Of a stretch of DNA of 64,000 bases, positions 1 to 64,000 are shown piece after piece; positions within the stretch are counted from its first letter, which is position 1, and each line of letters starts with the position of its first letter. The position numbers were made by a program, and so were the translations under genes. A model generated the notes under the pieces. That model saw only the letters and a list, made by a program, of their open reading frames with translations. It searched no databases and was not told where the DNA came from. This DNA is from Sminthopsis crassicaudata (Eukaryota): positions 203,257,238-203,321,237 of the forward strand of contig NC_133621.1 of the NCBI RefSeq assembly GCF_048593235.1. The letters are read 5' to 3'.

Positions 1-856
1 GATTTGGAGCTGAGACATAGGTTTTACTTATACTTCACAACTAATTCTGTGTTCTTGATCAAATTATTTTCCCTCTTTAGGCCTCAGTTATTATTAAAAA
101 TTATAAAATGATAATTGGATTAGATGGTCACTCGAAGTCTCTACCAAGTGTGAAGGCAATGATTCTAAATCTGAATGATTTTAATACTAAAATAGGTTCA
201 CTTGATTTAGAGATATATAAAAACCTTAAAGATCGCTGAGTCCAACTCATATTTTTTAGATAAGGAAACAGATAAGGTATTAATTGCCTAATGTAGTACT
301 TGAGTTCGTCTTCTTTACTCCCAGTCCAGCAAAACAGTGGTGATTATTTTTCTGTTTATTGCATAATTAGTTGGATTTTCCTTTGAGTTTTTCAACAATG
401 TGTTTCCTTGGATCACAGAATGGAGAAAAATATCGCTTCTCTTCATCCCAGATTCTCATTTGAAGGCTATAAACATATGTTCAACTCCTACAATAAAATC
501 AGCCAGCTCTTATAATAAAATCATAGCAAACCAATTTTATCCCTCATTCTTTGTTCACATGAAAAATATAAATTGTACTAGTACACATTCAGCGCTGTAC
601 ATATATTTTCCCTCTTTTTTGCTACATGATTGACTGAAATTCTTATTCATATATCTAGCAATTTCTTGCCTGTAAATTATAACTCAATTGTATGCTAACC
701 ATACCCCTTTATGTATATGTGTATATACATGTATAGGTATATACATGTATATATGTGTATTATATATAACATATATAATTTTAATATAGTAAAATTGAGT
801 GCTTTTACTGATAAAGAAATTAAAGCTGTTAACCTAAAAAAATTGTGTTTTGACAG

Positions 857-992
857 TACTTGTCAAGAAGCAAAGTGGTTCTGCACAGAAGCATTATGTC
901 CTGGAAGATGTAAAGTAGAAGGAAGCTCATTTACAACTTTTGATGGTGTTTCATATGAACATCCTGGAAACTGTCACTTCTTAGCTGTCCAT
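857..992 (+). CDS. MUC19: MUC19 exon (end of E module/start of VWD2)
   Basis: acag|TACT...CAT|gtatgt, 136 nt; [45 protein letters not shown]. Confidence 0.92.
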
Positions 993-3900
993 GTATGTGG
1001 TAACTTAAAATATTTTGAAAGAACTGATATTCTTTCATTCCTGATGATTTTAATTAATTCCTGAAAGAAGTACAATAATGGCCTTAATTTTGAATTACAA
1101 ATATGATTTACCTAAGGTTATTGGTTAGTTCTGTTATTTTTTGTGGTAGAGAGCTAGACCTGGGTATGGAGAACCTGACACATATGGAGTCTGTGAACCT
1201 ATAAAGTCATTTAATATCTCAGTGCTTTATGTCTCTAAAAGTATAAATTATTCATTTTTATTAGTAAAGGAAGTTTTACTCACTTGGAAATTCCTTATAC
1301 TAATGAAATCATAGATCAAGTATCTATTCCTATGAAAATACACAAGAGAAAACATCTTAACAGGGAGGCAGCTACTTCTGTAGGAGAAAAATGTTAATAA
1401 ATATGTGAGCATCTGAATAGCATTATCATACCTTTAGTGAGCTGAGTTGTAAAGTGACTGGCTGGAGCAATGTTATCCAAACTAAAGAATGCAAGAATGT
1501 AGGCAGAAAAACAAAACAAAACAAAAAAACAACAAAACCTTTGAAGTCAACATATTCCCACTTATGTTTGCTTTCTATTTTGTTGATATAAATAGCTAAA
1601 TGATTAGCTGAATATAGGGTCTACTAAAATTAAATGAAAAATGTAGGCTTCCATGAATTGCTGAGAGGAAGCATAATGTAATAAGTAGAAAGCTAGAGTT
1701 CGAAACAGGAGGATATTCATCAACTCATTTCTCTAACATATATATTTTTTGGTGGTCCTGGACAAATCACTCAACTCCACAGTAATTTTAAAGCATTTAA
1801 ATTGCAAAGAAGCTGCTGACCTGCAATGTTAGAAGCCATTTCCTCAGCTAGGAATATCACAATATCCCAATAGCAATTGAAATGGGTTCAATCTTTATCC
1901 CTTTCCAAAATTATTGAGATAATTGCTTCAATTTTTAGTGTAATTTCAATATTCAGTTTGCATAAGGGTGCTAGTGTTAAAATGTCTAGCTAACAATCTT
2001 TGAAACATGTTTGTAAATATCTTTAAAACAAACCTTTCAGTTTGAGATAAAAATATCCACTTTTCCTTTGGAATAATAGAAATTATTTAGTAATTCTTTG
2101 GTCAAAAGTTTTCTTTCATGAATTAAGGGATGAAATTCCCTGATCTGTTTTTTGGAATGTAAGAGAAATGCTTCCAGAATCCTATGGAGGGCACAGGGAA
2201 ACAGTTTAGGGTAATAGACTTACACATTGCTTAATTTCTTTAGGAAAGAATATAAATCTTCAAGTCTTTTCATTTGAACTTGGACATATCCCTTTCATGG
2301 TAGAATTAGAATTAGCACTAAAGTATGGCATAGTTCTATCTTCTCAGTATTAAGCTCTCATGGTAGTAAAGTAGCATCTCTAATACCTAATTTTTTTAAT
2401 CATGGTGAATGGGATATATAACATCATGTAACCAATAATTCTTCTTTTAATTACATTATTTTAATAGGATGAAAATTGGTCCATTAGCATTGAACTTCGT
2501 CCATGTCCAAGTGGTCAAACTGGAACATGCTTGAAAAGTATCACCCTTCTTTTAAATTCAGTAAGTAGTAAATGATAATAATAACATACATTCAGTAAGT
2601 AGCCAGTTATTGTAAATAGAATGAAAGTAAATCTAATTCATTTGGTTGTATTCCTCTGATCTAGAATGTGAAATGCTTATTTATAAACAACTTAATTTAA
2701 TATTATTTATTATTTAATGCTTACTAAACAATAATGTAAGCAACATTGTATGATATTAGCAGCGAGGCTTAATAGAATCTCCCTTCTTATGGATAAGGAT
2801 CTTTGCCTTATTTCTTTGTTACATTCTGAGAATTGTCTCTTAAATATAGTAAGAAGTCAAGTAACAAAGTTTTGTTGAATGTGAATCCCTTGAGAACAGA
2901 AACTTTCTTTTGTCTTTCTTTGTAAGCCCAGCTTGGCTTTATTGCTCAGCACATACTGGGCACTTAATCACTATTTTGTGATTTTCCAAGAGTTGTTGAG
3001 AGAAATGTAAACTGATTAAGAGAATATGCATTGAAAGTACTTTAAAAATATTATTTATACCTAACAAATATTTTGATCATTCCTGTTTATTTATTAAGCA
3101 TTTAGTCCTAAGATTTCCTGGAAAACTATATAATGAGATTCATCCTATGTATAATTACTATAAAAGAAAATTTTCATTTTGGCAATGTACTTGCCAAATT
3201 TTCTTTAAGATGCTCTACTATACAGACTTTAAAAAAACAAACTTTATGGATATCTTTTTAAAAGTTACTATCATTTCCTGCTATATAAACCTATACTAAA
3301 GAGCCCTCCATCATAATAGCAAAAACAATAAAGAAAACCAACCCCAAAAGCTACTTTGCATATTAGCTTAGATTAAAAAGAAAATCCAAATTGACTATTC
3401 CTCTAATTAGTTTAAATAAAACATTATAATTATGGTATCAAAAACATTGCAATTCAGATTTTTGAAAATATGTTCCAAAAGAAACCACTTTTGTAAATTC
3501 ATAGATTTATTAACCCTCTATTATATTCAATGCATTGTGCTAGGCACACAGACACAAAATTAAAAGTAAATAATAAATAAGCAGTAGACTTACAGTAGAC
3601 TGTAAGCCATGAATTAATGTGCGTGTTTTAATAATGACATGAACATTAGTCTCTTTCAGCTGACAAATATCTATTTAACAACGATGGTAGTGTCACGAAC
3701 AACAAGATTAAAAGGGAAGGCTATTATTTTTCAGGTAAGCTGAATATTTGTATGTAACAAATATATGAAAATTCAAAGCAAAATGATGAAATATCAAATC
3801 TTTTCATGATTGTCCTTTTTCATTTGTTAACAGATGCAATTAAGATTTTTAAAGTATCTTCCTCATACCTACAAGTAGAGACTTCTTTTGGATTAAAAAT

Positions 3901-4411
3901 GCAGATACAAATTCATCCTGTGATGCAATTGTATATTTCTATGCCACCCAACAAATTTACAAACACGTTAGGTAAGTCCTCACAAGAAATATTTTCTTTC
4001 TAAGGAATTCAGTGTAAGAAAAAATGTTTTTTTTTCCATTTGTCATTTTGTTCATGATAACCACAAAACTCCTTCATTTCTTAAAAAGCAGAAAAAAAGG
4101 AAGACCTGATTTTGCCTTAATCTAATGATTAGATGTTAGACCACTCAAATGTTAGACCACTTTTGAAAAATCTGCACAGTTAGCTTTTTAAAAATAAGAT
4201 TCCTCTATTGTAAAAAACAGTGTTATAGTGATTATAATTTCACAAATGTAGTTTATTCAACATATGTTTATAAAGCACCTGCTCTTCATATGACATTGTG
4301 TTAGGTCCTAAAGATAAAAAGATAAAAAAACAAAACAATATTTTCTCTTCAAGGAACCATCATTCAAGTAGACAAATGCAACATGAACAAAGAAGATAGG
4401 TAAATGCAAAG

Positions 4412-4453
<42 letters not shown>

Positions 4454-7400
4454 AACATACACGGACAAAAACAGAGACACACAGAGACCAATACAAAGAG
4501 AAAGAGAGAGACAAGAGAGAGAAAGTAATTTCAAGAAGTAGAGGGGGGGGACAAGAAGGACTGTCTCTAAGAAACAGCTTCTGAGCTAAGAGTTGAAGAA
4601 AGAAAGTATTTCTTAGATGGATTTGAAGAGGGTATACCTTTCTGATATAGGAAATAGACTTTGTAAAGATATAGGGTCAGAAATAGATTTGATTTTACAG
4701 AGAATAGTTAGTAGACCAGTGAAGGAAACAATATGAGATATTCCTAGAAGGGTAAGTAGAAACCAAATTGGAGAGAGCTTTAAATGCTAAGAGAATTTTG
4801 TATTTTATCCTAAAGGAAATAAGCCATTGTGGAACATTTGAAAGTAAGCGAATTCTCATTCTTTATTGTATTGCTATTGTAAAACAAAGATAATTTGACC
4901 TAAAAAAACCACTTAGTTGTCAAGAATACATAAACTTAATTAATTGTGATTTTTAAAATTTAGTTCTTTTGTCTGAAAAAAATCTGCTTCATTATTTCAA
5001 GGGAATAAAATGATATTGAAATGTCTTTTATAATAGGAAATACTAAATATTAGAAAGAGATATTTTAGGAACTGTTATTGTTATATTTATCTTTCCAACT
5101 TCTCAGACAATGCCAAGTGTGTGTGTATTGTAGTAGTAATAGTAATAGTAATAGTAATAATAATAATCACAATGTATTTTTACTGAATTGAAGTATAAAA
5201 TTTAGCTACACTATTATTTTGACTATTGTGACATTTCATTCATTTAAGTTGAATTTTTAAAATATTTTATTTTTTAACTTATATGATTTATTCTATAGGA
5301 CTCTGTGGATCTTACAATAACAAAGCAGAAGATGATTTCTTGTCAAGTCAGAACATGTTAGAAAAGACACCTCAGATTTTTGCTGATTCATGGGAAATGA
5401 TGTCTTGTCCCAAAGGAAGACCTTCTTCATGTATAAGCATAGAAAATGGTAATATCTAAAGGATCAATACTTTAAATTAACATGAAACTACATAGTTTGT
5501 TGTATCTGTAACTCAAAGCTACCAACTATCCCCAGTAACAAGATCAATTCCTGTTTTATTCTCAACGATATTTTCAAAATTGTCCAAAAGGACAATTCAA
5601 AGGAAAGGAAAAAGTTCAGAGGAAAAAGATTAGTCAAGTCCCTGTTGTATAAATGCAAGAAAGGAATAAAGAATGTCTTTGATTTTAGCAAAGGAAGTAT
5701 TTCGAATTCATGTCAGTAAGCTTAGTCATTACATTGTCTCTTCTTTTCCTTTCATTCTTTCATCTCCTCCCAAATGTTCATATTCTTACAGAAAGAGTTC
5801 TAATTTACCTCTAATTTTACAGTGAGAAAACTGAGAAATAAAGGAGTTGACAAACTTACAAAGAAAATTAACATTCAAATGAATATCGGAACTAGGACTA
5901 GAATCCAGAACTCTTAACTATTATATAGTTCATTTCCATTCAAACATGCTTTGTCCTGAATTTTAAGAATACTAAACTCTAAGTATAGAGTTCAAATATA
6001 ACTAAAATAAATATTAAAATAAAATATGCTATCTCCAATGTTAGGGCCTCTTGAATTCATTATCTTTGGGTTCAAACTAGATCTTCCCTTTTATTGATTG
6101 TGTGGCTTTAAGCAGGCTATTTAACATCCCTGAAGTCTCAGTTATTTCACCTGTAAAATGAGGATCATGATCCTTACACAAGCTTACAAGGTTGTTGAAG
6201 GAAAAATTAAAGTAGATTTCACCATCATCATCTTACAAACTATATTTTAGGACTGAAAAAAATGCTTTTCTTCAAAGATCACTTTCTCTCAGTTCAATCT
6301 ACTTTATCTTTGTTTTCATTTTTAAAAATTGATAATTTTTGAAGCAAAAAACACTATAACAAATCTTATACTTTTTCATTTCTTTGGAAATGTTGGAATA
6401 AGGCAGCTTGATGCTGGATCTTGTGTCAGAATCTGAGTTTTAATCGTGGCTTTAGCACTAATTGGGTAACCTGAGATGAATCAATGAATCACTTCTACTT
6501 TCTAGACCCCAGTTCCTACAACTGTGAAATTATTGATTTGTACTAGATCCTCTCTAAAGTTCTCTTATTCCTTTAAATAGTATTGAAATCTTGGAAAAAT
6601 TAGTATTAACTGTGATGGTAAACTTAAAATGTAATTGAAACGAAAAAAGAAAGATGGCCATTTGATATAAAATTGATCAAGGGTTTATAAAGTCATAACA
6701 AATGACTATAGAGTTTCACAGATAGTTATTTGATAGTGACCTTTATTTGTTATATTCTGGTAGCAGCATTATTTATGTAGAACAGAAAAAACCTTTTTAA
6801 GAATGTTAGGTTTCAATATCTGTTTTATAATCTCAATTGACTTACAACTAATATTTTGTGTATTACCCAATTATTTCTTTCTTTCAAAATTCAATTTTAT
6901 TTTATTTTCAGTTCCAAATTCTTTACAACTCCCTTCAATATTTCCACTCATTGAGAAACCAAGAAAAACAAAACCTATTATAAATATATTGTTGTTGTGT
7001 TCAAGAGTTTTCAATCATGTTCCATTCTTTGTGGTTCTCTGAGGTTTTCCATTTCCTTCTTCAGTTCATTTTACAGATGAGGAAACTGGGGCAAACAGGG
7101 ATAACTGATTTACTTAAATCACACAGTCTGAGGCTAATTTTAACTCAAAAAAATGAGTATTCCTGACTTCAGGCCTGGCTCTGCATCTGATGTGCCACCT
7201 GGCTGCATATACAAATATGTATAGTTATGAAAAATACTTGCAAAAGTTAATTCTGAAAAGAAAATGGGCTCTAATCTTTTCTTCATGTCTATCAGCTTTC
7301 TTTCTGGAAGTAGATAGCAAGTTTCGTCATGAGTCCTTTGAATTATGGTTGGTTGCTGTGTTCAGAGTTCTAAGTCTTTAAAACTTTATTATTTCAATAA

Positions 7401-10400
7401 TATTGTTGTTAGTCTATAAATTGTTCTCTTGGTTCTGCTCACTTCACTTTGCATCACTCCATATAACCTTTCCTATGTTTTTCTGAAACCATTCTTTTAA
7501 TCATTTCTTATAGTACAAAAGTATTCCATCACCTTCATATACCATAACTTGTTCAGCCATTCACCCACTGATTAGCAGCCTCTCAGTTTCTGATTCTTTG
7601 CCATCACAAAAAGAACTGTTATAAATATTTTTGCACATATGAGTCCTTTTCCTTTTTCTTTGTCCTCTTTGGAATATAGACATCGTAGTATTATCACTGA
7701 GTCATGCACAGTTTAGTAGATTCTGAGATGGAGTGTCTGAATTAGTTCACAATTCAACGAACAATATACCTGTTTTCTCACCTACAATATACCTGTTTTC
7801 CACAGCCCCTCTAACATTTGTCATCTTGCCAATTAGTCAATCTGATGGATATTAGGTGACATCTCAGAGTTGTTTTAATTTTTATTTCTCTAATAATTCA
7901 TGATTTAGAGAATTTTCCACTTGGATTGATAACTCTCTTCCTCTGTAAACTGTTTATTCACATCCTTCGATCATTTATCAATTGAAGAATGACTTTTATT
8001 CATGTAAATTTGACTCAGTTCCCTGTATTTCTTAAAAACAAAACTCTTATCATAGAAATTTTATGCAAATATTTCCTTCAATTTCTTCTTCTCTTCTAAT
8101 TTTAGTTACATTGGTTGTATTTGTGCAAAACTTTCATTTTATGTAATCAAAACTGTGCTTATGTCTATGTCTTTGCCTATTTCTGCTTCTCTGTCTCTGT
8201 GTATCTCTCTTTGATTCTGTCTCTATCTCTTCTCCTTTCTCCCTCTTCTTTGGTCATGAACTCTTTTCTTCTCTGTAGATCTGACAGGCAATTTCTTCTA
8301 TGCATCTTTAATTTGTTTATGATGTCACCATTTATGCAAAAATTATGTATCCACCTTGAACCTATCTTGGTAAAAGATATGAGTTATTCTGTCATTTGTT
8401 TCTGCCAGACTACTTTCCAGTTTTCAAGACAATTTGTGTTGAATAGTGAGCTCTTCCCTAATATGGGGGACCCTGATGTTTATTAAAAACCAACCAACAA
8501 AAAATATGCTCATTTGTGTCTGCATATTATGTACCTTAATTCTTTCACATACATTTAACTTCTTTTAATATCAGATTCTTATCTATAAAATCTATAATAA
8601 TAACTATAATATTTATCTCATAGAGATATTGTGAGGATCAAATGAGATTATTAATATACTCTATAAATCTTAAAGAACCAAATAAAGGTCTATAGTTATA
8701 GTAAAATATTTTTACCATAATGCTTTCAGCAATGAACTGTTATTGATATTGATTAGGAATTTTTCCATAAAATGCATTTATCTGAGAAGGTCTTATACAC
8801 TCATTCTTTATTTTCCTCAGAAAAGTTTGCTGAAAAGAATTGTTTGATTCTTACTGATCCAAGTGGGCCTTTTGCTTCATGTCATTCCATTGTGGACCCT
8901 AGATCCTACCAAGAGGTGGGTGTAGTTTAAATCTTTAATATCTCACTATTTGTGAGAAAATTTAATTTATAGTAAACAGGCTTAAAGTAGCTAGTGTGTA
9001 AGATTTTTAAAAGATAAAAATTGAAGAAAGAATAAAACTTTGATTTATCAAGATATTTCATTTTAATTTGTAAAAATGTTCATTGTAAGGATTGCATTTT
9101 CTCATTGTTAACCCAAATAATAGGCTACAAAGAAAATCTCCACATGAGAAAATATTTCGATATACATTAATGCATGTAATAATTTGTAAATGAATGAAAA
9201 GATCAACATTTTTCAATAAAACCAATAAATAATTTTTCAATAAAAATTAATTAAGCCCCTATTTTTATCAGGTATTATGGTAGGGAAACAAAGACAAGAA
9301 TGAAATAAATCTTCCCTGTCCTAAAAGAGCTCGTATTTTATTGCAAGAAAAAATATGCACACAGATGATAAATTTGTGTTCATGTGTGTAATAAATGCAA
9401 AGTAATCTCCTGAAGAAGTAAACTGTTAGAGTAGAATCTGGATATCTATATGAAATAGACTGGAACTAGGATTTGAAGGAACATAGAAATTTTATGAGTT
9501 AAAGGCAAAGAAGAAGTAGGAAAGAGAGACAGTCAGTGAAAGAGCATAGCTATTTAAAGATATTAAATCAGAGTATATTATTTTTGAAAGAAAGGACCTT
9601 AGAGCAAGAAAAAAGACCTTAGAGATTATCTAGTCCAAACCTTGAATTTTGCAGAATAGGGAAATTGAGACTCAAAAAGATTAAATTATTAGTTCTTATA
9701 ATAAATTAAATGTAGAATTGAAACTAGAATTCAGATTTATGGACGTTAAATCATTATTTTATTACTTCTATCATACAATGATACAATGGTGTTTATCTTT
9801 TTCTTGCTTTAAAGAAATGTAAAACATTCACTTGTTCTTGTGAAAATGTTCAAGATTGCTTATGTACAGCAATGGGAAACTATGTAAAAGCATGTGCTGA
9901 GAATGGAGTATACTTAAGTGGATGGAGAAAGGGCCAATGTGGTAAGCAAACTTTATTTTCACTGATCCCATTTCATCATGACTATATCTATTTTCCCTAT
10001 ATATCTTTACAAATGTATTGTTAGTACTTTTTAGATGTTCCTTTAGAACATCTTTCCTTTTTATTTTTATCTGGAGTTAATATTTCCAAATGACAGTCAT
10101 AATTAAATAAATATTTGGGGATTAAATGAATTAATGCTGAGTTAGAATTTTACCTTTAGATTATAATAAGGGCAAATCTATACCTAATCACACTTGTGAG
10201 AGTTTGTAAGAGATAATTATTAGATTTTCAAAATGAGTATTATCTGCCTTAGAGAACAAGTCGGGGCTTGATTATTTTTATTTTGTTTTAAGAAAGTAAT
10301 AGAGAAAGTGTTAATCATGCAGATTAAATTTAAAAGTGTTTTCCATACACCTCTTTTTTTGAGAACTGGTCATTAAACATTTATCACACACCCTTGGATA

Positions 10401-13400
10401 TACCTCATTTTGAGAAAATCAAATATAGAAATAATTTATGAAATGATTCAATAAATATTTTACATAAATATTTTACATAAATATTCTCTGATTCATAAAA
10501 AATGAACTGATTTATTTTTAAATTATGACTGACAAAATATGAATTTTACACAAATTTTCAAAAGCACATCTTCTGCAAAAAAAAGTTCTTAATTATAAAG
10601 AAGACTAATGATGTCCTAAGATAAACAGCTATTTTTTTTATTTCTATAAAACTGCTACTTTTTTATTGTTTTTGTAAATAGAACAAATTTGTCAAAATGG
10701 CCTGGTCTTCAAATACAATGCAAAAGCTTGCAATAGTTCTTGCCAATCATTATCAGAGAGAGATCAGAGTTGTGATGTACAAGATGTTCCAGTTGATGGA
10801 TGTGGCTGCCCTGATGGAATGTATCTTAATAGTGAAGGATCTTGTGTCCTGAAAACTCACTGTGACTGTTACATAAATGATGAAATTGTGAAACCAGGCA
10901 GAATTGCTTCCATTGATGGCAATGTATGGTATGTAAAATACAATATGATGGTTTTAACAGTGGGATCTAAGAATTATGCCCTGTTGCTCTTACTTGGACA
11001 AAACTATCAGAAAGAGACTAGTTTTTTTGCTGAGAGAAGGATTTTATTTATATCTAAAAGTTTATTTAACATGCCTAAAATTAGCATTGGCCTAAAATTA
11101 GCACATTAGAAATTTTAACTTCTTATTTGGACTTATTCTTGTCAACATTTAGCTTATTTAAGATAAGACAGTATGATGTGCTAGAAAGAATTTCAGCTCT
11201 GGAGTAAAAGGACTTGAATTGAATCTTCCTTTGCCACTTGGGTGACTTGGGAAGTCCACTTAGTTCCTCTAGGACTTAGTTCATTTATAAAATGAAAAAA
11301 GTTCAACCAAGCGATCCATAATGTTCCTATCAACTCCAAACATCATTGACCATTGGATTCCAATGGCTTCAAAAATTCCTTTGAAAAAATCATAAAGTTA
11401 TTTTAAATACCACCATTTCTGTCTAGTATACCAATATATTTTAAATGAAATGTTTTAACTGTGCTTTTAATACAGAACTAAGTGTGATGTGATATGGGGC
11501 AAACTATTTCATTACCAGATTTTTCCCTTACACAATATGAACATAGTCATAGAATCATTACCTGTAGAAGGTAGGATTTCAGTTGTGATTTAAAGGAAGA
11601 CAGGGAGGTCAGTAGTTGGGGTGAAGAAAGGAAAGAATTTCAGGCATGGTGGTTAGTTAGGAAAAATGCCAGGAGCCAAGAAATGGAGTGTCTTATTTAT
11701 ATAACATCATTATCACTTCTATCAAGATTTGGTCATAGCAATTTTTTATGGATAGAAAGATAATAATAATAAAAAATAAAGGCTAATTTCTTAATTTTGG
11801 AAGAACTTTTTCTTTACTATTTAAAAAATCATAATATTAGCACTGTTCCACTAAATGACAAAGTATTTGGTTGATTTCTACCAATTACTTTTCACATTCC
11901 TTGAGTAATACCAGATCATACAGGGATACTCATGCTTCTAAATTTTTTATCAAGTTTTCTCAAATTATCTTTAAAGTTTTGAGTAGTACAAGCCTTCAAA
12001 TTTTTGTCATTTATTTCTTTGACTTTTATTGACTTTGATTTTGACTAAATGCATCATAACAACCTAATGTTAATTCAATCAGTGCTTTGGTCAAAATGTT
12101 CATTAATATTTCAAAGAACATGAAAACCACTCTATCTCTGCCTTGCCCTTAATTTGCAGCCTCTCCTGCCCAAAATCTTTGTTTTATGACATCGATAATT
12201 AGGATTTTTAGGGATTATCATCATCATCATCATCATCATCAGTGATCATTATTATTATTATTATTATATTAATATTTCATTAATTTGGTCAAACAATAGC
12301 AGTTTATTAAGGAACCGCAATTATATGATGTGTAGTTTTTTATTGTATTTCTTTATTCATTACCAGTATCTGCAAAGATGGGAGTCTTCATTGCCAGGAT
12401 CCAATTGAGAATATCTCAAGTAAGTCAATCAATCAACATTTATTAAGTATCTACTGTGTATCAGGTACTGAGGTAAGCACTAGGTTTACAAATAGAGGCA
12501 AAATACAGCCCCTGCCTTCAAGAAGCTTACAATCTAATGAGGGAAATAACCTGTCAACAAGTATACACAAACACAGCTATATGCCAGATAAATAGGAAAT
12601 AATTAAGGATTGAGGAAGATTACCTGTAGAAAGTAGAATTTCAGTTGTGATTTAAAGGAAGACAGGGAGATCAGTAGTTGAGGTGGAGAAGGGAGAGGAC
12701 AGTCAGGAAAAAATGCCAGAAGCCAAGAAATGGAGTGTCTTATTTGTACAGCATTCAGTATCACTGGATGAAAGATATGTCAGGGAATAAAGTTTAAAAA
12801 AAATGGAAAAGTAGGTAGTACTACATGTGTTATGAGGAACTTTGAATGCAAATAAAGTAATTTATATTTGATCCCAGAGGTAGTAGGGATCCACTGGAGT
12901 TATTGAGTAAGGGCTTTAGGAAAACCATTTTAGTGGCTGGCTGGATTGTAATGGAGAGAAACTTGAGACAGGCAGAGCCAACAGCAGGTTATTGGAATAC
13001 TCTAGGTATAAAGTGATGACTACCCATTACCAGAGAAGTAGCAGTATCACAAGAGAAAAGGGTGAAATTGTACAGGTGAAATCAACAGGGTTTCAAAACA
13101 GATAGGATATGGGGACTGAGAAATAGTAGAGTCCAAGATGACTGCTAGGTTATAAGACTGAGGAACTGGGAGAATGGTTGTCTATAAACTTAGTATGCCC
13201 ACATTTTACTAAAAGAACCTGAATGAAATTCTATCTACTCAACATTATTTATTTTTTATTCTAGAAAATTGTACTGGAGGAGCTGAATATGTGAACTGCA
13301 GTGAACCAAATGCACAGCGAAGACAGGACAGAACATGTAGCTCTTGGAATATACCTAATTTTAATGTAAGTAAATGGCAAGTGCTAAATGCTAAAATACT

Positions 13401-16400
13401 ACAATAATTCAGAAATTCAAACATTTGGAAAATTTGTTATTAAATTACTTTATTTGAAAGGAAAAAATATATATATATATAATCTCCTAATCTATATTAA
13501 ATAAGTGAGATTTGGTATAATTTCTTTGGGAATGATTATTTATATTCCTTTATGTAGGAGGACATTCCCTGCAGACGTGGATGCTTCTGTCCTATAGGAA
13601 TGGTTCGGGACTCAAAAGGAAACTGCATTTTTCCTGATGACTGCCCATGTTTTTTTGGTGGATGGGAATATGACCAAGGAAGTACCACAACAGTTGGATG
13701 CAATGAATGGTGCATATCAAACTAATAATTTTCTAGAGGGATTGGGGGTGGGATGGGGTGGGGAGAGAGTTTTTGTATTTTGTAGTTTAAAAAAATATGT
13801 GGCTGAGAAAAGGAAAAAACAAATATTTTTTAATCTTAGTCATTTAGGATTAAAACTAAATTACCGGTGATTTTCATTTTTAAAATGTATTTACAAGAGA
13901 GAAAGAAGAAAAGAGGACATGCAATGATATTCCTACAACTTTATGAATAAATATACCAATTTCTTTTGTTCTTTCCCTTATAAATTAATATATTAATGCT
14001 TTTCTTATAATTATTATAAATATATAATACAAATATTATATTATTATAAATGTCATTTTGGTATCTTTTTTAGTACTTGTATAAAAGGATCTTGGAATTG
14101 CACACAAAACAAGTGTCAAACATCCTGCCATATTTATGGGGATGGACATGTTAGAACCTTTGATGGAAAAAGCTACAGCTATGATGGTCTCTGTCAGTAT
14201 TCCTTTGTTGAGGTAATTACAAATATCTTATTAAAATATTTTAATCTTTATCAAATAGATATACTGTTTTTAAACACTGAGTTTACTTTTGCTTCACAGT
14301 GCGCAATTTATATAAATATAGATATATGCTCCTTGATATTGTTATGATATATACTGTAGTGAAAGTTGCACTGGATTTATAGTTAGAGGATCTAGCTTAA
14401 AATTTTGGCTCTGCCACTATACCTTTTTGTGTCTCATTTTCCACATTTGTAAAATAAAAAGGGTCAGACAAGTTGATTTCTAGGTTCCTTTACAACTCTA
14501 CATTTTATATTCAAACATTAAACTTTTGGATTACTTGTAAGCAATTTTATGGATTAGTCCTATTAAATATTTAATTCTATACATATTTTGATGAGACATT
14601 TATTTATATAAACTGACAAGAAATAAATAGTCCCCCAAATTATAGAATCACAAATGTCACGCACACACACATACACACATACATACACTCTCAACCTGAG
14701 AGATCGGTAAAAGTTTTAAGGATTATAATTATAAATATATTATAAGGATTTTGGGGAAAAGTGGAAATGAAGTTGTTTTCTAGAGAATAAAATTAGAGTT
14801 TGCATACCTAGAAGAAGCTAAATTGGAGGAGAAAGTGACATGAGTCATTTAAAATAATTATTAAAGTTAAAATTTAATTGGAAACATTGACAATTCAAGG
14901 TAATCACGGTAGATTAAATGTCTTTGATAGAAAAGTTTGTAAATTGTTAAAATTGTAAATTGTTTCTTTTAGGATTATTGTGGTCAAGAATATGGAACAT
15001 TCCGAGTTTTAACAGAAAGTGTTCCATGTTGTGAAGATGGACTTACATGTTCAAGAAAAATAGTAGTTGCTCTAAAGGTACAGTATAACTCTTATTCACT
15101 TACTTTTACTTTGATCAGTCCAGAAAGCAACTGATTGAAACTAATATAATCTTAAACTTTTTTTCTCATTTATAGGACCAAAATGTTGTCTTGCATGATG
15201 GCAAAGTCACAGTAGTCAAAAATTTGGAAAGTAAAGGATGTGAACTCAATACAACTGCATACTCTATACATACTGTTGGTCTGTACTTGATTTTGAAATT
15301 TGAAAACGGATTAATCCTGATTTGGGACAAAAATACAAGAGTATCTGCTATACTGGATCCAAGCTGGAGTGTATGTATATCAATAATATGGTATTTATGA
15401 GGAAGCACAGTAGTTTCTGATATTGAAAGATAGTTCCAACAACGCTGACAGGAATAGGAATACTGCTAGTGTTTGAATCTATTAAGGGGAAATAAAACTT
15501 CCTTACTTCTATTTCCATCTTAGGGAAAAGCAAACTATATTATCAGGGCACAAAGAATCTGGCAAAATAAACTGTGAGATAGTTTGATTTTAGTCTAACC
15601 TTGTCAAATTAATAGTAAGATTTTCAGTTATAGGTATTTGTGTAATAGGTAATTATAAATCTGCTTTTAAAAATATTCCTGCAGTTAGAAGAAAACCATT
15701 TACATATTATTTTTTTAACTTTTGTATGGCTTATACACAATTGTAAACTTATTTAGAAACTTGAATTGTAAAGACTGATAAAATTCAACATTGGTTTCAG
15801 TTATCATATGACTATTATGAATTACACAAAGCTCTTTTTTTTTTTAAATTGCAGCAGCTTTTTGTTTAAAAAAAATCCTAATTTATTATTTATTTTGATG
15901 TTCTTTTCTTTTTTAAATTTTGAGTGCCAATTCTCTCCCTCTCTCCAAGATCCTCCAATACCCACCAAGAAGGCAAGCAATATGACATCAATTATGCATG
16001 TGAAAAGATGCAAAATACATTTCTATATGAAGCATATTTTTAAAAAAGCAAGAGAAAGAAAGGGAGAAAATTATGCTTAAATTTGCACTTAGAGTTCAAA
16101 AGTTCTTTCTGTGGAATAGGATAGCATTTTTTCCTCATTGATCCATGATCCTGGATCATTGTATTGATGAGAGCAACTAAGTCTTTCACAGTTTGATTAC
16201 TATTACATCATTGCTGTTACTGTGTACAATACTTCTGATTCTCTCACTTTACTTTGCATCAGTTCATATAGGTCTTGTTATGTTTTTCAGAAATTAACCT
16301 TTTTGTCATTTTTGTAGCACTATGGCTCTCCATAACAAATATGTGCTACAACTTGTTCTAATTGACTTATTATTGACTTATTATTATTATTGACTTATTG

Positions 16401-19400
16401 ATTTCTAATTCTTTACCACCACAAAGATGGCTGCTATAAATATTTTTGTACATATGGGTCATTTTTCTTTGTCTTTGATTTCTTTGGGAGTGGTATTGCT
16501 ACATCAAAGGTTATGCACATTTTTATAGTCTTTTGGACATAGTTCCAAATTGTTCTTCAGGATGATTGTATCAGTTCACTATTCTATCAGCATTGTATGT
16601 GCCTATTTTTCGCTCATAACCTCCTGCATTTGTCATTTCTGAAAAAATGTAGGAGGAGTTCTTCAGAGTTGATTTGATTTGCCTTTATCTACTTAATAGC
16701 CATTCAAAGCATTTTTTCATATAACTATAGATCGCTTTGAATTTTTTTTCTGAAAAATGCCTGTTTATATACTTCACCATTTATCAATTGCAGAATGGCT
16801 TTCATTTATATACATATTTTTGTTTAATTCAATCCTACAGTCACCATATATTTGAGAAATGAGGCCTTTGATTTTCAAAGAAACTTGCTGTAAAACTTCT
16901 TAACACTATTTCATTGTCTATGATATCTTTTAGGATAAAATAATTTTCTGATTATCTTTTTTTTAATTAAATCAATTTTGACTTTTCCTTTGTCTGAGAT
17001 CATGATTGTTACTCCTGTCTTTTTTTTCATTCAATTATATATATTTTCTCCCCTCTTTGAACTAATTCCAATAAGAATAAAGTTCAAGCATTGCCTGTCA
17101 CCTTTGTCATTTCTCCCTTCGTTGTAAAAACTCTCTTTTGTATGCCTCTTTTAAGAGAAAAAATTCCCCATCCTACCTCTTTTCCTCCCATTTCTCAATA
17201 TATCCTTCTTTCTCCTTTTAATTTTTTGGAGGTCATTTCAACATAATCAACATACACCTATGCTTTCTCACTATGTAAACTCCTTTTAACTGCCCTGATA
17301 ATGATAAAGTTATTAGGAGTTGGTTACATGTATTAGGTTCCCATAAGTAAAAAGCTTAACTTTACTACATTCCTTATGATTACTGTTTCATGCTTATCTT
17401 TTAAGTCTTCTCATCTTCTATTTGAATGTCAAATTTTCTATTCAACTTTGTTTTTGTTTTTCATTAGGAATGAGTGAAAAGTCCTCTGTTTTATTAAATA
17501 TCCAATATTCTCCTTGTAGGATTAAACTCATTTTTGTTGAGTTGGTTATTCTTGCTTATCATGTTTGCTTCCTAGAATATCATATTTCAAGTCTACTTTT
17601 TTAACACAGAAGCTGTTAAATCTTATATTATTCTAATTATGGCTCCATGATTTTTGAATAGTTTTTTTTCTGGCTGTTTATAATATTTTCTCTTTGACTT
17701 GGGAGCTCTGGAATTTGGCTATAATACTGGAAATTTTCCTTTGGGGATGTCTTTCAGGAGGTTATAAGTGGACTTTTCCCATTTCTATTTTACCTGCTAG
17801 ATCTAAGATATCTGATCAGTTTTCCTTGATAATTTCTTGAAAGACGATGTGTAAACTTTTTTTTATCATGGTTTTCAGGAAGTCCAATAATTCTTAAATT
17901 ATCTCTCCTTGATCTGTTTTCTAGGTTAGTTTTTTTCAATGATAAATTTCATATTTCCTTCCATTCTTTCATTCTTTTGACTTTGTTTTATTGTTTCTTG
18001 ATGTCTTATAGAGTCATTAGCTTCTACTTGACTAGTTCTATTTTTAAAGAGTTGTTTCCTTCAAGGAATTTTTTTTGCCTCCTTTTCCATTTGGCCAATT
18101 CTGCTAAGTGCTCTCTTATCATCTTTTAAGAAAAAAATGTTTTATTTTTCTCGTTTTTAAGACTTTCTTCTTTCTCTTTTTCAAAAAAATAAACAGGTGT
18201 TTGCTCATTTTTCTAGCTTATTTCTTCATTTAGAGCTTTATGTTAAAGTTGGGCTCTGTTCAACTGGGGTTGGGCAGGCACAGTCCCAAGCTTCAGAGTT
18301 TTTTGTGCTTTTTTTTCAGAGCTTGTTCTGGGGATCCTCAGTTTTTGGTACTTCCAAAGTGGTACAATACTGGGAGAAATATGGTCACCGCTCTCTTGGT
18401 TTGTGCTCTGTTCTTTACCTGGGGTGGGGGAGCTATTGGTCCTTTTCATCCTGCAAGATAGTTAGTACTTGCTATCTAGTACTAACTATCCTCTTGGCCT
18501 TGGAAATGTGGCTAGTGCCCCTGCCTCCTTGTGAACAACTACCAGCACTCTTCTTCATCTTGGAACTGTGACCCAGAATAGCATATGGGTCATAGAATTG
18601 CCAGTCAGGACCAGCTATAATCAGTGTCAGCAAAAGACGCCCTGTATTTCTTTCTGACTACTTGTCTGACTCCCTTAACATCTCTGGGTTGATGGTTGTT
18701 AAAGCTGCTAATGCTGATATTTGATTTCTGTTGCTAACAACATGTGTTTGGGCTTTGGAGAAGTTTCTACCCTAGTGTCACATATTTCTCCTGCTGATCC
18801 CTTAAATTCTCTAAGACCAGAAGAATGTCTCACTCTAAACTTTTGTTGGTTTTGCCATTCCAAAACTTGATTTAAAGTATTATTTTGAAATTATTTGAAG
18901 GGGGATGTTGGGAAATTTCAGGTGAGTAGCTACCCTTAATCCCCCTGTCTTAACTACATGGTAAATTACTGGTAAAGTACAATTATGATATCTTCAAGAG
19001 CGATTCCATTTTTAATGTACTTTTAATGCAGGGAAAAGTATGTGGTCTATGTGGAAATAATAATGGAGATCTCAAGGATGATTTCACTACAAGGCATGCA
19101 TCAGTAGCTGTTGGAGCATTGGAATTTGGAAATAGTTGGAAAACAAGTCAAGAGTGTTCAGACACAGTGGTACAAGCTTTTCCATGTGATTCTAATCCAT
19201 ATTGTAAAGCATGGGCTTTAAGAAAATGTGGAATCATCAGAGATAGCACGTTTAAAGACTGCCATAACAAGGTAACACTTTCGTCATTCTGTTATTTACA
19301 AAAATGTCCTTCCTGATTGCAGAGAAAACTCATATACTGTGTGCTGTTTAGGTCAATCCTGATGCTTACTATACAGCATGTTTGGAGGAAGCCTGTGCAT

Positions 19401-22400
19401 GCGATATGGAAGGAAAATACCTTGGGTTCTGTACTGCTGTGGCCATGTATGCAGAAGCTTGTAGTGCAGTTGGAGTTTGTGTCTCTTGGAGAAAGCCAGA
19501 CCTTTGCCGTAAGCAAAATAACAGACTGCAATAGCCAATATAACAACATTTTACATAGAACTGTTCTGCTCGGGGGGAAGGATTTTTTTTTTAAAAAGAA
19601 TCACATTCTTTAAATAAGATTGTATAACTAGAAATGTTACTTGTTTGAGTAATTATTTGTTTTTGTGAGAACATTTTGACAGTGGTAGTGGTTCAGATTT
19701 TCAGTTTTCATTGCTCTTGTTTCTAAAAAGAATACCTGGATGGAAACAAATGCATGTCTACATGCATACGTACATACATACATAAATATATGTGTGTATG
19801 TATAATATATATCATATCAATAAATTCTTTTTGTATTTCTACAGATAATAATATCACTTAGTACAGTCCTGGATCTCTGAATCTCTACTCTAAGTAGTGA
19901 ATTCCATTTCATTTCATTAAAAGTTAAAACTATTAGAAAGCTTTTGCATAATTCAATTCATTAAACATTTATTGAATGCCTATTAGAGGTCCAGTCCTGT
20001 GCTAGGCTTTGGGGGTATAAAGAAAAATATAAATTTATTTCTGCCTTCAAGTTGCTTACACTTGAGAGATACAAATTGTACAGAAATAAATAGTTATACA
20101 AAGCAATTTCAAGAGCGAAAGAGTGGTAATGACTGGAAAATCTAGAAAGGCCTAATGTAGGAAATAGCATCTGACTTAGTCTTGAAAATTCTTTGAGTAG
20201 TAGAAAATACCTTCCAGATTGGGGAAGTGGGAGAGAGGTGGGAGAGAGAGTTGTGCAAAAGCATAAGGCAGAAGATAGAATATCATGTACAGTGAGTAGC
20301 TAGGTCAGTTTGAATAAAATGAAGACTAACTTTAAAAGATTTTGCTTCTAGTGGTCAATAAATTACAGTTTTTGTTCTGGTCAAAGGAAAGTTCAGTTTT
20401 TCAAATGCAGTCTTAAGCAAAACTTAGAAACATATTTAGAACATCCTGTAATTTATCCCATGTGTTATCTTATAGATAATCTTTATGTAGAAAATAAAGT
20501 CAGAGGAATTGACTAGGAATGAATGAAATATTGTATAAATTCATTACCTCTTTCACATGAGAACTTTTTAAAAAAATCTATTTTGGTAAATGAAAGATTA
20601 AAGTTATCTCTCCACAAATGAAAGTAATTCAGCACAATTCAATTACAGCTGTCTATTGTGATTTTTACAATGCTCCTGGTGAATGCAGCTGGCATTATGA
20701 GCCCTGTGGAACAGTGAAAGCAAAAACATGCAAAGATCACCTTATTGGACAAAAATTTGCTACTCTTTTGGAAGGTAAGGAATTTTTTGATAAATTTCTG
20801 TGGAACATAAAGGAGTCTTGCTTTGTAAAACTGTAAGGTACTACATACAATTTATTTACAAAATCTGTTTTGCTCATTTCCTAACAAATAATGGTTAAAA
20901 AGTAAAAACATTTTTTGCAATACAATGTTAGCATTTGTGTAATGTATTAAGATTTGCAAAATGCTTTACATACACTATTTCTTTTTAATTTCACAACAAT
21001 CTTCTTGAAGCAAATGCTATTATTGTTTACATTTTATAGATGAGGAAATTGAGGCAGAAAGTGTTTGAGATACTATCCAAATTCAAGGCTTCTTAATTCC
21101 AAATTCAACACTCTACCCATTATACCACCTGACAAATGGATGGATTTTGCCTTTAATAAATTCATTAAGGGAAACAAAAAAAATTACAATAGCCACACTT
21201 TTTTGTGGGAAAGTGATACAACTCAAAATAAAACAAGTTGATATCAAGAATTCAAAAGCCTAACATATCCAGAATATGAAATGTTAAGCCTTGAACTAAT
21301 TGTTTATATCTTCTATATCTCCATCTATAATAACTGATATTCAGAATGATGATACTTCAAGAATCTTAATCACAAAAGAATATACTCCCTGTTGTAAGAA
21401 TTTTGAAAGACTCTCATTAATGATACTGGAAATGAAAAAAAATTATTTACTGATACTTAACTCAAAATTTAATTATAATTTTATTATTCTAGTTAATTGA
21501 AGCTTTGTAGGAAAGATTTAGTCTGAGTCCTGTTGCTTTTATAAATTCTTCTAATATATGTGAAGTCTTGACATCATCTGTATTTGGCTATGGAATAACT
21601 AACTTTACCAAATAAATTTATACATGGTGATATCAATAGAGTTGCAATTAATTCAATAATTTTCATATACAGGTTGCTATGCTAAATGCCCTGACAGTGC
21701 CCCCTATCTGGATGAAAACACCATGAAGTGTGTCAAATTATCAGATTGCAGCTGCTTCTACAATGATGTAATACCAGCAGGTGGAATGATTGAAGATGAA
21801 TGTGGAAGAACATGGTACAGTACTTATTATTTTTTCTAATATTCAATTCTCCATCTGAAATTTTATTCAAAATTAATGCACTGAATACATTTGGAATAGG
21901 GCATAGAGTGATAGATTTGATGTCAGGAGACCTGACTTTGAATCCCTCTGATATTCACTACTTCTTTTGACAATGGTTATGTTTCTCCATGACTTAATTT
22001 ATGAGTGATTCTCAGTATTGGTGTATAGAATTCCCATATAAATGAAATCTCAGATCTTTGATATATAGTACAGACAAATGCATGTCATTTTCAATTATAA
22101 TATTCATTAAACCAAATAACAGATTTTTTAAAAATAAATTATTAGTTGTGTATTTCTTGAATATTTATATCATCTCATCTGGATATAACTTTCTTAGATA
22201 ATAATTTTCATAGTGCCAAATACTGGAGACATTTCACAAAAGTCTGTTAGTTAAACATATCACACTCCAAATATATATGATACCAATGAGGCTTCAGGGA
22301 AGAAAGTCCAATAGCTTATATTTTACAGCTTATATCTGTCAAAAAGCAGAATGGTGTTGGAAGGTGAAGATGCAGAAGTTAAATTCATGTCCTGCTCTTT

Positions 22401-25400
22401 GTTTTAAACTGTCTCTTTTTAACAAGGAATATCCATTGAAATAACTAGGAATGTTATGTAGTGTAATTGTAGATGTGAATTGTAAATTGTGGTTTTGTTT
22501 CTTCTTCAGTAGTAAGAACAAACATTACTGGTATTTTGAGAGTAGAGCCTTCAATTGTATTTCAATATTAGGCAAAAGTTATTTTTTTGACAGTAATTTA
22601 GAAGTGAAAGAGTATATATTCTAAAAGTCTACTTTTGTGAGGAGGAATGTTAATTATCATTCTTATTTTTTAATTTAACTTTCAGTTTTTGCATAGCAGG
22701 ACAATTACAGTGCAATGGTGAGTAATTGTATTTTTTTTTCTCCAATTGATTTATGAAAGAATAGATGATGAATTTTCCCCATCAAAAATTCACACATTAT
22801 AGAAAATATACACGCTATCCAACTTATTGTAAAAACAAAATTTAAAAGTGGACATGCACATGATTTACAATATTATCTCTGCTATCTCCTTGCCAGTACT
22901 ATGTAGTCTGCTTCCCAAAGCCATTTCCTTCCTAGCATTTATTCTGGATAGTTGACACATGAATTGCTACTGAAATGAATTCCTACTATCTAGGATCTCA
23001 CCTACTGAACTATCTCTGGAAGCCATGATGCAAAAGCTATGAACCTGATTATCAATCAAAGTATTCTAGAATGTGAATGGGGAACAGCTTAGAAAGAGTG
23101 ACCAAGTCCACAAAAGAGTCAGTTAAGAGTGACATGCAGCCATGTGAACAAACATTTTGATATCTTCATTACTTCTGTATTACTTCTTGTTTATTTTCTC
23201 CTGAGAATAGAAAATGTCATTTCTAAAAAATTAAAAGAATAGAAATGTCATAGCAGATACAGGTTCTAAACCAGAAGATAATATTTTTTCTTTGCTTTTA
23301 ATTGCTACTTTGTGATTATTACAGAAGCTACTACACGTCCTGCTTTGACAAGTTCAGGTAAATGCTTCGTATATTTATATCCAAGTACTTTTCAGTTTGC
23401 TATTGCATATTTTTTTTATAAGAAAAACCAAGTGATGAGCAATTTGGATCAGTCAATGTACTGAAAAAGAATTATTAAGTAATACATAACAAGAACTGGG
23501 AGAGATGATAAAGGATCACCATATTTTACATATTTAAAATATGTGATATCTACTTTCCATACTTAAGATTTCTAATTAGAATTCAGAATTTAGCTTAAAA
23601 ATGTGAACCCTAGTGGAATGAGACATAGAAATGAAAGTTTCCATTGAAGAAAACTTTGTTGAGTTATAAAACACTGGAGTGAAATTTTATAGTACAGAAA
23701 TAAAAGCAATTGACTTAATTTTTCCCCTAAAAATTTATTTGGTTGATTTTTCTTCTATAGGATTATTTCAATTATGCCCACACAATCATTCTAGCAGAAA
23801 ACAAATTAGACCTCTTTCAAACTAACATTATAGTGAAGAGGACTCCCTTTTAAAAAGTTGTCTATACTTTAGAAATCTATATTCTCCTACCTCAATATGA
23901 AGAAAAATGACTATTCTAGGAGTTGCTATATTCTCCAAACATAATAATTTTCTATTGATTAACATCACATTTAGCCCTTTTAATCACAAATTTTGAAGTG
24001 AATATGGCACCAAGTATAATGTTATTTGCATTGTTGGAAAAAAAAAAAACCCTGGTTGATCCAGTGGATAGGTAGGTAGATAAATAAATATGGATATATA
24101 TATGGAGAGAATTGAATGGAAATGGAAAGGAATATACCTATTTCTCAGTGATTCTGGTATCTTTGTAAAAGTATTATTATTATACATATATTAATACATA
24201 AAAACTTTATAGTTAAAAGCAAAAATAATAAAAATATGTTCAGATTATAATTCAGTAAAATTTTATTTAATGAGTACACCAAGGAAATATAGATTAAAAA
24301 CTAATTGGAGATTAAACAATCTAATTTTTTAAAAAATCAGTGGATTAAAGAACAAACCATAGAAACAATCAATAATTTCATTAGAATGATAATGAGATAA
24401 CATATCAAAACCTATAGGATACAGCAACAGCACTGATTAGAGGAAAATTTATATCTTTAAGTGCTTATATTAATAAAATAGAGAAAAAGCAGATTAATGA
24501 ATTGGGTATGCAGTTTTAAAAAACTATTTACAATCTCCAGTTAAACATTAAATTGAAAATATTAAAAATTAAAGGTAAGATTAATAAAATTGAGAGTAAT
24601 AAGAAAGCCTACCAAATTAATAAATAAAACTAGGAGCTGTTTTTATAGGGGAGGGAAATTAATAAAACTGATAAATAATTTGTTAATATAATTTTAAAAA
24701 GAGAAAAAAATCAAATCACTAGTAGTAAAAATTAAAACTGTGATTATCCTATTAACAGAGGTGAAGTTAAAGCAATTATAAGAAGTTATTTTGCCCAATT
24801 ATATGTCAAACAAACTTCTTTTATGAAATATGATGCTAAACCAAGAAGAGTAAAAATAGAGAGAAAAAATTATATATCAATTTCATTAATAAATGTGGAT
24901 GCAAAAATTCTAAATAAAATACTAGCTAAAAGATTATACTATATTACAAAGATATGTATTATTATCAAGTAAGAGTTATACCAGGAATACAGGAATGGTT
25001 TAACATAAGGATAATCTTAACATAATTGATCAGATCAATAATAACATAAAATCACAAATTTGTAAATAGCAAAATTATGTCAATAATTTTTAAGATCATA
25101 TGATTTTATTATTAGATGCAGGAAAAGCTTTTGATAAAGTTCAACATTTATTAAAAACACTTGAAAATATTGGTATAAATGGATTTTTTCTTAAATTGAC
25201 AAAGCATTGGCAAGTATTTGAAGCTTTTCCAATAAAACTAGATATAAAATAAGGCTACCCATTGTCACCAACTTGTTCAATATTGCATTAAAAATCTTGT
25301 CAATAACAGTAAAAAAAGAAAAATAGAATCAGGGAATGAGGTAATAAAACTATCTCTTTTGTAGATGATATGATGATATGCTTATAAAATCCTATATAAG

Positions 25401-28400
25401 ATATAAAATCCTAAATACAAAACTAAAAAGTTGAAACAATTAATAATTTTAGTAAAGTAGCAGAATATAATATAAATCCACACAAATAACCTATATATTA
25501 TAAACAAAACTCTATAAGAAGAAACAGTAGGATATGGGCATCTTTTTGAAGAACAAAAAGTCAAGAATATCATAGGAAAAAATGAAAAAAAATTAAAGGA
25601 AAGAGTTTTAGCAGTATCAGATCTTAAACTATATTATAAACTATGTAATAGTATAATCAAAATTATTTCATATTGGCTAAAAATGGAAAGGTAGATAAAT
25701 GGAAAAGAGTAGACATACAATTTACGGCAGGAAATAAACATAATAACCTTGTATTTGACAAGTGTGATGATTCAAGATTTGGGGATAAGAATTCATTATT
25801 TGCTTAAAATTGTTGAGAAAGCTGAAAAGTAGTATGGCAGCTACTGAGCATAGACCAATATCATATTCCATTTACCAAGAAAAAGTCAAAATGGATTTAT
25901 TACCTAGAAATAAAAGAGAACAAGAAAATTAGAAAAAATGGAACATACTATTTATCAGCATTATGAATAAGTGAATAATTTATAAATAAAGAAGAGGTGG
26001 AAAGCAAAGTAAAGTTTAAAGTGGATGATTTTGATTACATTAAATTTTAAAAGGTTTGTACAAATAAAATAAATATAGCCAATATTAGAAGGAAAGCAGA
26101 AAATAGGGGCAAGGATTTATGACAATTTATCAAATAAAGGTCCCATATTTAAAATATATAAAGAACTTTGTCAGATCTAAAAGAATATGAATCATTCCCC
26201 ATTTTGATGAATGGTTAAACAACATGAACAGGCAGTTTTCCATTGCAGAAGTCAAAACAATTTATAGTCATATGAAAAATGCTCTAAATAATTATTGATT
26301 AGAAAAATTCAAATTAAAGCAAACTTTAGATATCATTTTATAGCTACCAGACTGGTTAAAATGATTGAAGGGAAAAACAACAAATGTTGGAGGGGATATG
26401 GAAAAATTAGGATGCCAATTCATTCTTGGTGAAACTGTGAATTGATCCAAAACTACTTTGAAGAACAATCTGGAATCATGCCCAAATAATTACTAAATTA
26501 CCTATGCCCTTTCACCTAGCAATAACACTGGTGGGTTTATTTCCAAAGATGATTAAGGAAAAGAATCTAAATATTCCCAAATCTTTATAGCAAGTCTCTT
26601 TGTGTTGGCAAAGAACTGGAAATTCCAGGGAAGCCCTTCAAATGGTTAACGGGTTAACAAATTGTGATATATGATTTTTATGAAATACTTCTATACTATA
26701 AAAAAAAGATGAGCTCATTGATCTCATAAAAAACATGGAAAGACTTGCATGAAATAATGAAGTGCAAAATGAATAGAACCAAGAGAACACTGTATACAGT
26801 AACTGCAATATATTTTTTAAGACTAACTGTGAGTGAATAAGTTATTTTGACTATTATAAATACCCAAATTAACAATAAAGGATATATGAAGGAAGATGCT
26901 ATCTAAAAGAAAGAAAGGTAGATCAGGGTCAGGTTGTAAAAAATTGTAAATACCCAAAGGAAAAAATTATATTCAATCTTAGAGGTTGCAGAAAACCACT
27001 GGAGTTTGAGGGACAAAGTCAAATCTGTGCATTAAGAAAATAATTTGGCTGGATTGCAGCCAAAGAAAGATTTGAGAGTAGGAGACTATTTAGGAAAAAG
27101 TTCACAAGAGCATGAACTAAGGTTGCGATTATGTAATAGTGAGAAAGCAAGAGAAATAATAAATATTGTGGAGTTAGAAACAAGGTTTTGTAATTGATTT
27201 TAAGTAAAATAAATCATATATAATAATACAGTATTTACATAAACAATAAAGTATTTATACTTAATATAATGTATATATAATAAACATGTGTTATCTATAA
27301 TAATATAACTAGGATTATAATATATAATAATGTAAAAAAAAAACCTCCAGAGAAAACAGTCAACACATACTAGTCCAATCTCTATTTTCTATGTAGCTTC
27401 ATATGTCACTTGAATTCTCTATTCATATGTACTAATTAACAAATAGTATGAAGCCTCTACTATGTCCCAGGGATACAAATACATAAATTAATCAATCCCT
27501 GCTATCAAGGAGTTTATATACTAATGGAATACATTATCTAATGTAATATATAACATATAAAATATTTATAAATTATATTACATATGCTATATACTATAGT
27601 ATATATTACATCATGTATACATTATACATGATATAATATGTTATGTATAATATATTAAGTTTTATTTATATATAAAAACATATGTTATATGGCATAAATA
27701 ATATATGATAATATATAACATAATACAGTATATAATATTATAACATAATATACAAATATATTAGTGCAAAATGAGTAGAGTATATATACAATTATATTTT
27801 CATATTATGTTATAATATATTCTGTATTAATATATTACATAAATATATATTACTCATATCTATTTAATGTATATGTAATTTACATATCATATAGAATTTG
27901 ATGTATTATATTTCGTAATTATAAGAATAGAGATGATAATTGTACCAATTAAAGCTGAAAAGCTCATTAAGTGCAAAAGTATATAAAAAGAGAACTCAAT
28001 ATAAGTCCTTGAGGTAATCATACTAAGGGGGAATGTTATAGGCCAGAACTCTGAAACAAGAATTCTTACAAGGTGTTAAGTCAGTGGAATTGATGAGACA
28101 ATGGTTATCTAGTTTAGAATGGTGCTTAATAGTTCTCTAAGTTCAGTATGATTGATTTAATTTTACAACAACTAATGGTTTCCTGGTGATATAATGATTG
28201 GCTTATACTCAGTGCAAAGCATATAAGCTGGGAGCTTATATGAGGAGAGAATAGAGACAGATTCATTACATCATCCACCTTTGTGGTGGCTGGAGGCTGA
28301 AGCAAAAGCCCTCGGACTCAAGACTCAGGGCCAGAGAAAGCAAGGCAAATTTACAACAAAAGCTGCCCCAAGACCTCCAGAAAACCAAACTAAGAACATT

Positions 28401-30244
28401 ACAGGGGAGTGATACAGATGACAATTCAGTTAAGAAAATTATTTGCCCAAAACAGAATTGACATAGAGCAATGATCAAGCAAACTCTTAGAAAGAAACTG
28501 AAATTCTTGGTTGGGGTCAATGAGGCTGCATCTATAATAACAAACATAATTCAAAAAGCCAGGCCAGGTAAGGCCAGATGAGGCCAGGTAAGACAGAGCA
28601 TGGAAATCTAAGGGGTTAAGATGAACCAGTAAACTAGTGCTGAGAGAACTGTATATTATTCATTAACCAAAATGATTAGAGTGGGGCAGCTAGGTGGCGC
28701 AGTGGATAGAGCACCAGCCTTGAATTCAGGAGGACCCGAGTTCAAATCTGGTCTCAGACAATTAACACTTCCTAGCTGTGTGACCTTGGGCAAGTCACTT
28801 AACCCCAGCCTCAAAAAAAAAAAAAAAAAAACAACCAAAATGATTAGAGTATCAGAGTCAATGCTTTTATGAACTTAACTTGATTCACCTGAACTTAAAT
28901 CTTTCTATTATGAAAATTCAATGCCCTGCTTCAGTTAGGACTGACATGCCTTTGTGGTAAAAGGCTAATATTATTATATTGCCTTCTGGCTGTGTTATCC
29001 CTTGCCAAATCATGGACATGTAAATTGGTCACCTTTCTATTCTTAGATTTTTTTCCTTTTTTATTAGGAAATACCACACTATCATTAATTCAGATTATCA
29101 CCAGCTCAAAAGGTACCATCTTAAGTGGCAGCTAAGTGGTACAATGAATATACCACTGGCTTTGATGTCAAAAGGACTGAAGGCAAATCTGGTCTCAGAC
29201 ACTAGACACTAGCAGTGTGACGTGGGCAAGTCACTTAATTCAAATTGCTTCACGAAAAAGAAAAACAAAAATAAAAATAAGGCATCATCCTAAGTAAGAA
29301 ATCTCTTAGCAAATTGTCCTTCAGAAATTTCCTGATCCTACCATCAGTCCTTTTTGAGTATTAAAATGCTCAAGAAGTTTGAATTTAGTGAAAGGATTAA
29401 ATTAATAATAAAGCATTAATATTGTTCTGCTTTTCTCTTCCTCAGAAGCTACCACTAAATCACTAGCCAGTCAAGTCACTGGAAGTAAATTAGGTAAGTG
29501 CTAGGCTTTTTTTCTGCATCATTTAACTATAAAATAAGATTCCCAAGTCATTGCCATTGTTATTTGTCAGATATTTGTCATTGACTTGGTTTGTAGAATA
29601 GCGAAGAATCACAGGAAAACAATTAATTTTCCCAAGAATTTCCCTAGAGGAATCCCTAAGAGAGGGCTTCTATTGCCTCTATACTATGATGGATTGGTAC
29701 TTACACAGACTTAGATACTGGTAAGTTAGACTCATTTCCTTTTCCCTTCCAGTTACCAGTGGGCAAACATTGGACACAACTATTACAATGGGAAACCTCC
29801 AAACAGGTAAACCAATAGTCAAGTGGTGCATCTTAGTCAAATGTAAGTTCCTTAATAGGAAGATCTGTGTCAGTGTTGCCTTTGTATGTGTGAATCTATT
29901 TAATGTAAGGAAGCCTGGAGAAGTACCTTTCTGTGCTTCTAGATCTGTGAGGATCAGTTGTGGTATGTGCTCTGCTCATTGGGAAAGGGATACTGCCATG
30001 CTTATCCATTACCTTAACCTTTCCAGGAATGACTGGGACAGTTTTAGGTTGAATTAATACATATGGAAATTTCAGCACAGAGGCGATAGCCACCTGGAGC
30101 TGAAGCCTCTTCCTGCTCCTCTTTCAATTCCTTCCTCTTTCTATTCTGTAGCACATGATTCCTCTCCCTCCCTTCTACTCCATCCATTTAAATGCAAGTC
30201 TCCCTTTTATTTTCAGTGATGCAAACATGCTGCTCTCTCTCTTA

Positions 30245-30280
<36 letters not shown>

Positions 30281-33200
30281 ACATGTTCTGTTTCTCTTCG
30301 GATTTCTTTTATTGGATGTTGTCAGCACAGACTTTCCAACATCTTTCAGATCCCAAGGCTCTCACTGTTTACTTTTTCCTGTGTTATTAAAGAGGTATAT
30401 TTTCAGCAGGAGGTAATGGATGATCCATAGCTGAATATTAAGTCAGTAAGCTTTGTTCACAATTGGCTTGGTTTTTTTGAAATGTTACTACTAGACATTC
30501 TTTCCCCAAACTCATAGCATACTGCCAAATTATGAAAAATAAAGGACATGAGCAGCCAACAACAGCCCTCTTCTCCTTTTCATCAAATCTAAGAAAGTTC
30601 CTGAGGTTGGTGTGATGGCCACTGGATTTACCCTAGCAACCAGATTGTTGGAGTCCCTGAAACTCTATGCAGTGGTCTTCCTTTGGACTTGAAGATCAAT
30701 AATGGCTTGACAATGCTCCACTTATAATAGAAAGACCATGGATTCTGACCTATTCCCCATTCTTATTGCAAACATTAATAGACTCATCTCTATCTCTCAT
30801 CCCTGGAAATCCCAGCAAAGGAAATCCCAGATGGCTATCTGGGAATGAATCCTATTCCTCTCCCTCTTTTTCTTTTCCTCTTCTCAATTATTTATCCATT
30901 ATAAAACATTCTTCCTCCCTCGTACTTTCTCTGGTTATTTCCATAAGCATATATCTGTTTTTTCCCGCTCTCTTATCTTCTATGATGTGAACAGAGATAT
31001 ACTCACTTCCAGACCCATTCAATAGTACCACCAACCTTGCCATTACTCAGGTTTATGTATTAAGTGCTATCCTTGATTCCTTACTCTTCAACATCTCATA
31101 TATAATCTGTTCCTAAAACCTATTGATTTTACCATCATAACATTTCTCTTGTATGATCCCTTTTTCTCTCTAATTGCCAATATCCTGGTGGAGACTTTAT
31201 TCAATGCATGAATTGATTTTCAATGAGCTTTCTGGTTGGTCTCCATTCTACAAATTTTCCCCACTTTTATCACTTCTCCACACAACTATCAAAATGATAT
31301 TCCTAAAGTGCAGGGCTGATCATGGCAACTCTCTATTTAATAAACTCTAGTGATTCTCTATCACTTGGAGGTTCAATTATAAAATCCTCTATTTAACCCT
31401 CCCTATTACCTAACCCTTGAGATAATACAAGTAGCTTATGTAGTCATGCAGATATACACATGCAGACCTATTCATTAAATACATGCATCTAACCAAAGGT
31501 ACATATCTATGATCTTAAATATATAACTGTGCAAAGAGACCAGTTCATCACTTTTCAGTTGTTCTCTGCTACTCAACCACCACCTGTTTCTCTGTTGTTG
31601 CCTGAAAAGCAACCACATCCATAGGAGTCAGTGGAAAAACATAACCTCCTTTTGATCTGCTGTTTTACCAAGCATTCTCACCCTACTGACAAACTTTGCT
31701 GCCAATCTTCCTAGGCATCTTTTTCATATCATTGTTGAGAGGTCTAGAAACTACCAATGCTGCTACTGATTCTGAGGTCCTGCTGAGGTACTGAGGCTGG
31801 GGCTAGGGCTGGGTCTGCACTGGGATTGCCAACTAGATTCCTACCCTGTTGCTACAGACCTTTTCTGCTGACCTTCTAAGTCTTCTTTGGTGTCTCTGGG
31901 CTGAGAAATCTGGAAGTCATCAGTACTATCACTGACTCAAAGGTTCCCAGACCTATTCCTGCTTTACTGGCACAGACAGGAGCAGGGCTTCATTGGACCA
32001 GCTTTCACCAAGACTTCACACCAGACTTCCACCCGGGTATCACAGACCATTTCTTCTGACTTTCTAAGTCATCTTTGACTGGAAAATGTTCTACTCTGTC
32101 TTTTTTGGTGTTCTGACATTCTAAAGTTTATTTAGAGTTATCATTTAAAGGAATTTGAAGCAGTTCAGAGAGATCGGGTGAGTTCCTGCCTTTACTCTGC
32201 CATCTTGGTTCTGCCTCCTACCTCAACAGTTTTCAAAAATATCTGATTTTTTAATCACTTTCTTTTAAAAGCTATATTTAAAATCTAACAACATCTAGGT
32301 TAAAAAGAAGTTGCTTTGTCTAATATTTCCATTAGAATAGTTTCTCAAATTTCACTACGTAAGAGAATTTAAACAAAAAAAAAAAACCCACTATAAACAA
32401 TATCATGTATTTAAACAAGACAGAAAAATTCAGATGACATAAATTCAGTTAATTGCATTAAGGAATTATCCCATATGAAAATCATCAATCTTATTACTGC
32501 TACATTTTAAACCTAATTTAGAGTTGTCAGGTATGGGAAAATTGCATTCAGATCTAAGAATCACAGAAGTTTAAAGCAAGATCCCTTTCATGAGTAGATG
32601 AAACATATTTAGCTACATATAAAACCTTTTTAACTATATCTCCTCCACATTTTACTTTTAACTCACCATGCAAAATAAATTACTTAACTTTCCAAGAACA
32701 CTCTTCCTCACAGTCAAATCAAGGTTACCCATTTGAACATTTGATTTTATAATACAGAACATATTAGACTTATATCACACATTACACTCACAATCAAACT
32801 CACAGAAACATATATGATTTGAGTGATTCAGATGTGCCAGTCATCTATTTAATTTAGGGAATGTTCAGAAAAGAGTGACAAAACATTCTTTTGATCTGAG
32901 TTTTTTCATAATTGTTGTAGGAACAAGTGGAACATCAACAGGAAGAATGGAAACCTTTGGAAGACCAAATGAAGGTAATTGAGGAAAGACAAATTTAAAT
33001 TTTTTTTCAGCAGTGACTATGACAAAATAACTCATTAGGTAATCAACAAGCCTATATGGAAAGTAGCAATATGCATGAAAACCCTAAATTGACGAGGCAG
33101 TCAAATGTGGAAATTTTCCATCAGAGAATAGACTGCATATTTGCAAAAGAATTTCAAAATCCAGACCATTCCATGTCCATTAGCTATACATCTAAATATC

Positions 33201-36200
33201 CATATATTTATCACAGAAGGAGTCTTGAACCCAGGAATCAATCCAACAAACACAGCTAAAACCACCCCTAATGGAAGATCAACAGCTGACAGTGACAATT
33301 CAACTAGAGCCCTTCCAGGTGAGTGACATTTCATAGATGTGCTAAACACTTGGTATCTCTTCCAGCCAGCCTAGTTCTTGATGGAGCCTGTGTCAGTTGG
33401 GCCATGACTAAATTACTTCCCTTTGGGTATGAAAAGACAGGAGGCTCATCGACGTTCTTGGTTCACTGAGGACCAACATTTGAACTACCAAGTAACCTCC
33501 TCAGCCAAAGAAGTGGACAAGGAGTACTTCATTTTGATTCTGCCAGGCTACCTAGAACTTACCCAAGGGACTCTCATTTCCAACCATGCTAGCTTCAGAA
33601 AAGAAGAAAACTCATTTGTTTGGCAATGGAGCATACACTGGCAAGGCAACTAGCATTGTATTGGTTGAGGTGATCTGAGAATATGAAAGCCAGTCTTTCC
33701 AATTCTTACTCTCATTGGGAATGTATTTAAGAATAAAATTAAATTATGGGATTTAGAGATGATCTTTTCCTGTTTGCAAAAGTGCTACCTAAAACCCATT
33801 CTCTCCTTTCAATTCCTCTTCTTCAACCATGTTTGCTTCTTTCACTTGCTNNNNNNNNNNNNNNNNNNNNNNNNNNNNNNNNNNNNNNNNNNNNNNNNNN
33901 NNNNNNNNNNNNNNNNNNNNNNNNNNNNNNNNNNNNNNNNNNNNNNNNNNNNNNNNNNNNNNNNNNNNNNNNNNNNNNNNNNNNNNNNNNNNNNNNNNNN
34001 NNNNNNNNNNNNNNNNNNNNNNNNNNNNNNNNNNNNNNNNNNNNNNNNNNNNNNNNNNNNNNNNNNNNNNNNNNNNNNNNNNNNNNNNNNNNNNNNNNNN
34101 NNNNNNNNNNNNNNNNNNNGTGTTGATTGGCCTTCAATCTGTGGAGTTCTCTGTCTGGAGGCAGATGGCGTTTTCTAACCCAAGTGGATGGGGACTGCCT
34201 TGCCTCAGGACAGCCCTGCAGAGAAGCAAGGCTTTCCTAGACGATCATCATGCAAACTGGCTGTGGCTGGATACAATGTATTCCTGGCTCTCCTGCTTTC
34301 GCTCAGCCTCAGTTCATGTCAGTCTTTCCAGATCTGGCTGCAATCAGCTAGATCATCAGTTGTGATAGAATCATCCTATTGCATGACCTTGGGGGCCACC
34401 ACTTATTCAGCCATTCCCTAAGGGATGGGCATCTACTCCTGTCCCCCACTGTGTGTCCCCACCAAGGGAGCTGCTCCAACCTCCTTCCATCCCAAACAGC
34501 TGCTTCCGTAGTTTCTTCCTTGCCATTGGCCCCTCTTCAACAGGGCGTTTTCCCTTTCTTCTCCGTGTAGAAGCCGCCACATCCGCTGGAGGCACGGGGA
34601 CAAACAGAGCTGAAACCACTGCAACGGGAAGATCGGCAAGTGCGAGCTCCACCTCCACTGCCAGCACTCTCAGCCAAGGTGAGCCAGTGGAAGAGCAGAC
34701 ATCTGCTGAGCCTTTGCAAAGGCTAGCTCACCAAATAGAGCCAAGCCAAAAGCCAACTTCCTTGCCCACAGTGAACGCTTCTCTCTGCCCTGTGGCTTCC
34801 CAATCAGCCCCAGTAGGGAAGCTCCAAAGCAGCTTAGCATTGGTTCCCTGCTCGGGACACCCATTTCTCGGCTCCAAAGAGTCACTTGCTGGTGGTCTAG
34901 CTTGACCTTTCCTAGCGCTTTGTCCTTGGCCCTTCTTCTTGGCAAGGGAGCAGAGGGGAAGCCTTCTCTTCCTCATGGCTCCATTCGAATTGCTGAGGTT
35001 TTCTTTCTTTAAAACTCTCTATATGGCCAAGGCACCGATTGAAGCAGGAACCATCTCCTAAGAACGCCAAAAAAATGCGGCTGGCCAGCTGAGTCTCTTT
35101 GGCCTAGCTCTGCATTCTTCTTCCTCCACGTTTGATCTTTGCCCCCTCCTCTCCTCCACGCTCCACTTGCATCCCACTCTCCTGTTCCAAGGATACTCTT
35201 CCTTTCAGTCCCGCCAATGGGTCCTCTTTCCACATTTTGCTGTTTTCTTCGAGACACACAGACCCAATTCCCAAGGCACAAAAGCAGACACAGGCAAACA
35301 CCCCTAGGATTTCAGCCCTCCAAGAGTGCATGTTGACACTTCCCTTCAGCATTGTGCAGAAGGTGATCACAAGACAGGTTTCTCACTTGACTTGTGTGCC
35401 CATTGTTGCAGGCCAAAGTGGAACCTCCTCAGCGCCCCAAGACAATTCTTCAAGTGCCAACCCAGGTAATTCTGAAAGGACTGCTTCAGCACCCTGTTGA
35501 CACCACTCAGGAATAGAATCGGGAGGGCCCCTGGGAAACCACAGGCACACGTGATATCCTGGCCCGCCAATGTAGCCATGGGCCCTCAGAGATTCACGCC
35601 TGCTAGCCTCAAGGCATCTCCCCTCCAGGTGAGCGTTCCATGCCCTCTGCCTGTACATCTGATTCTCCCTTTCTCCTCTTTCCCAAAAGCAATGGTGACC
35701 TCAGGAGCCAGTGGGACAAACAGAGCTGAAAGCACCACTAAGGGAAGAACAACAGCTGGCAGCGGCCCTTCCACTGGATCCCCTCTAGGTGACGCACATT
35801 TCCCACCCATCATGGAGCCTTGCTGTCTCTCTCCTCCAGCCTTGCACTTTGATATATCTATATTTTTACATGCATATACGGAGAGAGATAGATATACATA
35901 AATATACATGAACACACACACACACACACATACACAGATATAGATATAGATATAGATATCTCATTGTCCATCCATAGTTTTATATTATGGTGGTTTGACA
36001 TGGAGATTCCCTTTTGTAATACCCATTTCCTTCTCAATGATGTTGGGAGGGAAAAAGCAGAACCAAGGGAAAACAAGCTGAGTGAGAAGGAAACACTGGC
36101 CACAAAGAGGAAAGAGAGAGCATGTGTTCATTTTCACTCAATCTCCTTAGCTCTCTTTCTCGATGTCGATGGCCTTTTCTCTCCAAAGCTTCTTGGGATT

Positions 36201-37236
36201 GCCTTGCATCACTAAAGCACTGAGGACAAGCAAGTCTTTCAGGGTTCATCATCACAGAGGCTTCCTGGGATGGCGGCCACTGGATTCCTGCTTCAGCTTC
36301 TTTCGCTCAGCCTCAGTTCAGGGCAAGCTTTCCAGGGCTTTCTCCAATCCGCATTTTCCACTTTTTGGGTCACCACACAAAGAGCGGCTCCCAACTCCTT
36401 ACACACCCAAGAGCTGCTCCATCAGCTTGTTCCTTGACCTTGCCCTGCCTTCAGCTTCGCATTTCTGCTGTCTTCTCCTCCTAGAAGGGGCCACATCTGC
36501 AGGAGCCATGGGGACAAACAGAGCAGAAACCACCCCAGCGGGAAGATCGCCATCTGCGAGCTCTAGCTCCACTTCCAGCTTACTCAGCCAAGGTGAGCTA
36601 GGGGCAGAGCAGAGATCTTCTGGGCCTTCAATAGATCCTTTGGAAGGTCTCCCTCGAGGCACAGACGGAAGCCAAAAGGGAGCCTCGTAACAGGCATGGC
36701 CCGCTGTACTCTCAATCCGTTGGTTTTCCTGGCGGTCAAAGGCTTCCAACTGCCATGGTGGAGGCAGCCCCCACAACCTGGGAAGCTGAAAAACAGCTTG
36801 CCATGTTTTCTCTCTGCTCGGGACAGCCCCGAAGCCTCACTTGCTGGCCCAGCGTGACCGTCCCCACAACTTGCGGCTTTGCCCTTCATCTGCTTCCCGG
36901 GCAAAGGGGCATATTTTAAGCCAGCTCTTGCTGTGGGGTCCATTACAATGGCGACCCCGATCTCGGAAACTTTGTACATGGCCAGGCCACACAATGAGGC
37001 AGGAACCATCTCCCCAAAAAAGTCCAGAAAGATTCAGCGGCTCAGCTGAGCCTGACTGGCCTCTCTCTACCTACTGTCTACCTCCACATTGGCAGCCGCA
37101 CCTACTTGGCCTCTAGAATCCCAATCTGCTCTTCCAAGGACACTCTTCCTTTCAGGTCCAGCATGGATTCCCATTTTCACATGTGGCTATTTCCCCAGGC
37201 AGCACCCGAGACTCCCACACTACAATCACACTGACA

Positions 37237-37286
<50 letters not shown>

Positions 37287-40200
37287 CTCACACTCACACA
37301 CACCCCCAAGGAGCAAACACACGCACATAGACACATCCAAAGACAGATGGGATTTCAGCTCTCTGAGTGTGCATACCATCGAATTCCATTCGCTATGAGG
37401 CTGAGGGGGCTCCCAGCACGGGTTTCTCATCTGAGATTTGTCCCAATTGTTGCAGGCCCCGGTGCGACTCCCTCAGGGACCAAGGACAACTCTCGAACTT
37501 CCAACCCAGGTACTTCTGGTGAGATTGGCTCAGCACCCTGCTTCTCGTGTTACCCCTGTGCCCCCAGTCCGGCGAGCCAGACAGTCGCCCGAGGGCCCCT
37601 GAAAAACCTTGGTTGGCCCACACGTAGCCCTCTGCCCCCCAGAGTTCCGCGCCTGGAGCCCTCAAGACATTTCCACTCCAGATGACCATTTCATGGCCAC
37701 TGCCTGTACATCTGATTCTCCCTTTCTCCTCTTTCCCAGGAGCAACGGGGACTACAGGAGCCAGTGGGACAAACAGAGCTGAAAGCACCACTAAGGGAAA
37801 GTCAACAGCTGGCAGCAGCAGTTCCACTGGAGCCCCTGCAGGTGACGCCCGCTTCAGAGAGAGCCTAAGCCCTGGCTATCTCTTCTTGCTACACTACTTC
37901 TTTTCTGGATATAGATATATACCTATATAACATTTTGCAGAACCAAGGGTGTTTTCCTGCTGTCACATGCATAGTAACCTTAGGAATACACAATTCCTTA
38001 TGAACTCTGTTGGGAAGAAAAATGAGAACCCAGTGGAAAAATCACAAGAGAGACACAAATACAAACAGAAAAAAATAAATTAAATAAAACAAATAAATAA
38101 ATAAATAAATGAAAAGCCGAGAAGGTGTTGATTGGCCTTCAATCTGTGGAGTTCTCTGTCTGGAGGCAGATGGCGTTTTCTAACCCAAGTGGATGGGGAC
38201 TGCCTTGCCTCAGGACAGCCCTGCAGAGAAGCAAGGCTTTCCTAGACGATCATCATGCAAACTGGCTCTGGCTGGATACAATGTATTCCTGGCTCTCCTG
38301 CTTTCGCTCAGCCTCAGTTCATGTCAGTCTTTCCAGATCTGGCTGCAATCAGCTAGATCATCAGTTGTGATAGAATCATCCTATTGCATGACCTTGGGGG
38401 CCACCACTTATTCAGCCATTCCCTAAGGGATGGGCATCTACTCCTGTCCCCCCCTGTGTGTCCCCACCAAGGGAGCTGCTCCAACCTCCTTCCATCCCAA
38501 ACAGCTGCTTCCGTAGTTTCTTCCTTGCCATTGGCCCCTCTTCAACAGGGCGTTTTCCCTTTCTTCTCCTTGTAGAAGCCGCCACATCCGCTGGAGGCAC
38601 GGGGACAAACAGAGCTGAAACCACTGCAACGGGAAGATCGGCAAGTGCGAGCTCCACCTCCACTGCCAGCACTCTCAGCCAAGGTGAGCCAGTGGAAGAG
38701 CAGACATCTGCTGAGCCTTTGCAAAGGCTAGCTCACCAAATAGAGCCAAGCCAAAAGCCAACTTCCTTGCCCACAGTGAACGCTTCTCTCTGCCCTGTGG
38801 CTTCCCAATCAGCCCCAGTAGGGAAGCTCCAAAGCAGCTTAGCATTGGTTCCCTGCTCGGGACACCCATTTCTCGGCTCCAAAGAGTCACTTGCTGGTGG
38901 TCTAGCTTGACCTTTCCTAGCGCTTTGTCCTTGGCCCTTCTTCTTGGCAAGGGAGCAGAGGGGAAGCCTTCTCTTCCTCATGGCTCCATTCGAATTGCTG
39001 AGGTTTTCTTTCTTTAAAACTCTCTATATGGCCAAGGCACCGATTGAAGCAGGAACCATCTCCTAAGAACGCCAAAAAAATGCGGCTGGCCAGCTGAGTC
39101 TCTTTGGCCTAGCTCTGCATTCTTCTTCCTCCACGTTTGATCTTTGCCCCCTCCTCTCCTCCACGCTCCACTTGCATCCCACTCTCCTGTTCCAAGGATA
39201 CTCTTCCTTTCAGTCCCGCCAATGGGTCCTCTTTCCACATTTTGCTGTTTTCTTCGAGACACACAGACCCAATTCCCAAGGCACAAAAGCAGACACAGGC
39301 AAACACCCCTAGGATTTCAGCCCTCCAAGAGTGCATGTTGACACTTCCCTTCAGCATTGTGCAGAAGGTGATCACAAGACAGGTTTCTCACTTGACTTGT
39401 GTGCCCATTGTTGCAGGCCAAAGTGGAACCTCCTCAGCGCCCCAAGACAATTCTTCAAGTGCCAACCCAGGTAATTCTGAAAGGACTGCTTCAGCACCCT
39501 GTTGACACCACTCAGGAATAGAATCGGGAGGGCCCCTGGGAAACCACAGGCACACGTGATATCCTGGCCCGCCAATGTAGCCATGGGCCCTCAGAGATTC
39601 ACGCCTGCTAGCCTCAAGGCATCTCCCCTCCAGGTGAGCGTTCCATGCCCTCTGCCTGTACATCTGATTCTCCCTTTCTCCTCTTTCCCAAAAGCAATGG
39701 TGACCTCAGGAGCCAGTGGGACAAACAGAGCTGAAAGCACCACTAAGGGAAGAACAACAGCTGGCAGCGGCCCTTCCACTGGATCCCCTCTAGGTGACGC
39801 ACATTTCCCACCCATCATGGAGCCTTGCTGTCTCTCTCCTCCAGCCTTGCACTTTGATATATCTATATTTTTACATGCATATACGGAGAGAGATAGATAT
39901 ACATAAATATACATGAACACACACACACACACACACATACACAGATATAGATATAGATATAGATATCTCATTGTCCATCCATAGTTTTATTATGGTGGTT
40001 TGACATGGAGATTCCCTTTTGTAATACCCATTTCCTTCTCAATGATGTTGGGAGGGAAAAAGCAGAACCAAGGGAAAACAAGCTGAGTGAGAAGGAAACA
40101 CTGGCCACAAAGAGGAAAGAGAGAGCATGTGTTCATTTTCACTCAATCTCCTTAGCTCTCTTTCTCGATGTCGATGGCCTTTTCTCTCCAAAGCTTCTTG

Positions 40201-41241
40201 GGATTGCCTTGCATCACTAAAGCACTGAGGACAAGCAAGTCTTTCAGGGTTCATCATCACAGAGGCTTCCTGGGATGGCGGCCACTGGATTCCTGCTTCA
40301 GCTTCTTTCGCTCAGCCTCAGTTCAGGGCAAGCTTTCCAGGGCTTTCTCCAATCCGCATTTTCCACTTTTTGGGTCACCACACAAAGAGCGGCTCCCAAC
40401 TCCTTACACACCCAAGAGCTGCTCCATCAGCTTGTTCCTTGACCTTGCCCTGCCTTCAGCTTCGCATTTCTGCTGTCTTCTCCTCCTAGAAGGGGCCACA
40501 TCTGCAGGAGCCATGGGGACAAACAGAGCAGAAACCACCCCAGCGGGAAGATCGCCATCTGCGAGCTCTAGCTCCACTTCCAGCTTACTCAGCCAAGGTG
40601 AGCTAGGGGCAGAGCAGAGATCTTCTGGGCCTTCAATAGATCCTTTGGAAGGTCTCCCTCGAGGCACAGACGAAAGCCAAAAGGGAGCCTCGTAACAGGC
40701 ATGGCCCACTGTACTCTCAATCCGTTGGTTTTCCTGGCGGTCAAAGGCTTCCAACTGCCATGGTGGAGGCAGCCCCCACAACCTGGGAAGCTGAAAAACA
40801 GCTTGCCATGTTTTCTCTCTGCTCGGGACAGCCCCGAAGCCTCACTTGCTGGCCCAGCGTGACCGTCCCCACAACTTGCGGCTTTGCCCTTCATCTGCTT
40901 CCCGGGCAAAGGGGCATATTTTAAGCCAGCTCTTGCTGTGGGGTCCATTACAATGGCGACCCCGATCTCGGAAACTTTGTACATGGCCAGGCCACACAAT
41001 GAGGCAGGAACCATCTCCCCAAAAAAGTCCAGAAAGATTCAGCGGCTCAGCTGAGCCTGACTGGCCTCTCTCTACCTACTGTCTACCTCCACATTGGCAG
41101 CCGCACCTACTTGGCCTCTAGAATCCCAATCTGCTCTTCCAAGGACACTCTTCCTTTCAGGTCCAGCATGGATTCCCATTTTCACATGTGGCTATTTCCC
41201 CAGGCAGCACCCGAGACTCCCACACTACAATCACACTGACA

Positions 41242-41285
<44 letters not shown>

Positions 41286-43915
41286 CTCACACTCACACAC
41301 ACCCCCAAGGAGCAAACACACGCACATAGACACATCCAAAGACAGATGGGATTTCAGCTCTCTGAGTGTGCATACCATCGAATTCCATTCGCTATGAGGC
41401 TGAGGGGGCTCCCAGCACGGGTTTCTCATCTGAGATTTGTCCCAATTGTTGCAGGCCCCGGTGCGACTCCCTCAGGGACCAAGGACAACTCTCGAACTTC
41501 CAACCCAGGTACTTCTGGTGAGATTGGCTCAGCACCCTGCTTCTCGTGTTACCCCTGTGCCCCCAGTCCGGCGAGCCAGACAGTCGCCCGAGGGCCCCTG
41601 AAAAACCTTGGTTGGCCCACACGTAGCCCTCTGCCCCCCAGAGTTCCGCGCCTGGAGCCCTCAAGACATTTCCACTCCAGATGACCATTTCATGGCCACT
41701 GCCTGTACATCTGATTCTCCCTTTCTCCTCTTTCCCAGGAGCAACGGGGACTACAGGAGCCAGTGGGACAAACAGAGCTGAAAGCACCACTAAGGGAAAG
41801 TCAACAGCTGGCAGCAGCAGTTCCACTGGAGCCCCTGCAGGTGACGCCCGCTTCAGAGAGAGCCTAAGCCCTGGCTATCTCTTCTTGCTACACTACTTCT
41901 TTTCTGGATATAGATATATACCTATATAACATTTTGCAGAACCAAGGGTGTTTTCCTGCTGTCACATGCATAGTAACCTTAGGAATACACAATTCCTTAT
42001 GAACTCTGTTGGGAAGAAAAATGAGAACCCAGTGGAAAAATCACAAGAGAGACACAAATACAAACAGAAAAAAATAAATTAAATAAAACAAATAAATAAA
42101 TAAATAAATGAAAAGCCGAGAAGGTGTTGATTGGCCTTCAATCTGTGGAGTTCTCTGTCTGGAGGCAGATGGCGTTTTCTAACCCAAGTGGATGGGGACT
42201 GCCTTGCCTCAGGACAGCCCTGCAGAGAAGCAAGGCTTTCCTAGACGATCATCATGCAAACTGGCTCTGGCTGGATACAATGTATTCCTGGCTCTCCTGC
42301 TTTCGCTCAGCCTCAGTTCATGTCAGTCTTTCCAGATCTGGCTGCAATCAGCTAGATCATCAGTTGTGATAGAATCATCCTATTGCATGACCTTGGGGGC
42401 CACCACTTATTCAGCCATTCCCTAAGGGATGGGCATCTACTCCTGTCCCCCCCTGTGTGTCCCCACCAAGGGAGCTGCTCCAACCTCCTTCCATCCCAAA
42501 CAGCTGCTTCCGTAGTTTCTTCCTTGCCATTGGCCCCTCTTCAACAGGGCGTTTTCCCTTTCTTCTCCTTGTAGAAGCCGCCACATCCGCTGGAGGCACG
42601 GGGACAAACAGAGCTGAAACCACTGCAACGGGAAGATCGGCAAGTGCGAGCTCCACCTCCACTGCCAGCACTCTCAGCCAAGGTGAGCCAGTGGAAGAGC
42701 AGACATCTGCTGAGCCTTTGCAAAGGCTAGCTCACCAAATAGAGCCAAGCCAAAAGCCAACTTCCTTGCCCACAGTGAACGCTTCTCTCTGCCCTGTGGC
42801 TTCCCAATCAGCCCCAGTAGGGAAGCTCCAAAGCAGCTTAGCATTGGTTCCCTGCTCGGGACACCCATTTCTCGGCTCCAAAGAGTCACTTGCTGGTGGT
42901 CTAGCTTGACCTTTCCTAGCGCTTTGTCCTTGGCCCTTCTTCTTGGCAAGGGAGCAGAGGGGAAGCCTTCTCTTCCTCATGGCTCCATTCGAATTGCTGA
43001 GGTTTTCTTTCTTTAAAACTCTCTATATGGCCAAGGCACCGATTGAAGCAGGAACCATCTCCTAAGAACGCCAAAAAAATGCGGCTGGCCAGCTGAGTCT
43101 CTTTGGCCTAGCTCTGCATTCTTCTTCCTCCACGTTTGATCTTTGCCCCCTCCTCTCCTCCACGCTCCACTTGCATCCCACTCTCCTGTTCCAAGGATAC
43201 TCTTCCTTTCAGTCCCGCCAATGGGTCCTCTTTCCACATTTTGCTGTTTTCTTCGAGACACACAGACCCAATTCCCAAGGCACAAAAGCAGACACAGGCA
43301 AAAACCCCTAGGATTTCAGCCCTCCAAGAGTGCATGTAGACACTTCCCTTCAGCATTGTGCAGAAGGTGATCACAAGACAGGTTTCTCACTTGACTTGTG
43401 TGCCCATTGTTGCAGGCCAAAGTGGAACCTCCTCAGCGCCCCAAGACAATTCTTCAAGTGCCAACCCAGGTAATTCTGAAAGGACTGCTTCAGCACCCTG
43501 TTGACACCACTCAGGAATAGAATCGGGAGGGCCCCTGGGAAACCACAGGCACACGTGATATCCTGGCCCGCCAATGTAGCCATGGGCCCTCAGAGATTCA
43601 CGCCTGCTAGCCTCAAGGCATCTCCCCTCCAGGTGAGCGTTCCATGCCCTCTGCCTGTACATCTGATTCTCCCTTTCTCCTCTTTCCCAAAAGCAATGGT
43701 GACCTCAGGAGCCAGTGGGACAAACAGAGCTGAAAGCACCACTAAGGGAAGAACAACAGCTGGCAGCGGCCCTTCCACTGGATCCCCTCTAGGTGACGCA
43801 CATTTCCCACCCATCATGGAGCCTTGCTGTCTCTCTCCTCCAGCCTTGCACTTTGATATATCTATATTTTTACATGCATATACGGAGAGAGATAGATATA
43901 CATAAATATACATGA

Positions 43916-43947
<32 letters not shown>

Positions 43948-45241
43948 AGATATAGATATAGATATAGATATCTCATTGTCCATCCATAGTTTTATTATGG
44001 TGGTTTGACATGGAGATTCCCTTTTGTAATACCCATTTCCTTCTCAATGATGTTGGGAGGGAAAAAGCAGAACCAAGGGAAAACAAGCTGAGTGAGAAGG
44101 AAACACTGGCCACAAAGAGGAAAGAGAGAGCATGTGTTCATTTTCACTCAATCTCCTTAGCTCTCTTTCTCGATGTCGATGGCCTTTTCTCTCCAAAGCT
44201 TCTTGGGATTGCCTTGCATCACTAAAGCACTGAGGACAAGCAAGTCTTTCAGGGTTCATCATCACAGAGGCTTCCTGGGATGGCGGCCACTGGATTCCTG
44301 CTTCAGCTTCTTTCGCTCAGCCTCAGTTCAGGGCAAGCTTTCCAGGGCTTTCTCCAATCCGCATTTTCCACTTTTTGGGTCACCACACAAAGAGCGGCTC
44401 CCAACTCCTTACACACCCAAGAGCTGCTCCATCAGCTTGTTCCTTGACCTTGCCCTGCCTTCAGCTTCGCATTTCTGCTGTCTTCTCCTCCTAGAAGGGG
44501 CCACATCTGCAGGAGCCATGGGGACAAACAGAGCAGAAACCACCCCAGCGGGAAGATCGCCATCTGCGAGCTCTAGCTCCACTTCCAGCTTACTCAGCCA
44601 AGGTGAGCTAGGGGCAGAGCAGAGATCTTCTGGGCCTTCAATAGATCCTTTGGAAGGTCTCCCTCGAGGCACAGACGGAAGCCAAAAGGGAGCCTCGTAA
44701 CAGGCATGGCCCGCTGTACTCTCAATCCGTTGGTTTTCCTGGCGGTCAAAGGCTTCCAACTGCCATGGTGGAGGCAGCCCCCACAACCTGGGAAGCTGAA
44801 AAACAGCTTGCCATGTTTTCTCTCTGCTCGGGACAGCCCCGAAGCCTCACTTGCTGGCCCAGCGTGACCGTCCCCACAACTTGCGGCTTTGCCCTTCATC
44901 TGCTTCCCGGGCAAAGGGGCATATTTTAAGCCAGCTCTTGCTGTGGGGTCCATTACAATGGCGACCCCGATCTCGGAAACTTTGTACATGGCCAGGCCAC
45001 ACAATGAGGCAGGAACCATCTCCCCAAAAAAGTCCAGAAAGATTCAGCGGCTCAGCTGAGCCTGACTGGCCTCTCTCTACCTACTGTCTCCTCCACATTG
45101 GCAGCCACACCTACTTGGCCTCTAGAATCCCAATCTGCTCTTCCAAGGACACTCTTCCTTTCAGGTCCAGCATGGATTCCCATTTTCACATGTGGCTATT
45201 TCCCCAGGCAGCACCCGAGACTCCCACACTACAATCACACT

Positions 45242-45295
<54 letters not shown>

Positions 45296-48200
45296 CACAC
45301 ACACCCCCAAGGAGCAAACACACGCACATAGACACATCCAAAGACAGATGGGATTTCAGCTCTCTGAGTGTGCATACCATCGAATTCCATTCGCTATGAG
45401 GCTGAGGGGGCTCCCAGCACGGGTTTCTCATCTGAGATTTGTCCCAATTGTTGCAGGCCCCGGTGCGACTCCCTCAGGGACCAAGGACAACTCTCGAACT
45501 TCCAACCCAGGTACTTCTGGTGAGATTGGCTCAGCACCCTGCTTCTCGTGTTGCCCCTGTGCCCCCAGTCCGGCGAGCCAGACAGTCGCCCGAGGGCCCC
45601 TGAAAAACCTTGGTTGGCCCACACGTAGCCCTCTGCCCCCCAGAGTTCCGCGCCTGGAGCCCTCAAGACATTTCCACTCCAGATGACCATTTCATGGCCA
45701 CTGCCTGTACATCTGATTCTCCCTTTCTCCTCTTTCCCAGGAGCAACGGGGACTACAGGAGCCAGTGGGACAAACAGAGCTGAAAGCACCACTAAGGGAA
45801 AGTCAACAGCTGGCAGCAGCAGTTCCACTGGAGCCCCTGCAGGTGACGCCCGCTTCAGAGAGAGCCTAAGCCCTGGCTATCTCTTCTTGCTACACTACTT
45901 CTTTTCTGGATATAGATATATACCTATATAACATTTTGCAGAACCAAGGGTGTTTTCCTGCTGTCACATGCATAGTAACCTTAGGAATACACAATTCCTT
46001 ATGAACCCTGTTGGGAAGAAAAATGAGAACCCAGTGGAAAAATCACAAGAGAGACACAAATACAAACAGAAAAAAATAAATTAAATAAAACAAATAAATA
46101 AATAAATAAATGAAAAGCCGAGAAGGTGTTGATTGGCCTTCAATCTGTGGAGTTCTCTGTCTGGAGGCAGATGGCGTTTTCTAACCCAAGTGGATGGGGA
46201 CTGCCTTGCCTCAGGACAGCCCTGCAGAGAAGCAAGGCTTTCCTAGACGATCATCATGCAAACTGGCTGTGGCTGGATACAATGTATTCCTGGCTCTCCT
46301 GCTTTCGCTCAGCCTCAGTTCATGTCAGTCTTTCCAGATCTGGCTGCAATCAGCTAGATCATCAGTTGTGATAGAATCATCCTATTGCATGACCTTGGGG
46401 GCCACCACTTATTCAGCCATTCCCTAAGGGATGGGCATCTACTCCTGTCCCCCCCTGTGTGTCCCCACCAAGGGAGCTGCTCCAACCTCCTTCCATCCCA
46501 AACAGCTGCTTCCGTAGTTTCTTCCTTGCCATTGGCCCCTCTTCAACAGGGCGTTTTCCCTTTCTTCTCCTTGTAGAAGCCGCCACATCCGCTGGAGGCA
46601 CGGGGACAAACAGAGCTGAAACCACTGCAACGGGAAGATCGGCAAGTGCGAGCTCCACCTCCACTGCCAGCACTCTCAGCCAAGGTGAGCCAGTGGAAGA
46701 GCAGACATCTGCTGAGCCTTTGCAAAGGCTAGCTCACCAAATAGAGCCAAGCCAAAAGCCAACTTCCTTGCCCACAGTGAACGCTTCTCTCTGCCCTGTG
46801 GCTTCCCAATCAGCCCAAGTAGGGAAGCTCCAAAGCAGCTTAGCATTGGTTCCCTGCTCGGGACACCCATTTCTCGGCTCCAAAGAGTCACTTGCTGGTG
46901 GTCTAGCTTGACCTTTCCTAGCGCTTTGTCCTTGGCCCTTCTTCTTGGCAAGGGAGCAGAGGGGAAGCCTTCTCTTCCTCATGGCTCCATTCGAATTGCT
47001 GAGGTTTTCTTTCTTTAAAACTCTCTATATGGCCAAGGCACCGATTGAAGCAGGAACCATCTCCTAAGAACGCCAAAAAAATGCGGCTGGCCAGCTGAGT
47101 CTCTTTGGCCTAGCTCTGCATTCTTCTTCCTCCACGTTTGATCTTTGCCCCCTCCTCTCCTCCACGCTCCACTTGCATCCCACTCTCCTGTTCCAAGGAT
47201 ACTCTTCCTTTCAGTCCCGCCAATGGGTCCTCTTTCCACATTTTGCTGTTTTCTTCGAGACACACAGACCCAATTCCCAAGGCACAAAAGCAGACACAGG
47301 CAAACACCCCTAGGATTTCAGCCCTCCAAGAGTGCATGTTGACACTTCCCTTCAGCATTGTGCAGAAGGTGATCACAAGACAGGTTTCTCACTTGACTTG
47401 TGTGCCCATTGTTGCAGGCCAAAGTGGAACCTCCTCAGCGCCCCAAGACAATTCTTCAAGTGCCAACCCAGGTAATTCTGAAAGGACTGCTTCAGCACCC
47501 TGTTGACACCACTCAGGAATAGAATCGGGAGGGCCCCTGGGAAACCACAGGCACACGTGATATCCTGGCCCGCCAATGTAGCCATGGGCCCTCAGAGATT
47601 CACGCCTGCTAGCCTCAAGGCATCTCCCCTCCAGGTGAGCGTTCCATGCCCTCTGCCTGTACATCTGATTCTCCCTTTCTCCTCTTTCCCAAAAGCAATG
47701 GTGACCTCAGGAGCCAGTGGGACAAACAGAGCTGAAAGCACCACTAAGGGAAGAACAACAGCTGGCAGCGGCCCTTCCACTGGATCCCCTCTAGGTGACG
47801 CACATTTCCCACCCATCATGGAGCCTTGCTGTCTCTCTCCTCCAGCCTTGCACTTTGATATATCTATATTTTTACATGCATATACGGAGAGAGATAGATA
47901 TACATAAATATACATGAACACACACACACACACACACATACACAGATATAGATATAGATATAGATATCTCATTGTCCATTCATAGTTTTATTATGGTGGT
48001 TTGACATGGAGATTCCCTTTTGTAATACCCATTTCCTTCTCAATGATGTTGGGAGGGAAAAAGCAGAACCAAGGGAAAACAAGCTGAGTGAGAAGGAAAC
48101 ACTGGCCACAAAGAGGAAAGAGAGAGCATGTGTTCATTTTCACTCAATCTCCTTAGCTCTCTTTCTCGATGTCGATGGCCTTTTCTCTCCAAAGCTTCTT

Positions 48201-49242
48201 GGGATTGCCTTGCATCACTAAAGCACTGAGGACAAGCAAGTCTTTCAGGGTTCATCATCACAGAGGATTCCTGGGATGGCGGCCACTGGATTCCTGCTTC
48301 AGCTTCTTTCGCTCAGCCTCAGTTCAGGGCAAGCTTTCCAGGGCTTTCTCCAATCCGCATTTTCCACTTTTTGGGTCACCACACAAAGAGCGGCTCCCAA
48401 CTCCTTACACACCCAAGAGCTGCTCCATCAGCTTGTTCCTTGACCTTGCCCTGCCTTCAGCTTCGCATTTCTGCTGTCTTCTCCTCCTAGAAGGGGCCAC
48501 ATCTGCAGGAGCCATGGGGACAAACAGAGCAGAAACCACCCCAGCGGGAAGATCGCCATCTGCGAGCTCTAGCTCCACTTCCAGCTTACTCAGCCAAGGT
48601 GAGCTAGGGGCAGAGCAGAGATCTTCTGGGCCTTCAATAGATCCTTGGGAAGGTCTCCCTCGAGGCACAGACGGAAGCCAAAAGGGAGCCTCGTAACAGG
48701 CATGGCCCGCTGTACTCTCAATCCGTTGGTTTTCCTGGCGGTCAAAGGCTTCCAACTGCCATGGTGGAGGCAGCCCCCACAACCTGGGAAGCTGAAAAAC
48801 AGCTTGCCACGTTTTCTCTCTGCTCGGGACAGCCCCGAAGCCTCACTTGCTGGCCCAGCGTGACCGTCCCCACAACTTGCGGCTTTGCCCTTCATCTGCT
48901 TCCCGGGCAAAGGGGCATATTTTAAGCCAGCTCTTGCTGTGGGGTCCATTACAATGGCGACCCCGATCTCGGAAACTTTGTACATGGCCAGGCCACACAA
49001 TGAGGCAGGAACCATCTCCCCAAAAAAGTCCAGAAAGATTCAGCGGCTCAGCTGAGCCTGACTGGCCTCTCTCTACCTACTGTCTACCTCCACATTGGCA
49101 GCCGCACCTACTTGGCCTCTAGAATCCCAATCTGCTCTTCCAAGGACACTCTTCCTTTCAGGTCCAGCATGGATTCCCATTTTCACATGTGGCTATTTCC
49201 CCAGGCAGCACCCGAGACTCCCACACTACAATCACACTGACA

Positions 49243-49290
<48 letters not shown>

Positions 49291-52200
49291 CTCACACTCA
49301 CACACACCCCCAAGGAGCAAACACACGCACATAGACACATCCAAAGACAGATGGGATTTCAGCTCTCTGAGTGTGCATACCATCGAATTCCATTCGCTAT
49401 GAGGCTGAGGGGGCTCCCAGCACGGGTTTCTCATCTGAGATTTGTCCCAATTGTTGCAGGCCCCGGTGCGACTCCCTCAGGGACCAAGGACAACTCTCGA
49501 ACTTCCAACCCAGGTACTTCTGGTGAGATTGGCTCAGCACCCTGCTTCTCGTGTTGCCCCTGTGCCCCCAGTCCGGCGAGCCAGACAGTCGCCCGAGGGC
49601 CCCTGAAAAACCTTGGTTGGCCCACACGTAGCCCTCTGCCCCCCAGAGTTCCGCGCCTGGAGCCCTCAAGACATTTCCACTCCAGATGACCATTTCATGG
49701 CCACTGCCTGTACATCTGATTCTCCCTTTCTCCTCTTTCCCAGGAGCAACGGGGACTACAGGAGCCAGTGGGACAAACAGAGCTGAAAGCACCACTAAGG
49801 GAAAGTCAACAGCTGGCAGCAGCAGTTCCACTGGAGCCCCTGCAGGTGACGCCCGCTTCAGAGAGAGCCTAAGCCCTGGCTATCTCTTCTTGCTACACTA
49901 CTTCTTTTCTGGATATAGATATATACCTATATAACATTTTGCAGAACCAAGGGTGTTTTCCTGCTGTCACATGCATAGTAACCTTAGGAATACACAATTC
50001 CTTATGAACCCTGTTGGGAAGAAAAATGAGAACCCAGTGGAAAAATCACAAGAGAGACACAAATACAAACAGAAAAAAATAAATTAAATAAAACAAACAA
50101 ATAAATAAATAAATGAAAAGCCGAGAAGGTGTTGATTGGCCTTCAATCTGTGGAGTTCTCTGTCTGGAGGCAGATGGCGTTTTCTAACCCAAGTGGATGG
50201 GGACTGCCTTGCCTCAGGACAGCCCTGCAGAGAAGCAAGGCTTTCCTAGACGATCATCATGCAAACTGGCTGTGGCTGGATACAATGTATTCCTGGCTCT
50301 CCTGCTTTCGCTCAGCCTCAGTTCATGTCAGTCTTTCCAGATCTGGCTGCAATCAGCTAGATCATCAGTTGTGATAGAATCATCCTATTGCATGACCTTG
50401 GGGGCCACCACTTATTCAGCCATTCCCTAAGGGATGGGCATCTTCTCCTGTCCCCCCCTGTGTGTCCCCACCAAGGGAGCTGCTCCAACCTCCTTCCATC
50501 CCAAACAGCTGCTTCCGTAGTTTCTTCCTTGCCATTGGCCCCTCTTCAACAGGGCGTTTTGCCTTTCTTCTCCGTGTAGAAGCCGCCACATCCGCTGGAG
50601 GCACGGGGACAAACAGAGCTGAAACCACTGCAACGGGAAGATCGGCAAGTGCGAGCTCCACCTCCACTGCCAGCACTCTCAGCCAAGGTGAGCCAGTGGA
50701 AGAGCAGACATCTGCTGAGCCTTTGCAAAGGCTAGCTCACCAAATAGAGCCAAGCCAAAAGCCAACTTCCTTGCCCACAGTGAACGCTTCTCTCTGCCCT
50801 GTGGCTTCCCAATCAGCCCAAGTAGGGAAGCTCCAAAGCAGCTTAGCATTGGTTCCCTGCTCGGGACACCCATTTCTCGGCTCCAAAGAGTCACTTGCTG
50901 GTGGTCTAGCTTGACCTTTCCTAGCGCTTTGTCCTTGGCCCTTCTTCTTGGCAAGGGAGCAGAGGGGAAGCCTTCTCTTCCTCATGGCTCCATTCGAATT
51001 GCTGAGGTGTTCTTTCTTTAAAACTCTCTATATGGCCAAGGCACCGATTGAAACAGGAACCATCTCCTAAGAACGCCAAAAAAATGCGGCTGGCCAGCTG
51101 AGTCTCTTTGGCCTAGCTCTGCATTCTTCTTCCTCCACGTTTGATCTTTGCCCCCTCCTCTCCTCCACGCTCCACTTGCATCCCACTCTCCTGTTCCAAG
51201 GATACTCTTCCTTTCAGTCCCGCCAATGGGTCCTCTTTCCACATTTTGCTGTTTTCTTCGAGACACACAGACCCAATTCCCAAGGCACAAAAGCAGACAC
51301 AGGCAAACACCCCTAGGATTTCAGCCCTCCAAGAGTGCATGTTGACACTTCCCTTCAGCATTGTGCAGAAGGTGATCACAAGACAGGTTTCTCACTTGAC
51401 TTGTGTGCCCATTGTTGCAGGCCAAAGTGGAACCTCCTCAGCGCCCCAAGACAATTCTTCAAGTGCCAACCCAGGTAATTCTGAAAGGACTGCTTCAGCA
51501 CCCTGTTGACACCACTCAGGAATAGAATCGGGAGGGCCCCTGGGAAACCACAGGCACACGTGATATCCTGGCCCGCCAATGTAGCCATGGGCCCTCAGAG
51601 ATTCACGCCTGCTAGCCTCAAGGCATCTCCCCTCCAGGTGAGCGTTCCATGCCCTCTGCCTGTACATCTGATTCTCCCTTTCTCCTCTTTCCCAAAAGCA
51701 ATGGTGACCTCAGGAGCCAGTGGGACAAACAGAGCTGAAAGCACCACTAAGGGAAGAACAACAGCTGGCAGCGGCCCTTCCACTGGATCCCCTCTAGGTG
51801 ACGCACATTTCCCACCCATCATGGAGCCTTGCTGTCTCTCTCCTCCAGCCTTGCACTTTGATATATCTATATTTTTACATGCATATACGGAGAGAGATAG
51901 ATATACATAAATATACATGAACACACACACACACACATACACAGATATAGATATAGATATAGATATCTCATTGTCCATTCATAGTTTTATTATGGTGGTT
52001 TGACATGGAGATTCCCTTTTGTAATACCCATTTCCTTCTCAATGATGTTGGGAGGGAAAAAGCAGAACCAAGGGAAAACAAGCTGAGTGAGAAGGAAGCA
52101 CTGGCCACAAAGAGGAAAGAGAGAGCATGTGTTCATTTTCACTCAATCTCCTTAGCTCTCTTTCTCGATGTCGATGGCCTTTTCTCTCCAAAGCTTCTTG

Positions 52201-53241
52201 GGATTGCCTTGCATCACTAAAGCACTGAGGACAAGCAAGTCTTTCAGGGTTCATCATCACAGAGGCTTCCTGGGATGGCGGCCACTGGATTCCTGCTTCA
52301 GCTTCTTTCGCTCAGCCTCAGTTCAGGGCAAGCTTTCCAGGGCTTTCTCCAATCCGCATTTTCCACTTTTTGGGTCACCACACAAAGAGCGGCTCCCAAC
52401 TCCTTACACACCCAAGAGCTGCTCCATCAGCTTGTTCCTTGACCTTGCCCTGCCTTCAGCTTCGCATTTCTGCTTTCTTCTTTTCCTAGAAGGGGCCACA
52501 TCTGCAGGAGCCATGGGGACAAACAGAGCAGAAACCACCCCAGCGGGAAGATCGCCATCTGCGAGCTCTAGCTCCACTTCCAGCTTACTCAGCCAAGGTG
52601 AGCTAGGGGCAGAGCAGAGATCTTCTGGGCCTTCAATAGATCCTTGGGAAGGTCTCCCTCGAGGCACAGACGGAAGCCAAAAGGGAGCCTCGTAACAGGC
52701 ATGGCCCGCTGTACTCTCAATCCGTTGGTTTTCCTGGCGGTCAAAGGCTTCCAACTGCCATGGTGGAGGCAGCCCCCACAACCTGGGAAGCTGAAAAACA
52801 GCTTGCCACGTTTTCTCTCTGCTCGGGACAGCCCCGAAGCCTCACTTGCTGGCCCAGCGTGACCGTCCCCACAACTTGCGGCTTTGCCCTTCATCTGCTT
52901 CCCGGGCAAAGGGGCATATTTTAAGCCAGCTCTTGCTGTGGGGTCCATTACAATGGCGACCCCGATCTCGGAAACTTTGTACATGGCCAGGCCACACAAT
53001 GAGGCAGGAACCATCTCCCCAAAAAAGTCCAGAAAGATTCAGCGGCTCAGCTGAGCCTGACTGGCCTCTCTCTACCTACTGTCTACCTCCACATTGGCAG
53101 CCGCACCTACTTGGCCTCTAGAATCCCAATCTGCTCTTCCAAGGACACTCTTCCTTTCAGGTCCAGCATGGATTCCCATTTTCACATGTGGCTATTTCCC
53201 CAGGCAGCACCCGAGACTCCCACACTACAATCACACTGACA

Positions 53242-53291
<50 letters not shown>

Positions 53292-56200
53292 CTCACACTC
53301 ACACACACCCCCAAGGAGCAAACACACGCACATAGACACATCCAAAGACAGATGGGATTTCAGCTCTCTGAGTGTGCATACCATCGAATTCCATTCGCTA
53401 TGAGGCTGAGGGGGCTCCCAGCACGGGTTTCTCATCTGAGATTTGTCCCAATTGTTGCAGGCCCCGGTGCGACTCCCTCAGGGACCAAGGACAACTCTCG
53501 AACTTCCAACCCAGGTACTTCTGGTGAGATTGGCTCAGCACCCTGCTTCTCGTGTTGCCCCTGTGCCCCCAGTCCGGCGAGCCAGACAGTCGCCCGAGGG
53601 CCCCTGAAAAACCTTGGTTGGCCCACACGTAGCCCTCTGCCCCCCAGAGTTCCGCGCCTGGAGCCCTCAAGACATTTCCACTCCAGATGACCATTTCATG
53701 GCCACTGCCTGTACATCTGATTCTCCCTTTCTCCTCTTTCCCAGGAGCAACGGGGACTACAGGAGCCAGTGGGACAAACAGAGCTGAAAGCACCACTAAG
53801 GGAAAGTCAACAGCTGGCAGCAGCAGTTCCACTGGAGCCCCTGCAGGTGACGCCCGCTTCAGAGAGAGCCTAAGCCCTGGCTATCTCTTCTTGCTACACT
53901 ACTTCTTTTCTGGATATAGATATATACCTATATAACATTTTGCAGAACCAAGGGTGTTTTCCTGCTGTCACATGCATAGTAACCTTAGGAATACACAATT
54001 CCTTATGAACCCTGTTGGGAAGAAAAATGAGAACCCAGTGGAAAAATCACAAGAGAGACACAAATACAAACAGAAAAAAATAAATTAAATAAAACAAACA
54101 AATAAATAAATAAATGAAAAGCCGAGAAGGTGTTGATTGGCCTTCAATCTGTGGAGTTCTCTGTCTGGAGGCAGATGGCGTTTTCTAACCCAAGTGGATG
54201 GGGACTGCCTTGCCTCAGGACAGCCCTGCAGAGAAGCAAGGCTTTCCTAGACGATCATCATGCAAACTGGCTGTGGCTGGATACAATGTATTCCTGGCTC
54301 TCCTGCTTTCGCTCAGCCTCAGTTCATGTCAGTCTTTCCAGATCTGGCTGCAATCAGCTAGATCATCAGTTGTGATAGAATCATCCTATTGCATGACCTT
54401 GGGGGCCACCACTTATTCAGCCATTCCCTAAGGGATGGGCATCTTCTCCTGTCCCCCCCTGTGTGTCCCCACCAAGGGAGCTGCTCCAACCTCCTTCCAT
54501 CCCAAACAGCTGCTTCCGTAGTTTCTTCCTTGCCATTGGCCCCTCTTCAACAGGGCGTTTTGCCTTTCTTCTCCGTGTAGAAGCCGCCACATCCGCTGGA
54601 GGCACGGGGACAAACAGAGCTGAAACCACTGCAACGGGAAGATCGGCAAGTGCGAGCTCCACCTCCACTGCCAGCACTCTCAGCCAAGGTGAGCCAGTGG
54701 AAGAGCAGACATCTGCTGAGCCTTTGCAAAGGCTAGCTCACCAAATAGAGCCAAGCCAAAAGCCAACTTCCTTGCCCACAGTGAACGCTTCTCTCTGCCC
54801 TGTGGCTTCCCAATCAGCCCAAGTAGGGAAGCTCCAAAGCAGCTTAGCATTGGTTCCCTGCTCGGGACACCCATTTCTCGGCTCCAAAGAGTCACTTGCT
54901 GGTGGTCTAGCTTGACCTTTCCTAGCGCTTTGTCCTTGGCCCTTCTTCTTGGCAAGGGAGCAGAGGGGAAGCCTTCTCTTCCTCATGGCTCCATTCGAAT
55001 TGCTGAGGTGTTCTTTCTTTAAAACTCTCTATATGGCCAAGGCACCGATTGAAACAGGAACCATCTCCTAAGAACGCCAAAAAAATGCGGCTGGCCAGCT
55101 GAGTCTCTTTGGCCTAGCTCTGCATTCTTCTTCCTCCACGTTTGATCTTTGCCCCCTCCTCTCCTCCACGCTCCACTTGCATCCCACTCTCCTGTTCCAA
55201 GGATACTCTTCCTTTCAGTCCCGCCAATGGGTCCTCTTTCCACATTTTGCTGTTTTCTTCGAGACACACAGACCCAATTCCCAAGGCACAAAAGCAGACA
55301 CAGGCAAACACCCCTAGGATTTCAGCCCTCCAAGAGTGCATGTTGACACTTCCCTTCAGCATTGTGCAGAAGGTGATCACAAGACAGGTTTCTCACTTGA
55401 CTTGTGTGCCCATTGTTGCAGGCCAAAGTGGAACCTCCTCAGCGCCCCAAGACAATTCTTCAAGTGCCAACCCAGGTAATTCTGAAAGGACTGCTTCAGC
55501 ACCCTGTTGACACCACTCAGGAATAGAATCGGGAGGGCCCCTGGGAAACCACAGGCACACGTGATATCCTGGCCCGCCAATGTAGCCATGGGCCCTCAGA
55601 GATTCACGCCTGCTAGCCTCAAGGCATCTCCCCTCCAGGTGAGCGTTCCATGCCCTCTGCCTGTACATCTGATTCTCCCTTTCTCCTCTTTCCCAAAAGC
55701 AATGGTGACCTCAGGAGCCAGTGGGACAAACAGAGCTGAAAGCACCACTAAGGGAAGAACAACAGCTGGCAGCGGCCCTTCCACTGGATCCCCTCTAGGT
55801 GACGCACATTTCCCACCCATCATGGAGCCTTGCTGTCTCTCTCCTCCAGCCTTGCACTTTGATATATCTATATTTTTACATGCATATACGGAGAGAGATA
55901 GATATACATAAATATACATGAACACACACACACACACATACACAGATATAGATATAGATATAGATATCTCATTGTCCATTCATAGTTTTATTATGGTGGT
56001 TTGACATGGAGATTCCCTTTTGTAATACCCATTTCCTTCTCAATGATGTTGGGAGGGAAAAAGCAGAACCAAGGGAAAACAAGCTGAGTGAGAAGGAAGC
56101 ACTGGCCACAAAGAGGAAAGAGAGAGCATGTGTTCATTTTCACTCAATCTCCTTAGCTCTCTTTCTCGATGTCGATGGCCTTTTCTCTCCAAAGCTTCTT

Positions 56201-57242
56201 GGGATTGCCTTGCATCACTAAAGCACTGAGGACAAGCAAGTCTTTCAGGGTTCATCATCACAGAGGCTTCCTGGGATGGCGGCCACTGGATTCCTGCTTC
56301 AGCTTCTTTCGCTCAGCCTCAGTTCAGGGCAAGCTTTCCAGGGCTTTCTCCAATCCGCATTTTCCACTTTTTGGGTCACCACACAAAGAGCGGCTCCCAA
56401 CTCCTTACACACCCAAGAGCTGCTCCATCAGCTTGTTCCTTGACCTTGCCCTGCCTTCAGCTTCGCATTTCTGCTGTCTTCTCCTCCTAGAAGGGGCCAC
56501 ATCTGCAGGAGCCATGGGGACAAACAGAGCAGAAACCACCCCAGCGGGAAGATCGCCATCTGCGAGCTCTAGCTCCACTTCCAGCTTACTCAGCCAAGGT
56601 GAGCTAGGGGCAGAGCAGAGATCTTCTGGGCCTTCAATAGATCCTTGGGAAGGTCTCCCTCGAGGCACAGACGGAAGCCAAAAGGGAGCCTCGTAACAGG
56701 CATGGCCCGCTGTACTCTCAATCCGTTGGTTTTCCTGGCGGTCAAAGGCTTCCAACTGCCATGGTGGAGGCAGCCCCCACAACCTGGGAAGCTGAAAAAC
56801 AGCTTGCCACGTTTTCTCTCTGCTCGGGACAGCCCCGAAGCCTCACTTGCTGGCCCAGCGTGACCGTCCCCACAACTTGCGGCTTTGCCCTTCATCTGCT
56901 TCCCGGGCAAAGGGGCATATTTTAAGCCAGCTCTTGCTGTGGGGTCCATTACAATGGCGACCCCGATCTCGGAAACTTTGTACATGGCCAGGCCACACAA
57001 TGAGGCAGGAACCATCTCCCCAAAAAAGTCCAGAAAGATTCAGCGGCTCAGCTGAGCCTGACTGGCCTCTCTCTACCTACTGTCTACCTCCACATTGGCA
57101 GCCGCACCTACTTGGCCTCTAGAATCCCAATCTGCTCTTCCAAGGACACTCTTCCTTTCAGGTCCAGCATGGATTCCCATTTTCACATGTGGCTATTTCC
57201 CCAGGCAGCACCCGAGACTCCCACACTACAATCACACTGACA

Positions 57243-57288
<46 letters not shown>

Positions 57289-60200
57289 CTCACACTCACA
57301 CACACCCCCAAGGAGCAAACACACGCACATAGACACATCCAAAGACAGATGGGATTTCAGCTCTCTGAGTGTGCATACCATCGAATTCCATTCGCTATGA
57401 GGCTGAGGGGGCTCCCAGCACGGGTTTCTCATCTGAGATTTGTCCCAATTGTTGCAGGCCCCGGTGCGACTCCCTCAGGGACCAAGGACAACTCTCGAAC
57501 TTCCAACCCAGGTACTTCTGGTGAGATTGGCTCAGCACCCTGCTTCTCGTGTTGCCCCTGTGCCCCCAGTCCGGCGAGCCAGACAGTCGCCCGAGGGCCC
57601 CTGAAAAACCTTGGTTGGCCCACACGTAGCCCTCTGCCCCCCAGAGTTCCGCGCCTGGAGCCCTCAAGACATTTCCACTCCAGATGACCATTTCATGGCC
57701 ACTGCCTGTACATCTGATTCTCCCTTTCTCCTCTTTCCCAGGAGCAACGGGGACTACAGGAGCCAGTGGGACAAACAGAGCTGAAAGCACCACTAAGGGA
57801 AAGTCAACAGCTGGCAGCAGCAGTTCCACTGGAGCCCCTGCAGGTGACGCCCGCTTCAGAGAGAGCCTAAGCCCTGGCTATCTCTTCTTGCTACACTACT
57901 TCTTTTCTGGATATAGATATATACCTATATAACATTTTGCAGAACCAAGGGTGTTTTCCTGCTGTCACATGCATAGTAACCTTAGGAATACACAATTCCT
58001 TATGAACCCTGTTGGGAAGAAAAATGAGAACCCAGTGGAAAAATCACAAGAGAGACACAAATACAAACAGAAAAAAATAAATTAAATAAAACAAATAAAT
58101 AAATAAATAAATGAAAAGCCGAGAAGGTGTTGATTGGCCTTCAATCTGTGGAGTTCTCTGTCTGGAGGCAGATGGCGTTTTCTAACCCAAGTGGATGGGG
58201 ACTGCCTTGCCTCAGGACAGCCCTGCAGAGAAGCAAGGCTTTCCTAGACGATCATCATGCAAACTGGCTGTGGCTGGATACAATGTATTCCTGGCTCTCC
58301 TGCTTTCGCTCAGCCTCAGTTCATGTCAGTCTTTCCAGATCTGGCTGCAATCAGCTAGATCATCAGTTGTGATAGAATCATCCTATTGCATGACCTTGGG
58401 GGCCACCACTTATTCAGCCATTCCCTAAGGGATGGGCATCTACTCCTGTCCCCCCCTGTGTGTCCCCACCAAGGGAGCTGCTCCAACCTCCTTCCATCCC
58501 AAACAGCTGCTTCCGTAGTTTCTTCCTTGCCATTGGCCCCTCTTCAACAGGGCGTTTTCCCTTTCTTCTCCTTGTAGAAGCCGCCACATCCGCTGGAGGC
58601 ACGGGGACAAACAGAGCTGAAACCACTGCAACGGGAAGATCGGCAAGTGCGAGCTCCACCTCCACTGCCAGCACTCTCAGCCAAGGTGAGCCAGTGGAAG
58701 AGCAGACATCTGCTGAGCCTTTGCAAAGGCTAGCTCACCAAATAGAGCCAAGCCAAAAGCCAACTTCCTTGCCCACAGTGAACGCTTCTCTCTGCCCTGT
58801 GGCTTCCCAATCAGCCCAAGTAGGGAAGCTCCAAAGCAGCTTAGCATTGGTTCCCTGCTCGGGACACCCATTTCTCGGCTCCAAAGAGTCACTTGCTGGT
58901 GGTCTAGCTTGACCTTTCCTAGCGCTTTGTCCTTGGCCCTTCTTCTTGGCAAGGGAGCAGAGGGGAAGCCTTCTCTTCCTCATGGCTCCATTCGAATTGC
59001 TGAGGTGTTCTTTCTTTAAAACTCTCTATATGGCCAAGGCACCGATTGAAACAGGAACCATCTCCTAAGAACGCCAAAAAAATGCGGCTGGCCAGCTGAG
59101 TCTCTTTGGCCTAGCTCTGCATTCTTCTTCCTCCACGTTTGATCTTTGCCCCCTCCTCTCCTCCACGCTCCACTTGCATCCCACTCTCCTGTTCCAAGGA
59201 TACTCTTCCTTTCAGTCCCGCCAATGGGTCCTCTTTCCACATTTTGCTGTTTTCTTCGAGACACACAGACCCAATTCCCAAGGCACAAAAGCAGACACAG
59301 GCAAACACCCCTAGGATTTCAGCCCTCCAAGAGTGCATGTTGACACTTCCCTTCAGCATTGTGCAGAAGGTGATCACAAGACAGGTTTCTCACTTGACTT
59401 GTGTGCCCATTGTTGCAGGCCAAAGTGGAACCTCCTCAGCGCCCCAAGACAATTCTTCAAGTGCCAACCCAGGTAATTCTGAAAGGACTGCTTCAGCACC
59501 CTGTTGACACCACTCAGGAATAGAATCGGGAGGGCCCCTGGGAAACCACAGGCACACGTGATATCCTGGCCCGCCAATGTAGCCATGGGCCCTCAGAGAT
59601 TCACGCCTGCTAGCCTCAAGGCATCTCCCCTCCAGGTGAGCGTTCCATGCCCTCTGCCTGTACATCTGATTCTCCCTTTCTCCTCTTTCCCAAAAGCAAT
59701 GGTGACCTCAGGAGCCAGTGGGACAAACAGAGCTGAAAGCACCACTAAGGGAAGAACAACAGCTGGCAGCGGCCCTTCCACTGGATCCCCTCTAGGTGAC
59801 GCACATTTCCCACCCATCATGGAGCCTTGCTGTCTCTCTCCTCCAGCCTTGCACTTTGATATATCTATATTTTTACATGCATATACGGAGAGAGATAGAT
59901 ATACATAAATATACATGAACACACACACACACACATACACAGATATAGATATAGATATAGATATCTCATTGTCCATTCATAGTTTTATTATGGTGGTTTG
60001 ACATGGAGATTCCCTTTTGTAATACCCATTTCCTTCTCAATGATGTTGGGAGGGAAAAAGCAGAACCAAGGGAAAACAAGCTGAGTGAGAAGGAAGCACT
60101 GGCCACAAAGAGGAAAGAGAGAGCATGTGTTCATTTTCACTCAATCTCCTTAGCTCTCTTTCTCGATGTCGATGGCCTTTTCTCTCCAAAGCTTCTTGGG

Positions 60201-61239
60201 ATTGCCTTGCATCACTAAAGCACTGAGGACAAGCAAGTCTTTCAGGGTTCATCATCACAGAGGCTTCCTGGGATGGCGGCCACTGGATTCCTGCTTCAGC
60301 TTCTTTCGCTCAGCCTCAGTTCAGGGCAAGCTTTCCAGGGCTTTCTCCAATCCGCATTTTCCACTTTTTGGGTCACCACACAAAGAGCGGCTCCCAACTC
60401 CTTACACACCCAAGAGCTGCTCCATCAGCTTGTTCCTTGACCTTGCCCTGCCTTCAGCTTCGCATTTCTGCTGTCTTCTCCTCCTAGAAGGGGCCACATC
60501 TGCAGGAGCCATGGGGACAAACAGAGCAGAAACCACCCCAGCGGGAAGATCGCCATCTGCGAGCTCTAGCTCCACTTCCAGCTTACTCAGCCAAGGTGAG
60601 CTAGGGGCAGAGCAGAGATCTTCTGGGCCTTCAATAGATCCTTGGGAAGGTCTCCCTCGAGGCACAGACGGAAGCCAAAAGGGAGCCTCGTAACAGGCAT
60701 GGCCCGCTGTACTCTCAATCCGTTGGTTTTCCTGGCGGTCAAAGGCTTCCAACTGCCATGGTGGAGGCAGCCCCCACAACCTGGGAAGCTGAAAAACAGC
60801 TTGCCACGTTTTCTCTCTGCTCGGGACAGCCCCGAAGCCTCACTTGCTGGCCCAGCGTGACCGTCCCCACAACTTGCGGCTTTGCCCTTCATCTGCTTCC
60901 CGGGCAAAGGGGCATATTTTAAGCCAGCTCTTGCTGTGGGGTCCATTACAATGGCGACCCCGATCTCGGAAACTTTGTACATGGCCAGGCCACACAATGA
61001 GGCAGGAACCATCTCCCCAAAAAAGTCCAGAAAGATTCAGCGGCTCAGCTGAGCCTGACTGGCCTCTCTCTACCTACTGTCTACCTCCACATTGGCAGCC
61101 GCACCTACTTGGCCTCTAGAATCCCAATCTGCTCTTCCAAGGACACTCTTCCTTTCAGGTCCAGCATGGATTCCCATTTTCACATGTGGCTATTTCCCCA
61201 GGCAGCACCCGAGACTCCCACACTACAATCACACTGACA

Positions 61240-61287
<48 letters not shown>

Positions 61288-63794
61288 CTCACACTCACAC
61301 ACACCCCCAAGGAGCAAACACACGCACATAGACACATCCAAAGACAGATGGGATTTCAGCTCTCTGAGTGTGCATACCATCGAATTCCATTCGCTATGAG
61401 GCTGAGGGGGCTCCCAGCACGGGTTTCTCATCTGAGATTTGTCCCAATTGTTGCAGGCCCCGGTGCGACTCCCTCAGGGACCAAGGACAACTCTCGAACT
61501 TCCAACCCAGGTACTTCTGGTGAGATTGGCTCAGCACCCTGCTTCTCGTGTTGCCCCTGTGCCCCCAGTCCGGCGAGCCAGACAGTCGCCCGAGGGCCCC
61601 TGAAAAACCTTGGTTGGCCCACACGTAGCCCTCTGCCCCCCAGAGTTCCGCGCCTGGAGCCCTCAAGACATTTCCACTCCAGATGACCATTTCATGGCCA
61701 CTGCCTGTACATCTGATTCTCCCTTTCTCCTCTTTCCCAGGAGCAACGGGGACTACAGGAGCCAGTGGGACAAACAGAGCTGAAAGCACCACTAAGGGAA
61801 AGTCAACAGCTGGCAGCAGCAGTTCCACTGGAGCCCCTGCAGGTGACGCCCGCTTCAGAGAGAGCCTAAGCCCTGGCTATCTCTTCTTGCTACACTACTT
61901 CTTTTCTGGATATAGATATATACCTATATAACATTTTGCAGAACCAAGGGTGTTTTCCTGCTGTCACATGCATAGTAACCTTAGGAATACACAATTCCTT
62001 ATGAACCCTGTTGGGAAGAAAAATGAGAACCCAGTGGAAAAATCACAAGAGAGACACAAATACAAACAGAAAAAAATAAATTAAATAAAACAAACAAATA
62101 AATAAATAAATGAAAAGCCGAGAAGGTGTTGATTGGCCTTCAATCTGTGGAGTTCTCTGTCTGGAGGCAGATGGCGTTTTCTAACCCAAGTGGATGGGGA
62201 CTGCCTTGCCTCAGGACAGCCCTGCAGAGAAGCAAGGCTTTCCTAGACGATCATCATGCAAACTGGCTGTGGCTGGATACAATGTATTCCTGGCTCTCCT
62301 GCTTTCGCTCAGCCTCAGTTCATGTCAGTCTTTCCAGATCTGGCTGCAATCAGCTAGATCATCAGTTGTGATAGAATCATCCTATTGCATGACCTTGGGG
62401 GCCACCACTTATTCAGCCATTCCCTAAGGGATGGGCATCTTCTCCTGTCCCCCCCTGTGTGTCCCCACCAAGGGAGCTGCTCCAACCTCCTTCCATCCCA
62501 AACAGCTGCTTCCGCAGTTTCTTCCTTGCCATTGGCCCCTCTTCAACAGGGCGTTTTGCCTTTCTTCTCCGTGTAGAAGCCGCCACATCCGCTGGAGGCA
62601 CGGGGACAAACAGAGCTGAAACCACTGCAACGGGAAGATCGGCAAGTGCGAGCTCCACCTCCACTGCCAGCACTCTCAGCCAAGGTGAGCCAGTGGAAGA
62701 GCAGACATCTGCTGAGCCTTTGCAAAGGCTAGCTCACCAAATAGAGCCAAGCCAAAAGCCAACTTCCTTGCCCACAGTGAACGCTTCTCTCTGCCCTGTG
62801 GCTTCCCAATCAGCCCAAGTAGGGAAGCTCCAAAGCAGCTTAGCATTGGTTCCCTGCTCGGGACACCCATTTCTCGGCTCCAAAGAGTCACTTGCTGGTG
62901 GTCTAGCTTGACCTTTCCTAGCGCTTTGTCCTTGGCCCTTCTTCTTGGCAAGGGAGCAGAGGGGAAGCCTTCTCTTCCTCATGGCTCCATTCGAATTGCT
63001 GAGGTGTTCTTTCTTTAAAACTCTCTATATGGCCAAGGCACCGATTGAAACAGGAACCATCTCCTAAGAACGCCAAAAAAATGCGGCTGGCCAGCTGAGT
63101 CTCTTTGGCCTAGCTCTGCATTCTTCTTCCTCCACGTTTGATCTTTGCCCCCTCCTCTCCTCCACGCTCCACTTGCATCCCACTCTCCTGTTCCAAGGAT
63201 ACTCTTCCTTTCAGTCCCGCCAATGGGTCCTCTTTCCACATTTTGCTGTTTTCTTCGAGACACACAGACCCAATTCCCAAGGCACAAAAGCAGACACAGG
63301 CAAACACCCCTAGGATTTCAGCCCTCCAAGAGTGCATGTTGACACTTCCCTTCAGCATTGTGCAGAAGGTGATCACAAGACAGGTTTCTCACTTGACTTG
63401 TGTGCCCATTGTTGCAGGCCAAAGTGGAACCTCCTCAGCGCCCCAAGACAATTCTTCAAGTGCCAACCCAGGTAATTCTGAAAGGACTGCTTCAGCACCC
63501 TGTTGACACCACTCAGGAATAGAATCGGGAGGGCCCCTGGGAAACCACAGGCACACGTGATATCCTGGCCCGCCAATGTAGCCATGGGCCCTCAGAGATT
63601 CACGCCTGCTAGCCTCAAGGCATCTCCCCTCCAGGTGAGCGTTCCATGCCCTCTGCCTGTACATCTGATTCTCCCTTTCTCCTCTTTCCCAAAAGCAATG
63701 GTGACCTCAGGAGCCAGTGGGACAAACAGAGCTGAAAGCACCACTAAGGGAAGAACAACAGCTGGCAGCGGCCCTTCCACTGGATCCCCTCTAG
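857..63794 (+). CDS. MUC19: Gel-forming mucin MUC19, internal multi-exon portion (D2-D'-D3 region, linker, exon-repeat PTS region); start and end of the gene lie outside the window
   Basis: 19 consecutive GT-AG exons join in frame into VWD/C8/TIL domains. D2 has GLCG only and D3 has CGLCG, as known for submaxillary apomucin. Motifs [22 protein letters not shown] and [19 protein letters not shown] resemble MUC19 as I recall it. Gly/Ser/Thr/Ala-rich repeats follow. Confidence 0.9.
2468..2560 (+). CDS. MUC19: MUC19 exon (VWD2)
   Basis: atag|GAT...TCA|gtaagt, 93 nt; [31 protein letters not shown]. Confidence 0.92.
3650..3734 (+). CDS. MUC19: MUC19 exon (VWD2)
   Basis: ttag|TCT...TCAG|gtaagc, 85 nt; [28 protein letters not shown]. 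Only this AG keeps the frame. Confidence 0.8.
3834..3971 (+). CDS. MUC19: MUC19 exon (VWD2)
   Basis: acag|AT...TTAG|gtaagt, 138 nt; [45 protein letters not shown]. Confidence 0.92.
4415..4449. repeat. (CA)n microsatellite
   Basis: Direct reading. Confidence 0.95.
5299..5448 (+). CDS. MUC19: MUC19 exon (end of VWD2)
   Basis: atag|GA...AATG|gtaata, 150 nt; [50 protein letters not shown]. Confidence 0.92.
6050..6200 (+). mobile_element. MIR/CORE-SINE fragment
   Basis: gggttcaaa...ctcagttatttcacctgtaaaatgaggat core motif. Confidence 0.55.
6850..8530 (-). mobile_element. LINE-1 3'-end fragment (marsupial type), 5'-truncated, interrupted by a SINE; boundaries approximate
   Basis: Antisense L1 3'UTR/ORF2-end motifs (ttctgctcacttcac, ataacttgttcagccattc, ataaatatttttgcacat) shared with 16100-16450. 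Confidence 0.75.
6989..7206 (-). mobile_element. MAR1-type CORE SINE nested in the L1 fragment
   Basis: Reverse complement has the tRNA-like head (gcagccaggtggcac), the core (cagtttcctcatctgtaaaatga) and an (aac)n tail. Confidence 0.7.
8821..8915 (+). CDS. MUC19: MUC19 exon (C8)
   Basis: tcag|AA...GAG|gtgggt, 95 nt; [31 protein letters not shown]. Confidence 0.9.
9815..9941 (+). CDS. MUC19: MUC19 exon (C8)
   Basis: aaag|AAA...TGTG|gtaagc, 127 nt; [42 protein letters not shown]. Confidence 0.9.
10682..10928 (+). CDS. MUC19: MUC19 exon (TIL/E)
   Basis: atag|AA...TG|gtatgt, 247 nt; [81 protein letters not shown]. Confidence 0.92.
11170..11340 (+). mobile_element. MIR/CORE-SINE fragment
   Basis: gtgacttgggaagtccacttagttcctctagg...atttataaaatg core-like motif. 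Confidence 0.45.
12217..12267. repeat. Compound (ATC)n-(ATT)n microsatellite
   Basis: Direct reading. Confidence 0.85.
12367..12419 (+). CDS. MUC19: MUC19 exon (E module)
   Basis: ccag|T...TCAA|gtaagt, 53 nt; [17 protein letters not shown]. Confidence 0.88.
12426..13170 (-). mobile_element. L2 3'-end fragment
   Basis: Begins caatcaatcaacatttattaagtatctactgtgt...cctgccttcaagaagcttacaatcta, the typical antisense L2 tail. Confidence 0.6.
13265..13365 (+). CDS. MUC19: MUC19 exon (TIL')
   Basis: ctag|AA...AAT|gtaagt, 101 nt; [33 protein letters not shown]. Confidence 0.9.
13558..13709 (+). CDS. MUC19: MUC19 exon (TIL'/E')
   Basis: gtag|GAG...TG|gtgcat, 152 nt; [50 protein letters not shown]. 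Confidence 0.9.
14074..14212 (+). CDS. MUC19: MUC19 exon (start of VWD3)
   Basis: ttag|T...GAG|gtaatt, 139 nt; [46 protein letters not shown]. Confidence 0.92.
14973..15077 (+). CDS. MUC19: MUC19 exon (VWD3)
   Basis: ttag|GAT...AAG|gtacag, 105 nt; [35 protein letters not shown]. Confidence 0.92.
15176..15370 (+). CDS. MUC19: MUC19 exon (VWD3)
   Basis: atag|GAC...AGT|gtatgt, 195 nt; [65 protein letters not shown]. Confidence 0.92.
15835..18955 (-). mobile_element. Decayed LINE-1 with 5'UTR, ORF1, ORF2 start and ORF2 end/3'UTR but no RT (internally deleted); boundaries approximate
   Basis: Poly-T at 15835. Reverse strand at ~16560-16640 resembles the KCWRG..WN ORF2 C-terminus; 16989-17020 reads [10 protein letters not shown] (endonuclease AGVAILISDK motif). 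ORF1-like sequence at ~17400-18200 and 5'UTR-like sequence to ~18955. Confidence 0.7.
19032..19271 (+). CDS. MUC19: MUC19 exon (VWD3 CGLCG/C8)
   Basis: gcag|GGA...AAG|gtaaca, 240 nt; [44 protein letters not shown]...KDCHNK. Confidence 0.93.
19352..19508 (+). CDS. MUC19: MUC19 exon (C8-3)
   Basis: ttag|GTC...TGCC|gtaagc, 157 nt; [52 protein letters not shown]. Confidence 0.93.
19958..20320 (-). mobile_element. L2 3'-end fragment
   Basis: tcattaaacatttattgaatgcctat...ctgccttcaagttgcttaca. Confidence 0.5.
20649..20774 (+). CDS. MUC19: MUC19 exon (TIL3)
   Basis: acag|CT...GAAG|gtaagg, 126 nt; [41 protein letters not shown]. Confidence 0.92.
20990..21130 (-). mobile_element. MIR fragment
   Basis: cattttatagatgaggaaattgaggcaga core motif in antisense. 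Confidence 0.55.
21673..21814 (+). CDS. MUC19: MUC19 exon (TIL3/E3)
   Basis: acag|GT...TG|gtacag, 142 nt; [46 protein letters not shown]. Confidence 0.92.
22686..22717 (+). CDS. MUC19: MUC19 exon (end of E3)
   Basis: tcag|T...AATG|gtgagt, 32 nt; [10 protein letters not shown], completes the split Cys codon. Confidence 0.85.
23325..23357 (+). CDS. MUC19: MUC19 short Ser/Thr linker exon
   Basis: acag|AA...TCAG|gtaaat, 33 nt, phase 1-1; [10 protein letters not shown]. Confidence 0.78.
24270..26905 (+). mobile_element. Degenerate LINE-1 ORF2/3'UTR fragment with internal deletions
   Basis: NWRLNN at 24303, [16 protein letters not shown] at ~24880, [11 protein letters not shown] at ~25096, FVDDM at ~25358, KCWRG at ~26383; many stops and frameshifts. 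Confidence 0.85.
27190..27910. repeat. AT-rich low-complexity/(TA)-like region
   Basis: Degenerate TATA/TAATA repeats. Confidence 0.7.
28034..28403 (+). mobile_element. Solo ERV LTR (orientation assumed)
   Basis: TGTTAT...TTACA termini, 370 bp, near target-site duplication ggggaa/ggggag, TATA-like catataag internally. Confidence 0.65.
28683..28832 (+). mobile_element. Young WSINE1-type tRNA-derived SINE
   Basis: GGGGCAGCTAGGTGGCGCAGTGG (A box), GTTCAAATC (B box), A tail, perfect 18-bp TSD AACCAAAATGATTAGAGT at 28665-28682 and 28833-28850. Confidence 0.92.
29068..29112 (+). CDS. MUC19: MUC19 short Ser/Thr linker exon
   Basis: Pyrimidine tract, ttag|GA...AAAG|gtacca, 45 nt, phase 1-1; [14 protein letters not shown]. 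Confidence 0.65.
29127..29285 (+). mobile_element. Older WSINE1-type SINE, 14 nt downstream of an exon end
   Basis: ggcagctaagtggtacaatg...aatctggtctcagacact...gggcaagtcactta, A-rich tail, near TSD catcttaagt/catcctaagt. Confidence 0.75.
29446..29493 (+). CDS. MUC19: MUC19 short Ser/Thr linker exon
   Basis: tcag|AA...TTAG|gtaagt, 48 nt, phase 1-1; [15 protein letters not shown]. Confidence 0.8.
29753..29806 (+). CDS. MUC19: MUC19 short Ser/Thr linker exon
   Basis: ccag|TT...ACAG|gtaaac, 54 nt, phase 1-1; [17 protein letters not shown]. Confidence 0.75.
30244..30281. repeat. (CA)n microsatellite
   Basis: Direct reading. Confidence 0.95.
30990..31400 (+). mobile_element. L2 fragment
   Basis: ctccacacaactatcaaaatgatattcctaaagtgcagggctgatcatg resembles the L2 3' region. 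Confidence 0.5.
31700..32220 (-). mobile_element. LINE-1 5'UTR fragment; boundaries approximate
   Basis: Ends in ctttactctgccatcttggttctgcc (antisense L1 start); similar layout to 18500-18955. Confidence 0.55.
32921..32974 (+). CDS. MUC19: MUC19 54-nt exon, diverged paralogue of array exons B/E
   Basis: gtag|GA...GAAG|gtaatt, phase 1-1; [17 protein letters not shown]. Flanking introns align with array introns. Confidence 0.8.
33217..33318 (+). CDS. MUC19: MUC19 102-nt exon, diverged paralogue of array exons C/F
   Basis: acag|AA...CCAG|gtgagt, phase 1-1; [33 protein letters not shown]. Confidence 0.82.
33851..34119. other. Assembly gap (269 N)
   Basis: Run of N between the unique AT-rich region and the tandem array. 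Confidence 1.
34571..34678 (+). CDS. MUC19: MUC19 repeat exon A, unit 1
   Basis: gtag|AA...CAAG|gtgagc, 108 nt, phase 1-1; [35 protein letters not shown]. Confidence 0.85.
35412..35465 (+). CDS. MUC19: MUC19 repeat exon B, unit 1
   Basis: gcag|GC...CCAG|gtaatt, 54 nt; [17 protein letters not shown]. Confidence 0.82.
35690..35788 (+). CDS. MUC19: MUC19 repeat exon C, unit 1 (shifted AAG acceptor)
   Basis: cccaaaag|CA...CTAG|gtgacg, 99 nt; [32 protein letters not shown]. The ancestral AG position reads AA. Confidence 0.6.
35913..35959. repeat. (CA)n + (TAGATA)n microsatellite in the C-D intron, repeated in each unit with variable length
   Basis: Direct reading. Confidence 0.9.
35990..36420 (-). 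mobile_element. L1 3'-end fragment upstream of exon D (present in every unit; internally deleted relative to the A-side copy)
   Basis: gttgggagggaaaaagcagaac, gggattgccttgcatcact, ctcagcctcagttcagggcaagctttccag align with the L1 3' ends at 7290-7640 and 16070-16450. Confidence 0.7.
36485..36592 (+). CDS. MUC19: MUC19 repeat exon D, unit 1
   Basis: ctag|AA...CAAG|gtgagc, 108 nt; [35 protein letters not shown]. Confidence 0.85.
37234..37302. repeat. Interrupted (CA)n microsatellite in the D-E intron, repeated in each unit with variable length
   Basis: Direct reading. Confidence 0.9.
37456..37509 (+). CDS. MUC19: MUC19 repeat exon E, unit 1
   Basis: gcag|GC...CCAG|gtactt, 54 nt; [17 protein letters not shown]. 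Confidence 0.8.
37740..37841 (+). CDS. MUC19: MUC19 repeat exon F, unit 1
   Basis: ccag|GA...GCAG|gtgacg, 102 nt; [33 protein letters not shown]. Confidence 0.82.
37925..38490 (-). mobile_element. L1 3'-end fragment upstream of exon A (present in every unit)
   Basis: acttattcagccattc (34401-34416 in unit 1) versus acttgttcagccattc (7547-7562); tcagttcatgtcagtctt versus tcagttcatataggtctt (16259-16276). Confidence 0.75.
38576..38683 (+). CDS. MUC19: MUC19 repeat exon A, unit 2
   Basis: Copy of exon A with intact AG/GT. Confidence 0.85.
39417..39470 (+). CDS. MUC19: MUC19 repeat exon B, unit 2
   Basis: Copy of exon B. Confidence 0.82.
39695..39793 (+). CDS. MUC19: MUC19 repeat exon C, unit 2
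   Basis: Copy of exon C (AAG acceptor). Confidence 0.6.
40490..40597 (+). CDS. MUC19: MUC19 repeat exon D, unit 2
   Basis: Copy of exon D. Confidence 0.85.
41455..41508 (+). CDS. MUC19: MUC19 repeat exon E, unit 2
   Basis: Copy of exon E. Confidence 0.8.
41739..41840 (+). CDS. MUC19: MUC19 repeat exon F, unit 2
   Basis: Copy of exon F. Confidence 0.82.
42575..42682 (+). CDS. MUC19: MUC19 repeat exon A, unit 3
   Basis: Copy of exon A. Confidence 0.85.
43416..43469 (+). CDS. MUC19: MUC19 repeat exon B, unit 3
   Basis: Copy of exon B. Confidence 0.82.
43694..43792 (+). CDS. MUC19: MUC19 repeat exon C, unit 3
   Basis: Copy of exon C (AAG acceptor). Confidence 0.6.
44495..44602 (+). CDS. MUC19: MUC19 repeat exon D, unit 3
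   Basis: Copy of exon D. Confidence 0.85.
45457..45510 (+). CDS. MUC19: MUC19 repeat exon E, unit 3
   Basis: Copy of exon E. Confidence 0.8.
45741..45842 (+). CDS. MUC19: MUC19 repeat exon F, unit 3
   Basis: Copy of exon F. Confidence 0.82.
46577..46684 (+). CDS. MUC19: MUC19 repeat exon A, unit 4
   Basis: Copy of exon A. Confidence 0.85.
47418..47471 (+). CDS. MUC19: MUC19 repeat exon B, unit 4
   Basis: Copy of exon B. Confidence 0.82.
47696..47794 (+). CDS. MUC19: MUC19 repeat exon C, unit 4
   Basis: Copy of exon C (AAG acceptor). Confidence 0.6.
48491..48598 (+). CDS. MUC19: MUC19 repeat exon D, unit 4
   Basis: Copy of exon D. Confidence 0.85.
49460..49513 (+). CDS. MUC19: MUC19 repeat exon E, unit 4
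   Basis: Copy of exon E. Confidence 0.8.
49744..49845 (+). CDS. MUC19: MUC19 repeat exon F, unit 4
   Basis: Copy of exon F. Confidence 0.82.
50580..50687 (+). CDS. MUC19: MUC19 repeat exon A, unit 5
   Basis: Copy of exon A. Confidence 0.85.
51421..51474 (+). CDS. MUC19: MUC19 repeat exon B, unit 5
   Basis: Copy of exon B. Confidence 0.82.
51699..51797 (+). CDS. MUC19: MUC19 repeat exon C, unit 5
   Basis: Copy of exon C (AAG acceptor). Confidence 0.6.
52490..52597 (+). CDS. MUC19: MUC19 repeat exon D, unit 5
   Basis: Copy of exon D; variant T-richer pyrimidine tract. Confidence 0.85.
53461..53514 (+). CDS. MUC19: MUC19 repeat exon E, unit 5
   Basis: Copy of exon E. Confidence 0.8.
53745..53846 (+). 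CDS. MUC19: MUC19 repeat exon F, unit 5
   Basis: Copy of exon F. Confidence 0.82.
54581..54688 (+). CDS. MUC19: MUC19 repeat exon A, unit 6
   Basis: Copy of exon A. Confidence 0.85.
55422..55475 (+). CDS. MUC19: MUC19 repeat exon B, unit 6
   Basis: Copy of exon B. Confidence 0.82.
55700..55798 (+). CDS. MUC19: MUC19 repeat exon C, unit 6
   Basis: Copy of exon C (AAG acceptor). Confidence 0.6.
56491..56598 (+). CDS. MUC19: MUC19 repeat exon D, unit 6
   Basis: Copy of exon D. Confidence 0.85.
57458..57511 (+). CDS. MUC19: MUC19 repeat exon E, unit 6
   Basis: Copy of exon E. Confidence 0.8.
57742..57843 (+). CDS. MUC19: MUC19 repeat exon F, unit 6
   Basis: Copy of exon F. Confidence 0.82.
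58578..58685 (+). CDS. MUC19: MUC19 repeat exon A, unit 7
   Basis: Copy of exon A. Confidence 0.85.
59419..59472 (+). CDS. MUC19: MUC19 repeat exon B, unit 7
   Basis: Copy of exon B. Confidence 0.82.
59697..59795 (+). CDS. MUC19: MUC19 repeat exon C, unit 7
   Basis: Copy of exon C (AAG acceptor). Confidence 0.6.
60488..60595 (+). CDS. MUC19: MUC19 repeat exon D, unit 7
   Basis: Copy of exon D. Confidence 0.85.
61457..61510 (+). CDS. MUC19: MUC19 repeat exon E, unit 7
   Basis: Copy of exon E. Confidence 0.8.
61741..61842 (+). CDS. MUC19: MUC19 repeat exon F, unit 7
   Basis: Copy of exon F. Confidence 0.82.
62577..62684 (+). CDS. MUC19: MUC19 repeat exon A, unit 8
   Basis: Copy of exon A. 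Confidence 0.85.
63418..63471 (+). CDS. MUC19: MUC19 repeat exon B, unit 8
   Basis: Copy of exon B. Confidence 0.82.
63696..63794 (+). CDS. MUC19: MUC19 repeat exon C, unit 8
   Basis: Copy of exon C (AAG acceptor). Confidence 0.6.
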
Positions 63795-64000
63795 GTGACG
63801 CACATTTCCCACCCATCATGGAGCCTTGCTGTCTCTCTCCTCCAGCCTTGCACTTTGATATATCTATATTTTTACATGCATATACGGAGAGAGATAGATA
63901 TACATAAATATACATGAACACACACACACACACATACACAGATATAGATATAGATATAGATATCTCATTGTCCATTCATAGTTTTATTATGGTGGTTTGA

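What the first reader, a model, noticed from the sequence alone, without database searches (positions are those of the whole stretch)
34120..64000. Mucin glycodomain built from a tandem array of whole 4-kb exon-intron cassettes
No long mucin exon exists in the window. The Gly/Ser/Thr/Ala-rich domain is instead encoded by at least 45 small exons in at least 7.5 near-identical cassettes, each adding 525 coding nt (175 aa) per ~4000 bp. In MUC2, MUC5AC, MUC5B and MUC6, and as I recall in pig, cow and mouse MUC19-family genes, the tandem repeat lies inside a large exon. Human MUC19 is annotated with many short exons, so multi-exon mucin domains are not unprecedented. The notable point here is a recent, actively homogenised gene-scale VNTR whose unit includes introns, retrotransposon pieces and microsatellites. 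Mucin length could then vary by unequal crossover in 175-aa steps.
Basis: partly seen in the sequence, partly recalled or inferred. Interest (0 to 1): 0.85.

Follow-up and report, generated by a model that had tools for sequence, protein, structure and literature searches.

The report
MUC19 mucin domain from repeated exon cassettes
The sugar-carrying middle part of the gel-forming mucin MUC19 in this marsupial is encoded by dozens of small spliced exons in near-identical 4-kb exon-plus-intron units, not by one giant exon; RNA data confirm this, but other mammals' MUC19 genes look the same, so it is interesting rather than unique.

Summary
**Observation:** confirmed. Positions 34120-64000 hold 7.47 head-to-tail copies of a ~4.0-kb unit, with mean substitution divergence of 0.27%. 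Each unit has six AG/GT-bounded, phase-1 exons of 108/54/102/108/54/99 nt, totalling 525 nt or 175 aa (42% Ser+Thr). All 45 exon copies are identical.

**Expression:** RNA-like contigs from three public runs carry GT..AG joints at all six predicted junctions, including last-to-first exon between units. One contig leaves the array for a sequence matching the start of the MUC19 C-terminal region.

**Gene identity:** upstream same-strand exons encode VWD-C8-TIL domains. Their closest named relatives are all "mucin-19", and they are about 98% identical to a Tasmanian devil protein. So this is MUC19 of a dasyurid close to the devil.

- Bilby RefSeq MUC19 has the same 34/18-aa modules, a 138-aa higher-order repeat, no giant exon, and isoforms differing by whole modules.
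- Carnivore models look similar.
- The kangaroo-rat locus has 4-5-kb multi-exon cassettes at 84-91% identity.

**Open points:** the array starts at an assembly gap and runs off the window. Its copy number is not calibrated.

The parts
858..10923 (+). Exons of a VWD-C8-TIL assembly (D2) of the same gene. Approximate exon matches: 858-992, 2468-2560, 3650-3973, 5292-5447, 8817-8915, 9812-9940, 10681-10923.
   Evidence: Pfam VWD, C8 and TIL hits on stop-free stretches. tblastn of devil G3WX81 at 93-100% identity.
13216..13707 (+). D' (TIL-type) exons, about 13216-13365 and 13558-13707.
   Evidence: Pfam TIL hit. Devil protein match at 92-100%.
14075..21821 (+). D3 assembly (VWD-C8-TIL) exons. Approximate positions: 14075-14212, 14964-15083, 15176-15370, 19032-19270, 19352-19531, 20651-20776, 21672-21821.
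   Evidence: Pfam VWD and C8 hits. PDB hits to MUC2/MUC5AC/MUC5B D3 and to VWF. The highest-identity library hits are all named mucin-19.
29446..29806 (+). Two candidate early mucin-domain exons, 29446-29493 and 29753-29806. They are predicted only.
   Evidence: A rule-based scan for AG..GT, phase 1, open frame and Ser/Thr/Gly-rich content. There is no RNA evidence.
32921..32974 (+). Diverged 54-nt exon of the B/E type, upstream of the array.
   Evidence: AG/GT flanks, phase 1, same length as B/E.
33217..33318 (+). Diverged 102-nt exon of the C/F type, upstream of the array.
   Evidence: blastn at 78-79% to exons C/F plus flanking intron. tblastn at 48% over 33 aa. AG/GT flanks.
33851..34119 (.). 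Assembly gap (269 N) directly before the array.
34120..64000 (+). Tandem array of 7.47 units of about 4.0 kb. It holds 45 exons (3,936 coding nt, 1,312 aa) and runs off the window end.
34120..35999 (+). Partial unit 0. Exons D 34571-34678, E 35412-35465, F 35690-35788.
36000..40004 (+). Unit 1, the reference unit. Exons A 36485-36592, B 37456-37509, C 37740-37841, D 38576-38683, E 39417-39470, F 39695-39793. Also (CA)n at about 37229-37300 and 39916-39940, an AAAT-type repeat at about 38085-38110, and a dispersed-repeat fragment at about 38406-38443.
   Evidence: Spliced joints D-E, E-F, F-A' and C-D.
40005..44009 (+). Unit 2. Exons A 40490-40597, B 41455-41508, C 41739-41840, D 42575-42682, E 43416-43469, F 43694-43792.
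   Evidence: Joints A'-B' and B'-C'.
44010..48005 (+). Unit 3. Exons A 44495-44602, B 45457-45510, C 45741-45842, D 46577-46684, E 47418-47471, F 47696-47794.
48006..52004 (+). Unit 4. Exons A 48491-48598, B 49460-49513, C 49744-49845, D 50580-50687, E 51421-51474, F 51699-51797.
52005..56005 (+). Unit 5. Exons A 52490-52597, B 53461-53514, C 53745-53846, D 54581-54688, E 55422-55475, F 55700-55798.
56006..60002 (+). Unit 6. Exons A 56491-56598, B 57458-57511, C 57742-57843, D 58578-58685, E 59419-59472, F 59697-59795. It carries an 'early-type' variant tract, at reference positions 38094-38570, inside an otherwise 'late-type' unit.
60003..64000 (+). Unit 7. Exons A 60488-60595, B 61457-61510, C 61741-61842, D 62577-62684, E 63418-63471, F 63696-63794.

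Best explanation
The array is the central O-glycosylated (mucin) domain of the MUC19 orthologue of a dasyurid marsupial.

**How it is encoded.** The domain is not one giant repeat-bearing exon. It is encoded by small exons of 54-108 nt that all start and end in codon phase 1. These exons sit in a 4-kb higher-order cassette (A-B-C-D-E-F) which is itself an old duplication of a 2-kb three-exon unit. The whole cassette, introns and microsatellites included, was amplified or homogenised very recently, most likely by unequal crossing-over with some gene conversion.

**How it is used.** The transcript splices the exons in genomic order, from cassette to cassette. Each cassette adds 175 residues of Ser/Thr/Gly/Ala-rich backbone.

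**Consequence of the phasing (inferred).** Because every exon is phase 1-1 and a multiple of three, duplicating, deleting or skipping any exon, half-cassette or cassette keeps the reading frame. Mucin length could therefore change in the germ line by unequal exchange, and possibly in the soma by exon skipping.

**Shown here:** the repeat, the exons, their splicing, and the gene identity.

**Inferred:** the amplification mechanism, copy-number polymorphism, glycosylation, and the absence of any giant exon downstream.
For: **Repeat and exon structure**.

**Splicing**. RNA-like contig sets X10 and X9 (organism A) and X11 (organism B) carry GT..AG joints. After the stated cut offsets these fall exactly at D|E (38683|39417), E|F (39470|39695), F|A' (39793|40490), A'|B' (40597|41455), B'|C' (41508|41739) and C|D (joints that 'go back' one unit).

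**Exit from the array**. An X11 contig of 743 nt leaves exon D for a sequence that translates in frame to G-C-L-G-P-A-P-V-C-H-G. This matches the start of the C-terminal region in bilby MUC19 (RCLGPEPVCHGPLGE) and pika MUC19 (PRPVCHGPLGE).

**Gene identity.**
- Upstream same-strand exons give VWD, C8 and TIL Pfam hits.
- The highest-identity hits of the D3 exon are all annotated mucin-19.
- The D-domain exons are about 98% identical to devil G3WX81.

**Homology of the modules.** The 175-aa cassette aligns to the bilby MUC19 mucin domain at 37-44% identity, scoring 44-58 bits. The best of 50 shuffles scored 21 bits.

**Age.** Mean pairwise substitution divergence between units is 0.27%, range 0.08-0.55%. 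Between the two halves of a unit, exons are 70-86% identical and introns 60-67%.

**Constraint.** None of the 27 substitution columns lies in the 525 exon bases. About 3.5 would be expected, giving P of about 0.02.

**Exchange between units.** Variants form two blocks, units 1-3 against units 4-7, with a mosaic tract in unit 6.

**Composition.** 42% Ser+Thr, 15% Gly, 15% Ala, 6% Pro.
Against: - The array abuts an assembly gap and leaves the window, so neither its 5' junction with the unique exons nor its 3' exit is seen in the DNA.
- All public runs are Logan contigs whose RNA/DNA type is only guessed by the tool. The spliced joints are what identify them as RNA.
- Contigs collapse identical copies. 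They therefore prove that at least two cassettes are spliced in tandem, not how many.
- The exit contig is known only from 30 loose letters, and it comes from 'organism B'.
- The absence of exon variation has modest statistical weight.
- Only 4 of 91 site pairs fail the four-gamete test, so ongoing homogenisation is weakly supported. A single recent burst of duplication would explain the data equally well.
Confidence: 0.88

Rival explanations
1. The array is real, but the assembly misstates it. The true copy number is much higher or lower, or some cassette copies lie elsewhere in the genome as a satellite-like amplification outside the transcribed gene.
For: - A 269-N gap sits at the array's 5' edge.
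- DNA-like run X1 has contig word depth of about 650-1160 on the cassette. Its dispersed-repeat contigs have depth 7-9.
- X1 holds only 0.28 of the words of the single-copy D3 region, against 0.85 of the cassette words.
- Runs X5-X8 hold 0.25-0.44 of the cassette words and 0.00 of the D3 words.
- RNA contig depths suggest only about 7-11 cassettes per transcript: 87-133 for cassette junctions against 12.1 for the exit contig.
Against:
- The units carry unit-specific variants in a tree-like pattern, which is not expected of a collapsed or artificially expanded repeat.
- X1's contigs carry the majority 'late-type' alleles found in the assembly.
Confidence: 0.35
2. Most cassette exons are alternative. 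Mature MUC19 mRNA normally includes only one or a few cassettes, so the array is mainly a reservoir and not a long translated domain.
For: - All exons are symmetric (phase 1-1), so skipping is frame-neutral.
- Bilby RefSeq isoforms differ by 18, 34 or 52 aa, which are whole modules.
Against: - Only consecutive junctions were seen. No D-F, A-C or cassette-skipping joints appeared.
- F-A' joints show read-through from one cassette to the next.
- Cassette-junction contigs are about 7-11 times deeper than the exit contig in X11.
- The longest bilby isoform includes about 65 modules.
Confidence: 0.1
3. The F-to-A joints come from back-splicing (circular RNA) of a single cassette, not from linear splicing across tandem cassettes.
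For: A joint from the last exon back to the first exon of one unit is indistinguishable, in collapsed contigs, from a linear joint between identical neighbouring units.
Against: - The genome assembly holds at least seven distinguishable units with private variants.
- Homologous bilby and carnivore proteins are long linear arrays of the same modules.
Confidence: 0.02

Closest known systems
MUC19 of other therian mammals: RefSeq models for bilby (Macrotis lagotis XP_074050907 and its isoforms), dingo, stoat and Arctic fox; and the Dipodomys ordii genomic locus
   Same: - Same gene and same domain order: D-assemblies, then Gly/Ser/Thr/Ala-rich modules, then the VWC-type C-terminus.
- The bilby mucin domain (1,671 aa) consists only of 34-aa and 18-aa modules homologous to the window's exons. 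It has a near-identical 138-aa higher-order repeat and ends directly at CLGPEPVCHG.
- Carnivore models show near-identical modular repeats.
- The Dipodomys locus has 3.9-5.0-kb tandem cassettes, each with several exons.
   Different: - Here the higher-order unit is six exons (175 aa, 4.0 kb), and the copies are far more alike: 99.5-99.9%, with exons identical. Dipodomys cassettes are 84-91% identical.
- The cassette composition is lineage-specific.
- DNA of the bilby, fox and wombat loci could not be fetched because the genes exceed 100 kb. Their exon-intron structure is therefore inferred from module sizes and isoform steps.
Human MUC19, and the classical gel-forming mucins MUC2, MUC5AC, MUC5B and MUC6
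   Same: Gel-forming mucins with N-terminal VWD-C8-TIL assemblies and a central glycosylated repeat domain whose length varies.
   Different: - In these genes the variable tandem repeat lies in one large uninterrupted exon. Human MUC19 has a ~12-kb exon with a 30-bp repeat (PMC10557577). MUC2/5AC/5B/6 follow the same plan (PMC9712336). [quoted passage not shown]
- Here no ORF longer than 198 aa exists in the array, and the repeat unit spans introns.
- From my own recollection, human MUC19 also has many small exons before its big exon. I could not check this (PMC3175562 is not held).
Chicken Muc13 and Xenopus MucXS (Otogl) multi-exon mucin domains
   Same: The mucin domain is split over many exons. 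In chicken Muc13 each exon is one repeat unit, and the authors proposed length control by splicing (PMC1552070; PMC5789918).
   Different: - Those are a transmembrane mucin and a frog skin mucin.
- No near-identical kb-scale higher-order cassette array is described for them.
Multi-exon coding macrosatellites such as the LPA kringle-IV type 2 repeat (5.5 kb, two exons) and the DMBT1 SRCR/SID repeats. This comparison rests on my own knowledge and was not checked here.
   Same: - A kb-scale unit containing whole exons plus introns, repeated head to tail and in frame.
- Very high identity between units.
- Protein length set by unit number.
   Different: - Those units encode folded domains. This one encodes disordered, glycosylated sequence.
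- Copy-number polymorphism is documented for LPA and DMBT1 but was not tested here.

Membership tests
Gel-forming mucin MUC19 (orthologue) | N-terminal VWD-C8-TIL assemblies (D1, D2, D', D3) on the same strand, upstream of the mucin domain | tested here: met
   VWD, C8 and TIL Pfam hits in the order VWD-C8-TIL, TIL, VWD-C8-TIL between 858 and 21821. D1 lies outside the window.
Gel-forming mucin MUC19 (orthologue) | Closest relatives are MUC19, not MUC2, MUC5AC, MUC5B, MUC6, VWF or FCGBP | tested here: met
   - All hits with 77-86% identity to the D3 exon that carry a eukaryotic name are mucin-19.
- About 98% identity to devil G3WX81, 84% to wombat and 76% to bilby mucin-19 over the D exons.
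- PDB hits to MUC2, MUC5AC and MUC5B are much weaker.
- No phylogenetic tree was built.
Gel-forming mucin MUC19 (orthologue) | Central Ser/Thr-rich domain with the MUC19-type composition (Gly/Ala-rich, Pro-poor) | tested here: met
   42% Ser+Thr, 15% Gly, 15% Ala, 6% Pro. Homologous to the bilby MUC19 modules.
Gel-forming mucin MUC19 (orthologue) | C-terminal VWC and cystine-knot domains directly after the mucin domain, with no fourth VWD | tested here: inconclusive
   This region is not in the window. One RNA contig from organism B leaves exon D for 30 visible letters that translate to GCLGPAPVCHG, which matches the start of the C-terminal region of bilby and pika MUC19.
Gel-forming mucin MUC19 (orthologue) | Synteny: LRRK2 next to MUC19 | not testable with these tools
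The window starts inside the gene. Wombat MUC19 has LRRK2 just upstream.
Gel-forming mucin MUC19 (orthologue) | Dense O-glycosylation and disulfide-linked polymer formation | not testable with these tools
   This needs biochemistry.
Classical mucin VNTR (repeat inside one large exon) | Tandem repeat units contiguous within a single uninterrupted coding exon | tested here: not met
   The longest ORF in a unit is 198 aa. Repeat modules are separated by introns of 224-863 nt that are removed in RNA contigs.
Multi-exon coding macrosatellite (LPA KIV-2-like) | A kb-scale unit with whole exons and introns, head to tail, frame-preserving | tested here: met
   A 4.0-kb unit with six phase 1-1 exons totalling 525 nt.
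Multi-exon coding macrosatellite (LPA KIV-2-like) | Very high identity between units, from recent expansion or concerted evolution | tested here: met
   0.27% mean substitution divergence, with exons identical.
Multi-exon coding macrosatellite (LPA KIV-2-like) | Unit number varies between individuals | not tested
   Only one assembly was seen. Contig depth in public runs could not be calibrated.

The most novel reading that the evidence does not exclude
In marsupials, and perhaps in many therian mammals, MUC19 has no giant repeat exon at all. Its entire glycodomain is a train of symmetric phase-1 mini-exons arranged in lineage-specific, concertedly evolving kb-scale cassettes.

Mucin length would then be tunable in two ways: in the germ line by unequal exchange, and within an individual by exon skipping.

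In this dasyurid the cassette may be present in far more copies than the 7.5 seen here, possibly tens to hundreds. Repeated exchange may also have driven the strong GC enrichment of its introns.
Probability: 0.4. Interest if true: 0.65.

Novelty: new member of a known kind. Interest (0 to 1): 0.5.

Why it matters
Current mucin genomics starts from the premise that the variable repeat sits in one large exon, and pipelines for typing mucin length are built on that premise.

This case is RNA-supported: a major gel-forming mucin builds its whole visible glycodomain from spliced mini-exons in near-identical 4-kb cassettes. Three consequences follow.

- **Typing.** Mucin length in such species must be measured as a macrosatellite, by depth, long reads or optical maps, and not as an exon VNTR.
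- **Annotation.** Gene predictors will mis-phase or drop these exons. Mis-phased stretches are visible in several eutherian MUC19 models.
- **Biology.** Alternative splicing becomes a possible second route to length variation.

The locus also offers a clean example for studying concerted evolution. Its exons are invariant, its introns are slightly variable, and its introns are GC-enriched relative to AT-rich flanks. The same design appears in bilby, carnivore and rodent MUC19, so it is probably a general, under-described property of the gene and not a curiosity of one species.

Tried and rejected
- **Tandem Repeats Finder** found nothing, because its longest period is 500. K-mer distances and BLAST were used instead.
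- **tblastn of the 175-aa cassette against the Dipodomys locus** gave only a weak composition-level match. The rodent and marsupial cassettes are not demonstrably the same exons.
- **The Condylura locus** is mostly N, and its repeat is a 153-156-nt intra-exon type. It is not informative for cassettes.
- **DNA for five loci** could not be obtained. Marmota, bilby, Arctic fox and wombat genes exceed 100 kb, and bilby isoform X3 is not on record.
- **The primary paper on the human MUC19 gene** (PMC3175562) is not held. My recollection that human MUC19 has many small mucin-domain exons remains unchecked.
- **Literature searches** for MUC19 with marsupial, or with multi-exon or cassette repeats, found no description of this architecture.
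- **Search of the cassette against the upstream 34 kb** found only microsatellites and the one diverged exon. No shared transposon was found, so the L1 claim is only indirectly supported.
- **Minus strand and other frames.** ORFs of 90-144 aa exist, but only as expected in 50% GC DNA. None has support.
- **Copy number from contig depth** was considered but not adopted as a result, because no single-copy control could be laid.
Full report
**1.

The window changes abruptly at a 269-N gap (33851-34119). Before the gap the DNA is about 30% GC. From 34120 to the window end it is about 50% GC, with a visible 4-kb beat in the composition.

Distances between identical 20-mers peak at 3996-4005 bases. 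BLAST of one unit finds a partial copy and seven full head-to-tail copies at 99.5-99.6% identity. Tandem Repeats Finder missed the array only because its period limit is 500.

An alignment of the units has 49 variable columns. About 27 are substitutions. The rest are length changes in (CA)n and similar microsatellites. Mean pairwise substitution divergence among full units is 0.27%, range 0.08-0.55%.

**2.

In the reference unit (36000-40004) the six segments are:

| Exon | Coordinates | Length (nt) |
|---|---|---|
| A | 36485-36592 | 108 |
| B | 37456-37509 | 54 |
| C | 37740-37841 | 102 |
| D | 38576-38683 | 108 |
| E | 39417-39470 | 54 |
| F | 39695-39793 | 99 |

- Each follows a pyrimidine tract and AG, and is followed by GT.
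- All lengths are multiples of three, and all exons are phase 1-1.
- Joined, they give one open frame of 525 nt (175 aa). The other two frames contain stops.
- Exact-match search finds 45 copies in the order DEF(ABCDEF)x7, every one with AG/GT flanks. That is 3,936 coding nt, or 1,312 aa, in the window.
- The peptide is 42% Ser+Thr, 15% Gly, 15% Ala and 6% Pro.
- No ORF longer than 198 aa exists in a unit on either strand, so the array has no long exon.

The unit is an old dimer. Half A-B-C aligns to half D-E-F along its whole length. Exons are 70-86% identical and introns 60-67%.

**3. The exons are spliced as predicted**

I laid Logan contigs of four public runs on 37700-41860.

*The DNA-like run.* X1 covers exons and introns alike. 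Its contigs run straight through exon-intron borders and it has no joints.

*The RNA-like runs.* X10 and X9 (organism A) and X11 (organism B) cover essentially the exons. They carry GT..AG joints which, after the stated cut offsets, fall exactly at:
- 38683|39417 (D-E)
- 39470|39695 (E-F)
- 39793|40490 (F-A of the next unit)
- 40597|41455 (A-B)
- 41508|41739 (B-C)
- C-D, seen as joints that 'go back' one unit

All six junction types are therefore observed, in up to three runs from three studies.

*The shifted acceptor.* The E-F joint uses the acceptor 3 nt downstream of the position homologous to exon C's acceptor.

*The exit contig.* A 743-nt contig in X11 leaves exon D for unlike sequence. 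Its first 30 letters, read in the phase set by exon D, give G-C-L-G-P-A-P-V-C-H-G. Bilby MUC19 ends its mucin domain with RCLGPEPVCHGPLGE and pika MUC19 with PRPVCHGPLGE. So this contig is the exit from the array into the C-terminal cysteine-rich region.

**4. The gene is MUC19 of a dasyurid**

- Stop-free stretches on the + strand between 858 and 21821 give Pfam VWD, C8 and TIL hits in the order expected for D2, D' and D3.
- The D3 exon matches the D3 assemblies of MUC2, MUC5AC and MUC5B, and matches VWF, in the PDB.
- In the 1.8-billion-protein library, the hits with the highest identity (77-86%) that carry a eukaryotic name are all mucin-19. A wider search lists mucin-19 from dozens of mammals.
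- The window's D-domain exons are about 98% identical to Tasmanian devil G3WX81, with genuine interior substitutions. They are less similar to wombat (84%) and bilby (76%). The genome is therefore a dasyurid close to, but not, the devil.

Between D3 and the gap lie diverged, AT-richer relatives of the cassette exons: 32921-32974 (54 nt) and 33217-33318 (102 nt). Two further candidates lie near 29.4-29.8 kb. The mucin domain thus starts with old unique modules and continues into the young array.

**5. How it probably works**

*Shown:* a 4-kb unit with six symmetric exons, repeated at least 7.5 times, spliced in order.

*Inferred:*
- The unit spread, or is kept uniform, by unequal crossing-over. 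Variants fall into two blocks, units 1-3 and units 4-7, as expected for local duplication.
- Unit 6 carries a tract of at least 476 bp of the other block's alleles. This produces the only four-gamete failures, 4 of 91 pairs. It points to at least one conversion event.
- With a neutral rate of 1-2 x 10^-9 per site per year (my assumption), 0.27% divergence corresponds to roughly one million years.
- None of the 27 substitutions lies in the 13% of the unit that is exon. About 3.5 would be expected, giving P of about 0.02. This is weak evidence of purifying selection.
- The array's introns are 45-59% GC and its CpG observed/expected ratio is 0.31. The flank is 30% GC with a ratio of 0.10. GC-biased gene conversion in a recombination-active array would explain this, but I did not test it.
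- Because all exons are phase 1-1, gain, loss or skipping of any exon keeps the frame.

**6. This is not unique to this genome**

*Bilby.* The RefSeq models for bilby mucin-19 have a 1,671-aa mucin domain made only of 34-aa and 18-aa modules, that is 102- and 54-nt exons. Its strongest internal period is 138 aa. It leads directly into the VWC region with no giant exon. The window's cassette aligns to it at 37-44% identity, scoring 44-58 bits against at most 21 for shuffles. The listed isoforms (numbered up to X21, 2456-2610 aa) differ by 18, 34, 52... residues, which are whole modules.

*Carnivores.* Dingo, stoat and Arctic fox models also show D3, then near-identical modular repeats, then PPPVCHGPLGE.

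*Kangaroo rat.* At DNA level, the MUC19-like locus (L001, 49226-66621) holds tandem cassettes of 3.9-5.0 kb at 84-91% identity. Each contains several exons of 75-435 nt.

*Other eutherians.* Several models contain mis-phased stretches that look like these mini-exons read in the wrong frame.

*Star-nosed mole.* By contrast, it shows a 153-156-nt repeat in contiguous sequence.

**7. Literature**

- Multi-exon mucin domains have been described for chicken Muc13, with the suggestion that splicing could set length (PMC1552070), and for Xenopus MucXS (PMC5789918).
- For human MUC19 the variable 30-bp repeat lies in a ~12-kb exon (PMC10557577).
- A recent preprint states that all mucins harbour a large VNTR exon (PMC13345508).
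- I found no paper describing the MUC19 cassette architecture or marsupial MUC19.
- The primary human MUC19 gene paper is not held.

**8. What remains open**

The array starts at a gap and leaves the window, so unit number is unknown.

*RNA estimate.* In X11, cassette-junction contigs have depth 87-133, against 12.1 for the exit contig. That suggests roughly 7-11 cassettes per transcript.

*DNA signal.*
- In DNA-like run X1 the cassette contigs have depth 650-1160.
- X1 holds 0.85 of the cassette words but only 0.28 of the words of the single-copy D3 region.
- Runs X5-X8 hold 0.25-0.44 of the cassette words and none of the D3 words.

This over-representation confirms a multi-copy state in several samples. 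It may mean many more copies than 7.5, copies elsewhere in the genome, or library bias.

**9. Verdict**

- The feature is a real, expressed, recently expanded multi-exon coding macrosatellite forming the MUC19 glycodomain.
- It is a new, well-documented member of a kind already visible in other mammals' MUC19 gene models and in a few other mucins. It is not a categorically new design.
- Interest is moderate (0.5). It contradicts the 'one big exon' rule of thumb for gel-forming mucins, and it gives a tractable case of concerted evolution of exon-intron cassettes.

Noticed in passing
window 39471-39695 (and the same place in every unit): Exon F uses an AAG acceptor 3 nt downstream of the position homologous to exon C's acceptor. 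The E-F joint in RNA contigs of X11 uses exactly this site, so the shifted acceptor is functional.
   Followed up: yes
window 34120-64000 versus 1-33850: The array, introns included, is 45-59% GC with a CpG observed/expected ratio of 0.31. The rest of the gene is about 30% GC with a ratio of 0.10. This may be GC-biased gene conversion in a recombining array.
   Followed up: partly
window 36400-41860 (cassette) versus 18950-21850 (single copy): - DNA-like public runs hold far more of the cassette's words than of the single-copy D3 region.
- Run X1 shows contig depth of 650-1160 on the cassette.
- Copy number may be much higher than the 7.5 units in the window, but this is not calibrated.
   Followed up: partly
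window ~58096-58572 (unit 6; reference positions 38094-38570): Four linked variants of the 'early' unit type sit inside an otherwise 'late-type' unit. This is probably a gene-conversion tract of at least 476 bp.
   Followed up: partly
run X11, contig leaving window 38683: A 743-nt contig joins exon D to a sequence that translates to GCLGPAPVCHG, the start of the MUC19 C-terminal region. The array may therefore end on a half-cassette and be followed by no large exon.
   Followed up: partly
window 38406-38443: About 159 contigs of run X1, at 90-95% likeness, pile on this 38-base stretch. It is a fragment of a dispersed repeat carried along in every unit.
   Followed up: partly
L001:49226-66621 (Dipodomys ordii, KN672388.1): The kangaroo-rat MUC19-like locus has 3.9-5.0-kb tandem cassettes at 84-91% identity, each with several coding exons of 75-435 nt. 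The array continues into the next gene model.
   Followed up: partly
proteins P0201 and P0268-P0280 (Macrotis lagotis mucin-19 isoforms): RefSeq lists isoforms numbered up to X21, of 2456-2610 aa. Their lengths differ by 18, 34, 52... residues, which are whole 54- or 102-nt modules. Exon skipping in the mucin domain is therefore modelled from RNA data in bilby.
   Followed up: partly
protein P0028 (MCQ8064007.1): A 494-aa 'VWD domain-containing protein, partial [Salmonella enterica]' on a 1,485-base contig is 77% identical to this MUC19 D3 exon. It is almost certainly host (mammalian) contamination in a bacterial assembly.
   Followed up: no
protein P0027 / L002 (Condylura cristata): The 'mucin-19-like' model fuses LRRK2 domains (Ras/Roc/COR) to MUC19 D domains, a prediction artefact of neighbouring genes. 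The locus as held is mostly N.
   Followed up: no
window 24736-26900: L1 ORF2-like open stretches lie in the long AT-rich intron between D3 and the first mucin-domain exons. This is ordinary intronic transposon debris.
   Followed up: no
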